Origin: Nanobdellota archaeon
GTDB lineage: Archaea; Nanobdellota; Nanobdellia; Woesearchaeales; SKGA01
DNA length: 48,777 nt
Assembly: GCA_051819745.1 (NCBI GenBank)
Contig: JBNJGO010000005.1
Location: 1 to 48,777 of the forward strand
Reading direction: 5' to 3'
A program made the translations under genes and the position numbers. Shown here in pieces: positions 1 through 48,777 of the stretch; within the stretch, counting starts at the first letter, position 1, and each line of letters opens with the position of its first letter. The notes under the pieces were generated by a model. It worked only from the letters and a program-made list of their open reading frames with translations. It did not search any database and was not told where the DNA came from.

Positions 1-3000
1 ATACGTTCAAGCTCTTTGCAAAGGATCTTGAAGGAAATCGTAACGACACACTTTCATACAAGACAGTTTCGGTAAAAGGGTTGGCACAGCTGGAATGGGA
101 TGCGCCGACAGGAGATCAGAACAGGACGACGTTGAATGTCAGCTGTGAAGTTATTGACAACGAGACCGGCAATCCGATCTCAGGATATCCGGTAACATTC
201 TATGATGGGGATCTCGGTTACTCTATAGGAAGCAATGATACGAACGATTCAGGAATCGCGCAGATACAATACGATTACTCGGGAGCGCTTGTCGGACCAG
301 ACGAGCTTTCATGTGAATTTAACGATGAACCATCGCTCAACTATGAAACAACAGGATCAACAACTGTCTCAGAGACGGTTGACTTCTACGGATACCTCAA
401 CGCGACTATATCTGATCCTGCTTCGAATCAAATATTATATCGTGGCAATGGAGAAATGCTAGATGTTACTGTCGTTGATGAATTTGATAATGTTCCACTT
501 GATGAAAATGGAAACACTGCTTCCTTATTTACAATATGGGATAATTCTTCCGACGAACAGATAGCGACAGGCATAAATACTATTTGGAATATTCCTTCAG
601 ATTACTCCTTAGGGGATGAGCTATTGAATGTAACTGTTTCAGAAAATTATTATTATTCATCAAATGATTCTGTCGATGTTGAAATACGAAGTTATGCCGA
701 GATAAATATGGATTCTCCTGCTAGCGATACATATCCTTTTGGACAAGATATAGATATTAATTGTACTGTCACAGATACCTCTCTTGCAACTACCATCTCT
801 AGTTATGATGTTAATTTCTATAATGATGGTGGTCTTTTAGGTATTGTTTCCACTGATGTTAATGGTGTTGCATCATTCCCTATTTCAACAACAACTCTTG
901 GAAATGGAGACCATCTTCTTAGTTGTAATATTTCTGACGATCCTGCTAATTATTATGATGTTGGTTTGAGTGATGAAGATTCAGTTAGTATTTCGGTTGA
1001 TGGTTCAAATCCTGAAATAAATTATGATGTTTCTACTGATAGTAATGGCACGTATAATAAATCTTGGATTTTTGTCAATGTAACTGTTATTGAAGATAAT
1101 ATAGATTCAGTCTTATTATTTTGGAATGGTGTTGCTCAATCGTTTGACACAAACGAGAGTACTGCTTATTATTCTAATATTTCTTCATTATCTGATGGAG
1201 AACATACATTTTATGCTTTTGTTAATGACACTATTGGTAATGAGAACCAAACTTCCTCTCGAAATATAACGCTTGATACTGGTGCTCCAAATCTTATAAT
1301 AGATACTCCTCTTTCAACGTATTACAACACCACTTCTATTGACTTGAATTACACTGCTAGCGATCAAAATAGAGATTCTTGTTGGTATTCTCTTGACGGG
1401 GGTCCACAACAAGTTATTCCTGGTTGTGCTAACATGTCTCTCTCACCATCTGAAGGAGTTCATACTATTGAAGTTGGTGTCAATGATACTGTTGGTTTTG
1501 ACACTGTCGAATCAGTTACCTTTACAACAGATTATACTTCTCCTAGTGTCTCTATCTCTTCCCCTCAAAATACTGTAGAATATACTGCTAAAGATATTGA
1601 TCTTAATTATACTGTAAGTGATAATACCTTAATTGATTCGTGTTGGTATTCTATTGATTCGCAATCGGTTCAACAACTACCTTCGTGCCAGAACACAAGT
1701 ATCTCTGGATTATCTAATGATAATCATACAATCGTTGTATTCACGAATGATACTGCAGGAAATGTGAATTCAGATTCTCACTGGTTTGAAGTAAATTATA
1801 GTGTGTTGACTGCAACACCAGTATATCCTTTGAATAATAGCGCTATAGCTAGTCAATCAATCGATGTTAATGTAACTACGAACAAACAAGCGACTGAGTG
1901 TAATTATTCTCTTGATGGCGGTGCATTTATTCCAATGACCAATTATACCTTGCTTGATTGGAACGCGACAGTAACGGGTCTTTCTCAAGGAGATCATACT
2001 GTTAGATTTACTTGTACTGACACCATTAATACTTCAACAACAGATATTGTTCATTTCACCGTTGATGTCCTCGCGCCAACCATTACATATAAAGATCCTA
2101 CTCCTCAGAATAATGATGGTCGTGCAGTTGATTGGACTTTGATTAACATTTCTTTGGATGAACCTGCTGATATTGTTAATCTTGAATGGGAAAATGAAAG
2201 TGCAATAGCTAATGTTTCTATGATTTCTGCTAATGAAACTTCTTATTATATTAATATGACAAATTTGAATGATGGAACTTATAATTTTACCGTCTATGCT
2301 AATGATAGTCTTGGCAATCTTGGCTCTGCGGAGACTAGAACTGTTGTTATTGCAACTATAGCCCCTAAAATAAATATTGATAGTCCTATGCAAACAGATT
2401 ATTCTAATAATGTTGTTGATTTGAATGTTTCATCAAATATGGAAATAACAAAATGGTGGTATGTTTTTAACGATAGAAATTTCTCTCTTGTTCCTAATAC
2501 TACAATCGCAGGAGTATTAGGTGCTAATGAGTTAACTGTTTATGGTCGGGATATATACGGTAAAGTGGGTAATGCTTCAATCAATTTCATCGTTAATGAT
2601 ACAACAATGTGGAATGATGAGTTTGATAGTCTGACTGGAATTGGAAATTCAACAAATGTAAAAACAACTGGTTCTGCTGAAATAGATTATTGTTGGCCTG
2701 TTCCTCGAAAAGATGATACTAGTGATTTCAAGAGAAATAGTTGTTGGAATTATAGGAAACCTCTTACTGTAAGCTCTTCAAGCGAACTTACTAATCAGCA
2801 AGTATTACTATCTCTTGATTTGAGTTCTGAAGAAAGTTCTGGATTATTACAATCTGCTTGTGAAGATATTAGATTAGGATTTTTGAATGAAACTTCTGGA
2901 GAAGATCAATCGCTTCCTTATTGGATAGATGATTGTTCAGATTATTCTGATATTAAAGTTTGGACTAAAATTCCTGTAATCTCAACGACAGGAACAACAG

Positions 3001-6000
3001 TTCATGTGTATTATGGTAACAATAAATCCTCAGATGCATCGAACGGAACTCAAGTGTTTGAATTATTTGATGATTTTGATACTGTTTCATCAACTGAGTG
3101 GGGTAGTAATGCGGTCAATTGGAATTCTGAAGATGGAATAGCGACACCTACAGTGGCAGGTTCTGGCTCGCGACTAACTTCAACATATACGACAGGTTCA
3201 GAATTCGCTACAGAATTATTCGTAGCGGCAAATTCTACAAGTGGAGCGGGAGGATACTTTGGAATCGGAAATGGTGCTGGAACAAAATATCTTCGGTTAT
3301 ATTTAGAACCTGAATCCAATCAAGTTAATCTTTACAATGGTGCAAATAATCAACAGTCCGTGGATTCAAGTAAACAACAACATTATACTGTTGAAACGGA
3401 TTTCACTACTGATTCTCATAAATTATATATTAATAATTCAAATACTCCTGATTTAAGCATAACAGGTTCTAGTTCTGGTTCGCAGTCTCAACCGACGTTT
3501 TACTCATATTATGTTGGTGGTTTAGAGATTGACACTTTTGCTGTTAGAAAATTACCTGTAACTTCTATAACAACCAGTTCACTCGGATCCCAACAACGTC
3601 CTGTTGTTAATGCGACGATGAAAACAAATTATATTACTCCAGATGTAATAACTGCATGGGATTCATTAACAGTCCAAGGGTCCTTCCCTTCTGGAACCTC
3701 AGCCGTATTTAGATTACTTAATCAAACAGGTGGTAATATTTGTAGTAATTTATCATATGCTCAAGTTTCTTCAGGATTTGATATTTGTTCTGATGCAGGA
3801 AACCAATCACTTGCTCTTGAAACAGATTTTATCACCGACTCTTCGACTGCGACTCCTTTGATAGATTCTCTTCAAATTTCTTGGATGGAAGAAGATTTAC
3901 AACCTCCTGTTGTTTCGCTTGTTTCCCCAGCACATATGAGTGGTGATAATGATGGCGATATTACTTTCTCTTACCAAGTTACAGACATAGGGGATGTGCA
4001 AAGTTGTACTCTATATGTAGATGATAATTCATTACAAACAAATATTTCTTCACTTGAAGGAACGACTAGAACCTTTTCAGAATCAGGTTTTTTGCCTGCT
4101 GATTATACCTGGAATGTGGAATGTACTGATACTAACGGTAATTCTGCAAACTCAACCCAACGAACAGTAACGGTTATCGATACGACGGTATTTGATCAAG
4201 CAACTGATTTATCAACTGAAAATATTTCTCAAATTAGTGATTTTACTGTTGAAAATAGTTTATTTGGTTCAGTAAATTATACTGCACCTGTAAATTTGAT
4301 TGGCGGTGCAAATATTTCTTCACTGATAAACATATCAACAAATAATGTAACGGTCAATACAATCACTGAACCAAGAATAAATGAGTCTGCAATCATAACC
4401 ATGTATGGTCTTGATTACAAAGCGACTCCTTTAATTCTTAAAGATAACACCTTGTGTCTAACGCCTGCGTGTCAAGTGAACAGTTATGCTCCATCTACAG
4501 GAACTCTTGTGTTTAACGTTAGTGGATTTAGCAGTTATACTACTATTAATAATTCAGCATTGAATATATCTGATGATGTTGATAAAGGACTGACCAAAAG
4601 AGCACAGGAAAACGTAACCTTCTATGCAAACTATACCTTCTTTGACTCAGGAGACTCGATCAACGGTTCGGGAGTGTATTGTGAAATACAATTTGAAGAA
4701 GGCACTTGGACTACTCCAGAGACAATGAGCTACGATGAGAATGAAAGGATATACACCTATAACCACTCGTTTGCAACCAAAGGATCTTACAACTGGTCGG
4801 TCTATTGTAACGGAACAGCACAAGACGGAGAGCCGATCAACCTGACTGATAATGTCACCGTAAATGAATTCATCGCCCCTGATACTACAACTCCGGACAT
4901 AGAATATGTTGAGCCAACAGACAATAATACGCAAGTAGTATCGAGAACATGGTCATATATCAACGTCAGCGCTAATGACACCAACGATATGAGTGGATTT
5001 ATCGATATGGATAATCAATTACTCGGGTACTGGAGTTTTGATGAATACTCCGGTTCGACAATTGTCGATCACTCCAGCTTCGAAAACAATGCAACCCTAT
5101 ACAGCGGAGCTAGCGTTAGTGGTGGTGTATACGATGAAATAAGAGGTAATTACTCTCAATTAGATGGTGATGACGATTATGTTGCTGCATCCTATGACCA
5201 GATATACGATGTAGAGGGTGAATTCACCCTCGAAATGTGGGTTAAAGAAGGATCACAACAGAACAGCTGGGCAACTCTTGCCAACAGAAATGGTGATAAT
5301 GGTTTTAACTTACAACACAATAACGCAAATACTGAATTCGAATTTGCAGTTGATACCAGTGAAGGAAGACAATTTATCAACCAAGCACCACCAGGGGGCA
5401 TTAACCAAGGAGAATGGTACCACGTAGCTGGAGTGTATGACGGCTCAAACATAAGACTATATGTCAATGGTGAAGAAATAGATAGCGGATCACACTCAGG
5501 AACGGTCAATCCATCAACAAGCGACCTTTATGTGGGAGCACGATATGTATATGGAAGTACAGATAGAGAATTCAACGGTTCAATTGATGAAGTGAAATAT
5601 TGGAATAGAAGTCTCTCGCCAGAAGAAATCAACGCAAGCTACATCCTGGATGCCAATGCATTCAAAAGGAATGTAACGAGTCTAGTTAATGGAACTCACT
5701 CTTTTGACGCTTGCGTCATCGATAAAGGAGGAAATAAGAATTGCACCGAAACAAGATCGATCATAATCGACCAAAACATCCCTGAAATAAGTTATGTTCC
5801 ACCAACACCAGAAGATAACGAGTACACCTCAGAAAACTGGGTGTATGTCAACGTTAGTGTTGTCGAACAGAATCTTGATACAGTAACCCTTGATTGGAAC
5901 GGAACGAATGAGACATTATCATGTCAAGGAAGCTCTCCGAATCATGTATGCGGAATCAACAAGACAGGTCTTGTAACAGGAAACTACACCATCAAAGGAT

Positions 6001-8861
6001 ATGCGAATGATAGCGCAGGATTCGAAAATAACACCTTGCAACGAAATGTCATCGTGGATCTTGATAATCCGCTAGCAACAATCCAATCACCCGGTAACAA
6101 CTCCTACCATGACACCACAAACAGTCTCGATTTAAATTACACCGTTTCGGATAATTACAATATCGATACGTGTAGCTATTCGATCGATAACGCTGCCTGG
6201 CAAGAAATACCTGGATGTAACAATATCACACTACCGAGTCTTACAAACGATGTTCACAACATAACATTGCGTGTAAATGATACTGCAGGAAATGTGAATA
6301 CAACCACTCATCATTTCGAGATAAATCTCTCAAGCCTTGATATAATACCTTCATATCCGATAAACACAACGTTCCACAATGAATCAACCATCGATTTGAA
6401 TATCAGTGTCAACAGACCGGTAACTAGTTGTAATTACACTCTCGATTCAGGAATCGCCGTTTCGATGACAAACACCTCATCTGTTGATTGGACGGCAAGT
6501 GCAACGTCATTATCAGAAGGAGAACACATTGCCAATTACACTTGTGACGATGGTATGGGAACACAAGCTAACGAAATAGTCAATTTCACCATCGATACAA
6601 CACAACCAACATTGACACTTTCTACTCCTGTCAATGAGAACCACTACAACTCCCAAGATATCGATGTCAATTATACCGCGACAGATCAAACAAACCTGAC
6701 TTGCTCGTACTCTCTTGATGAAGGGGTTTTCAATACAATAACGGATTGTCAAAACTTCACGCTATCAACGCTATCTCAAGGAAGACACAATATCACACTC
6801 AAGGTGGTCGATGAAGCTCTTAATGAGAATACAGTATTCGCTAACTTTACCGTCGATACCATCCTGCCAAACATAACAATAGAATCACCTCATAACACAA
6901 GCTATAATCATACTGAGATACCATTCAATATCACAACAAACGAACCAACAACGACATGCGAGTATGACATCAACAATACAGGTAATGTCAGCATGAATGC
7001 AGTCAGCCAAACACAATACAATGCAAGTCCTGCGCTTACAGACGGAAAATACAATGTTACCTTCCACTGTAATGATACTGCTGGAAATAGCAATGAGAAA
7101 ACAATTTCGTATGTCATTGACACAATAAAACCATCTCTTGACTTCATCCCACCAACCAAAACTGACGGGGCAACCATTTCAGAAAACCGAACGACCTTCA
7201 ATCTATCAATACATGATGCCACAACTACAAGTAGCTATATTGACTTTAATAACGAATTAGTCGGTTACTGGAATTTTGAGACCATGATTGATTCAACCAC
7301 GGTTAAAGATTCTTCCTCATACGGCTTTAACGGCACTCTACAAAATACCGTGCAATTGGATACAAACAAGAATATCAGAGGTCGATACGCCACATTCAAT
7401 GGAATCGATCAAGATATAAAGATCCCTCATCAAGACGAATTAGATATTACCGGGAACGTTTCAGTAGAAGCATGGGTTAAAGAAGGAAACCAATCAAACA
7501 GTTGGGCTAATATTGTTAACAGAAACGGAAATGATGGTTATAGAATACAACACAACCAAGAAAATACAGAATTTGAATTCGGAGCGGGTGGGGATTATGT
7601 CAGCGGTGCTCTCGGCGAAGGAATACTACAAGGGAAATGGTATCATGTGGTAGGAACGTATGATGGTCAAACATTACGATTATATGTCAACGGAGAACTC
7701 GTTTCCTCAAAATCCGAAACAGGCCCAACCCAATCTTCAACAGCTGATCTTTACATAGGAAGTTATCAAGGTCTGAGCAGGCAATTCAACGGATCAATCG
7801 ACGAAGTCAAGATATGGAATACCACGCTTACACCAGAACAAATCAATGCCAGCTACCAATCAAAAGCAACAGTGGCGCTAAACAAGTCCGACCTTCAAGA
7901 CGGCACGTACGAATATGATGGCTGTGCTATAGATAGCGCTGGAAATTATAATTGCACGACACAAACAATAACAATCTCATCAACACCAGATATCGACCTG
8001 TATGTAGAATCGATGAAACTCAACGAAACGTCAATTGTAGAAAATGATGTTGTAGATGTGATACTGAATATTACTAACAACGGAACGGCAGTTGCAGAAA
8101 ATGTCACTGTCGATCTTAACATATCTATATGGAGAGGGACAAAACAAGTCGTCTCCTCACTTAACGATACGATAGATATTATTGGAGATAGTTCTCAAGA
8201 AGTAACCTTTGAGTGGATGGCAGGACTAGGAACATACTATTTTGATGCATACCTTGATTCGAACAACAGTATCTCAGAGTTCAATGAAACCAACAACAAT
8301 AAAACCATAAATACCTCTGTCTCTGCATGGCAATTATTATACGGTGATTACAATTATACATACATACTTGGAGATGCAACCAATAAGAACTTCATAAACT
8401 GGTCTAATTTTGTTGCAAAAGGAAATGTCTATTATTCGGATGTAGATGCGAATTATTATCCATTCGACCTCAAACCCCTAAACGGAACGAACGATTTCCA
8501 GGAACTGGATCAGGCACTTGGAATGACATATTTCAACGATTCAATCAAAAAAGTTTTTGATGTTGATAATAATGGTATGGCTGATCAAACAACAAGTTTT
8601 ACCGTTGGTGGAAGTCAAATTGAAAATGTTCCTATTATTGATTCAACCAGTGCTGGAACATTCATAACAGGACTATTATGGGATTCTGCTGATGGTGGAA
8701 GCGAGTATGATGGTTCGCAAGATGTTATTGTCATAACAAAACTTAACGAATCAACTGCTGGTTTATTTGGAACATATGATTATGAAGTTCGACTACCTGT
8801 TCTATTGAGAAACCAAACTGGAATTACAAATCAAATAGAACGATATGATGAACTCCAATAA
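1..8861 (+). CDS. Giant secreted surface adhesin, 5'-truncated (Ig-like repeats, DUF2341, two LamG/concanavalin-like lectin domains, CARDB, C-terminal 'W-x-G-x-Y/F-G...Y-x-EL' domain)
   Basis: Frame of the 81..8861 ORF is open from position 3 (ACG TTC AAG CTC...), so the TTG at 81 is not the start. Repeated D-x-x-x-P-x-I Ig-like modules with Cys pairs. WNYRKPLTV...DIR...LPYWI...VWTK...YYGN resembles DUF2341 (~2740-3060). Two GYW-x-F...WYHV-x-G-x-YDG...LYVNG...F-x-GSIDEVK-x-WN LamG domains (~5020-5650, ~7255-7860). DL-x-V...N-x-G...D-x-NN-x-I-x-E-x-NE-x-NN CARDB (~7990-8310). Very dense N-x-S/T sequons. No C-terminal TM helix. Confidence 0.9.
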   Translation, partial: TFKLFAKDLEGNRNDTLSYKTVSVKGLAQLEWDAPTGDQNRTTLNVSCEVIDNETGNPISGYPVTFYDGDLGYSIGSNDTNDSGIAQIQYDYSGALVGPDELSCEFNDEPSLNYETTGSTTVSETVDFYGYLNATISDPASNQILYRGNGEMLDVTVVDEFDNVPLDENGNTASLFTIWDNSSDEQIATGINTIWNIPSDYSLGDELLNVTVSENYYYSSNDSVDVEIRSYAEINMDSPASDTYPFGQDIDINCTVTDTSLATTISSYDVNFYNDGGLLGIVSTDVNGVASFPISTTTLGNGDHLLSCNISDDPANYYDVGLSDEDSVSISVDGSNPEINYDVSTDSNGTYNKSWIFVNVTVIEDNIDSVLLFWNGVAQSFDTNESTAYYSNISSLSDGEHTFYAFVNDTIGNENQTSSRNITLDTGAPNLIIDTPLSTYYNTTSIDLNYTASDQNRDSCWYSLDGGPQQVIPGCANMSLSPSEGVHTIEVGVNDTVGFDTVESVTFTTDYTSPSVSISSPQNTVEYTAKDIDLNYTVSDNTLIDSCWYSIDSQSVQQLPSCQNTSISGLSNDNHTIVVFTNDTAGNVNSDSHWFEVNYSVLTATPVYPLNNSAIASQSIDVNVTTNKQATECNYSLDGGAFIPMTNYTLLDWNATVTGLSQGDHTVRFTCTDTINTSTTDIVHFTVDVLAPTITYKDPTPQNNDGRAVDWTLINISLDEPADIVNLEWENESAIANVSMISANETSYYINMTNLNDGTYNFTVYANDSLGNLGSAETRTVVIATIAPKINIDSPMQTDYSNNVVDLNVSSNMEITKWWYVFNDRNFSLVPNTTIAGVLGANELTVYGRDIYGKVGNASINFIVNDTTMWNDEFDSLTGIGNSTNVKTTGSAEIDYCWPVPRKDDTSDFKRNSCWNYRKPLTVSSSSELTNQQVLLSLDLSSEESSGLLQSACEDIRLGFLNETSGEDQSLPYWIDDCSDYSDIKVWTKIPVISTTGTTVHVYYGNNKSSDASNGTQVFELFDDFDTVSSTEWGSNAVNWNSEDGIATPTVAGSGSRLTSTYTTGSEFATELFVAANSTSGAGGYFGIGNGAGTKYLRLYLEPESNQVNLYNGANNQQSVDSSKQQHYTVETDFTTDSHKLYINNSNTPDLSITGSSSGSQSQPTFYSYYVGGLEIDTFAVRKLPVTSITTSSLGSQQRPVVNATMKTNYITPDVITAWDSLTVQGSFPSGTSAVFRLLNQTGGNICSNLSYAQVSSGFDICSDAGNQSLALETDFITDSSTATPLIDSLQISWMEEDLQPPVVSLVSPAHMSGDNDGDITFSYQVTDIGDVQSCTLYVDDNSLQTNISSLEGTTRTFSESGFLPADYTWNVECTDTNGNSANSTQRTVTVIDTTVFDQATDLSTENISQISDFTVENSLFGSVNYTAPVNLIGGANISSLINISTNNVTVNTITEPRINESAIITMYGLDYKATPLILKDNTLCLTPACQVNSYAPSTGTLVFNVSGFSSYTTINNSALNISDDVDKGLTKRAQENVTFYANYTFFDSGDSINGSGVYCEIQFEEGTWTTPETMSYDENERIYTYNHSFATKGSYNWSVYCNGTAQDGEPINLTDNVTVNEFIAPDTTTPDIEYVEPTDNNTQVVSRTWSYINVSANDTNDMSGFIDMDNQLLGYWSFDEYSGSTIVDHSSFENNATLYSGASVSGGVYDEIRGNYSQLDGDDDYVAASYDQIYDVEGEFTLEMWVKEGSQQNSWATLANRNGDNGFNLQHNNANTEFEFAVDTSEGRQFINQAPPGGINQGEWYHVAGVYDGSNIRLYVNGEEIDSGSHSGTVNPSTSDLYVGARYVYGSTDREFNGSIDEVKYWNRSLSPEEINASYILDANAFKRNVTSLVNGTHSFDACVIDKGGNKNCTETRSIIIDQNIPEISYVPPTPEDNEYTSENWVYVNVSVVEQNLDTVTLDWNGTNETLSCQGSSPNHVCGINKTGLVTGNYTIKGYANDSAGFENNTLQRNVIVDLDNPLATIQSPGNNSYHDTTNSLDLNYTVSDNYNIDTCSYSIDNAAWQEIPGCNNITLPSLTNDVHNITLRVNDTAGNVNTTTHHFEINLSSLDIIPSYPINTTFHNESTIDLNISVNRPVTSCNYTLDSGIAVSMTNTSSVDWTASATSLSEGEHIANYTCDDGMGTQANEIVNFTIDTTQPTLTLSTPVNENHYNSQDIDVNYTATDQTNLTCSYSLDEGVFNTITDCQNFTLSTLSQGRHNITLKVVDEALNENTVFANFTVDTILPNITIESPHNTSYNHTEIPFNITTNEPTTTCEYDINNTGNVSMNAVSQTQYNASPALTDGKYNVTFHCNDTAGNSNEKTISYVIDTIKPSLDFIPPTKTDGATISENRTTFNLSIHDATTTSSYIDFNNELVGYWNFETMIDSTTVKDSSSYGFNGTLQNTVQLDTNKNIRGRYATFNGIDQDIKIPHQDELDITGNVSVEAWVKEGNQSNSWANIVNRNGNDGYRIQHNQENTEFEFGAGGDYVSGALGEGILQGKWYHVVGTYDGQTLRLYVNGELVSSKSETGPTQSSTADLYIGSYQGLSRQFNGSIDEVKIWNTTLTPEQINASYQSKATVALNKSDLQDGTYEYDGCAIDSAGNYNCTTQTITISSTPDIDLYVESMKLNETSIVENDVVDVILNITNNGTAVAENVTVDLNISIWRGTKQVVSSLNDTIDIIGDSSQEVTFEWMAGLGTYYFDAYLDSNNSISEFNETNNNKTINTSVSAWQLLYGDYNYTYILGDATNKNFINWSNFVAKGNVYYSDVDANYYPFDLKPLNGTNDFQELDQALGMTYFNDSIKKVFDVDNNGMADQTTSFTVGGSQIENVPIIDSTSAGTFITGLLWDSADGGSEYDGSQDVIVITKLNESTAGLFGTYDYEVRLPVLLRNQTGITNQIERYDELQ

Positions 8862-8880
8862 ATACATAATGCCTTATAGG

Positions 8881-8895
8881 TAAATTTATAAAATA
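8881..8895 (+). promoter_or_regulatory. Archaeal TATA-box promoter for the 8950-16433 gene run
   Basis: TAAATTTATAAAATA about 60 nt upstream of ATG 8950, which has an AAGGTG SD. Confidence 0.55.
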
Positions 8896-8949
8896 AAATG
8901 TGTCGTCAATTATATTGTTGTGAAAAAATATGAATATAAAGGTGTTTTT

Positions 8950-9927
8950 ATGAAGATTCACTCGTTTAAACAAGCGAAACAAAATAAGTCAGTGTTATCG
9001 CTACTTATAGTGCTTGCAGTAATTTTATCCTCTGCAGTTATAGCTATTGATGGTAACTCATCGGAAAATCTTACTCTAAACCATTCTTTCAATAATACTA
9101 CTATTATGAATGATTCCTTGAATGATACACTCGCATTTCCATCAAATGATTCGCAAGATGATTCTTTTGTTATTTCAAATGACTCTATTATTGAAAACTC
9201 AACAACACGTAATGCAACTTTAAACACTACTTTCAATAAGACAAACACTACTGATAATGGAACTACTACTATAATAGAAAATATTTCTTCAAACTTCTCT
9301 AACGGATTGCGAGGAACAATAATTAATGGTTCGAGTGTAATTAATAATTCTTCTTCGTTCTATCTTAAATTAGGTGATGAAAATATAACTTCGATGAACA
9401 TATCTGTTCTTTCTTCAAATCAGGAAGAAGTCGTAGTTGGAAAAGAGGTTATTCTTACTCAAACATTGAGTGTTCACAATAGTGGTGATGAAATAATAAC
9501 ACCAACTATTAATTTATGGGATGTTGAAGTTGGAACACATTTGATTAATAGTACAACTTCGCTTGAAGTTTATGATGATGATGTTTTAATTTCAGAACAA
9601 CCTTTATTTTCTCAAAAAATTAATCCTGGTCAGACTATTGATCTTAGAGTTGTTTATACATTACCTCCTGTACTGGTTGAAACATTTTGTAACCAGACCA
9701 CTTTACAAGATACCTTGCCTGAAGATGCAACAATTCTTAACCATACTATTGATCCAAATACTGTTTTAGGTACAACCTGCAGGATAGACATAACTCATGC
9801 TGGGAAATATCCTTACAAAAAATTTCTAGCTCCTATAAATATTTCTTTCACTGGAAATCTTAAAACAATCACTAATGCAAAGACTGGAGAGGAGTTAGTT
9901 CTCACTGAAAATAAACTTATACTATGA
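8950..9927 (+). CDS. Secreted Asn/Ser/Thr-rich glycoprotein, unknown function
   Basis: ORF track 8920..9927. ATG 8950 lies 5 nt after a GGTG SD. Basic n-region plus hydrophobic signal peptide, then a low-complexity N-x-S/T-rich stalk and a beta-sandwich-like region. The stop overlaps the next start (ATGA). Confidence 0.75.
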   Translation: MKIHSFKQAKQNKSVLSLLIVLAVILSSAVIAIDGNSSENLTLNHSFNNTTIMNDSLNDTLAFPSNDSQDDSFVISNDSIIENSTTRNATLNTTFNKTNTTDNGTTTIIENISSNFSNGLRGTIINGSSVINNSSSFYLKLGDENITSMNISVLSSNQEEVVVGKEVILTQTLSVHNSGDEIITPTINLWDVEVGTHLINSTTSLEVYDDDVLISEQPLFSQKINPGQTIDLRVVYTLPPVLVETFCNQTTLQDTLPEDATILNHTIDPNTVLGTTCRIDITHAGKYPYKKFLAPINISFTGNLKTITNAKTGEELVLTENKLIL

Positions 9928-11579
9928 AATCCATTCAGCAATTAAGGAATTTGACGATCATCGTATTCATTATAGGACTATCTCTTGTTTCTTTAATTCC
10001 ATTTGTTCAAGCTGACTCTTTAGATTTTATTTCAGGTTTTTCCTATTTTACCACTCTTGAAACAACAGCTCCTAGTGGGCGATGGGCTGGACTTACAATA
10101 ACTAATAGTGGTGATCCTCTTCCAAGTGAATCAACAACTTCATTCATTGATTTTCCAATAACAACTCCAACAATAAGTGAAGAGTCTTTTCCCGGTGCGA
10201 ATTATTTGGATGGGGATCATTATTTTGCAGCAATGCTTGATGATACGTTCAACCTTTCAAATGTTAAGAATATTTCTCTTTCAGATTTAGATTCCGAACA
10301 ATTATTTTCTAGCTCTGACTTTCCTGATTTATATCCTAATTATTATGATAATAATGATAATCCTCAAATTACTTTTCAAGATAATATGACTTCCATCTTG
10401 CTTGGAGGGGAAAATTTTACTGCATTCAAGATATCCTTAGCTCAAAACGTTGATTATTATCTTTTATCCTATGATGTTGGGGGTAATACACGCCCTTTAT
10501 TTATAGTGCCTTTTGATTATCAAACGTGTTATAAAGGAACTTCTTGTGTTGGTGAATTTTTACTACCTACCTCTCCAAATTCGTATAATTTCTTCTTATT
10601 GAATAAATATACAACCTATGATTATCGTGTTTGGATCGATGGTATTGAAACAAATTCCTTTCCTCAAACCGCTCTTCCATATAATGTAACTGTTCAAGTA
10701 TCAAACCTATATTCTGGAGAACTTGTTCCTTTTGTTGATGTTGTTATTGGAGAACACGATGGACAAAATATTTTTGTTCCGAAACGATTATCTGGATATA
10801 TTACTGATTCTTACACTGCTGGAACGACTGACAGTCAAGGTTTTGAAACGTTTCTCGCTGCACCGACAGTGTATCCTTCGATAGCTAATTATAGTATTTT
10901 TGTAGCGGTCTTAAAACAAAATAATTTAATCAGTAAAGAATTACTTTCGGTGGCTTCAAAAGATACTCTGGTACGGCAATCAAAACCGCTCACTCCCTCA
11001 TCGTTGTATGATAACGCCAAAGCATCTGTTAATGCCATGAATCAGATCGCTAATTCATTATTCAAATGGTCAAGCCAGTATCTTTCAGCAAAAAAGTTTA
11101 AAATAGAATATGATGTTGATACCAATTCATTCACAACCTATGATCTTCAAATAAGTGATTTCATGTCTAATCCTATAGAACTTAAAACAGGAGCTCCCAA
11201 TGTCATATCGACTATTGTGCGTCAAGGGGGTCTTATTCAATCTGATTATGAAATCAGAATCCGGGAAAAAGAAGGGTATCTTATCATGAATCCGTATACT
11301 GGTTCGTCCCCACTAAATGAAAAACAAAGATATCATCGTCAAACTGTTCCTGCTAGTCAAGAATTTGTCTTAACACCTACAAGTTTAGGTAGTGTTGATT
11401 CAAATGTTACTTTACAGATAATAAGTCCGACCGGACAATTGGTCGATGAGATTGATTTGACCATCAATCCGAATTTAGTGTATACTGGCGGTATCTATTA
11501 TGACGATGATTTACTTAAAACAATCGTCAATGCTATGAATCAAATACTCAATTCACTGTATTATTCGTTAAATTTTTAA
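9924..11579 (+). CDS. Secreted protein (551 aa): N-terminal RWAG-type domain shared with the 21-22 kb paralogs, plus a C-terminal region shared with 11622..13418
   Basis: Signal peptide (VQA-D). GRWAGL...DNPQITF...PLF...YKG...EFLLP...YNFFL aligns by eye to the small paralogs. VWIDG-x-x-T-x-x-FP-x-x-x-x-PYNVT is also present in the next gene. Confidence 0.8.
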   Translation: MKSIQQLRNLTIIVFIIGLSLVSLIPFVQADSLDFISGFSYFTTLETTAPSGRWAGLTITNSGDPLPSESTTSFIDFPITTPTISEESFPGANYLDGDHYFAAMLDDTFNLSNVKNISLSDLDSEQLFSSSDFPDLYPNYYDNNDNPQITFQDNMTSILLGGENFTAFKISLAQNVDYYLLSYDVGGNTRPLFIVPFDYQTCYKGTSCVGEFLLPTSPNSYNFFLLNKYTTYDYRVWIDGIETNSFPQTALPYNVTVQVSNLYSGELVPFVDVVIGEHDGQNIFVPKRLSGYITDSYTAGTTDSQGFETFLAAPTVYPSIANYSIFVAVLKQNNLISKELLSVASKDTLVRQSKPLTPSSLYDNAKASVNAMNQIANSLFKWSSQYLSAKKFKIEYDVDTNSFTTYDLQISDFMSNPIELKTGAPNVISTIVRQGGLIQSDYEIRIREKEGYLIMNPYTGSSPLNEKQRYHRQTVPASQEFVLTPTSLGSVDSNVTLQIISPTGQLVDEIDLTINPNLVYTGGIYYDDDLLKTIVNAMNQILNSLYYSLNF

Positions 11580-11621
11580 ACGTTTGAACGTTGTTAATGT
11601 ATGTAAAAAAAGGGTGCTTGT

Positions 11622-13418
11622 ATGAAAAAAAAAATTTGTGTAAGGAATGTTTTGTTATTTGTTCTTATTTCATTGTTCTTATTTCCTGTTGCATTAAGTG
11701 CTTCTGGTAGTTTTATTTCTCAAAATCCTTCAAATCCGTCCGAATACCAACAAGCAATTCCTTTGTATTTTACAGGTACTAGTTCTGATCCTGGAAATTT
11801 ATATCTTGATGCTTATGCTAATAATCCTGATGTTGGAATAGAGTTGTGCGATCTTGGAACAAAATATGTTGGTGCGTTTTATGCAATGAATGTTGCTGGT
11901 TCTTGGAGAAATGCTCTTGTCACCTACTCTTCAAGTAATACTGCTTTTGGTCAAACGACTGAAGATACTGGAGGAGGATGTTATGCCACGGTTCCTGGTT
12001 TTATTACCGTATCTCCTTCTGATCTGACTACTCCTAATCCTGATGTTAAAAAAGCGGCTCTTCCAGGAAATCTTTGGATTGGCCATGCTACAAATTCAAA
12101 TCCTGGTAGTGTAACTGATTTTGTGTATTCTGAAGGTGACGCTAAATTTAGAGGTGGTTATACTGTTCCTCGTACATTTTCTTCAGCAACGAGACAAATA
12201 ACACTTTCAACGCCTGAAATTCAATTTCAAACGTCATCAACAACCTTTTCTAAATCAGCTGATGATGATTCTTTTGGTGTTTCTTCTGAGCGTCCTTTAG
12301 TTTTGGGTGTCTGTGATGATGCTACAGGTGTTAGTTGTTCAGCAGGGCAAGTATTAACTTCGCCTACTTTTCCTTTAAGTTTTGATTCGGGACTCTCTTC
12401 CGGTCAAATCAATGATCAACAGACTCATACAAAATATGCTGTTTTAAACAGTCTGGGTCAACAAATGTGTATAGGTGCGAATCTTAATCCTATATTATCT
12501 TCAGTATCTCCTGATCCTATTTATTACAGTCAAACATTAAACATGCAATTTTCAGTAAGAAATCCTCGTGACTCACCTTTTGAATTAAGAGGTGGTAATG
12601 TTGATGTGACTACTCCTTTTAATGTTCGGGTTCAAATTTATGAAACCTCAAACCCTGCAAATGTTGTTTATTCTAATTCTCAAACAGTTAGTTCTTCAGT
12701 CTCTGTTGATGAAACAATTCCTTTTTCGTTGAATTGGCCTGCTTTGGAGCATAGTGGAACATATACTGTCGAGGTTGAATTGGACACTGATGATGATATT
12801 GTAGAATGTGATGAAACAGATAATATTGCTACAACTACATTCGAATTACTTCCAATCACCATGCCTGAAATTTTCATTGATGGTGTTAATACTGATGAAT
12901 TTCCAAGAGCTAATGAACCCTATAATGTGACTTTTCATCTTGAAAATTCAGATGGGGATATTCTCAATGATGCTAATGTGATTCTTACAGAAAAAAATGG
13001 TCTTAATTTAGCAGTACCTACACAAACATATGATTCTATTATTGATTCATCTTTGAACACTGAACAAAGGGGTATTATTTCTGTATCTCAAGCAAGATTT
13101 AAAACAGATTACTATGGTAATACTAGTTTTACATTCATACCTACTTTTGACAAGTTATATGATGGTGGTTTTGGTGTTGATCTCGAAGATCACGTTGGTA
13201 ATTATTCGCTATCATTCACTGGAAATCAATCTGATGGTGAAAATTTCAAATTCATAAGAAGTGGTAATTTGACTTCCGATTATTTGCTTACTATTAATCA
13301 AACAAATTATACTGGATCTTACACTACTAAAAATCTTCCTCATCAAACGATGGTTATGCAGGTTTTAGATTACGCGTATCATGTTTATACTAATTTCATT
13401 AATACTATTACTAATTAA
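11622..13418 (+). CDS. Secreted CARDB-domain protein (598 aa)
   Basis: GGGTG SD 5 nt before ATG. Signal peptide. GTYTVEVELDTDDDIVECDETDN is a CARDB signature. Amphipathic C-terminal helix. Confidence 0.8.
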   Translation: MKKKICVRNVLLFVLISLFLFPVALSASGSFISQNPSNPSEYQQAIPLYFTGTSSDPGNLYLDAYANNPDVGIELCDLGTKYVGAFYAMNVAGSWRNALVTYSSSNTAFGQTTEDTGGGCYATVPGFITVSPSDLTTPNPDVKKAALPGNLWIGHATNSNPGSVTDFVYSEGDAKFRGGYTVPRTFSSATRQITLSTPEIQFQTSSTTFSKSADDDSFGVSSERPLVLGVCDDATGVSCSAGQVLTSPTFPLSFDSGLSSGQINDQQTHTKYAVLNSLGQQMCIGANLNPILSSVSPDPIYYSQTLNMQFSVRNPRDSPFELRGGNVDVTTPFNVRVQIYETSNPANVVYSNSQTVSSSVSVDETIPFSLNWPALEHSGTYTVEVELDTDDDIVECDETDNIATTTFELLPITMPEIFIDGVNTDEFPRANEPYNVTFHLENSDGDILNDANVILTEKNGLNLAVPTQTYDSIIDSSLNTEQRGIISVSQARFKTDYYGNTSFTFIPTFDKLYDGGFGVDLEDHVGNYSLSFTGNQSDGENFKFIRSGNLTSDYLLTINQTNYTGSYTTKNLPHQTMVMQVLDYAYHVYTNFINTITN

Positions 13419-13447
13419 ATATCAAGAATAATACATGGGGTGTCAGT

Positions 13448-16027
13448 ATCATAATATTTTCAAGACGAAAAAAGATGGTTGGTTTATTTGTACTTATAGT
13501 CTTGTTTTTTATCTCTTCTTCTTTTGTGAGTTCTTTAATTCCCGAGCCTGAATTTACATACACTAATGGTTCTCTAGTTCACACTCTTGATTATGATCGC
13601 ATGTATCAGAATATTTCTGGTTCTCCTTATGGTAGCGATTCATATATGGATCATACAATAACAAATCCTGATATGCAGTTATCTCTTTGTCATGAAAACC
13701 TTAGTGTTGGTGATGGTATTGACATTGCTTATACTTCTAGAAATAGAACACATATTTCAAGTTTGCTTAATTTTAAACCTCTTGTTACTGAAGTAACTCC
13801 TCATAGTAATGGTGGTGATTTGTTTAATTGTACGACTGTACCTGTTGATTTATCTTCTGCAAGAGCTTCTTACCCTGGTAAAATAATACCTGTTCTTATA
13901 AAAAATCACACTGCAAATAATCCTAATTCATATATTTATGATCAAAATTCAACTGAAATATATGGTTATGCTGATTTGCTTCTTAACGGTTCCTATAAGG
14001 TAAGTGTTCGTGTTGACGGACCTCCAAAGACATATTATATTTTCACAGAGTCAGTTTATGATCAGAATAATAGTATTATAGATAGTTCTTCAAGACAGTT
14101 AGTCACTAGTATTATTAATAGTTCTAATGTTTCTGGTAAAGAACAGATTCTTGCTCCTAATGAAATGTTAGAATATCAAGAGTCGTTTAAAGGCGGTGAA
14201 GAAGTTATAGTAAATGGTCTTTCTTCTCTTGAAATAAAAATGTATGATCCTTGCAGTCCTATCAATGAATCAGGTTATTACATTATGGATGATAGTATTG
14301 GTAACAATTCTGCTCAAAACAGGAATACTACTTGTATTGAAGTAAATAATTTGACAAATGTGGTTGTTAATTTTGGTCAAGAATTTATTAATGGTAATAA
14401 TAATCGAACAAATGGTAGTAAACGAGAAGATATGTGTGCTGTTATCGTAAGAGATTCACATAATATAAGTTTTGAAGGTTTTAAATCATATCAATATTAT
14501 TATGGTATTTGCATCGAGAATAGTTCAGTTGATATTTTTGGAACTCAATCATCTCATAATATTCATGGTGCAAAGATATCAAATAAAAGTACTGCATTAT
14601 TTTCAGACACTGTTTTTTCTAATTCTGATTCTGAAATTATTGTTGAAGATGATTCGACTATTTCTTTAAGAGATGCTTCTTTCGAACTCTCTGATGGAAA
14701 TCCCTTAAACACGACATATCTTGATTCTGATGCTAGTAATGTTCAAATAAAAACTGTTGATCCTCGTCCTACAATACCAAATATTACTATTGGTGATGGT
14801 AGGGAACTTAGAGATATTGGTCAATATATACAATATGATAATCTTAGTAATTCATCGTATGCTAAATTAATATTTCATTTTGATGAGTATGCTCAAAGTA
14901 ATCTTTCTAAAAAAGTTGCTATGGATAATATTTCTATTTACAAATATAATGGATCTAGAAAATCAGAAATACTTGGTTATAATTTTTCAGTCAATGAAAC
15001 TGATGGTTGGATTAATGGCGTATGGGAAAAAATTTATACTTTGGTTTATCCTGAAGAACAACTTATTATCAGTCCAAACATGAGTTCGTTCTCCGTATTT
15101 TCTCCTCTTGGTTTTGAAACTAATAATACTCGTCCAACCCCTGATCCTACTCCTGATCCTACTCCGGATCCTGAACCGGAAGCGGGTAGTGATTCGGGTG
15201 GTGGTGGAACTCCTTCGATGACAATGCCTCAAGACGATTCTGTACTTACATTTCCTGAACCTCCTGAATTAGAGCTCAATCTTCCTCATAATATAACTAT
15301 GATGCAAGGTGGTATTAAGGAAGTTCCTTTCAATTTAACCAATGCTGGTCGTATCAGTGTTAATAATATTAGAGTGCATGCCAATGTTGATGATGGTTGG
15401 AGAAGTTCAAATGTTACGTTTTCAGAAATTTCTTCAAATACTACTGTTAATTCTTCTTTAACATTATCTTCTTATGAAAAAGCGGTTCCTGGAAGATACA
15501 TTGTTCCTGTAAAAGTATATCTTAAGACACAAGATAATGTTTCTACCGACGTAGAAACTGAAATTCTTTTTGTTCATATTAAGCCTCGTCAAGAATTAAA
15601 AAGAATAAGGGTTTTAGAGTACCCTCCAGAAGTTCATATCAAGCCTTATTCCAAAATAAATGTTTCTTTTTTAGCAAGAAATGTTGGTGATTTTGATCTC
15701 GAAAATATTACTGTTACTCAAGATCCTTCTACTTGTCTTGAAGCAATTGAAGGAAGTCAAAGTATTGTATCTGGTGATGATAAAGAATTATCTTATTCGT
15801 TCATTTCAGGCAATAAAAAAACTTGTAATTCTGATCTTAAGTTTTATTCAGATGGCGATCTTGTTGGTTTTATTCCTGTCACAGTTGTTATTTCAGAACA
15901 TGGTCAAGGAGGATTTTATTTATCTACTTCGAAGACCATTTTATTAATATTGTTCCTTGTGTGGACAATTATAGCTATTTCCGTTCTTCTACGATGGTGG
16001 AAACGGAAAGCTTTATCAAAAACATGA
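13448..16027 (+). CDS. Membrane-anchored surface protein (beta-helix region, Pro-rich linker, two Ig/NEW3-like domains, C-terminal TM helix), probably starting at ATC 13448 (ORF-track start ATG 13475)
   Basis: Signal peptide. DPCSPINESGYY...CIEV...YYGICIENS NosD/beta-helix-like segment. (PTPD)n linker. VPFNLTNAG and VSFLARNVG Ig-like folds. C-terminal TM followed by RWWKRK. Confidence 0.8.
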   Translation: MIIFSRRKKMVGLFVLIVLFFISSSFVSSLIPEPEFTYTNGSLVHTLDYDRMYQNISGSPYGSDSYMDHTITNPDMQLSLCHENLSVGDGIDIAYTSRNRTHISSLLNFKPLVTEVTPHSNGGDLFNCTTVPVDLSSARASYPGKIIPVLIKNHTANNPNSYIYDQNSTEIYGYADLLLNGSYKVSVRVDGPPKTYYIFTESVYDQNNSIIDSSSRQLVTSIINSSNVSGKEQILAPNEMLEYQESFKGGEEVIVNGLSSLEIKMYDPCSPINESGYYIMDDSIGNNSAQNRNTTCIEVNNLTNVVVNFGQEFINGNNNRTNGSKREDMCAVIVRDSHNISFEGFKSYQYYYGICIENSSVDIFGTQSSHNIHGAKISNKSTALFSDTVFSNSDSEIIVEDDSTISLRDASFELSDGNPLNTTYLDSDASNVQIKTVDPRPTIPNITIGDGRELRDIGQYIQYDNLSNSSYAKLIFHFDEYAQSNLSKKVAMDNISIYKYNGSRKSEILGYNFSVNETDGWINGVWEKIYTLVYPEEQLIISPNMSSFSVFSPLGFETNNTRPTPDPTPDPTPDPEPEAGSDSGGGGTPSMTMPQDDSVLTFPEPPELELNLPHNITMMQGGIKEVPFNLTNAGRISVNNIRVHANVDDGWRSSNVTFSEISSNTTVNSSLTLSSYEKAVPGRYIVPVKVYLKTQDNVSTDVETEILFVHIKPRQELKRIRVLEYPPEVHIKPYSKINVSFLARNVGDFDLENITVTQDPSTCLEAIEGSQSIVSGDDKELSYSFISGNKKTCNSDLKFYSDGDLVGFIPVTVVISEHGQGGFYLSTSKTILLILFLVWTIIAISVLLRWWKRKALSKT
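15134..15181 (+). repeat. Coding tandem repeat (Pro-Thr-Pro-Asp)n linker
   Basis: CCAACCCCTGAT CCTACTCCTGAT CCTACTCCGGAT CCTGAACCGGAA, 12-nt period. Confidence 0.8.
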
Positions 16028-16061
16028 TAAATGATAATTGTTTATTTTAGATGGTGTAATT

Positions 16062-16433
16062 ATGGCTCAAAAAAAAGATGATCTTGGTTTTGACAGTTTT
16101 TTTGATGGTGGTAGTGATCATACTTCTTCATCAAAATATTCAGGAGATGTATCTTTATTCAAAAAAATATTTGGAAAACAAAAAAAATCTTCAAAAAAGA
16201 GTAATTCTTCTCAGCCGGTAAGTTCATTTTATGATACTGCTGAATCAAAGCAAGAAGATGAAATTGAACAATCAATGTATGGTGTTAATGAGAAATCATC
16301 AACAAGTAGTTCTTTTCATTCGTTATCAAATCTTTTTGGTTTTTTTTGGTGGGAACTTCTTATTCTTGTTTTTGAATTAGTCTTACTGGTTTTTATTGTA
16401 CTTTATTTTTCAGGAGTTTTTATTCCATTCTAA
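16062..16433 (+). CDS. Small tail-anchored membrane protein, unknown function
   Basis: ORF track 16038..16433. ATG 16062 lies 5 nt after GGTG. Disordered Ser/Lys-rich N-terminus and a hydrophobic C-terminus. Confidence 0.7.
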   Translation: MAQKKDDLGFDSFFDGGSDHTSSSKYSGDVSLFKKIFGKQKKSSKKSNSSQPVSSFYDTAESKQEDEIEQSMYGVNEKSSTSSSFHSLSNLFGFFWWELLILVFELVLLVFIVLYFSGVFIPF

Positions 16434-16496
16434 TAATATATTTTATTTTGGGTTAAAATAATATCTTAACTCATTAAAATATATTTTAGATAGTTC

Positions 16497-16922
16497 TTAT
16501 TTTTGAAGAAAATTAATTATTACTTTGGTTTTTTGCTTGAGTTCTTCTTCTTTTTCTAATGGAACTTCAGCATCTCTATAAGAAATATTAATTATTTGAT
16601 TGAAGAAATTTATTAATAATTCCTTCATATTCTTGTCGATTTGAGGAGTGTTTTTTATTTCATCAAGGATTTGAAAATATGAATTCGCGTTTAATTGAAA
16701 TTTTTTTTTTAATTTGTAAAAAATTGTTCTTGTAACGTCATCTAGTTTATTATTTTCACCGTTAAAGGATCCTGAAAGTCTTTTTTCAATATCAAATTCA
16801 GAAAATTTATTTCCCACTGCGTTTGTTAATTTTATTATCTTCTTGTGTAAGTTCCAAGCAACATAGCCTATAATTCCGCTGACTATAAGAGAAACGATTG
16901 ATATGATTGATGAAATTTCCAT
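16497..16922 (-). CDS. Membrane protein, last gene of the MoxR operon
   Basis: ORF track 16497..16976. ATG at 16922 is preceded by an AGAGGT SD. N-terminal TM helix followed by a helical soluble domain. Confidence 0.7.
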   Translation of the reverse strand: MEISSIISIVSLIVSGIIGYVAWNLHKKIIKLTNAVGNKFSEFDIEKRLSGSFNGENNKLDDVTRTIFYKLKKKFQLNANSYFQILDEIKNTPQIDKNMKELLINFFNQIINISYRDAEVPLEKEEELKQKTKVIINFLQK

Positions 16923-16993
16923 ATTATACCTCTTTTTATATTTTGTAGTGTTTGCTAAATTTAAATACTTTTTCATATTTTTTTTTCTAATAA

Positions 16994-17959
16994 TTATAAT
17001 GCGCCAACTCGACTGTATAAATATAACTCTAATATTGATATGATTGCTATAAGGATGGCAATGTAATAACTGCTATTTACACTCACACTAACATTTTCAA
17101 ATGTAGCCTGTTCTAAACTTGCTTTTAATGAATCCTTGTCTTCTACTCTAAATGCATCTCCTCCTGTTTTTTCAGAGATTTCTTCAAGCAGTGTGAAGTT
17201 AAATTCTAATGAATTATAGAACTTTTTGTATTCTTCGTTAACGATTCTTTCTTGTTCTTGTTTTCCTATACCAAAGCTTATTATTGTTATATTGTCATTT
17301 ATTGCTCGACTTATTGTTTTGTTAGTGACATTTTGAGTTCCATCAGTTAATAATAATATGGTCTTATCTTGTTTTGTTCCTTGGAGCATATCTATTCCTT
17401 GTCTAAGCGCATAATCAAGATCGGTTCCGCTGTTTTCATAATCTATTTCAATCGATTCAATAGTTTTTCTTATCGCTGTAGTGTCTGTAGTCAGTTGGTG
17501 TCTGTAATCAATTCCTTCTGAGAATCCTAGAAGTCCTATTTGGGTGCTATTTGGTAGGATTCCAACCCATCTAGTTGATATTTCCTTTGCTGAAGATAAG
17601 CGATTAGGTTTATAATCACTTTTTGCCATACTTGATGAATCATCGATTAACAAAACATAGTCTGTCGTGCTAACAGGTTTAATATCATTTATCGAGATGG
17701 AATTTGTAGCTAACATAAATAATAAAATGATGACGATTATTTTTATGATAAGAACTATGGAACTAATATGAAATATGTTAAAACCGTGGGTTCTCTTTAA
17801 TGTTGTGATGTTTCCGAAATAAGTTGCTTTTTTCTTACGGAGTTTTCTCATTGAAAGAAATGAAATTACTGTTAATCCTACAAGTATTGTGAGAAGAATT
17901 AGATTTTGAAGAGGGCTATCTATAGTGATTGCTAAAGAAAATATATTTATCGTTAAAAT
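16994..17959 (-). CDS. VWA-domain membrane protein (BatA-like), probable ATT start
   Basis: MIDAS DDSSSM...GT...LLTDG. TM helices flank the VWA domain. The frame is open upstream of ATG 17851 and encodes an extra TM helix (PLQNLILLTILVGLTVISFLS). GAGGTG SD lies 5 nt before the in-frame ATT at 17959. Confidence 0.85.
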   Translation of the reverse strand: MLTINIFSLAITIDSPLQNLILLTILVGLTVISFLSMRKLRKKKATYFGNITTLKRTHGFNIFHISSIVLIIKIIVIILLFMLATNSISINDIKPVSTTDYVLLIDDSSSMAKSDYKPNRLSSAKEISTRWVGILPNSTQIGLLGFSEGIDYRHQLTTDTTAIRKTIESIEIDYENSGTDLDYALRQGIDMLQGTKQDKTILLLTDGTQNVTNKTISRAINDNITIISFGIGKQEQERIVNEEYKKFYNSLEFNFTLLEEISEKTGGDAFRVEDKDSLKASLEQATFENVSVSVNSSYYIAILIAIISILELYLYSRVGAL

Positions 17960-18855
17960 ATTTCCACCTCTTCCCCGCCCATTGATTTAATGAATGCTTT
18001 GCTAAAATCTTCCCCTGTTGTTATCATGAAACAATGCTGTCCGTATTCGTGAAATACATCTTTGATATGTTCCATTTCTACTTTTGCTCGAACTTCATAT
18101 TCTTCTCGTGCCTTTGTCATATCCGTTAAATATGTTTTTTCACTTACAGGGTCTTTAACATACATTTTTCCGATATGTTTAGGAAGTGTATAATCAACAG
18201 GATCTTTTACCATAATCCCATATACTTTTGCAAATCTATTGGCAATGTCAGGGAGAATTAATTCTGGTTTGGAGTTGATGAAATCTGATATTATAAAAAT
18301 TATTGAATTTTCATCGTAATTATTGATCAGATTATTTGTCAATCCATCCCAATCTTTATCTCCACCATGTCCTTTTTTATCGCTCATGACATGAAGTAAG
18401 TGAATGAAATCGTTTTCAGGATCGACAAATCCTATTCCTTTTGAGGAAAATACACCTCCACTCACCCTATCGCCTGCTTCAACCGCTGCGTGCGATAATA
18501 TTCCTCCAATTAAGGATCCAAATTCATTTTTTGTGTATTTGTTTGTTCCAAGCAACATTGAATCTGAAACATCAAGAACAATAACAATATTAATATCTCT
18601 TTCTTCACGGTATGTTCTTAAATATAATTTATCTGTTCGAGCAAATATTTTCCAATCGATACGGCGAGCATCATCTCCTTCTTGGTATCGTCTTATTTTT
18701 TCAAACTCAAGTCCTTTACCTGAAATCAAATCATAATATATTATGTTTAATCTGAAAAATTCTGTAAGGTACCCTGCTTCGTGCATCGTCTTTTTTATCA
18801 ATTCTTCAAACTCGAAAGTGTTGGCGACAGGTCCTTGATTGTGTTCTGTTGTCAT
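17953..18855 (-). CDS. DUF58 family protein (MoxR-associated, VWA-like)
   Basis: GLEFEKIRRYQEGDDARRIDWKIFAR...LYLR-x-Y-x-EE...LDVSDSM...ISDF DUF58 motifs, directly downstream of moxR. Confidence 0.92.
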   Translation of the reverse strand: MTTEHNQGPVANTFEFEELIKKTMHEAGYLTEFFRLNIIYYDLISGKGLEFEKIRRYQEGDDARRIDWKIFARTDKLYLRTYREERDINIVIVLDVSDSMLLGTNKYTKNEFGSLIGGILSHAAVEAGDRVSGGVFSSKGIGFVDPENDFIHLLHVMSDKKGHGGDKDWDGLTNNLINNYDENSIIFIISDFINSKPELILPDIANRFAKVYGIMVKDPVDYTLPKHIGKMYVKDPVSEKTYLTDMTKAREEYEVRAKVEMEHIKDVFHEYGQHCFMITTGEDFSKAFIKSMGGEEVEIF

Positions 18856-18868
18856 TGTAGATTCCTAT

Positions 18869-20356
18869 TTATACCGCATCAACTTTTTGAAGTACTTCTT
18901 CAACTATTTTATCCGGAGATATGTTGTGTGCTTTACCTTTATAGTTCATGCTAACTCTATGTCTTAAAACAGATGGTGCTACAAATTTAATGTCGTCTGG
19001 CAAGACATAATTACGTCCTTCAAGCATTGCTTTAGCTTTTGCAGCGACACCCAAATAAATACTTGCACGAACTCCCGCACCATATTTTATGTATCGTATT
19101 CCTTCAATATTCTTGTTTTTTCCTCTTGTTGCTTCTACAATATTAAGAATGTATGTTCTTATTTTTTGAGATATATATACTGTTTTTACTTCTTTTTGGA
19201 TTTCCAGTAGTTCTTCTTTTGTTATTGCTTGGTGTACTGTTTTTCCTAGTTTACTTTTTGTTGTTGCGTTTTCAGTAATTATCTTTAGTTCGTCTTTGCG
19301 AGCAGGATAATCTAAAAATACTTTAAGCATAAACCTGTCAAGAACTGCCTCGGGGAGAGAGTATGTTCCTTTGTTTTCAAGAGGGTTTTGTGTTGCAAGA
19401 ACTAAGAATGGTGGTTGAAGGATGAACTCATCATTTTCAATGTTTATTTTTTTCTCTTGCATCGCTTCCATTACTGCAGCGTGCGTTTTTGGTGGTGCCC
19501 GGTTTATTTCGTCTGCGAGAACGAAATTAGCGAAAATAGGTCCCTTGTATGTTGTGAACTTTGAGGTTTTAGGATTATATATTTGCCCTCCAATAACGTC
19601 TGCAGGAAGTAAATCTGGAAGAAACTGTATACGTTTGAATGTGGTTCCCGAAATTGTTTTTTGCATCGTTTCAACAAGCAATGTTTTTGCAAGTCCTGGA
19701 ACTCCTTCCATCAGAATATGAGAATCACACATTAATGATATTGTAACTTGTTCTGTTATTTGTTCTTGTCCTATAAATACTTTTGATATTTCTTGTAACA
19801 TTCGTTTTAATTTTGCCGAATATCTTTTACAATTATTAATGCTGATGATTCCTTTTTGTTCAGTAGTTTGATATGTGTTTTCTGGATCTGGTTCTTCAAT
19901 TGTAGGTGTTTTTTCCTCTTGTTTTTCTTCTGCTTGAGAGTGCGGTTCTTGTCTTTCATTTACAATTGTTTCCTTCTCCTTTTGAATTGTTGGGTTAGGA
20001 AGAACTGTTTCTCGTTCTTGTTGTGTTTTTTTGAGCTGTTGAGATAATGCCTTATTTCGTTTTTCAATTTGATTGACTTTTTTTAGAAGTGTGGTGATAT
20101 TATTGTTTGTATTTTGTTTTGTTGTTTTTTTCTTAGTTGCTTTCTTTCTTGTGGTTTTTTTTGGTGGTCTTCCTGGACCTCGTTTTTTTTGAGTTGTGCT
20201 TCGTGTTGCTTTCTTTCTTGTGGTTTTTTTTGGTGGTCTTCCAGGACCTCTCTTTGTATTTGTTGTTTTTTTCTTAGTTGTTTTTCTTGTTCCTTTTTTT
20301 CGAGTATTTTTTGATTTAGAATATGATCTTGCTGTCTTACGTTTAGTTCTTGGCAC
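18869..20356 (-). CDS. moxR: MoxR family AAA+ ATPase with a Lys-rich, AT-hook-like N-terminal extension
   Basis: EGVPGLAKT Walker A, RIQFLPDLLPAD, LADEINRAPPKT, ATQNPLE-x-x-GTY-x-LPEA-x-LDRF. GTG 20356 follows a GAGGTG SD. The ORF-track ATG 20440 overlaps the minus-strand TATA box. Confidence 0.93.
   Translation of the reverse strand: MPRTKRKTARSYSKSKNTRKKGTRKTTKKKTTNTKRGPGRPPKKTTRKKATRSTTQKKRGPGRPPKKTTRKKATKKKTTKQNTNNNITTLLKKVNQIEKRNKALSQQLKKTQQERETVLPNPTIQKEKETIVNERQEPHSQAEEKQEEKTPTIEEPDPENTYQTTEQKGIISINNCKRYSAKLKRMLQEISKVFIGQEQITEQVTISLMCDSHILMEGVPGLAKTLLVETMQKTISGTTFKRIQFLPDLLPADVIGGQIYNPKTSKFTTYKGPIFANFVLADEINRAPPKTHAAVMEAMQEKKINIENDEFILQPPFLVLATQNPLENKGTYSLPEAVLDRFMLKVFLDYPARKDELKIITENATTKSKLGKTVHQAITKEELLEIQKEVKTVYISQKIRTYILNIVEATRGKNKNIEGIRYIKYGAGVRASIYLGVAAKAKAMLEGRNYVLPDDIKFVAPSVLRHRVSMNYKGKAHNISPDKIVEEVLQKVDAV
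20136..20250. repeat. Coding direct repeat (2 x ~46 nt, 69-nt period) encoding RGPGRPPKKTTRKKAT
   Basis: GTTGCTTTCTTTCTTGTGGTTTTTTTTGGTGGTCTTCC(T/A)GGACCTC at 20136-20181 and 20205-20250. Confidence 0.85.
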
Positions 20357-20438
20357 AAACCCCACCTCTTTTTTTTGTAATCTAGCGTCTAGTATTTTCA
20401 CTACTATTGCTCTTTTTGTATTCCTATGACTATTGAAC

Positions 20439-20454
20439 ATTTATAAATATTTTC
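20439..20454 (-). promoter_or_regulatory. BRE/TATA promoter of the moxR-DUF58-VWA operon
   Basis: Minus strand GAAAATATTTATAAAT about 85 nt upstream of GTG 20356. Confidence 0.6.
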
Positions 20455-20925
20455 TTTTCATAGTCTCACTCCCAAAAGATAGTATTAACAATTTTGCATA
20501 TTTATTATTCGTTCCGATCTTCCCAAAAACACCTTCGTTGAGGTTTTTTCCCTTCCACATTTTATGGTGAAAGTTGTTTTTTATCTTGTTGGTTATACAA
20601 TGTTATTCCTTTTGGGACAGAGCCCTTTTCATCAAACTTTTTTCTGCCTTGATTTTATATGTTATTGCTATGTGTTGTATTATACTCTGAAATAATTATG
20701 CTTTCATTAGAGCGGTAGTATCATCATCTTGTGTTTGTTATTTTTTTAGGTCATAAAAAATATTGTAAATATCTTATTACATACATTTATTGCATATTCT
20801 ATACTATGTAATTATTGTAAAAACATTTATTAATAATGGTTATGTTGTTGGTGTTTATTATGGTGTTTAGTTGTTTATATGAGGATTATTTTATAATAAA
20901 TTACCCCTTTACACTGTTAAGAGAA

Positions 20926-20943
20926 AACGAAAATTTATAAATA
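20926..20943 (+). promoter_or_regulatory. BRE/TATA promoter of the 21053 gene
   Basis: AACGAAAATTTATAAATA, consensus BRE plus TATA. Confidence 0.7.
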
Positions 20944-21052
20944 AATGGCACTTCAGTGTGGTTGAAACCATACTGATATGCGTTTCACAGCTCCACTTTC
21001 CAAAAGTGGTGTATTTGTAACGCACAAAAAAAGTGGTGAGGTGTTTAATAAA

Positions 21053-21739
21053 ATGAAAAAATTAATGATGGTAATGATTGCACTAGTTGGTGTAGTTATG
21101 ACTGTAGGAATGGCTTTTGCAGCAACTCCACAAGGGGCAAATGTGGAATCTAATACTGATGAAGGTGAATTCGCAGGTGTAACTGCTGGAACTGTAGATG
21201 TCACTGATGGTCATATATACAATAATGACTTGAACACGACAATGTCAACATACCGATGGTCTGGTATTTATGGAAATGTTTCAGGAAACATTGTATTAAG
21301 CGATGATGATTCTGATGTTTTGTACGACTGGACTGCACAAGGTAGGTTAGTTTACGCTTCCGAAGGAACTCCTGATTGGACAACTCTTGGAGATGCCGTT
21401 GAAGGTGATGTAACAACTGCTTATGCTCATCTTGGTGGTACTGATAGCGATAACTATGCTACAACGTTCACAGGTACTTCTGAAGACATTGGATCTGGTT
21501 TGTTTTCAATCAATTCTGACTTTGCTCAAACTTATGACAACGAAACAACTGCAAGTTGGAAAACATACTCTTTGACAGATGGTTCTTCTAACATTGTATT
21601 TGCGGGTCTTGTTCAACCATCTGGCGCAGCAAGTTATAAAGGTTCAACTGTTGATTATCAGATGATCGTTCCAGAAGATGGAACTGTTGCAACTGGTACT
21701 GGTACAACAACTTATAACTTGTACGCAGAACTACAATAA
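21053..21739 (+). CDS. Small secreted beta-rich protein, paralog 1 (putative filament/pilus subunit)
   Basis: ORF track 20978..21739. ATG 21053 follows a GAGGTG SD. Class I signal peptide (AFA-A). RWSGIYGNVSGNIVL-x-D...YDW...VFAG...VDYQMIVP...YNLYAELQ. Confidence 0.85.
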   Translation: MKKLMMVMIALVGVVMTVGMAFAATPQGANVESNTDEGEFAGVTAGTVDVTDGHIYNNDLNTTMSTYRWSGIYGNVSGNIVLSDDDSDVLYDWTAQGRLVYASEGTPDWTTLGDAVEGDVTTAYAHLGGTDSDNYATTFTGTSEDIGSGLFSINSDFAQTYDNETTASWKTYSLTDGSSNIVFAGLVQPSGAASYKGSTVDYQMIVPEDGTVATGTGTTTYNLYAELQ

Positions 21740-21751
21740 ATGGAAACGTTG

Positions 21752-21778
21752 TTTCCTTTTTTTATTTTTTTATTTTTT
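21752..21778 (+). terminator. Oligo-T archaeal terminator
   Basis: TTTCCTTTTTTTATTTTTTTATTTTTT immediately after the stop codon. Confidence 0.6.
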
Positions 21779-21867
21779 GATTAATTTATGTTTATTTCAA
21801 CTACATAAAGCCATATATCAAAGTTATGAAATTGATTAAATATAATTATTTATTACTTGATGATTGA

Positions 21868-21884
21868 GAACAAACTTTATAAAA
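21868..21884 (+). promoter_or_regulatory. BRE/TATA promoter of the 21947 gene
   Basis: GAACAAACTTTATAAAA about 65 nt before the ATG, which has a GAGGTG SD. Confidence 0.6.
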
Positions 21885-21946
21885 TACTTTGGTCTCATGA
21901 AGTTCAAGTATTGTAAATTAATAAAAAACAATGAGGTGTTTTTGTA

Positions 21947-22603
21947 ATGAATATGGGAAAATTATTCGCTATCTTTGCAGTGTTTTTGATGACTGCTTCG
22001 CTAGCTTTCGCAGCTCCAGGTGGTGCAAGTACTACCGTTGGTGCTAGTGAGCAAGCGTCCGGAACATCATCAACTGCTGTTGATACAGAAGGCGGAAATG
22101 TTACATCTGTTGATGTATCTGGAACCAGTGTTACTGGTAAATGGGCAGGTTTCTTCGGAAACATAAGTGGAAATATTATGCTTGGCGACTCATCAAATAA
22201 TGAGTTTTTCGAATGGACTGTTAGTAATGTTACAGGTGCTGTAGTTTATGCTGCAAACACATCTGTTACTGACTGGGGTCTTACAGCGGCTGCTGAAGCT
22301 GATATGCCTTCATATGTTCAAGGTTCAGGAACTGATAACTTTACCAATACATTCACAGCGACTGAAGCGTTCAATTCGAACTCGGTATCTGTAGCTAGTG
22401 CTCCTGTTGCTACAACATGGAACTCTACTGGTGTTGGAAACTTGAAAACGTACGCTTTAAAGAGTGGTGCTGATAGTGCTTCGGTTTTCGCTGGAATGGC
22501 AGTTGATGATACTGATGGTTTCAACGGTAACTCTGTTGATTATCAAATTGTTGTTCCTTCAGAATCAACAACAACATACAGTTTCTATTTAGAACTACCA
22601 TAA
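21947..22603 (+). CDS. Small secreted beta-rich protein, paralog 2 (putative filament/pilus subunit)
   Basis: Signal peptide (AFA-A). KWAGFFGNISGNIMLGD...FEW...VFAG...VDYQIVVP...YSFYLELP. Clearly homologous to 21053..21739. Confidence 0.87.
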   Translation: MNMGKLFAIFAVFLMTASLAFAAPGGASTTVGASEQASGTSSTAVDTEGGNVTSVDVSGTSVTGKWAGFFGNISGNIMLGDSSNNEFFEWTVSNVTGAVVYAANTSVTDWGLTAAAEADMPSYVQGSGTDNFTNTFTATEAFNSNSVSVASAPVATTWNSTGVGNLKTYALKSGADSASVFAGMAVDDTDGFNGNSVDYQIVVPSESTTTYSFYLELP

Positions 22604-22611
22604 GGTTGTTG

Positions 22612-22634
22612 TTTTTTTTTATTTTTTTATTTTT
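22612..22634 (+). terminator. Oligo-T archaeal terminator
   Basis: TTTTTTTTTATTTTTTTATTTTT after the stop codon. Confidence 0.6.
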
Positions 22635-22839
22635 CTGTTCATTCTTTTCGATCTAGCAATTGTTATGTTTACTATTATTTTGCTTTAGTCTTATAGTTTT
22701 TTTTCGTTGTAATTGGTTTTTTCATAGGCTTTGTTCAAAAGCAATGTGAGGATTTACAATCATTTATTTTGGACGACACCTTTCATTCGAAACATTTATA
22801 AAAACATGTTCTTCTCAGTATAGGTAAAGGGTTGAGAAA

Positions 22840-24657
22840 ATGATATCAAAAAAAGTGTTTTTTACGTTGTGGGGTGTTGTGTTTTTACTGTTTTTATCTT
22901 CGCTTGCTTACTCTGCAGATATTCATGTCGCTAATTCTGAAGACTGGAAAGATGTTTATAGTGTTATGCTAAAAAGTTCCTTGGAAGATAATAAAGGGTT
23001 TTTTCTCAATTCAGATACTTTAACAGGTTTTACTGAAGTCACTTCTCGAAATGATGATATTTTTTTATATGAATCAAATAATCCTTACATTAATAATCTT
23101 GATGGGCAATTATCTTCTGTCGGTTATACTACTCAAGTGGGTTCTGAATCTTCTCAAATGAATTTAGATCTCGATCCTCGTAACGGTAAGTATTATGTGA
23201 TTTCTTCTGATAATCCTCGAGTAGGTCTTTCTTTAGCGCCTCTCGCGATCAAGGAAAATGCGTGGGTGTTTATTGTTGATGATCAAACTGCTGGTCAAAT
23301 CGCAAATCGTCTTGAAGATGCTGATTCTGTTATTGCTGTAGGAAATTTTAAAAGAACTGTTCTTGAACAAATTGAAGATACGTTCACAGAATGGATTGAT
23401 AATGATAATTTATATGCTAATAGTCAAGAATTAGCTGATCGATTCGGTGTTGATGATACTGTTATTCTTGCAGATGGTTCTTTTCTCGAAGTTGAATTTT
23501 TTAGTGGAAGGACGCCGGTTGTAGTTTCAGGTCATAATAAAATTCTTAATGATACTTATTCTTTTTTGAAAGAAAAAGATGTTTCTTCTGTTGTTATTGT
23601 TGGAAATAAACTTTCCACTATTGGCGAACAAATAAGATCGCGAAGCAATAAAGAAATAAGTATATTTATTAAATTCGGTCAGAGCGATACCTCAAATACT
23701 GGAACTGTTTATGCTCTGACAATGTATCCTTTACCAAAACCAACTCTTTCTCTGACGGTGAGTGATGCGATTTATGATCCTGAAAATGAAGAATTAATCG
23801 CTCGTTTCAGAAATCTTGGTTCTGCAGGAGTATACGAAGTCTCTTCGATAACTGTAAAATCAAATGATGTTGAATTAGTAAGTGCTTCTGATGATTCTGT
23901 TCGTTACTTGGCTTCTGGTGAAACATTGCCTGTTTCATTTAATGTTAGTCTTTCCCCTTCAGAAATTACTAATGAGACTATGGTTGAATTCTATACTTCG
24001 TTCGGAGTTTATCCTTCTCAACTTGAATCTTTTTTAACAATGGAAAATAAGTTTGGTCCTCCTTTTGCAATCCCTTTAACTCTGAAAAATCTTGATGATG
24101 ATAATACTAAGTTAGAGATTGAAGATGTTGCTTATTATAAGAGTCTTAATCGTATTGGGATTAGTTTGTACAATAATGGTTCTCAGGATGCTTATGTTTC
24201 AACAAAAATCCATAATGTTGTTATTAATGGTATTGAACAAACCCTCTATAAAGAAAGTGAAGTTCAATCTGGAAAGTTAAAAACAGTTTATGTTCCGGCA
24301 TCTCTTGATAAAATTGATATTGAGGATAATGATAAATTTTCACTAGTTATAACCTATGGTGCTAATAAAGATTTAAAACTTAAAAGTATTCGTGCAGAGT
24401 ATCCATTCAAAATAGTTTCAGGTATTAATACCACTATGCTTGTTGGAGCTATTGTTGTGGTGTTGTTGTTAGTTGGTACTCTTCTCTTTTTCAAAAAGAA
24501 AAAGTCATCAAAGAAGCCGTCTAGTGGTGCTTCTTCCAAGAAAAAGTCCGGTTCTGATGCTAGTTCTAAAAAAGAGTCTTCGAAAAAAGAAGAAAACAAA
24601 CCTTCTTCAAAAAAGAAAACTCCTGCAAAAAAGAAGTCCAACAAGAAATCCTCTTAA
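22840..24657 (+). CDS. Membrane-anchored S-layer-like/cell-envelope protein with a Lys-rich cytoplasmic tail
   Basis: TATA at ~22796. Signal peptide (AYS-A). Repeated alpha/beta units resembling cell-wall-binding repeat 2, then Ig-like domains, a C-terminal TM helix and a KKKKSSKK...-rich tail. Confidence 0.75.
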   Translation: MISKKVFFTLWGVVFLLFLSSLAYSADIHVANSEDWKDVYSVMLKSSLEDNKGFFLNSDTLTGFTEVTSRNDDIFLYESNNPYINNLDGQLSSVGYTTQVGSESSQMNLDLDPRNGKYYVISSDNPRVGLSLAPLAIKENAWVFIVDDQTAGQIANRLEDADSVIAVGNFKRTVLEQIEDTFTEWIDNDNLYANSQELADRFGVDDTVILADGSFLEVEFFSGRTPVVVSGHNKILNDTYSFLKEKDVSSVVIVGNKLSTIGEQIRSRSNKEISIFIKFGQSDTSNTGTVYALTMYPLPKPTLSLTVSDAIYDPENEELIARFRNLGSAGVYEVSSITVKSNDVELVSASDDSVRYLASGETLPVSFNVSLSPSEITNETMVEFYTSFGVYPSQLESFLTMENKFGPPFAIPLTLKNLDDDNTKLEIEDVAYYKSLNRIGISLYNNGSQDAYVSTKIHNVVINGIEQTLYKESEVQSGKLKTVYVPASLDKIDIEDNDKFSLVITYGANKDLKLKSIRAEYPFKIVSGINTTMLVGAIVVVLLLVGTLLFFKKKKSSKKPSSGASSKKKSGSDASSKKESSKKEENKPSSKKKTPAKKKSNKKSS

Positions 24658-24806
24658 AATCAAACAATTAATGGTAATATTTTTTTCTATTTTTTATTAT
24701 ATTCTTTCTTTATACCTGTGCTGTTTCATGTAATATATAAACGCACTTCTTTTTGAACAACCTTTTATTCGCAATATTTAAAAACATTCTTCTCTGACTT
24801 TAGTAC

Positions 24807-25241
24807 ATGGCTCGCAGAAAACCACTTCCGTTTTGGACGTTTCTTGTCGTAGGTATTCTTATCTCTGGTTATGCTTTAATAATTCGTCTTACAAGTGATA
24901 GTGTTAACGAGAATGCAATGGAATTATTCATTTACATTGGCTTGTTTTTCATGCTTTTAGGCGGTGTTAAATGGCTTATGAGGTGGTTGAAAAAAGATTC
25001 TCTTTCTGAGAAAAAACTTGCTGAGCGCATTGGTGGTGTTGATACTATTGATAAAGATGAATCTGCTCTTCTCAAAGAAAAACGAGCTCGTTTACAACAA
25101 AAGCGACAACAATCAGCTCCTAATAAAGGAAATTCTCAAAATAATGCTACGACTCCTCGCATCATATTATGTTCTAAGTGTCAAACAAAGAATTTTTCCA
25201 CTTCAAATTATTGTCATATGTGTGGTTCTTCTTTGAAATAA
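24807..25241 (+). CDS. Membrane protein with a C-terminal zinc ribbon
   Basis: Two TM helices. CSKC...YCHMCG. TATA about 25 nt upstream, so probably leaderless. Confidence 0.8.
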   Translation: MARRKPLPFWTFLVVGILISGYALIIRLTSDSVNENAMELFIYIGLFFMLLGGVKWLMRWLKKDSLSEKKLAERIGGVDTIDKDESALLKEKRARLQQKRQQSAPNKGNSQNNATTPRIILCSKCQTKNFSTSNYCHMCGSSLK

Positions 25242-25316
25242 TCCTGTGTGTTCATTTCTTTAGTTATTGTCTTTTATTCAAAAAGTTTTTAAACAATTAC
25301 TTCTTTAGTGGAGATT

Positions 25317-25997
25317 ATGGGACAAGACACGATGAAAACAATCTTCTCACGACGAAGCTGTCGTTTGTATAAACGAAAGAAAATTCCTCGGGAGTTAGTA
25401 TATCGTTGTGTTGAAGCTGGTATGAAAGCACCGTCAGCAGGTAACGTTCAAGATACTGTTTTTGTAGTAACATCAAAAAAAGATATCATCAACAAATTAC
25501 CTGAATTGTGCATGGGTCAAGATTGGATATCTTCTGCACCAACCGTTATTGCAGTGTGTTCCCAACCTCAAAAGATGGCTGAATGGTATGGTGAGCGTGG
25601 CAGACACGTTTTTTCTGTTCAAAATGCAGCTGCATCCACTCAAAATATTCTTCTCTCAGCACAAGCTAGTGGTCTCGCATCCTGCTGGATTGGTGGTTTC
25701 GATCAGGAAAAAGTCGATTCTCTTTTTGGAGTGAAAGGAAAAGGTCGGGTTGAAGCTATCGTGACGCTAGGTTATTGTAAGCAACGTATTCGTTCTAAAG
25801 ACGAGAAAAATATTGAATTACGTCTCTTTTTTGATTCTTTCGGAAATTGGCGTTATAATGAAGACTTGTATCGTAGAGATTACGCGTTGAATATTGAAAA
25901 TAAGGTTAAAGAGTCGTTTTCTGATTCTGATTCCTTTGCTTCTCAACTAAAAGGTTCTTTTTCTGATTTGAAAGAAAAATTTTCTAAGAAAAAATAA
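25317..25997 (+). CDS. Nitroreductase family protein
   Basis: SRRSCR, APSAGNVQ, QNILLSAQASGLASCWIGGF motifs. ATG 25317 is preferred over GTG 25308. Confidence 0.92.
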   Translation: MGQDTMKTIFSRRSCRLYKRKKIPRELVYRCVEAGMKAPSAGNVQDTVFVVTSKKDIINKLPELCMGQDWISSAPTVIAVCSQPQKMAEWYGERGRHVFSVQNAAASTQNILLSAQASGLASCWIGGFDQEKVDSLFGVKGKGRVEAIVTLGYCKQRIRSKDEKNIELRLFFDSFGNWRYNEDLYRRDYALNIENKVKESFSDSDSFASQLKGSFSDLKEKFSKKK

Positions 25998-26071
25998 TCT
26001 TTTCACCGGAAATATGACTGGACACTCCCTCGCAACTTTTTTAAAACAACACGTGTTGTCTTTGTATTCTC

Positions 26072-27961
26072 ATGGAACAAAATTCGATGTCATCTTCTCG
26101 TTTTCCTTTATTTCCTCACGATGAGATTCGACCAATACAGGATGAAATCATCACTACTATTGCAAACTCTATCTCTGAAAAAAATCATGCTGTCTTGCAT
26201 GCGCCAACTGGTCTTGGAAAAACAGCTGGTAGTCTTTCACCGGCATTAAAAGAAGCTTTAGACACTGGTAAAACTGTTTTTTTTCTCACTTCAAGAAACA
26301 CACAACATAAGATTGCTATTGAAACGCTTCAAGCCATCAAGAAAAAACATTCTGTTAAGATAAAAGCAACTGATTTTGTCGGGAAACAATGGATGTGTAT
26401 TCAATCAGGCGTTTCTGTACTTAGTTCTACTGAATTCGGAGAATATTGTAGGGCGCTTCGTGAAGATCATAAATGTATGTTTTATGAACGAGTGAAAAAA
26501 GGGGATTCCCTGACGTCTGAAACGAGATCTGCCCTTGAGGACCTTAACAAGCTAAGTCCTGTTTCTGTTGAAACCATACTCGAGGTTGGTAAGGAGTACA
26601 AGCTTTGCCCTTACGAATTAGCTTCTCTTCTCGCTTCCAAATCAAATGTTATCATTACTGATTATTATTATCTTTTTCATCCTGATATTCGTGATCATTT
26701 TCTTTCAAAAAATGACATTCAACTCGAAAATAGTATTATTATCGTCGATGAAGCTCACAATCTTCCTTATCGTATAAAAGATCTCGCCAGCGAATATCTT
26801 TCAACCACACTTCTCAAACGAGCGATTACTGAAGCTAAAAAACATTCGTATCCTAAAGCAAAAACTATTCTCGAATCATTGCTTGATACTGTTGAAAAAA
26901 TGGCTCCTTCAAATGGTGATGAGCGACATATTACTAAAGGTGAATTGACAAGTAGAATAACAGACATACAACCTTATGATACTATTCTTGATTTTTTCTC
27001 CACAATAAGTGATGAGATTCGAGAACAACAAAAACAATCTTCAATCGGTGCAGTTGGTATTTTTCTTGAAAAATGGTTGGGTCGTGATGAAGGATTTACT
27101 CGTATTATAGCTTCAAAAAGAGGTGTTACCACTGATGTTGCTACTATAAGTTATCGTTGCCTTGATCCGAGCGTTATTTCTCGAGAGGTTATTGCAAAGT
27201 CTCATTCGACAATTCTCATGAGTGGAACACTCACTCCTCCTGACATGTACATCAAATTACTTGGTTTTCCAGAAGATTCTACTGCTTCAAAAGTTCTTCC
27301 TTCTCCATTTCCGGAACAAAACCGTTTGAATATGATTGTTGCAAAGACAAGCACTAAATACACGTCTCGAAGTCCACAGCAATACGCTGAAATGGCGAGG
27401 ATAATAAGCGATATTATAAACGAAACACCTGGTAATAGTGCTATTTTTTTCCCAAGTTATAAGATAAAAGATGATGTCTCAGCATATTTTGACAATGTTG
27501 AGAAAACCATTTTTCAAGAAAGAAAAGAGATGTCTCAATCAGAACGAGAGGATGTTATATCTCGTTTTAGAACATATCACAAAACAGGTGCAGCACTTTT
27601 AGCGGTAGTTTCAGGTAGCTTTGGAGAAGGTATTGATCTTCCTGGCGATGAGCTGAAAACAGTTGTTGTCGTTGGTTTACCTTTGGGAAGGCCTGATCTC
27701 GAGACTAAAGCGCTTATTAATTATTACGATTCAAAATTTGGTAATGGTTGGAATTATGGGTATGTCTATCCTGCTTTCAATAAGATTATTCAAAGTGCCG
27801 GTCGTTGTATTCGTAGCAAAAATGATAAAGGCGTGATTGTTTTCCTTGACGAGCGATTTACATGGCCCAGATATTACGGGTGTTTTCCAGAAACATGGAA
27901 TATTAAAGTATCTGTTAATAAGTATAAGGAAAAAATTCGAAATTTTTTCAATAAAGGGTGA
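26072..27961 (+). CDS. XPD/Rad3/DinG-family Fe-S DNA helicase
   Basis: Q motif RPIQ, APTGLGKT, Fe-S Cys cluster (C..C..C..CPY), VDEAHNL, MSGTL, EGIDLPG, QSAGRCIR. Confidence 0.93.
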   Translation: MEQNSMSSSRFPLFPHDEIRPIQDEIITTIANSISEKNHAVLHAPTGLGKTAGSLSPALKEALDTGKTVFFLTSRNTQHKIAIETLQAIKKKHSVKIKATDFVGKQWMCIQSGVSVLSSTEFGEYCRALREDHKCMFYERVKKGDSLTSETRSALEDLNKLSPVSVETILEVGKEYKLCPYELASLLASKSNVIITDYYYLFHPDIRDHFLSKNDIQLENSIIIVDEAHNLPYRIKDLASEYLSTTLLKRAITEAKKHSYPKAKTILESLLDTVEKMAPSNGDERHITKGELTSRITDIQPYDTILDFFSTISDEIREQQKQSSIGAVGIFLEKWLGRDEGFTRIIASKRGVTTDVATISYRCLDPSVISREVIAKSHSTILMSGTLTPPDMYIKLLGFPEDSTASKVLPSPFPEQNRLNMIVAKTSTKYTSRSPQQYAEMARIISDIINETPGNSAIFFPSYKIKDDVSAYFDNVEKTIFQERKEMSQSEREDVISRFRTYHKTGAALLAVVSGSFGEGIDLPGDELKTVVVVGLPLGRPDLETKALINYYDSKFGNGWNYGYVYPAFNKIIQSAGRCIRSKNDKGVIVFLDERFTWPRYYGCFPETWNIKVSVNKYKEKIRNFFNKG

Positions 27962-27967
27962 TACATC

Positions 27968-29014
27968 ATGGTAGTATTGAAGTCAAAACCAAAGGATTTT
28001 ATTGTTGTTGAAAAATATGACGATTCTATATTTTCAGATGAACCAACTTCTTTTCTTGCTTTTGAATTGAAAAAAAATAATTATACTACTGAACGGGCGG
28101 TTTCACACATCGCTAAGCATCTTCATGTTCCTCGAAAAAATATTTCATATGCTGGAACAAAAGATAAGAACGCGATCACCACTCAATTAATTTCAATTTT
28201 TGGTGTTAATAAGGAAAAAGTTGAATCAATTAATCTTGATGATATCACGTTAACATTCAAAGGATATGTATCTCGACGATTATCGCTTGGCGATCTTAAA
28301 GGCAATTCCTTCACTATTATTATTCGAGATGTGCCTTCAGATTTCACATTGCCTTTTACTTCAAAAGAAGTTGTTTATTTCCCTAATTATTTCGATAAAC
28401 AACGTTTCTCCTCAAATAATGTTCGGATTGGAAAAGCGATCATAAAAAAAGAGTTTGATGATGCTTGCGATATTATTTGCCAGTCAGATAATGATTGGTC
28501 GCAAAAAATATCTTCTTATCTTGATGATCATATGAATGATTTTGTTGGGGCATTGCGGTTGTTACCCTCGAAAACATTATTATTTTATGTTCATGCTTTG
28601 CAAAGTTATTATTTCAATATGTTTTTAGGAAATTATATTGAATCAAATTATGCTCGATATATGACACTTTCATTTGATTTTGGAGATCTTGTTTTTCCAT
28701 TGGATATAGATAGTATTTCACGATCAGATATTTCGTTCCCTCTTTTTGGTTATGATAGTGAACTTAGCGAAGAACAAGTAAACTTGTTAAGTGATGATGA
28801 TATATCGATAATTGATTGTATTAATCGTCAACTACCAGAATTATCTTTAGAAGGGAGTATGAGAAAAGCATTTTCAAGCGCAGAAAATATTTCTTTATTC
28901 AAAGAAACTTCTCAAGAAAAAACCACAATAACAGCGTCTTTTTTCCTTCCTAAAGGGGCGTATGCTACTATTCTTCTCAAGACTATTTTTCCTGAATTGT
29001 TTTCTGCCAGTTGA
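27968..29014 (+). CDS. truD: tRNA pseudouridine(13) synthase TruD
   Basis: K-x-x-P-x-DF-x-V-x-E, YAGTKDKNA-x-T-x-Q, GDL-x-GN-x-F, PNYFD-x-QRF, F-x-LPKG-x-YAT. Confidence 0.93.
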   Translation: MVVLKSKPKDFIVVEKYDDSIFSDEPTSFLAFELKKNNYTTERAVSHIAKHLHVPRKNISYAGTKDKNAITTQLISIFGVNKEKVESINLDDITLTFKGYVSRRLSLGDLKGNSFTIIIRDVPSDFTLPFTSKEVVYFPNYFDKQRFSSNNVRIGKAIIKKEFDDACDIICQSDNDWSQKISSYLDDHMNDFVGALRLLPSKTLLFYVHALQSYYFNMFLGNYIESNYARYMTLSFDFGDLVFPLDIDSISRSDISFPLFGYDSELSEEQVNLLSDDDISIIDCINRQLPELSLEGSMRKAFSSAENISLFKETSQEKTTITASFFLPKGAYATILLKTIFPELFSAS

Positions 29015-29654
29015 TAATACTGTTAGTAATATTGTTTCGATCTTGCTTTAAATTTAAATCTCCTCTGAGTTTCAAAAGTGGCATATTTTCTTTTTCAATA
29101 AGATTGAGAATAGGTTCTGTTTTTTTGTGATATGTGTTCAATCGTTCTTGAATTATTTCAGGTTTGTCGTCTTTTCTCCTTATCAGTTTAGTCTCGCACT
29201 CATCACAAATACCTTTTTCTTTTGGCGGTTTTGTACTGAGATGATATGTATGTCCGCACGAAGGACAAACCATTCGTTGCGTTAATCGTTTTATTATTGC
29301 TTGATCCTCAAGTTCGATTACGATAACACCATCAAGTTTTCCAGTCTTTAAAATAAACTGTGCTTGGTTGATATCTCTTGGGAAACCATCGATGATAAAA
29401 CCTCTTTTCACATCATTTTTTTCAAGTCGAAGTGTTATTATTTCTTCAGTGATATGATCTGGCACTAGTTGTCCTTGTTTAACATCTTGTTCCACTTGTT
29501 TTCCAAGTTCATCTTGTTTTTGTATATGTTCTCGAAGCATATCTCCCACTGATAGGTGTGTGAGATTGAACTCTTCACTGATAATTTCGCAGATAGTTCC
29601 TTTCCCTGATCCTGGAGGTCCAATAATGCACAATTTATATTGTTTTTCAGTCAT
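28983..29654 (-). CDS. adk: Adenylate kinase (bacterial-type, Zn-binding LID)
   Basis: GPPGSGKGT, HLSVGDMLR, GFIIDGFPR, CPSC...CDEC LID, RKDD. Confidence 0.93.
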   Translation of the reverse strand: MTEKQYKLCIIGPPGSGKGTICEIISEEFNLTHLSVGDMLREHIQKQDELGKQVEQDVKQGQLVPDHITEEIITLRLEKNDVKRGFIIDGFPRDINQAQFILKTGKLDGVIVIELEDQAIIKRLTQRMVCPSCGHTYHLSTKPPKEKGICDECETKLIRRKDDKPEIIQERLNTYHKKTEPILNLIEKENMPLLKLRGDLNLKQDRNNITNSIINWQKTIQEK

Positions 29655-29661
29655 TATAAGT

Positions 29662-30123
29662 TCACCCGAAATATTTTTCAGTAATGGTTGTTTTTTCTTC
29701 TTGTTTAGCCCAGAGTGCCGTTATGATAGTAATATGTTCTTGTATGTCTGGTTGGATTGTTTTCCAAAAAGTTATTGCTTCTTTCAAAAAAGTTATTTTT
29801 GATTGTTCAGTCGGTTTGATTTTTACAAGTAATTGTTTTCGTTTAAAGGATTGTAATTGTTGATATAATATTTGAATTTCAGGTCGTTTTTCATCTGGAA
29901 AAGAACTTGCTTCCGTCATTGTTTGAAGAGATGAATCTGGTTGGAGTAATCCTTCGTACAAATCACTTATTTCTTCAAATAAGGTGCTGAGTTGGTCGAT
30001 CATAGTGTTAAGAATTGTTTTTTCAGATTCTGAATCAACATCTATTGTTCCAATACTGTTTTCAAATTCTTGTATTGATAAAAGGTTGTGTTTTGTCAAA
30101 TAGTCATTCAATGTTGTTGTCAT
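29662..30123 (-). CDS. Hypothetical helical protein, probably co-transcribed with adk
   Basis: 153-aa ORF 7 nt upstream of adk, with a TATA-like TTTAAA about 25 nt upstream. Confidence 0.7.
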   Translation of the reverse strand: MTTTLNDYLTKHNLLSIQEFENSIGTIDVDSESEKTILNTMIDQLSTLFEEISDLYEGLLQPDSSLQTMTEASSFPDEKRPEIQILYQQLQSFKRKQLLVKIKPTEQSKITFLKEAITFWKTIQPDIQEHITIITALWAKQEEKTTITEKYFG

Positions 30124-30288
30124 ATGTCATTTGGTTTCTCGATTGTTTAAATATCTTTCTTCTTTGTGGTTTTGTTTTTATTAATATTATGTAATGAAGT
30201 GTTGTCGTTTCAATTAATTATTATTACTATTTTTTATCATAGACATATACAAACATTTTTAAACACAAACAAGTGTTATAGTTTCACA

Positions 30289-30951
30289 ATGGATATTTTT
30301 GCTATTCTCGGAATCGCTTTGGTTGTTATAGTCATTATAGTATCATTGAAATTATTTCGTAGTGTTTTCAAAACAATAATTTCGGTGGTGGGATTATTAT
30401 TGGTGTGCGGTATTATTTTTGGTGTGCTTGTAGCAAAAGATATGCAAGATTTTAAAGAAGATTTTCTTACCAATGATTCCACATATCTTCTTGAAGACAA
30501 CGGCTCTATTGTTGCTGGTTTTAAATCTGTAGGATTTGATTTTTCAACATTCCAACCAGTATCTGTCGATAATAAATCGTATCCTCCTGAAAATATTTCT
30601 TCTGATGATCCTATTCATTTTTACATCGACAAAGATATTTTAGTTATGGTTGAAAGTGATTCTTCAGAATTTGCTGTTGGGAGTCAAGAATTATTGGATT
30701 CAAAAGATGAGAATATGCGCTCACGAGGGTTTATGGTTTCTCTCTCTTCAACGCTAGTTCAAAACGGTCCGTTATATTTGTTTAAGCAAATCAAGAATGA
30801 AACCGTCACTATTAAACCTTCAAGATTTATCTTTGAAGTAATGTCCTTTACTCCTAAAAAATTATGGTCTGGTGTTGAGGGTTCTTTTGTTGATAGGAAA
30901 AATCAATTGAAGAATATATCCTTATCAAAAAATAATGAGAGTGAAACTTAA
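30289..30951 (+). CDS. Hypothetical membrane protein
   Basis: ORF track 30166..30951. ATG 30289 is ~26 nt after the TATA box (TTTTTAAA). Two N-terminal TM helices. Confidence 0.72.
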   Translation: MDIFAILGIALVVIVIIVSLKLFRSVFKTIISVVGLLLVCGIIFGVLVAKDMQDFKEDFLTNDSTYLLEDNGSIVAGFKSVGFDFSTFQPVSVDNKSYPPENISSDDPIHFYIDKDILVMVESDSSEFAVGSQELLDSKDENMRSRGFMVSLSSTLVQNGPLYLFKQIKNETVTIKPSRFIFEVMSFTPKKLWSGVEGSFVDRKNQLKNISLSKNNESET

Positions 30952-30992
30952 CTTATTAGTTGAGATTAATATGTGTTGTGAGGTGTGTTTTT

Positions 30993-31616
30993 ATGAGCTT
31001 TTTTGATAAATTACAATTTTGGAAGAAATCGGATGACTTATCTTCTGATCCGTTCTCTTCTGATGCTGATTCTTCGTTTTCTGGAGCTGATGATTCGACA
31101 AACCAGTCAATCTCTGACAAGAATTTTTCACAAGGGGAACTTCCTCCTCTAGATTCTTCCAGTCAACAAACGGGTTCTGCGGACTTTGAGAATGATCCTG
31201 GATTTATGGATCCTAATGCTCACGCTTCAGGAGATAATACTCCTACTGATGACAATCAACCTCAACCAAATCAATATCCTCAGGAGGGACAATCTCAAGC
31301 TGGTCAACCTCAACAAAATAATTCTGATGATACTGTGATGATGTCTTCTGATGAGGGGGATCGACCTATTGGTAAAGAATTAGCTGATAAATATATTAAT
31401 AGCGAATCAAGATATGATGTTTCTCAAAATAAAAATCAACGGCAAGCGACTAATCAACCTTCTCAACAAACATCAAATTCGAAAAAACCTATTGAACACT
31501 CTCTTGAATTAATCAATATCAAACTTGATTCTCTTAAAAACGCTCTTGATGCCATTTCTCAACGACTAATTAAGGTTGAGAATGAACTTGAGAAAGAATC
31601 TCGACGTCGATGGTGA
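30993..31616 (+). CDS. Hypothetical acidic disordered protein with a C-terminal coiled coil
   Basis: GAGGTG SD before ATG 30993. [12 protein letters not shown] amphipathic start, D/S/Q-rich middle, [22 protein letters not shown]. Confidence 0.75.
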
Positions 31617-31617
31617 T

Positions 31618-32115
31618 ATGGTGCGTTTTCAAACTGTTCTTGCCAGATCATCTTCTTTTCTGTCATTCAAAAATAATTGGTTTATTCTTTCATTAACAAC
31701 AATTGTCATTCTTTTGTTTGATATTTTTTCAAAACAACTTATTAGATATCATTTTCAACCAACATCTGGATTTATCTCTATAACACCAACCTCAAATACT
31801 GGTTCTTTATTTTCATTATTCTCTTCTTCAATGTATAGTAATATTATTTTCATCATCCTAACAATTATTCTCATCGCATTATTATTTGTTTTTTTATCGA
31901 CAACCCCTCAATTATTTTCAAGAAATAGTTTTTTGTATTCGGGTTTGATTGTTGGTGGTGCTCTTGGAAATGGTTTCGATAGGGTGTTGTTTGGCGCTGT
32001 TTTTGATTGGATTGACATAGCTTGGTGGCCAGTATTTAATATTGCTGACACTGCAATTGTTTGTGGAGTTATCTTGATGTGTGTTGTTCTTATCAAAAAA
32101 AGGACTGAATGGTGA
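31618..32115 (+). CDS. lspA: Lipoprotein signal peptidase II (family A8)
   Basis: D-x-x-SK, NTG-x-x-FS, GGALGN-x-x-DR, V-x-[11 protein letters not shown] (both catalytic Asp residues). Four TM segments. Confidence 0.88.
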
Positions 32116-32119
32116 GTGT

Positions 32120-32650
32120 ATGCGTATAGTCTTAGTTCGTCATGGTGAAACAAATTACAATGTTCTTGGTCTTTGTAGTGAAAAACCAGGATATAATGTA
32201 TACTTGACGACTCGTGGTGAACTTCAAGTCAAGCGTATTGCCTTGCAGTTAAAACCGTATTCTTTCGATTCAGTTTATGTTTCTGATTTATTTCGCACTC
32301 AGCAAACAGCACATATCATAAACGAACACCATCATGTTCCTCTCAGCGTTGATTCTCGTCTAAACGATCGTTATACTGGTTTTGATAGTCGTCCCATACG
32401 CGAGTTTAGAGAAAGTATATCTCAAGATCCTTTTCACAAAAAACCTGTTGAGGGAGAATCCTTTCAAGAAGTTAAAGCGAGAGTGCGTTCATTTATTGAA
32501 GACCTTAAGAAAAGAACTCATCATACTGTTTTGATAGTAACTCATAGTTGTATAATTCGCGTATTTTATCTTATCGTCAATAATCTCCCTGATACTGAAG
32601 TATCTTCTATTGAAGTTGCTAACGCTAGTGTTTATGAATTCGAATTATGA
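32120..32650 (+). CDS. Histidine phosphatase (phosphoglycerate mutase-like) family protein
   Basis: LVRHGET, SDL-x-RT-x-QTA, GESF, LIVTH. Confidence 0.9.
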   Translation: MRIVLVRHGETNYNVLGLCSEKPGYNVYLTTRGELQVKRIALQLKPYSFDSVYVSDLFRTQQTAHIINEHHHVPLSVDSRLNDRYTGFDSRPIREFRESISQDPFHKKPVEGESFQEVKARVRSFIEDLKKRTHHTVLIVTHSCIIRVFYLIVNNLPDTEVSSIEVANASVYEFEL

Positions 32651-32756
32651 TTTTGCTGTTATCAAGACTTATTTTATCCGTTTACACTTTGTTTTGTCTT
32701 GGTTTTAAGCGTTGTCTCCGACAATTATTTAAACAACCGTTAGTTTTCAATTCATA

Positions 32757-33104
32757 ATGGCAAAAAAACCAACACCTGAAGAGATTAGAAAACAACGAGA
32801 AATGGAAGATATTCGAAGAGTTCGCCTTCCAAGAAATAACGAAGTCATTGGATTGTTACTTGCTCGTTTGGGTGGAAGTAGAACTAGAGTGTTGTGTACT
32901 GATGGTCAAGAAAGAATTTGTAGAATTCCTGGTCGTCTAAAGAGATCACTCTGGGTTCGAGAGAATGATATTGTTCTTGTTGAACCGTGGGAGTTTGGTG
33001 GTGACGAAAAAGGAGATATTATTTTCAAATACCGTCCTTCACAAGCTAAATGGCTTCGAAGAAAAGGTTTTCTTGATGATCTTGATTCAATGGATGAATT
33101 CTAG
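32757..33104 (+). CDS. eif1a: Translation initiation factor aIF-1A
   Basis: RVRLP...LGGSR-x-x-V-x-C-x-DG-x-ERICRIPGRLKR-x-x-W-x-RE-x-D-x-V-x-V-x-PW...KGDI. Confidence 0.95.
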   Translation: MAKKPTPEEIRKQREMEDIRRVRLPRNNEVIGLLLARLGGSRTRVLCTDGQERICRIPGRLKRSLWVRENDIVLVEPWEFGGDEKGDIIFKYRPSQAKWLRRKGFLDDLDSMDEF

Positions 33105-33130
33105 ATTTTTTCATATTCTAAGGTGACTGT

Positions 33131-33607
33131 ATGGACTTTAATACAGAATACAATTTGAACTTACCGGGTCAGAAACGGGTTGTTATTGATGGTCGGATTT
33201 CAAAGCGAGCGATAGCTTTCATTATAGATTTGATTATCATTCACCTATTATTTTTAGGTCCTCTTATAGATTTATTTCCATCATCGCTTTCCTTATCGTC
33301 CTTGAGTGAGGTGTCGTTTGGTTTTTCAATATTTTTTAGTTCTGCTCTAGGTTGTATTTTATTATTGTATTTTTCTTTGTTCGAACATTTTTTAGGAGCT
33401 ACTCCTGGAATGCGTTTGCTTGGACTTCAAACATACACGTTATCTTTTTCACAAGCAGTAGTTCGAAATGTCTTTGTTATTCCTGTTTTTCCTTTCTACT
33501 TATTGTGGATTGTTGAATTATATTATCTTATCAAATATAAACAACGATTTTTAGAACGAGCAACTCAAACTAAAACCTTGGAGGTTATGACATATTCAAC
33601 ACAGTAA
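33131..33607 (+). CDS. RDD family membrane protein
   Basis: KRAIAFIID, Y-x-x-LFE-x-x-x-GATPG-x-x-LLG, VVRN, QR-x-x-E-x-x-x-x-T. Confidence 0.85.
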   Translation: MDFNTEYNLNLPGQKRVVIDGRISKRAIAFIIDLIIIHLLFLGPLIDLFPSSLSLSSLSEVSFGFSIFFSSALGCILLLYFSLFEHFLGATPGMRLLGLQTYTLSFSQAVVRNVFVIPVFPFYLLWIVELYYLIKYKQRFLERATQTKTLEVMTYSTQ

Positions 33608-33658
33608 TGTTTTAATGAACTTATATTTATGTACGTTTCATATTGTAATGGTGATATC

Positions 33659-34627
33659 ATGGCAAAAAAATCTTCTTCAAAAAAACAATCAAATACAATT
33701 CCTTTCCAATTAAAACCTAGAAAGAATTCATTATTTTCAACTATTGCTATTATTGTATTCTTGCTTCTTTTTGTTAGCTTGATAGCTGGATGCGCTAGTC
33801 TTTTTATGCCTGAACAAGATACGGGTAACACTGCTCTTATTCCTATTCATGGCTCGATTATGCCAACTGGGTCAACGTCAGCTTTTGATGATGCGATTGC
33901 TTCAAGTAGTGATATTGTTTCTATGATTGAATCTGCAAATAATAATGATCAAATCAAAGTTATTGTCCTCGACATAAATTCTGGTGGTGGGGCTCCTGTT
34001 GCTTCTGCTGAAATAGCGAGAGCTGTTAAAAACTCTTCTAAACCTACTATTGCCTGGATTCGTGATGTTGGTGCAAGTGGGGCGTATTGGGTTGCGTCAA
34101 GTGCTGATACTATTGTTGCTCATGAACTTTCAACAACGGGTTCTATAGGTGTGCTTGCTTCATATTTAGAATTTTCTGGTCTTTTAGACGAGTATAATGT
34201 GTCTTACAATCGTCAAGTGTCTGGTTATTATAAGGATATGGGGACCCCTCTAAAAGAAATGACTCCTTCTGAAGAGCGTATTTATCAAAATCTTCTTGAT
34301 GATATGCACAGTGTATTTATCTCAAACGTTGCACAAAATAGGAATATGTCTGTTTCAGCTGTTACGGAACTTGCTGATGGTAGGGTTTATCTTGGTATTT
34401 CTGCTAAAGAGAATGGTCTTGTTGATGTTCTTGGAAGTAAGTCCGAAGTTATTGACTTGGCACAACAACATGTTGAAGGTGATGTTGATTTTAGGCGTTA
34501 CCAGGTTGAGAAATCTTTTTTTGATATGGTTCCTTCCATCTCATCAACTCTTGGACAGTCAATAGGTGTTGGTCTTGGAAAACAACTAACGACTCGAAGC
34601 ACTACAACACAAACACCTACAGTATAG
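33659..34627 (+). CDS. sppA: Signal peptide peptidase SppA (S49)
   Basis: INSGGG, KP-x-IA, GASGAYWVAS, TGSIGV, G-x-YKDMG, ADGRV, GLVD-x-LG. ATG 33659 follows a GGTG SD. Confidence 0.93.
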   Translation: MAKKSSSKKQSNTIPFQLKPRKNSLFSTIAIIVFLLLFVSLIAGCASLFMPEQDTGNTALIPIHGSIMPTGSTSAFDDAIASSSDIVSMIESANNNDQIKVIVLDINSGGGAPVASAEIARAVKNSSKPTIAWIRDVGASGAYWVASSADTIVAHELSTTGSIGVLASYLEFSGLLDEYNVSYNRQVSGYYKDMGTPLKEMTPSEERIYQNLLDDMHSVFISNVAQNRNMSVSAVTELADGRVYLGISAKENGLVDVLGSKSEVIDLAQQHVEGDVDFRRYQVEKSFFDMVPSISSTLGQSIGVGLGKQLTTRSTTTQTPTV

Positions 34628-34808
34628 ATGGGTAGTTTTGATGTTTTTTTCCTTCTTTTTTCTATTTGAAGATTGAATTATAAATTGTATTATATTTTTT
34701 TCTGGATTTTATTCTCTATCAAATAAATGCCTTTGATTTAAAAAAATAGGAACTTTAATTTCAAAGAATTAGTAAATTAAACTAAATTAAAAAAATAATA
34801 AAAATTAT

Positions 34809-35297
34809 TTACTCGTCATCGTCCTCATCATCTTCTCGTCGAATAACTTTAACAGCATCCATTCGAAGAGTGATAGGGATTGGGACTGCAGCGTCAAGGA
34901 GTTCAACAACCACTTCTTCTTTTTGTCTGTCGATTCTTGAAACTTTTGCTTTTTCACGTTTGAACGCGCCACTGATGATTTCAACAATATCATTTTTTTT
35001 GATATTCATCTCTTTACTGACTTGTTCAATCATATGTGATATTTCTTCATATCCTACGATGCTTGGTAGAAGTCCTTTTGAGTATGGTATTCCAAATCCT
35101 GCTTGTTCTGCATCGCTTCTACTACCTGCTTCGATAAATATGTATCCTCTCATTCCATGAGGTCTGACTATAGAGTACACTTCGAGTTTTTTTCGTTTGA
35201 CATTGCTTGAGAGAAATGAAAGTACTTGATCTTCTCTATTAGCGGTTGTTCGAAGTGCGTAAATGTGTGATTCTTGTGTGGTTTCTTGTTCTGTCAC
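34809..35297 (-). CDS. spt5: Transcription elongation factor Spt5/NusG
   Basis: YALRTT-x-x-RE, GYIFIE, KOW motif DIVEIISGAFK, VELLDAAVPIPIT. Confidence 0.95.
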   Translation of the reverse strand: MTEQETTQESHIYALRTTANREDQVLSFLSSNVKRKKLEVYSIVRPHGMRGYIFIEAGSRSDAEQAGFGIPYSKGLLPSIVGYEEISHMIEQVSKEMNIKKNDIVEIISGAFKREKAKVSRIDRQKEEVVVELLDAAVPIPITLRMDAVKVIRREDDEDDDE

Positions 35298-35312
35298 GTT
35301 ACTTCACCTTTT

Positions 35313-35483
35313 TTAGAGTACATAATCTATGAGGTGGATGATAAATCCTATTAGTCCTATAAGCAGTATTCCTAAACCTGAAACTTTAAGGAGTGATTTA
35401 TACTCCTCTCGTTCTGGTTTTTTTGTTATCTTAAAAACTCGGACACATTCTTTGTAAAATGATGAAAGCTTATTTTTTTTCAT
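35313..35483 (-). CDS. secE: Protein translocase subunit SecE/Sec61-gamma (56 aa, missing from the ORF track)
   Basis: Translated manually: MKKNKLSSFYKECVRVFKITKKPEREEYKSLLKVSGLGILLIGLIGFIIHLIDYVL. Has the RV-x-x-x-x-KKP-x-x-EEY and G-x-x-x-IG-x-IGF motifs, a GAGG SD and the conserved ftsZ-secE-spt5 synteny. Confidence 0.93.
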   Translation of the reverse strand: MKKNKLSSFYKECVRVFKITKKPEREEYKSLLKVSGLGILLIGLIGFIIHLIDYVL

Positions 35484-35544
35484 TGTGTTATCCTCAACGG
35501 AAGCAACCGCTTTCTTTTAAATATATTGTTTTTATATTTGTAGT

Positions 35545-36702
35545 TTAATTAACGAATTCAATACCTAAATCGGTTTCTATCTCTTTTTTACCTTCGAATT
35601 TCTTTGATTCGCGTCCTGTTATTTGGCTACTATTAACACCTGTTACGATAAGCATCACTCGAATAGTATTTTCTAAGTCTTCGCTGATTTGAGCTCCCCA
35701 TATGACTTTCGCATCATCTGATAATCGTTCGCTTATGGCTTCAACAACTGTTTTTGCCTCTTCAAGTCGAAGATCGGATCCTCCTGCTACATTAATGAGT
35801 GCTCCGTGAGCTCCAGCAATATCTACATCGAGGAGTGGATTGTTAACTGCCTTATCAACCGCTTCGCTTGCTCTTTGGTCGGTATCTGATTCTCCAACTC
35901 CAATGAGTGCTACACCTCCATCTCCCATTACTGCTCTGATATCTGCAAAATCGAGGTTTACAAGTCCTGCTTTAGTGACGAGCTCTGCAATTCCTTTTAC
36001 TGCGTTTGTGAGTATCTCATCTGCCACTTTGAATGCAGTATGTAGTGGGAGGTCGTGTGCAATTTCAAGTAATTTATCGTTTGGTATAACAATTAATGTA
36101 TCAACACTTTTCTCGAGCATTTCAAGACCGAACATAGCGTTTTCTTTACGACGTCCACCTTCCATTTCAAATGGTATTGTAACGATTGCGACTGTTAAAG
36201 CTCCTGCTTTCTTTGCGATTTCAGCGACTACTGGTGCGGATCCTGTTCCTGTTCCTCCACCAAGCCCGCAAGTGATAAAAACCATGTCGCTTCCTTGAAT
36301 GCTATTTCTGATGTCTGCTTCGGATTCTTTTGCTGATTCTTGACCTATTTTTGGTTGTCCGCCAGCGCCAAGTCCTTTAGTAAGATCTCGTCCTATAAGT
36401 ACTTTCTTATCTGCGCTAGTATAAAGAAGATCTTGTGCGTCTGTATTAACTGCAATCGTTTCTGTTCCTACAATACCCACTTCTGAAATTCGGTTTATTG
36501 TATTACAACCACTTCCTCCTGCGCCGATGACTTTGATACTTGCTTTTTGATTTGATAATAGTGCTTCAAGTTCTTGATCGACAACATTATCTGGTCGTTG
36601 TAATTGTTCTCTTGTTTGAGTTGCAGTATTTCCGTTTTCCTGTTCTTTTGGTGTTTGTTCGGTTGCGTTTTGAAAAAATGAGTCCACTTTAATTCCCTCC
36701 AT
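35545..36702 (-). CDS. ftsZ: Cell division protein FtsZ (FtsZ1-type by synteny)
   Basis: IG-x-GG-x-G-x-N, NTDAQDL, GLGGGTGTG, NLDFAD. Confidence 0.97.
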   Translation of the reverse strand: MEGIKVDSFFQNATEQTPKEQENGNTATQTREQLQRPDNVVDQELEALLSNQKASIKVIGAGGSGCNTINRISEVGIVGTETIAVNTDAQDLLYTSADKKVLIGRDLTKGLGAGGQPKIGQESAKESEADIRNSIQGSDMVFITCGLGGGTGTGSAPVVAEIAKKAGALTVAIVTIPFEMEGGRRKENAMFGLEMLEKSVDTLIVIPNDKLLEIAHDLPLHTAFKVADEILTNAVKGIAELVTKAGLVNLDFADIRAVMGDGGVALIGVGESDTDQRASEAVDKAVNNPLLDVDIAGAHGALINVAGGSDLRLEEAKTVVEAISERLSDDAKVIWGAQISEDLENTIRVMLIVTGVNSSQITGRESKKFEGKKEIETDLGIEFVN

Positions 36703-37015
36703 CGTACTAGATAGTGTTATATTGTGCTAGTATAATTATTCCTCAATTATATTGCAGTTTGCACTACCACCCTATACCGTAAAAAATTGGCGTTTTGAAA
36801 TTTATAAATCTTTGTATTGTGTTCTCTCTTTTCAAAGATATTTTGCTTACAATTGGTCTTTACACGGAGTCTTTCCTATTAAGAGGTGTTTTTGAGGATT
36901 GTTCGGATCATAATATATTATGTTGATTATTAAATATATTATTCGTTTAGAATTTGATTGTAAAAAATTAAATAAAAAAATAAAAAATAAAAATATTGAT
37001 TATCCTCTACTATTT

Positions 37016-38242
37016 CTAACAAGAACCTTGTGCAGTTTGTGTTTGTGATGAAACAACTTCTTCACATTCTGCAGGTAGTGTTCCTTCAAATTCTTGACAT
37101 AATGCTGTTTTTAGACTTTCTGCATCTCTAGAACCACTATGTGTCTTTCCGTTAATCAAGAAAGTTGGTGATGCAGTTGGTGGTACTAGGCTTCCCTGTT
37201 GTTCAGTAACAACATTTTCTATTGTTTGGCTTTCCTCTTGAGCAATATCGAGTCTGTTTTCTTCATAACAGTTTTTGATTGCACTTACGTCAACACCTGC
37301 TTCTTGTGCTGTTTCTTCCCAACAAGTATCGACATCTTGTGCAGTGCATTTGTCGTTTATTGCGAGTGTGAAATCAAAGTATGCTTCTTCTCCTAGTTCT
37401 TTGAGAGCGCATAACTCTCGAACTCCTTGGTTTCCTTCAGGTTCTCCGTGTAGGGATTGTATTGAATCGCCATTTACTGAAATAATGTAATGAGGTACTA
37501 TCTCAACTCGATCTCCAAATAAGTCATAAAGTTCTCCCGCAGCTTCATCTGCTGGATTTCCGTAAGGACAGAATGCCATGACAAAATAATCCAGTCGTGG
37601 TTTGTCTCCTTCGTATCCTAATGCTTGGAGGTTGTCTTGAGGGTAGTTTTCGAGTTTTGCTTCTTGAGCTTCTTGTTTTTCTTCATCAAGGTAGTAGGTC
37701 GCTCCAATTGCTTCATCCATTATCTTGTAACTTCCATCTTCAAGTTCCGTAAAGCTTTGAGGGAGTTGCGGTGTTTCCGTCCAACCTGCTGTATTTGCGA
37801 TTTCTTTCTCAAAGATAAATGACGGTGCTTTTGTCAAGCCATACTGTTGTATCATATCTTCTCCTTCTCTTTCGCTTGCATCAACTGTTGTTACTTCAAA
37901 TGTTGTGTTGGTGAATAGTTGTTGCTCTGAAATTTGTACTATTTGTTCTATGATTTGTTCGCAGTTTTCACATCCACTATCTGTTATTACTGTCATACCT
38001 ATAGTGTCTTGTTGTTCTGGAAATAAGTTTAAGCCAAAACCTCCTGTGATTATGGATGCTATAAGAAGAACTGCGAGTCCGAGACTTGCGATTTTCCATC
38101 GTTTTCCAGGAGTGCATGTTTTTGCTTTTTTCTTATGATGTCCTGGTTCGTGGTGTTTTTTATGAGGGGTTGTTTTTTTACTTGCTTTTTTTTCATGTGT
38201 TGGTGTTTTTTGTTTACCTTTTTTTGCATGCGATTTTACCAT
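37016..38242 (-). CDS. Membrane-anchored double thioredoxin-fold protein (DsbA/GILT-like)
   Basis: Basic His-rich N-tail, one TM helix, CENC and KAPSF in domain 1. FVMAFCPYG, SLHG-x-x-E and ASPTFLING in domain 2. Confidence 0.8.
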   Translation of the reverse strand: MVKSHAKKGKQKTPTHEKKASKKTTPHKKHHEPGHHKKKAKTCTPGKRWKIASLGLAVLLIASIITGGFGLNLFPEQQDTIGMTVITDSGCENCEQIIEQIVQISEQQLFTNTTFEVTTVDASEREGEDMIQQYGLTKAPSFIFEKEIANTAGWTETPQLPQSFTELEDGSYKIMDEAIGATYYLDEEKQEAQEAKLENYPQDNLQALGYEGDKPRLDYFVMAFCPYGNPADEAAGELYDLFGDRVEIVPHYIISVNGDSIQSLHGEPEGNQGVRELCALKELGEEAYFDFTLAINDKCTAQDVDTCWEETAQEAGVDVSAIKNCYEENRLDIAQEESQTIENVVTEQQGSLVPPTASPTFLINGKTHSGSRDAESLKTALCQEFEGTLPAECEEVVSSQTQTAQGSC

Positions 38243-38548
38243 ATATATCGTACCTCACACGTGTAGTGTGTTTTTTAATTGTTAAGAACATATTTTTTTT
38301 GTTCTTAGTTATTGTTGCATGGTCATTTCTTTTTTTTATAAATGTTATGATGGTTACAGTGATTTTTGTTCTTTGTCTGCACTCTGTTAGTATTTTTCTC
38401 CATTTGATATCTTATTTTGTTGTAGATATAGTTATTATTATTTTCGTTTCTCTCTTTTGTTTTTTCTTTTTTTTTTGGTCTTCATGAGAGATTAGTTGTG
38501 ATTATTTTGTATTAGTATGGTGTAAATACATAAATTTGTTACAACTCT

Positions 38549-38624
38549 GTTGATTTTAAATCAACTAAACGAAATATTTATATATTAGTTGTTCTTACTA
38601 TAATCTTGTTGATTTTAAGTCAAC
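38549..38624 (+). promoter_or_regulatory. grpE-dnaK promoter with two palindromic operator-like sites
   Basis: GAAATATTTATATA (38571-38584) flanked by GTTGATTTTAAATCAAC (38549-38565) and GTTGATTTTAAGTCAAC (38608-38624). Confidence 0.75.
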
Positions 38625-38641
38625 GAAAATATAGTGATAGT

Positions 38642-39196
38642 ATGAAACGAAAACAATCAGATAATAACTCTTATTCAGCAAAAACTGAATCAAACGAGAA
38701 ACAAAGTAAACAAGAGTCCAAGCATGATTCGACTCAAGAGCAAATTTTGAGTGAGAGTGAAGATGTAATTGTTGAATTACAAGAACGTCTTCGTGAAAAA
38801 GAAGATGCTTTTTTACGTCTTCAAGCGGAATTTGAAAATTTTAGGAAACGAACCGAGCTTGAAAAGCAAAATACTTATGATCGGGCTCTTCGAGATGTTT
38901 TCAAAAAAATTGTAGGGGTATTTGATGATTTCGACCTCGCTCTTTCACACAAACAGGACGGTCAGAGTTTCAGGAAAGGAATGGAACTCATCTATGCAAA
39001 ATTGTATGGTGTTGCTGAAGATGAAGGGCTCAAAAAAATCGACACTGTTGGTCAGCAGTTCGATCCTCAACGACACGAAGCAATGTTGGCTCAAGAAAGC
39101 GATAAGCCATCACAAGAAATAATTGAGGAACTCCAACCAGGATATTCTCTCAATAATGTGATTGTTAGAACTGCAAAAGTGAAAGTTTCGAAATGA
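38642..39196 (+). CDS. grpE: Nucleotide exchange factor GrpE
   Basis: LRLQAEFENFRKR, FDPQRHEAM, GY-x-L-x-x-x-x-VR-x-AKVKV. Lies upstream of dnaK. Confidence 0.95.
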   Translation: MKRKQSDNNSYSAKTESNEKQSKQESKHDSTQEQILSESEDVIVELQERLREKEDAFLRLQAEFENFRKRTELEKQNTYDRALRDVFKKIVGVFDDFDLALSHKQDGQSFRKGMELIYAKLYGVAEDEGLKKIDTVGQQFDPQRHEAMLAQESDKPSQEIIEELQPGYSLNNVIVRTAKVKVSK

Positions 39197-39289
39197 GGGT
39201 ATTTCAGGCATACTAGCGCCCTTGAATTCAAATAAAATTGGTAAAATAAAAACTAAAAAATTACAAACAATATGAAAAGGTGAAAAACT

Positions 39290-41197
39290 ATGGGAAAAAT
39301 GATTGGAATTGATTTAGGAACAACGTTCAGCGCTGTTGCAGTACTTGAAGGTGGAAAACCAGTTATTGTACCAAATGCTGAAGGTTCGAGAACAACACCT
39401 AGTGTTGTCGCATACAAAGATGGAGAACGACTTGCTGGTCAAGTAGCAAAAAACCAAGCAGTACTGAATCCTGATCACACTGTAAGCTCCATCAAACGAC
39501 ATATGGGTGAAGACTACAAAGTACAATTCGGTGATGAGGAGAAAACCCCTCAAGAAATCAGCGCGATGGTACTTCAAAAATTAAAAAAAGATGCTGAAGA
39601 TTATCTTGGTGACACTGTTGAAAAAGCAGTTATTACTGTTCCTGCATACTTTACAGATTCACAACGTCAAGCAACTAAAGACGCTGGAAAAATTGCAGGT
39701 CTTGAAGTAGAACGTATTATCAACGAGCCAACCGCTGCATCTCTGGCATATGGTCTGGATAAAGGGGAAGAGCATAAAGTTCTTATTTTCGATTTTGGAG
39801 GGGGAACATTCGATGTTTCGATTCTCGAACTCGGAGATGGTGTGTTTGAAGTAAAAGCGACAAATGGTGATAACCATCTTGGTGGAGATGATGTTGATAA
39901 AGTATTGATTGATCATCTTGCAAGTGAGTTCAAAAAAGATAATGGTATCGATCTCAAAGAAGATAAAACCAGTCTTCAACGACTTAAAGAAGCTGCTGAA
40001 AAGGCAAAAATCGAACTTTCGACAAAACAGTCAACAACTGTTAACTTGCCTTTCATCACCGCAGATTCTTCTGGTCCAAAACACTTAAACGTTGATATCA
40101 GCAAATCTCAGTTCGAGAATATGATTTCTGATATTTTGGATAAACTCAAGGTTCCAACTGAAAAAGCTCTCAAAAATGCGGGTCTTGGAAAAGATGATAT
40201 TGATAAAGTTATTTTTGTTGGCGGTTCAACACGAATCCCTGCTGTTCAAAAACTTGTCAAGGACTTAACTGGAAAAGATGGAGATAAGTCCGTCAATCCT
40301 GATGAAGCCGTCGCTCTTGGTGCAGCTATTCAAGCAGGAATTTTAGGTGGTGATGTCAAAGATGTTCTTCTTCTTGACGTGACTCCTCTATCACTTGGAA
40401 TTGAAACTCTTGGTGGTGTATTTACCAAAATCATCGAGAAGAACACAACAATTCCGACAAAGAACAGTCAAGTGTTTAGTACTGCAGCTGACAACCAATC
40501 CGCAGTAACTATCCGTGTAGGTCAGGGAGAACGATCGATGTTTGAAGATAATAAAGAATTAGGACGATTCGACCTTGTTGGTATACCTCCAGCTCCTCGT
40601 GGCGTTCCTCAAATTGAAGTTACCTTCAACATTGATGCAAACGGAATCGTCAACGTCAGTGCAAAAGATAAAGGAACTGGTAAAGAGCAATCAATAAAGA
40701 TAACTGCAAGCTCTAACTTGTCAGATGAAGAAATTGAAAAGATGAAACAAGATGCTGAAAAACACGCTGACGAAGATAAGAAAAAACAAGAGCGTGTAGA
40801 AATTGTTAACAACGCAGAAAGTCTCATCTTTTCATCGGAAAAACTCTTCAAGGATTTCGAAGGGAAAGTCGACAAAAAAGAAATAGAACCTGTTAAAAAA
40901 GAGATTGAAGAACTTAAGAAACTCGTTGATGCCAAAGAAAAAGATCATACTGCTATAAAGAAAAAGCATGATAAAATCAATGAGAAAATCCAAAAGTTAT
41001 CTTCAGAACTCTACTCTAAAGTCGCTCAAGAACAACAAGCGCAACAAGCAAAAGAAGGTTCAGGCGATTCAAAAGGTTCTAAGAAATCATCCGATTCGAA
41101 GTCTGAAAAAGATGATGATGTTGTCGATGCGGATTTTGAAGATGTTGATGATGCTAAGGATGACAAAAAAGACGATAAGAAAGACAATAAAAAGTAA
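39290..41197 (+). CDS. dnaK: Chaperone DnaK (Hsp70)
   Basis: [39 protein letters not shown]. Has the short N-terminal subdomain typical of archaeal/Gram-positive DnaK. Confidence 0.98.
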
Positions 41198-41211
41198 TAC
41201 TGTCTTTAGCA

Positions 41212-41230
41212 TTTTTTTATTTTTATTTTT
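41212..41230 (+). terminator. Oligo-T terminator after dnaK
   Basis: TTTTTTTATTTTTATTTTT shortly after the stop codon. Confidence 0.5.
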
Positions 41231-41406
41231 ATAATATTATATTGAACAAAGCAATTAACACTATTATAATATAAATAGATTTAAAAAGTTTGTATTAGTT
41301 GTTTTGAGGATTACTAATACATTTTGTTGTTGAGCAAATAATACCTCAATGATAATATTATTAATTATGTTAATTAAAATAAAAGTATTATGGAGAGTTG
41401 TTTAGA

Positions 41407-42549
41407 GTGGCAGGAAAGGATTATTATGATATATTGGGCGTTTCTAAAGACGCTTCAAAAGAAGAGATTAGAAAAGCATACAAGAAATTAGCAAAAAAAT
41501 ATCATCCTGATCTCAATAAAGACAATCCTGGTGCTGAGAAAAAATTCAAAGAAATAAATGAAGCTGTCAGAATACTTTCTGATGAAACAAAACGAAAACA
41601 ATATGATCAGTTCGGAAGTGAAGGTATGAATAATGCTGCTGGAGCGGGTGCATCTGGTTTTGGTGGTTTTGGTGGTTTTGGCGGTTCTCAAACAGGTTTT
41701 GATTTTAATGATATTTTCGATTCATTTTTTGGCGGTTCTGGTTTTGGGGGGGAATTTGGTGGTCGAAGACAACGAGCAGGCCCTCGTCAGGGATCCGATC
41801 TCAGATATGATGTTGAAATAACTCTCAAACAAGCCGCGACTGGTTTTGAAAAATCTATTTCTCTTAAAAAAGATGATTCTTGTGATGAATGTGATGGTCG
41901 TGGAGGTCATGGTGAAAAAACATGTCCTACTTGTCAAGGTCATGGTGTTGTTGAACAAGTTCAAAAAACCCCTTTTGGTATGTTTAGAACACAACGACCT
42001 TGTCCCGAATGTAAAGGTCAAGGTAAAACTGTTGAACATATATGTTCTGCTTGTAAAGGGAAAGGTTTTGTTCGAAAAACAAAAACAATCAATCTTAAGA
42101 TACCTGCTGGTGTTGAAGATGGTATGCGATTGCGTGTTGAAGGTGAAGGTGAACCTGGTGAGCCTGGCGCACCTCAAGGAGATTTATATGTTTTCATACA
42201 CGTTGCTGAAGATGATGATTTTAAACGTAAGGGTGAAGATTTGTACATTGATATTCCAATAACTTTTTCTCAAGCGGTTCTTGGAGACTCTATAACTGTT
42301 CCTACAATTACAGGGAAAGCACAACTTAAGATTCCTGCTGGAACTCAACCTGGAACGTATCTTAGGATGAAAGGAAAAGGTATGCCTCAAGTGAAAGGAT
42401 CTGGTCATGGCGATCAATATGTAAAAATCACTATTGAAGTTCCGACATCTGTTTCAAAAAAACAAAAAGAACTTCTTGCTGATTTCGAGAAAAAAGTTAA
42501 AGGTAAACCTCCTCACAAACGACTTTTTGATAAAATAAAGGGAAATTAA
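41407..42549 (+). CDS. dnaJ: Chaperone DnaJ
   Basis: J-domain with HPD, G/F-rich linker, four CxxCxGxG repeats. GTG 41407 (MAGKDYY) is preferred over TTG 41398. Confidence 0.97.
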
Positions 42550-42665
42550 TATTTGGTTCTTGCTTTTGTATGTGTCTTGAGATCTTTTGAAATAACTTTT
42601 TTTACTGAAAAGATTTATAAACTTCACTTTAATTTATATTGTTACTAATATTGTAAGGTGATTTT

Positions 42666-42959
42666 ATGGCTGATAATACTGAAACGCAAAATGAACAAAA
42701 TCAACAACAAGTTAATAATATGAGTAAAGAAGAGCAAATTGGTTTTCATAAAGGGTCGATTGCTACTCTTGCTAAAGAACGCGAAGAATTATCTCGGATT
42801 GTTGGTATTGTAGAGCAATTATTACAGATGCACCTTAGTTCTCTCAAAGAATTGGGTGTTGATATTGAACAAGACGCTCAAGTTCAGCAAGCTACTTCTC
42901 AAAATCAATCCCAACCAAAACCTCAAGAGAAGAAAAAACCTATCGAAGATATCTTATAA
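42666..42959 (+). CDS. Small coiled-coil hypothetical protein
   Basis: TATA at ~42615 and AGGTG SD. EQIGFHKGSIATLAKEREEL...LKELG helical core. Confidence 0.8.
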   Translation: MADNTETQNEQNQQQVNNMSKEEQIGFHKGSIATLAKEREELSRIVGIVEQLLQMHLSSLKELGVDIEQDAQVQQATSQNQSQPKPQEKKKPIEDIL

Positions 42960-43264
42960 TGGTGTGTTCTCAATTGGTCGTCCATACTACTTTAGCTGAT
43001 TTACGAAAAGCAGTTGTTGCTCACACGGATAATGGTCCTTATTTTGTACTTAACGACTCTTCACATAATGAAGCTATTGTAGATGGTGTTGTTTCCAAAG
43101 TTCGTGCTTCGTTATGTTATATTGATATTGAAGGTGAAATATTTACTGCCCTTAAGAAAAAAGATGTTGTGAAAGGTGATATTGTGAGTTGCAGATTATC
43201 CTTAAAATATACTAATAATTATCCTGCTTTCACAATATTATCTTTCAAGAAACGAATTGAGTAA
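42959..43264 (+). CDS. Hypothetical protein (possible OB-fold)
   Basis: 101-aa ORF translationally coupled (TAATG) to the upstream gene. Confidence 0.6.
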   Translation: MVCSQLVVHTTLADLRKAVVAHTDNGPYFVLNDSSHNEAIVDGVVSKVRASLCYIDIEGEIFTALKKKDVVKGDIVSCRLSLKYTNNYPAFTILSFKKRIE

Positions 43265-43278
43265 CTTGTGGTGTGATT

Positions 43279-43725
43279 GTGGTACGAAAGCAATTTTCAA
43301 AAAAAGATATTAAAGAATTTATTTCAAATCATTCTTTCGCTGAAAATATCCTCACAAAGAAATCTTCTGTTTTTGTTGAAGGTGATTGCTTATATGTTGA
43401 TTCGTTGTTATCATTCATATACATTGATGATGCTTGGATTCCGTCATTAAAACTTCTTCAAACTCGTCCTTTATTGTTACCTCGTGTTGTCGTGGATAAA
43501 GGTGCGATAAAATTTATTGTAAATGGTGCTGATGTCATGCGTCCAGGTATTGTTGGATCAGATTCATTTTCAAAAGATTCTATTATTGCTGTTGTTGATG
43601 AGACTATGCACAAACCTATTGCCGTATGTCGGACATTATTTGATTCAAATACTTTGATGGCTATTTCTTCTGGTAAGGTACTCAAAACGCTTCATCATAT
43701 ATCTGATTCGTTCTGGTCGTCATAA
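43279..43725 (+). CDS. PUA-domain RNA-binding protein (MCT-1/Tma20-like)
   Basis: PSLKLL, VVVDKGAIKFIVNGADVMRPGI, KPIAV, GKV-x-K-x-LH. GTG 43279 lies 5 nt after GGTG. Confidence 0.9.
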   Translation: MVRKQFSKKDIKEFISNHSFAENILTKKSSVFVEGDCLYVDSLLSFIYIDDAWIPSLKLLQTRPLLLPRVVVDKGAIKFIVNGADVMRPGIVGSDSFSKDSIIAVVDETMHKPIAVCRTLFDSNTLMAISSGKVLKTLHHISDSFWSS

Positions 43726-43878
43726 TAGATATTATTATACAGTGTTTTCTTATTTTAATCGTTTTTGTATTGTTTTAAGCCATATAACTTTTTTTAGATT
43801 TTTTTTTAAATTATATGTTATATTGACTTTTTAATTAATTAGTATTTTATAATAAAGTATTTTAAGAGTATGACAACA

Positions 43879-43894
43879 GAAAACCTTATAAATA
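43879..43894 (+). promoter_or_regulatory. rRNA operon promoter (BRE/TATA)
   Basis: GAAAACCTTATAAATA about 330 nt upstream of the 16S. Confidence 0.7.
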
Positions 43895-44220
43895 GTTCTT
43901 TGTTCCCTCCTCTTTGTTCGGTAACAGTACATATGCTTATTTGTTTAAGTGTTGTTTCTGATACTGATTGGGGGATGGATTTGGTTTAAAGAACCAAACC
44001 TTTTTAAAGGGGTTAATATTCCTCAACTGCTATCTCGCGTACCTTGCGAGTGTTAATCAATCTCCACCAATTCTAACTCGAACACCAACTAATTTGGTGT
44101 TTATGTTTACGTGCTCAAATGAATGTTTGAGTACTAGAAATACAACGACGCAACCAATAGAACAAACAATTGTTTGTGACAATTCCAAAAAGTAGACGCG
44201 ATTGTACGGATATAAAACGA

Positions 44221-45689
<1,469 letters not shown>

Positions 45690-45772
45690 TTTTTTCCTTT
45701 CATAATCATAATATTGGTTAAGAAGAAGAAAGCGTTTGATACAGACGCATGCTCTGAACATTAGTGAAGATG

Positions 45773-45831
45773 CCTGCGAGTTGGATCACTTCCTTTCTTT
45801 TTTTCAACTTTTATTATAATTGTTGGATTAA
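45773..45831 (+). repeat. Degenerate duplicate of the 16S 3' end and its flank
   Basis: CCTGCGAGTTGGATCACTTCCTTTCTTTTTTTC...TATAATTGTTGGATTAA versus CCTGCGGCTGGATCACCTCCTTTCTTTTTTTC...CATAATATTGGTTAA (45665-45721). Confidence 0.75.
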
Positions 45832-45924
45832 TTCCATTTTATTATGGACTTGGTTTGTTTGGTTGTGTTGTTGTATTTCTTCCTTATCTTACATACGCTT
45901 TTCACTTTGAGAAGACTCCTTTTC

Positions 45925-45998
45925 GGGCTCGTAGCTCAGCCTGGTAGAGCACCGCCCTTGCAAGGCGGGGGCCTCGGGTTCAAATCCCGACGAGTCCA
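45925..45998 (+). tRNA. tRNA-Ala (TGC)
   Basis: Acceptor stem GGGCTCG/CGAGTCC with the G3-U70 Ala identity pair, anticodon arm CCGCC-CTTGCAA-GGCGG, GTTCAAATC T-loop, no encoded CCA. Located in the 16S-23S spacer. Confidence 0.97.
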
Positions 45999-46031
45999 TC
46001 CGGAGTCGTCGGTCCAGCAACTCTTGTTGGT

Positions 46032-46110
46032 GACACTGACGAGTCCATTTTTTTGGCGAGGCGGTCCCGAGCAAAGCGAGGACACTGACGAGTCCATTTT
46101 TTTGGCGAGG
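46032..46110 (+). repeat. Perfect 30-nt direct repeat (2 copies) containing the tRNA-Ala 3' end
   Basis: GACACTGACGAGTCCATTTTTTTGGCGAGG at 46032-46061 and 46081-46110. The core GACGAGTCCAT also occurs at 45989, giving a 49-nt period. Confidence 0.9.
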
Positions 46111-46417
46111 TGGAGTTATTTGGATGATTTTTTCATCTTCCAATTTTAACTACTCGTTATGACTAAGGTGTGATTTCAAAGCTGATAACGCGTTATCAAA
46201 AAGTTATGTTTTTGATTTAGTTCATTAATAATAACTGATTTATATTCATAATCAAATTTAATTAAAATTTTTACAAAGGTTCGACATATAATATGTGTCG
46301 GATTGAGGGTTGAGATGGTGTGATTTTCAATCACATTCTTATTCACATTAATGACGCCCGTGCAAAGGAAAGAAGACAATCCTAATTAGAACACCTTATT
46401 TATTCTGCTATGGAATA

Positions 46418-48777
46418 CTAAATAAGGCTAGCAAGTGGATGGCTTGGCTCGATATTCGATGAAGGGCGTGGCAAGCTGCGAAAAGTTCCGGCGAGGTGCA
46501 TGCAACCTTTGAACCGGAAATACCCGAATGCGACTTCGCTTTAAACCCTACTGGGTGGACAACGGGGGGAACTGAAACGTCTTAGTACCCTCAGGAAAAG
46601 AAACCAATGGGATGCTGTTAGTAAGAGCGACTGAACACAGCATAGGGCAAACTGAATCCGCTGTAGAAATACGGTGGAGATGTGGTGTTGGCCGCTGTTG
46701 AATCTTCGTCGAACTATTTGAATTTTTCTGGAACGAAAAGCCATAGAGGGTGATAGCCCCGTAAAAGAACTTCGAAAAGATTTTGGCGTGTCCGAGAGTA
46801 GTGTCTACTGGAAACTAGGCATGAATGTGGGAGACATCAACTTCCAACCCTAAATATACGTCGAGACCGATAGTGAATAGTACCGTGAGGGAAAGCTGAA
46901 AAGTACTCTTGACAGAGAGTTAAAAGTCCTGAAACTTGTTAGTTATGGTGGGATGCTCATCTTCGGATGTGCATCGTGCGTTTTGAATAACGTGCCAGGG
47001 AGTGTGTCTGAGTGGCGAGATTAATCTCGAACAGAGTAGTCGTAGGGAAACCGAGACCCCGCAGTTTACGAGGGGGGAGGTGTGAAAGTGCCTTAAGTCA
47101 CTTGGATACTACCCGAAGCCGGTCGATCTATTCCTGGGCAAGGTGAAGCGTTGGTAACACGACGTGGAGGCCTGAAGAAGTGCTACGAGCAAGTGCTTTT
47201 CTGACCTGGGAATAGGGGTGAAAAGCCAATCGAGACCGGTAATAGCTGGTTCCTGCCGAAATTGGCCGTAGTCAAGCCTCGATTGAGATTACAAAGAAGG
47301 TAGAGAAACGGATGAGGGATTTAGGGGAAGAAATTCCTCGGTTCCTTTTCCAACTCCGAATGTTTTTGTATTGTAGAAATCGGGAGACGGCGGCTCGTCG
47401 TAACGGTGAGTCGCGAGAGGGAAACAACCCCTACTTCAGTTAAGGTCCCTAAATACTTACTAAGTGTTAAAGGGTGAAGGTTGTCTATAACCACAGACAG
47501 CGAGGAGGTTGGCTTAGAAGCAGCCATCCTTTAAAAAGTGCGTAACAGCTTACTTGTCAAGGTTATAGGTGCCGAAGATGGACGGGACTAAGTAAGTTAC
47601 CGATACTGAAGGCCTCAGAAATGAGCGCGGTAGGCAGGCGTATTGTCAGAGTGAAAGCATGTTCGCGAGAATATGTGAATCTGGCTATAATGAAAATCCT
47701 GGTGAGAGTAGGAACATAGCAGTGTGAGAATCACTGTCGCCGAAAGGGCAAGGGTTCCTTGACAATGTAAATCAGTCAAGGGTAAGTCGATCCTAATCGC
47801 CTTCATAACTAGAAGATGCGAGAAAGGGAAACAGGTTAATATTCCTGTACTATTTGAATATGTTGTGGCAACACGTGCCTTGTTTTTGACACTTCCGGCT
47901 AGACCAACAAGCATTGTCGTGTTTGCTAATAAGTGCATGTTAAGGGAGTAACGTAATGTTGAGAACTTAGCTAACGCTTAGAATGGTGGGCTGTATGGTC
48001 CATTTGGTTAATGCCAGGAGTCCTTGAAAAGAAAACAAGGAAAGATTTCAAATATTCGTACCCAGAACCAGCACAGGTGCCCCTAGGTGAGAAGCTTAAG
48101 GTGTGAAGGGATAATCTAGCTAAGGGAATTCAGCAATATTGGCCCTGTACCTTCGGTATAAAGGGTCCCTACTTTTGTTTTCGTATGAATGCGATTGTAG
48201 GGTTTGATGACTAAGGTAGTCCGACTGTTTAACAAAAACGTAACTGACTGCGAGCCAGTAATGGTGTGTATAGTCGGTGACGTCTGCCCAGTGCCTGTAC
48301 TTTAACCTCCTTTCCAAAGGAGTGAAGAGCTGGTAAACGGCGGGGGTAACTATAACTCTCTTAAGGTAACAAAATGCCTTGCCGTTTGATTGACGGCCTG
48401 CATGAATGGCGTAACGTGATTGCCGCTGTCCCTAGCTAGAACCCTCCGAACACTCTTTTCTGGTGCAAAAGCCAGAGAATTCCAGTGGGAAGCGAAGACC
48501 CCGTGAAACTTTACTGTAGCCAGTCGTTGTGACGGGAAATTCATTGTATAGCGTAAATGGTAGCTGTTTAAGCAAGGTCGCAAGGTCTTGTGTAGGCGAC
48601 AATGTAACACCATTCTTTGAGTTTCGCGCCGCTAACCGATATTGTCGGGACAGCTGCTGGTGGACAGTTTGGCTGGGATGGCACGCCGTTGAAAAAGTAT
48701 CAATGGCGCCCAAAGGTTGGCTCAACCGGGTCAGAAATCCGGTGTAGAGCGCAAGAGTAAAAGCCAGCCTAACTGGA
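46418..48777 (+). rRNA. rrl: 23S ribosomal RNA (partial, runs off the window in domain V)
   Basis: GTGGATGGCTTGGCTC, GAACTGAAAC-x-TCTTAGTA, AGTACCGTGAGGGAAAG, GGTAACTATAAC H69, GAAGACCCCGTG. 5' end approximate. Confidence 0.97.

Follow-up and report, generated by a model that had tools for sequence, protein, structure and literature searches.

Gene organization of the locus

The stretch of DNA analysed here (the window, 48,777 nucleotides) belongs to a Nanobdellota archaeon, an ultrasmall symbiotic archaeon, and contains a gene cluster in which a single domain, here called DOM, is reused in four proteins. All the gene positions given in a preliminary description of this DNA were confirmed on the sequence, and the features are collected in Table 1.

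Table 1. Features of the DOM gene cluster, with positions in the window (TM, transmembrane segment)
Feature	Position	Strand	Description
Giant secreted adhesin	3..8861	+	5' end beyond contig; 2,952 aa visible; two Laminin_G_3, Big_13, DUF2341, CARDB, C-terminal DOM
DOM copy, giant C-terminus	8322..8858	+	hhalign Prob 98-99.4%, E 1.7e-13 to 5.4e-21
p335, 335-aa protein	8920..9927	+	N-terminal segment of membrane or signal type; very high number of N-glycosylation sequons (27)
p551, 551-aa secreted protein	9924..11579	+	N-terminal DOM, then module common to p598
DOM copy, p551 N-terminus	10014..10598	+	residues ~31-225; hhalign Prob 96.5%, E 7.1e-10
p598, 598-aa secreted protein	11622..13418	+	CARDB; C-terminal module paralogous to that of p551
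p850, 850-aa glycoprotein	13475..16027	+	signal peptide, NEW3-like Ig domain, C-terminal TM (814-843), basic tail
131-aa protein	16038..16433	+	C-terminal TM; no family match
159-aa protein	16497..16976	-	N-terminal TM; downstream of VWA gene; homologues in loci L003 and L010
BatA-like VWA protein	16994..17851	-	Pfam VWA_2 E 3.5e-18; DDSSS (DxSxS) motif; VWA between two TM segments
DUF58 protein	17953..18855	-	Pfam DUF58 E 6.9e-31; no hydrophobic segment
MoxR-type AAA+ ATPase	18869..20440	-	Pfam AAA_3 E 2.7e-55 and AAA_lid_2; Lys/Arg-rich N-terminal extension of ~200 aa
Small DOM protein A, 228 aa	21053..21739	+	carries a promoter-like box, a ribosome-binding site and a terminator of its own
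Small DOM protein B, 218 aa	21947..22603	+	candidate main subunit
p605, 605-aa conserved partner	22840..24657	+	signal peptide, CWB2-like ~27-282, Ig-like ~283-520, TM 523-555, Lys-rich tail
144-aa membrane protein	24807..25241	+	C-terminal zinc ribbon, Pfam Zn_ribbon_RanBP E 3.6e-5

Hydrophobic segments were seen at the N-termini of small A, small B, p551, p598, p850 and p605, and none in the visible part of the giant protein, which carries 148 NxS/T sequons and whose N-terminus lies beyond the contig; this agrees with the preliminary description, which had placed secretion signals on the visible N-termini and no TM anchor in the giant. Residues 230-362 of p551 match residues 411-564 of p598 in a profile comparison (Prob 98%, E 1.8e-13). 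The family search of the window proteins gave no match for p335, a homologue of which occurs in one of 58 related loci.

As had been proposed, each small gene is flanked by its own signals, namely TATA-like boxes, GGTGAGGTG/GAGGTG ribosome-binding sites and T-run terminators, the hairpin and T-run of gene A following it directly (21742-21756). RNA contigs from two libraries of one study overlap parts of both genes at an identity of at least 99%, which we take as a weak hint only. On inspection, the N-termini of the small proteins have a charged n-region, a hydrophobic core, an A-x-A-type site and then a polar mature end. Neither a class III signal peptide nor an adjacent PilB/ArlI-type ATPase, as expected of type IV pili or archaella, was found, the T2SSE ATPases lying on other contigs (C19 and C11).

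Homology of the four DOM copies

Small A and small B are 34% identical over 233 columns (BLASTP, E 7e-29). Pairwise comparison of the giant C-terminus with the small proteins gave weak matches (E 3e-4 and 0.029), and that of the p551 N-terminus an E value of 0.01. When a profile of 35 small-protein sequences was aligned with 14 homologues of the giant C-terminus, using hhalign, the match extended over 149 columns (Prob 98.0%, E 1.7e-13), pairing residues 64-217 of the small protein with residues ~2774-2951 of the giant (nucleotides ~8322-8858), and a profile of 144 small-protein sequences matched the giant C-terminus over 166 columns (Prob 99.4%, E 5.4e-21). The small-protein profile likewise matched the seven-sequence p551 family over 165 columns, small 43-215 against p551 31-225 (Prob 96.5%, E 7.1e-10; Prob 96.9% with the deeper profile). 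Control proteins from the same neighbourhood behaved differently with the same profiles: the match of p605 was confined to its signal peptide (Prob 27%), and p598, p850, p335 and the Ig region of p605 each gave Prob 0.2% or less. In single-linkage BLAST clustering all four copies fall in one component of 187 ORFs. We conclude from these profile comparisons that the four DOM copies are homologous, which bears out the proposal of one ~170-aa domain common to the small stand-alone proteins, the C-terminus of the lectin-bearing giant and the N-terminus of p551.

The copies differ in what they have kept. The giant DOM retains the W..YG..L.D..W face and the Y-x-E-L end, and the p551 DOM retains the N-terminal strand and the W, while its GNxSGxIxLxD motif is degenerate. 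The N-terminal strand region of the giant DOM could be aligned only with low confidence, falling on the end of the CARDB domain, and the seeming loss of this strand depends on that stretch of the alignment.

The DOM family

DOM is a previously undescribed, beta-rich protein domain family, comprising 1,428 unannotated representatives at 50% identity, found in metagenome-assembled genomes labelled Woesearchaeota/Nanobdellota, Micrarchaeota and Aenigmatarchaeota. It had no sequence match in Pfam, NCBIfam or the PDB. The WxL domain (Pfam PF13731) was not matched by the window proteins (E<=0.1), by 35 family members (E<=1) or in the whole genome (E<=10), and no connection of DOM with WxL, PapD, TasA or thread subunits emerged from the HMM searches. 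Profile searches against the PDB at E<=10, a comparison at the sequence level only, gave no relevant match to TasA, bundling pilus, thread or cannula subunits. In the ESM Atlas, the model of a homologue has neighbours with TM scores above 0.5 only within its own family, the next best scoring 0.36.

DOM also occurs in larger proteins, and its position is strictly fixed: 296 of 297 members carry it at the extreme C-terminus and stop no more than two residues from the E-L-x end, 274 of these precisely there, the E being 96% conserved, in accordance with the end motif noted from the window alone. Tandem arrays of two to seven DOM paralogs adjoin adhesins of 1,500-3,000 aa that end in DOM, large giant-type proteins with a C-terminal DOM being present in 13 of 58 loci, and pairs of A-type and B-type orthologues are kept in nine type-I loci. 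The comparison of neighbourhoods that the preliminary description had called for thus shows small-paralog arrays and large DOM-ending adhesins recurring in related loci. The spread among genomes is patchy, with DOM in nine of 151 genomes sampled in the class, and a search of a congeneric genome of 99% completeness did not find it.

Partner genes: p605 and the MoxR-DUF58-VWA operon

The one partner that tracks DOM is p605, rather than MoxR. It lies within 32 of 59 loci, mostly directly adjoining DOM genes, and was found in all nine DOM-positive genomes of the 151 sampled, with a strong match in only one DOM-negative genome. The preliminary description had counted p605 as one of four 'base' proteins; it is the sole protein of the four that follows DOM. 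The other three, p551, p598 and p850, have homologues in five, four and two of 58 loci, respectively, those of p598 each time adjoining a p551 homologue, and a base that includes them found little conservation to draw on and is still conjecture.

CWB2 domains anchor S-layer proteins in Clostridioides difficile. The p605 family profile matches the CWB2 region of Cwp6 (PDB 5j72) with an E value of 1.4e-6, and Pfam CW_binding_2 (PF04122) is matched by three of 29 p605 members (best E 2.1e-4), the p605 of the window not being among them. Between this region and the C-terminal TM lie two Ig-like regions, whose similarities to known chaperones are all below threshold: CsuC (E 0.07) and YadV (E 1.9) for the Ig region, PapD_N in two of 29 members (E 0.12) and DUF916 (PF06030) in one of 29 Ig regions (E 0.024). 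A whole-genome search for a WxL-type chaperone gave no match to PF06030 and one irrelevant match to PF11797 (E 0.4), on another contig. Six of 29 p605 homologues, in other genomes, carry a zinc ribbon fused to the tail, and from this sequence relationship the 144-aa zinc-ribbon protein may be a split-off counterpart of that tail.

The genes for MoxR, DUF58 and the TM-flanked VWA protein stand in the order of a Bat-like operon, with clear family matches for all three (Table 1); we know of no established function for such operons. The preliminary description had taken the module to be the assembly chaperone of the filament, and p551, p598, p850 and p605 to form the base. That the operon abuts DOM genes in the window and in nine related loci, that this adjacency persists through inversion (the arrangement being co-directional in L015 and L019 and divergent in the other loci) and that the VWA domain, flanked by two TM segments, is probably outward-facing by the positive-inside rule are all in keeping with such a role. 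However, these ten of 59 loci all belong to the near clade of the window, and the operon was absent within 10 kb of every type-II cluster, although these retain DOM arrays, p605 and big adhesins; the expected co-occurrence of MoxR and VWA in related genomes therefore holds for close relatives but not for the family. In addition, MoxR and DUF58 have no export signal, the DUF58 protein probably being cytoplasmic because it lacks any hydrophobic segment, and a limited literature search gave no paper in which such modules assemble extracellular filaments. Together with the sparse conservation of p551, p598 and p850, this makes the chaperone-and-base proposal improbable, in our judgement.

Predicted self-association of small B

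The preliminary description had proposed that the small proteins self-associate, and modelling predicts as much for small B, through an open head-to-tail interface. The three-copy model gave ipSAE values of 0.75, 0.73 and 0.72 against 0.00 for the best of three controls, although, as a three-copy job, it falls outside the calibration, which was made on two-copy jobs and in which the ipSAE mark was reached by 20 of 30 solved homo-pairs and one of 23 solved single chains. The interface comprises 225-228 contacts with a partner pLDDT of 89-90, and one copy contributes residues 35-63, which lie against residues 62-93 and 205-218 of its neighbour. The scored copy meets essentially one neighbour, touching only four residues of the third copy, so the predicted assembly would be open-ended rather than a ring. 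The predicted acceptor face overlaps the invariant columns of the DOM family, W-G-G-L-D-W, and the C-terminal strand. The contacts of least error pair residues 56-66 in parallel with residues 72-81, which in the model may reflect sheet augmentation instead of true strand insertion; covariation analysis did not bring out a partner of the N-terminal strand.

The model bears on two other readings of the small proteins. They could be soluble, non-assembling secreted proteins with a binding or effector function (glycan binding directed at the host, for instance), DOM then being a common binding domain in the giant and p551; the abundance of lectin domains in the giant would fit, as would a family with no known function and no sequence link to known pilins. 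Yet self-association is strongly predicted where the controls give zero, the most conserved residues map to the predicted subunit interface and no pocket was identified; the strictly fixed C-terminal position of DOM and the close coupling of the small proteins to the membrane-anchored p605 also speak against free binders, which we regard as improbable.

Alternatively, DOM could be a docking or lattice module, the small proteins forming a two-dimensional coat (S-layer-like or a sheath) on a p605 stalk, into which adhesins plug through their C-terminal DOM, as in SlaA/SlaB or CWB2-anchored S-layers. The build of p605, with its signal peptide, Ig-like domains, C-terminal TM, basic tail and CWB2-like region, does resemble an archaeal surface-layer anchor, the promoters and terminators of the small genes look strong, and lattices too can contain head-to-tail interfaces. 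A patchy spread, with no DOM found in a congeneric genome that is 99% complete, is nevertheless more easily reconciled with an accessory system than with a core layer of the envelope; only one neighbour (226 contacts) takes part in the predicted interface, and arrays of two to seven divergent paralogs with tip-like adhesins are the typical pattern of pili. We consider a coat unlikely, if somewhat less so than soluble binders.

Proposed mechanism

We propose instead that DOM is the building block of an accessory fibre and adhesin-display system on the cell surface, encoded by this locus, a reading to which we give an even chance, and that the product of the cluster is a candidate fibre for host attachment, of a type hitherto known from bacteria alone. 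Once exported by Sec and freed of their signal peptides, the small DOM proteins, B and the second conserved type A, would assemble head-to-tail: each subunit would lay its N-terminal segment (~residues 35-63) on a face of its neighbour, and this face would consist of the invariant motif W66-G71-G75-L79-D81-W90 together with the C-terminal strand Y-x-F-x-x-E-L, which is fixed. According to the model, the polymer may be of the donor-strand or the strand-augmentation type. The polarity of such a filament would extend to its ends: because its DOM keeps the acceptor face, the giant lectin adhesin could sit at the distal end, and because the p551 DOM keeps the N-terminal strand while its acceptor motif is degenerate, p551 could terminate the chain on the cell side. 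p605 would be the obligatory membrane-anchored partner, serving as anchor, as folding and priming chaperone, or as both, and MoxR-DUF58-VWA would be a lineage-specific accessory at most. From the preliminary interpretation as a whole, domain reuse, predicted head-to-tail self-association and the repeated locus pattern are thus carried over, but MoxR as a general partner and the four-protein base are not.

For DPANN archaea, whose means of host attachment is little understood in molecular terms, the DOM family, accompanied by giant lectin adhesins that can be exchanged and by a single constant partner in the membrane, offers a concrete candidate for an attachment fibre.

Comparison with known systems

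Among Bat-like operons, the order of MoxR, DUF58 and VWA is the same as here, but linkage to DOM is limited to one clade (10/59 loci). Parallels in layout are found in donor-strand pili. In the accessible part of the preprint on the WxL (Elr) pilus of Enterococcus faecalis and other Bacillota (Sleutel et al., bioRxiv 10.64898/2026.10.17.759780), the chaperones are membrane-anchored with a C-terminal TM helix, ElrE has a two-domain beta-sandwich build, and the system is confined to Bacillota. The likeness to the DOM locus is architectural only: small subunits that are nearly domain-only, large modular adhesins with the subunit domain last, rare proteins with the domain N-terminal, several operons or paralogs, an obligatory partner with beta-sandwich domains and a C-terminal TM helix, and an organism with neither outer membrane nor usher. 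In contrast, the DOM locus has no sequence match to WxL, DUF916 or DUF3324, its host is archaeal, sortase or LPxTG logic is absent, and p605 has an extra CWB2-like N-terminal region.

The Pam pilus of CPR bacteria, as far as the available text of the preprint (PMC13278184) describes it, shares an ultrasmall episymbiont host and Sec-exported subunits. Its assembly by donor-strand exchange, with chaperones anchored by a C-terminal TM helix and no trans-envelope machine, would correspond to the one proposed for DOM, and its tip and terminator subunits, encoded in one operon, to the putative tip and end proteins of the DOM locus. Pam pilins, however, are two-domain Ig-like proteins reported to be exclusive to CPR, whereas DOM has no PDB sequence match.

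Sulfolobus threads (PMC9715654, in the part available), TasA-like bundling pili and cannulae resemble the DOM system in being archaeal, glycosylated and independent of type IV machinery, with class-I-type signal peptides, beta-rich subunits and a second paralog as putative cap. The thread gene cluster has no definitive chaperone or usher, according to the thread paper, and the discussion of the WxL preprint holds that archaeal Tat-dependent pili assemble without either; the DOM locus, by contrast, has p605 as a putative chaperone. In the accessible literature on these filaments we found no report of a large tip adhesin reusing the subunit domain, and profile searches of PDB sequences with DOM gave no match to them.

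The layout of the locus thus parallels, by analogy, the WxL and Pam donor-strand pili, without sequence membership in either. We tentatively suggest, as a possible though doubtful reading, that it encodes an adhesive pilus of the donor-strand type, assembled with the help of a chaperone and the first such pilus in Archaea. It would be a DPANN counterpart of Pam and WxL whose subunit fold is either unrelated or too far diverged to be recognised, with p605 as membrane-anchored chaperone and anchor, and giant lectin adhesins as exchangeable host-holding tips. If so, Gram-positive bacteria and the ultrasmall symbionts among both Archaea and Bacteria would have evolved or retained strand donation with a membrane-anchored chaperone, and none of these cells has an outer membrane.

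Genome and gene order

The window is one entire contig (48.8 kb). Its source genome is archaeal, 0.93 Mb in size and 98% complete, and it encodes type IV machinery and AglB elsewhere; the closest relative of small protein B is 78% identical and is labelled Nanobdellota. The gene order given in the preliminary description was borne out (table). The proteins p551 and p598 (named, like the others, by length in residues), whose genes were always found together in related loci, have a C-terminal module in common (Prob 98%, E 1.8e-13), with a similar Asn/Tyr-rich segment at the end of both. The MoxR protein has an N-terminal Lys/Arg-rich extension of ~200 residues, in which the stretch K-R-G-P-G-R-P-P-K-K occurs twice and which we take to be reminiscent of AT-hook DNA-binding motifs. 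Another contig of the same genome, C26, carries a second p605 paralog (E 1.9e-94) beside a surface-protein ORF of at least 1,239 aa, open at the contig end, the tail of which is DUF2341-like and lectin-like in appearance (by eye). No sequence overlap was detected between C26 and the start of the window, and this ORF may be the missing N-terminus of the giant protein or a second adhesin.

Features of the window and of other contigs discussed in the text
Feature	Position	Strand	Remarks
Giant protein, 5'-open	3-8861	+	two Laminin_G_3 lectin domains, Big_13, DUF2341, CARDB
p335, p551, p598, p850, p131		+	in this order after the giant protein
C-terminal module, p551	10611-11576	+	
C-terminal module, p598	12852-13415	+	
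p159, VWA, DUF58, MoxR		-	Pfam: VWA E 3.5e-18, DUF58 6.9e-31, MoxR 2.7e-55
MoxR N-terminal extension	19850-20440	-	
Small A	21053-21739	+	
Small B	21947-22603	+	
p605	22840-24657	+	
144-aa membrane protein	24807-25241		C-terminal zinc ribbon; directly after p605
Nitroreductase, XPD helicase, TruD, adenylate kinase			housekeeping genes after p605
Archaeal 16S rRNA, tRNA-Ala(TGC), 23S rRNA operon	44221-48777		23S cut by contig end
Surface-protein ORF, contig C26	3-3719	-	
p605 paralog, contig C26	3893-5575	-	
Proteins of a type-II cluster, locus L027	7606-8154; 11546-12529		type-II examples
p605 homologue, genome G131, contig C113	1788-3452		

A domain common to four proteins

A beta-rich domain of ~170 residues, here called DOM, had been noticed in small A, small B, the C-terminus of the giant protein and the N-terminus of p551. 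Small A and small B share 34% identity (BLASTP, E 7e-29); pairwise BLAST of the small proteins against the giant C-terminus and p551 was marginal (E 3e-4, 0.029 and 0.01), and the two small paralogs were the sole matches in the genome to an HMM of the small family at E<=10. The question was settled by profile-profile comparison. The small family matched 14 homologues of the giant C-terminus from related loci (Prob 98.0%, E 1.7e-13, 149 columns), a 144-sequence profile matched the same homologues (Prob 99.4%, E 5.4e-21, 166 columns), and residues 43-215 of the small family matched residues 31-225 of a seven-member p551 family (Prob 96.5%, E 7.1e-10, 165 columns). As controls against the same profiles, p605 gave a match confined to its signal peptide (Prob 27%), and p598, p850, p335 and the Ig region of p605 gave Prob <=0.2%. 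Judged by these comparisons and their negative controls, one domain is indeed common to all four regions, as had been claimed. Bridging proteins of 544-624 aa (in loci L023, L041 and L053) are matched by the small proteins and the giant C-terminus alike, and in the domain tree the giant-type copies form their own clade (14/14, support 1.0), as do the p551-type copies (7/7, support 0.92).

There are 50 close homologues, and the DOM family comprises 1,428 representatives at 50% identity (E<=1e-3; 1,082 of them at E<=1e-10), mostly of 215-260 aa, with a few of 611 or 658 aa in which the domain comes last. Comparison with Pfam, NCBIfam and PDB sequences gave no match for any member tested, and the neighbours of an ESM Atlas model of one homologue (P0041) above TM 0.5 were from its own family only. 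Across 297 aligned members two residues, W66 and G71, never vary, and G50 (98%), G75 (96%), L79 (99%) and E216 (96%) are almost as constant; E-L-x is the exact C-terminal end in 274 and lies no more than two residues from the end in 296, while 209 have an N-x-T/S sequon at positions 51-53. The mature N-terminus begins with P24 (86%) and G26 (77%), after which comes a Ser/Thr/Gly stretch that varies between members. Covariation analysis of 297 sequences by mean-field DCA recovered beta-hairpins and did not place the N-terminal strand. RNA contigs from two libraries of one study lie on parts of both small genes, with DNA carry-over possible; none lies on p605, where missing cover carries no evidential weight.

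Predicted self-association of small B

Homo-oligomer modelling, proposed in the preliminary description, was carried out on mature small B (residues 24-218) in three copies, with a 35-row alignment, and it predicted a self-interface, with ipSAE values of 0.75, 0.73 and 0.72 (best of three controls 0.00), 225-228 contacts, a partner pLDDT of 89-90 and agreement between runs in at least 99% of contacts. Among solved structures, 20 of 30 homo-pairs and 1 of 23 single chains reach the ipSAE mark, a calibration made with two copies, not three, and the model supports, rather than shows, self-binding of small B.

In the trimer model the interface of the scored copy is made up of residues 35-63, 66-70, 129-135, 155-162, 192-194 and 200-202, facing residues 25-37, 62-93, 100-107, 192-203 and 205-218 of its neighbour. 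Because the scored copy meets one neighbour, and contacts the third copy at four residues only, we read the modelled contact as open and head-to-tail, one that could propagate. The receiving face consists of the family's invariant motif and the fixed C-terminal strand, both of which are kept in the DOM of the giant protein, where the counterpart of the donor segment aligns, with low confidence, to the last part of the CARDB domain ahead of DOM. The p551 copy has both the N-terminal strand and the W, and its GNxSGxIxLxD motif is degenerate. These patterns would fit the giant protein as tip and p551 as terminator.

Neighbourhood and distribution

With one genome scanned for each species, 58 related loci were obtained, many of them cut by contig ends, so that all counts are lower bounds. 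Their MAGs are labelled Woesearchaeota/Nanobdellota, Nanoarchaeota, Micrarchaeota, Aenigmatarchaeota and, in some cases, Methanosarcinales. The DOM loci in MAGs labelled Methanosarcinales/Methanosarcinaceae or Acidobacteriota (L004, L007-L012, L009, L023, L029, L053) could be DPANN contigs mis-binned with their hosts, or reflect a true occurrence in other lineages. When the ORFs of the 58 loci and of the window's first 30 kb were clustered (59 sources), the DOM family was present in all 59 (187 ORFs), the p605 family in at least 32 (37 ORFs), an HTH protein family in at least 18, a 330-aa glycoprotein family in at least 14, MoxR in at least 10, and VWA and DUF58 in at least eight each. BLASTP searches of the 58 loci placed p551 in at least five, p598 in at least four, p850 in at least two and p335 in at least one.

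Two layouts recur. In type I (the window, L003-L019) the order is [VWA-DUF58-MoxR] DOM-A DOM-B p605, and pairs of small A-type and B-type orthologues are kept in nine loci. In type II (L022-L048) p605 is divergent from an HTH gene, which is followed by 4-7 DOM paralogs, and an adhesin of 1,500-1,770 aa with DOM at its end lies nearby. In type-II clusters the DOM arrays are immediately preceded by the HTH protein, which is sigma-70-region-4-like and duplicated (18 loci); the 330-aa glycoprotein (14 loci) ended in AEAP in the two members inspected, and these clusters also contain Cys-rich proteins of 700 aa and coiled-coil proteins of 350 aa. Three type-II families (gp330, p240 and cys700) showed no profile relation to DOM, p605, p335 or p598 (Prob <=2.5%); cys700 against p850 gave Prob 43%.

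DOM was found in 9 of 151 genomes sampled from the class, and a strong p605 match (E<1e-100) in all nine and one more; DOM and p605 are therefore a patchy, co-inherited pair. In the same-genus genome G131 (99% complete) DOM was not found at E<=1e-5, and a p605 homologue is present (E 1.6e-110), which could reflect loss, divergence or an assembly gap.

The observation in the preliminary description was confirmed, and its interpretation was supported in part. The best reading, to which we give roughly even credence, is a surface structure built on DOM, probably polymeric and bearing adhesins, whose core partner is p605. The adjacency of MoxR to DOM genes outlasts an inversion (L015 and L019 versus the rest), but MoxR is a clade-specific neighbour. 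Its proposed role as assembly chaperone is weakly supported. The proposed base of p551, p598, p850 and p605 is likewise weakly supported.

Domain structure of p605

A profile of 29 p605 members matched C. difficile Cwp6 (5j72) in its CWB2 region (E 1.4e-6), and three of the 29 reached Pfam CW_binding_2. The ~250 aa that follow gave Ig-like matches only (FixG_C 8/29, LEA_2 6/29, CARDB 4/29), those to pilus chaperones being subthreshold (CsuC E 0.07; YadV E 1.9; PapD_N 2/29, at E 0.12; DUF916 1/29). A Lys-rich tail, preceded by a TM segment (523-555), closes the protein. As a cytoplasmic-tail zinc ribbon is fused in 6/29 homologues and a separate zinc-ribbon protein follows p605 in the window, the arrangement suggests the split or fusion of one function.

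Comparison with known pili

A search of the PDB sequences of solved structures, which would take in subunits of the thread, TasA-type and cannula kinds where deposited, gave no DOM relative. A literature search found no account of a surface system of this kind for DPANN archaea, and one on a link between WxL and archaea gave nothing relevant among the matches listed. Donor-strand pili of organisms that lack an outer membrane, with chaperones anchored by a C-terminal TM helix, are described in two 2026 preprints (10.64898/2026.10.17.759780; PMC13278184). The former reports the WxL/Elr pilus as confined to Bacillota, with small domain-only pilins and the domain last in adhesins in 2,867 of 2,871 cases (10.64898/2026.10.17.759780); the latter deals with a pilus of CPR bacteria, named Pam (PMC13278184). 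The layout of the present locus is the same as that of the WxL and Pam pili. The locus fails every sequence test of WxL membership.
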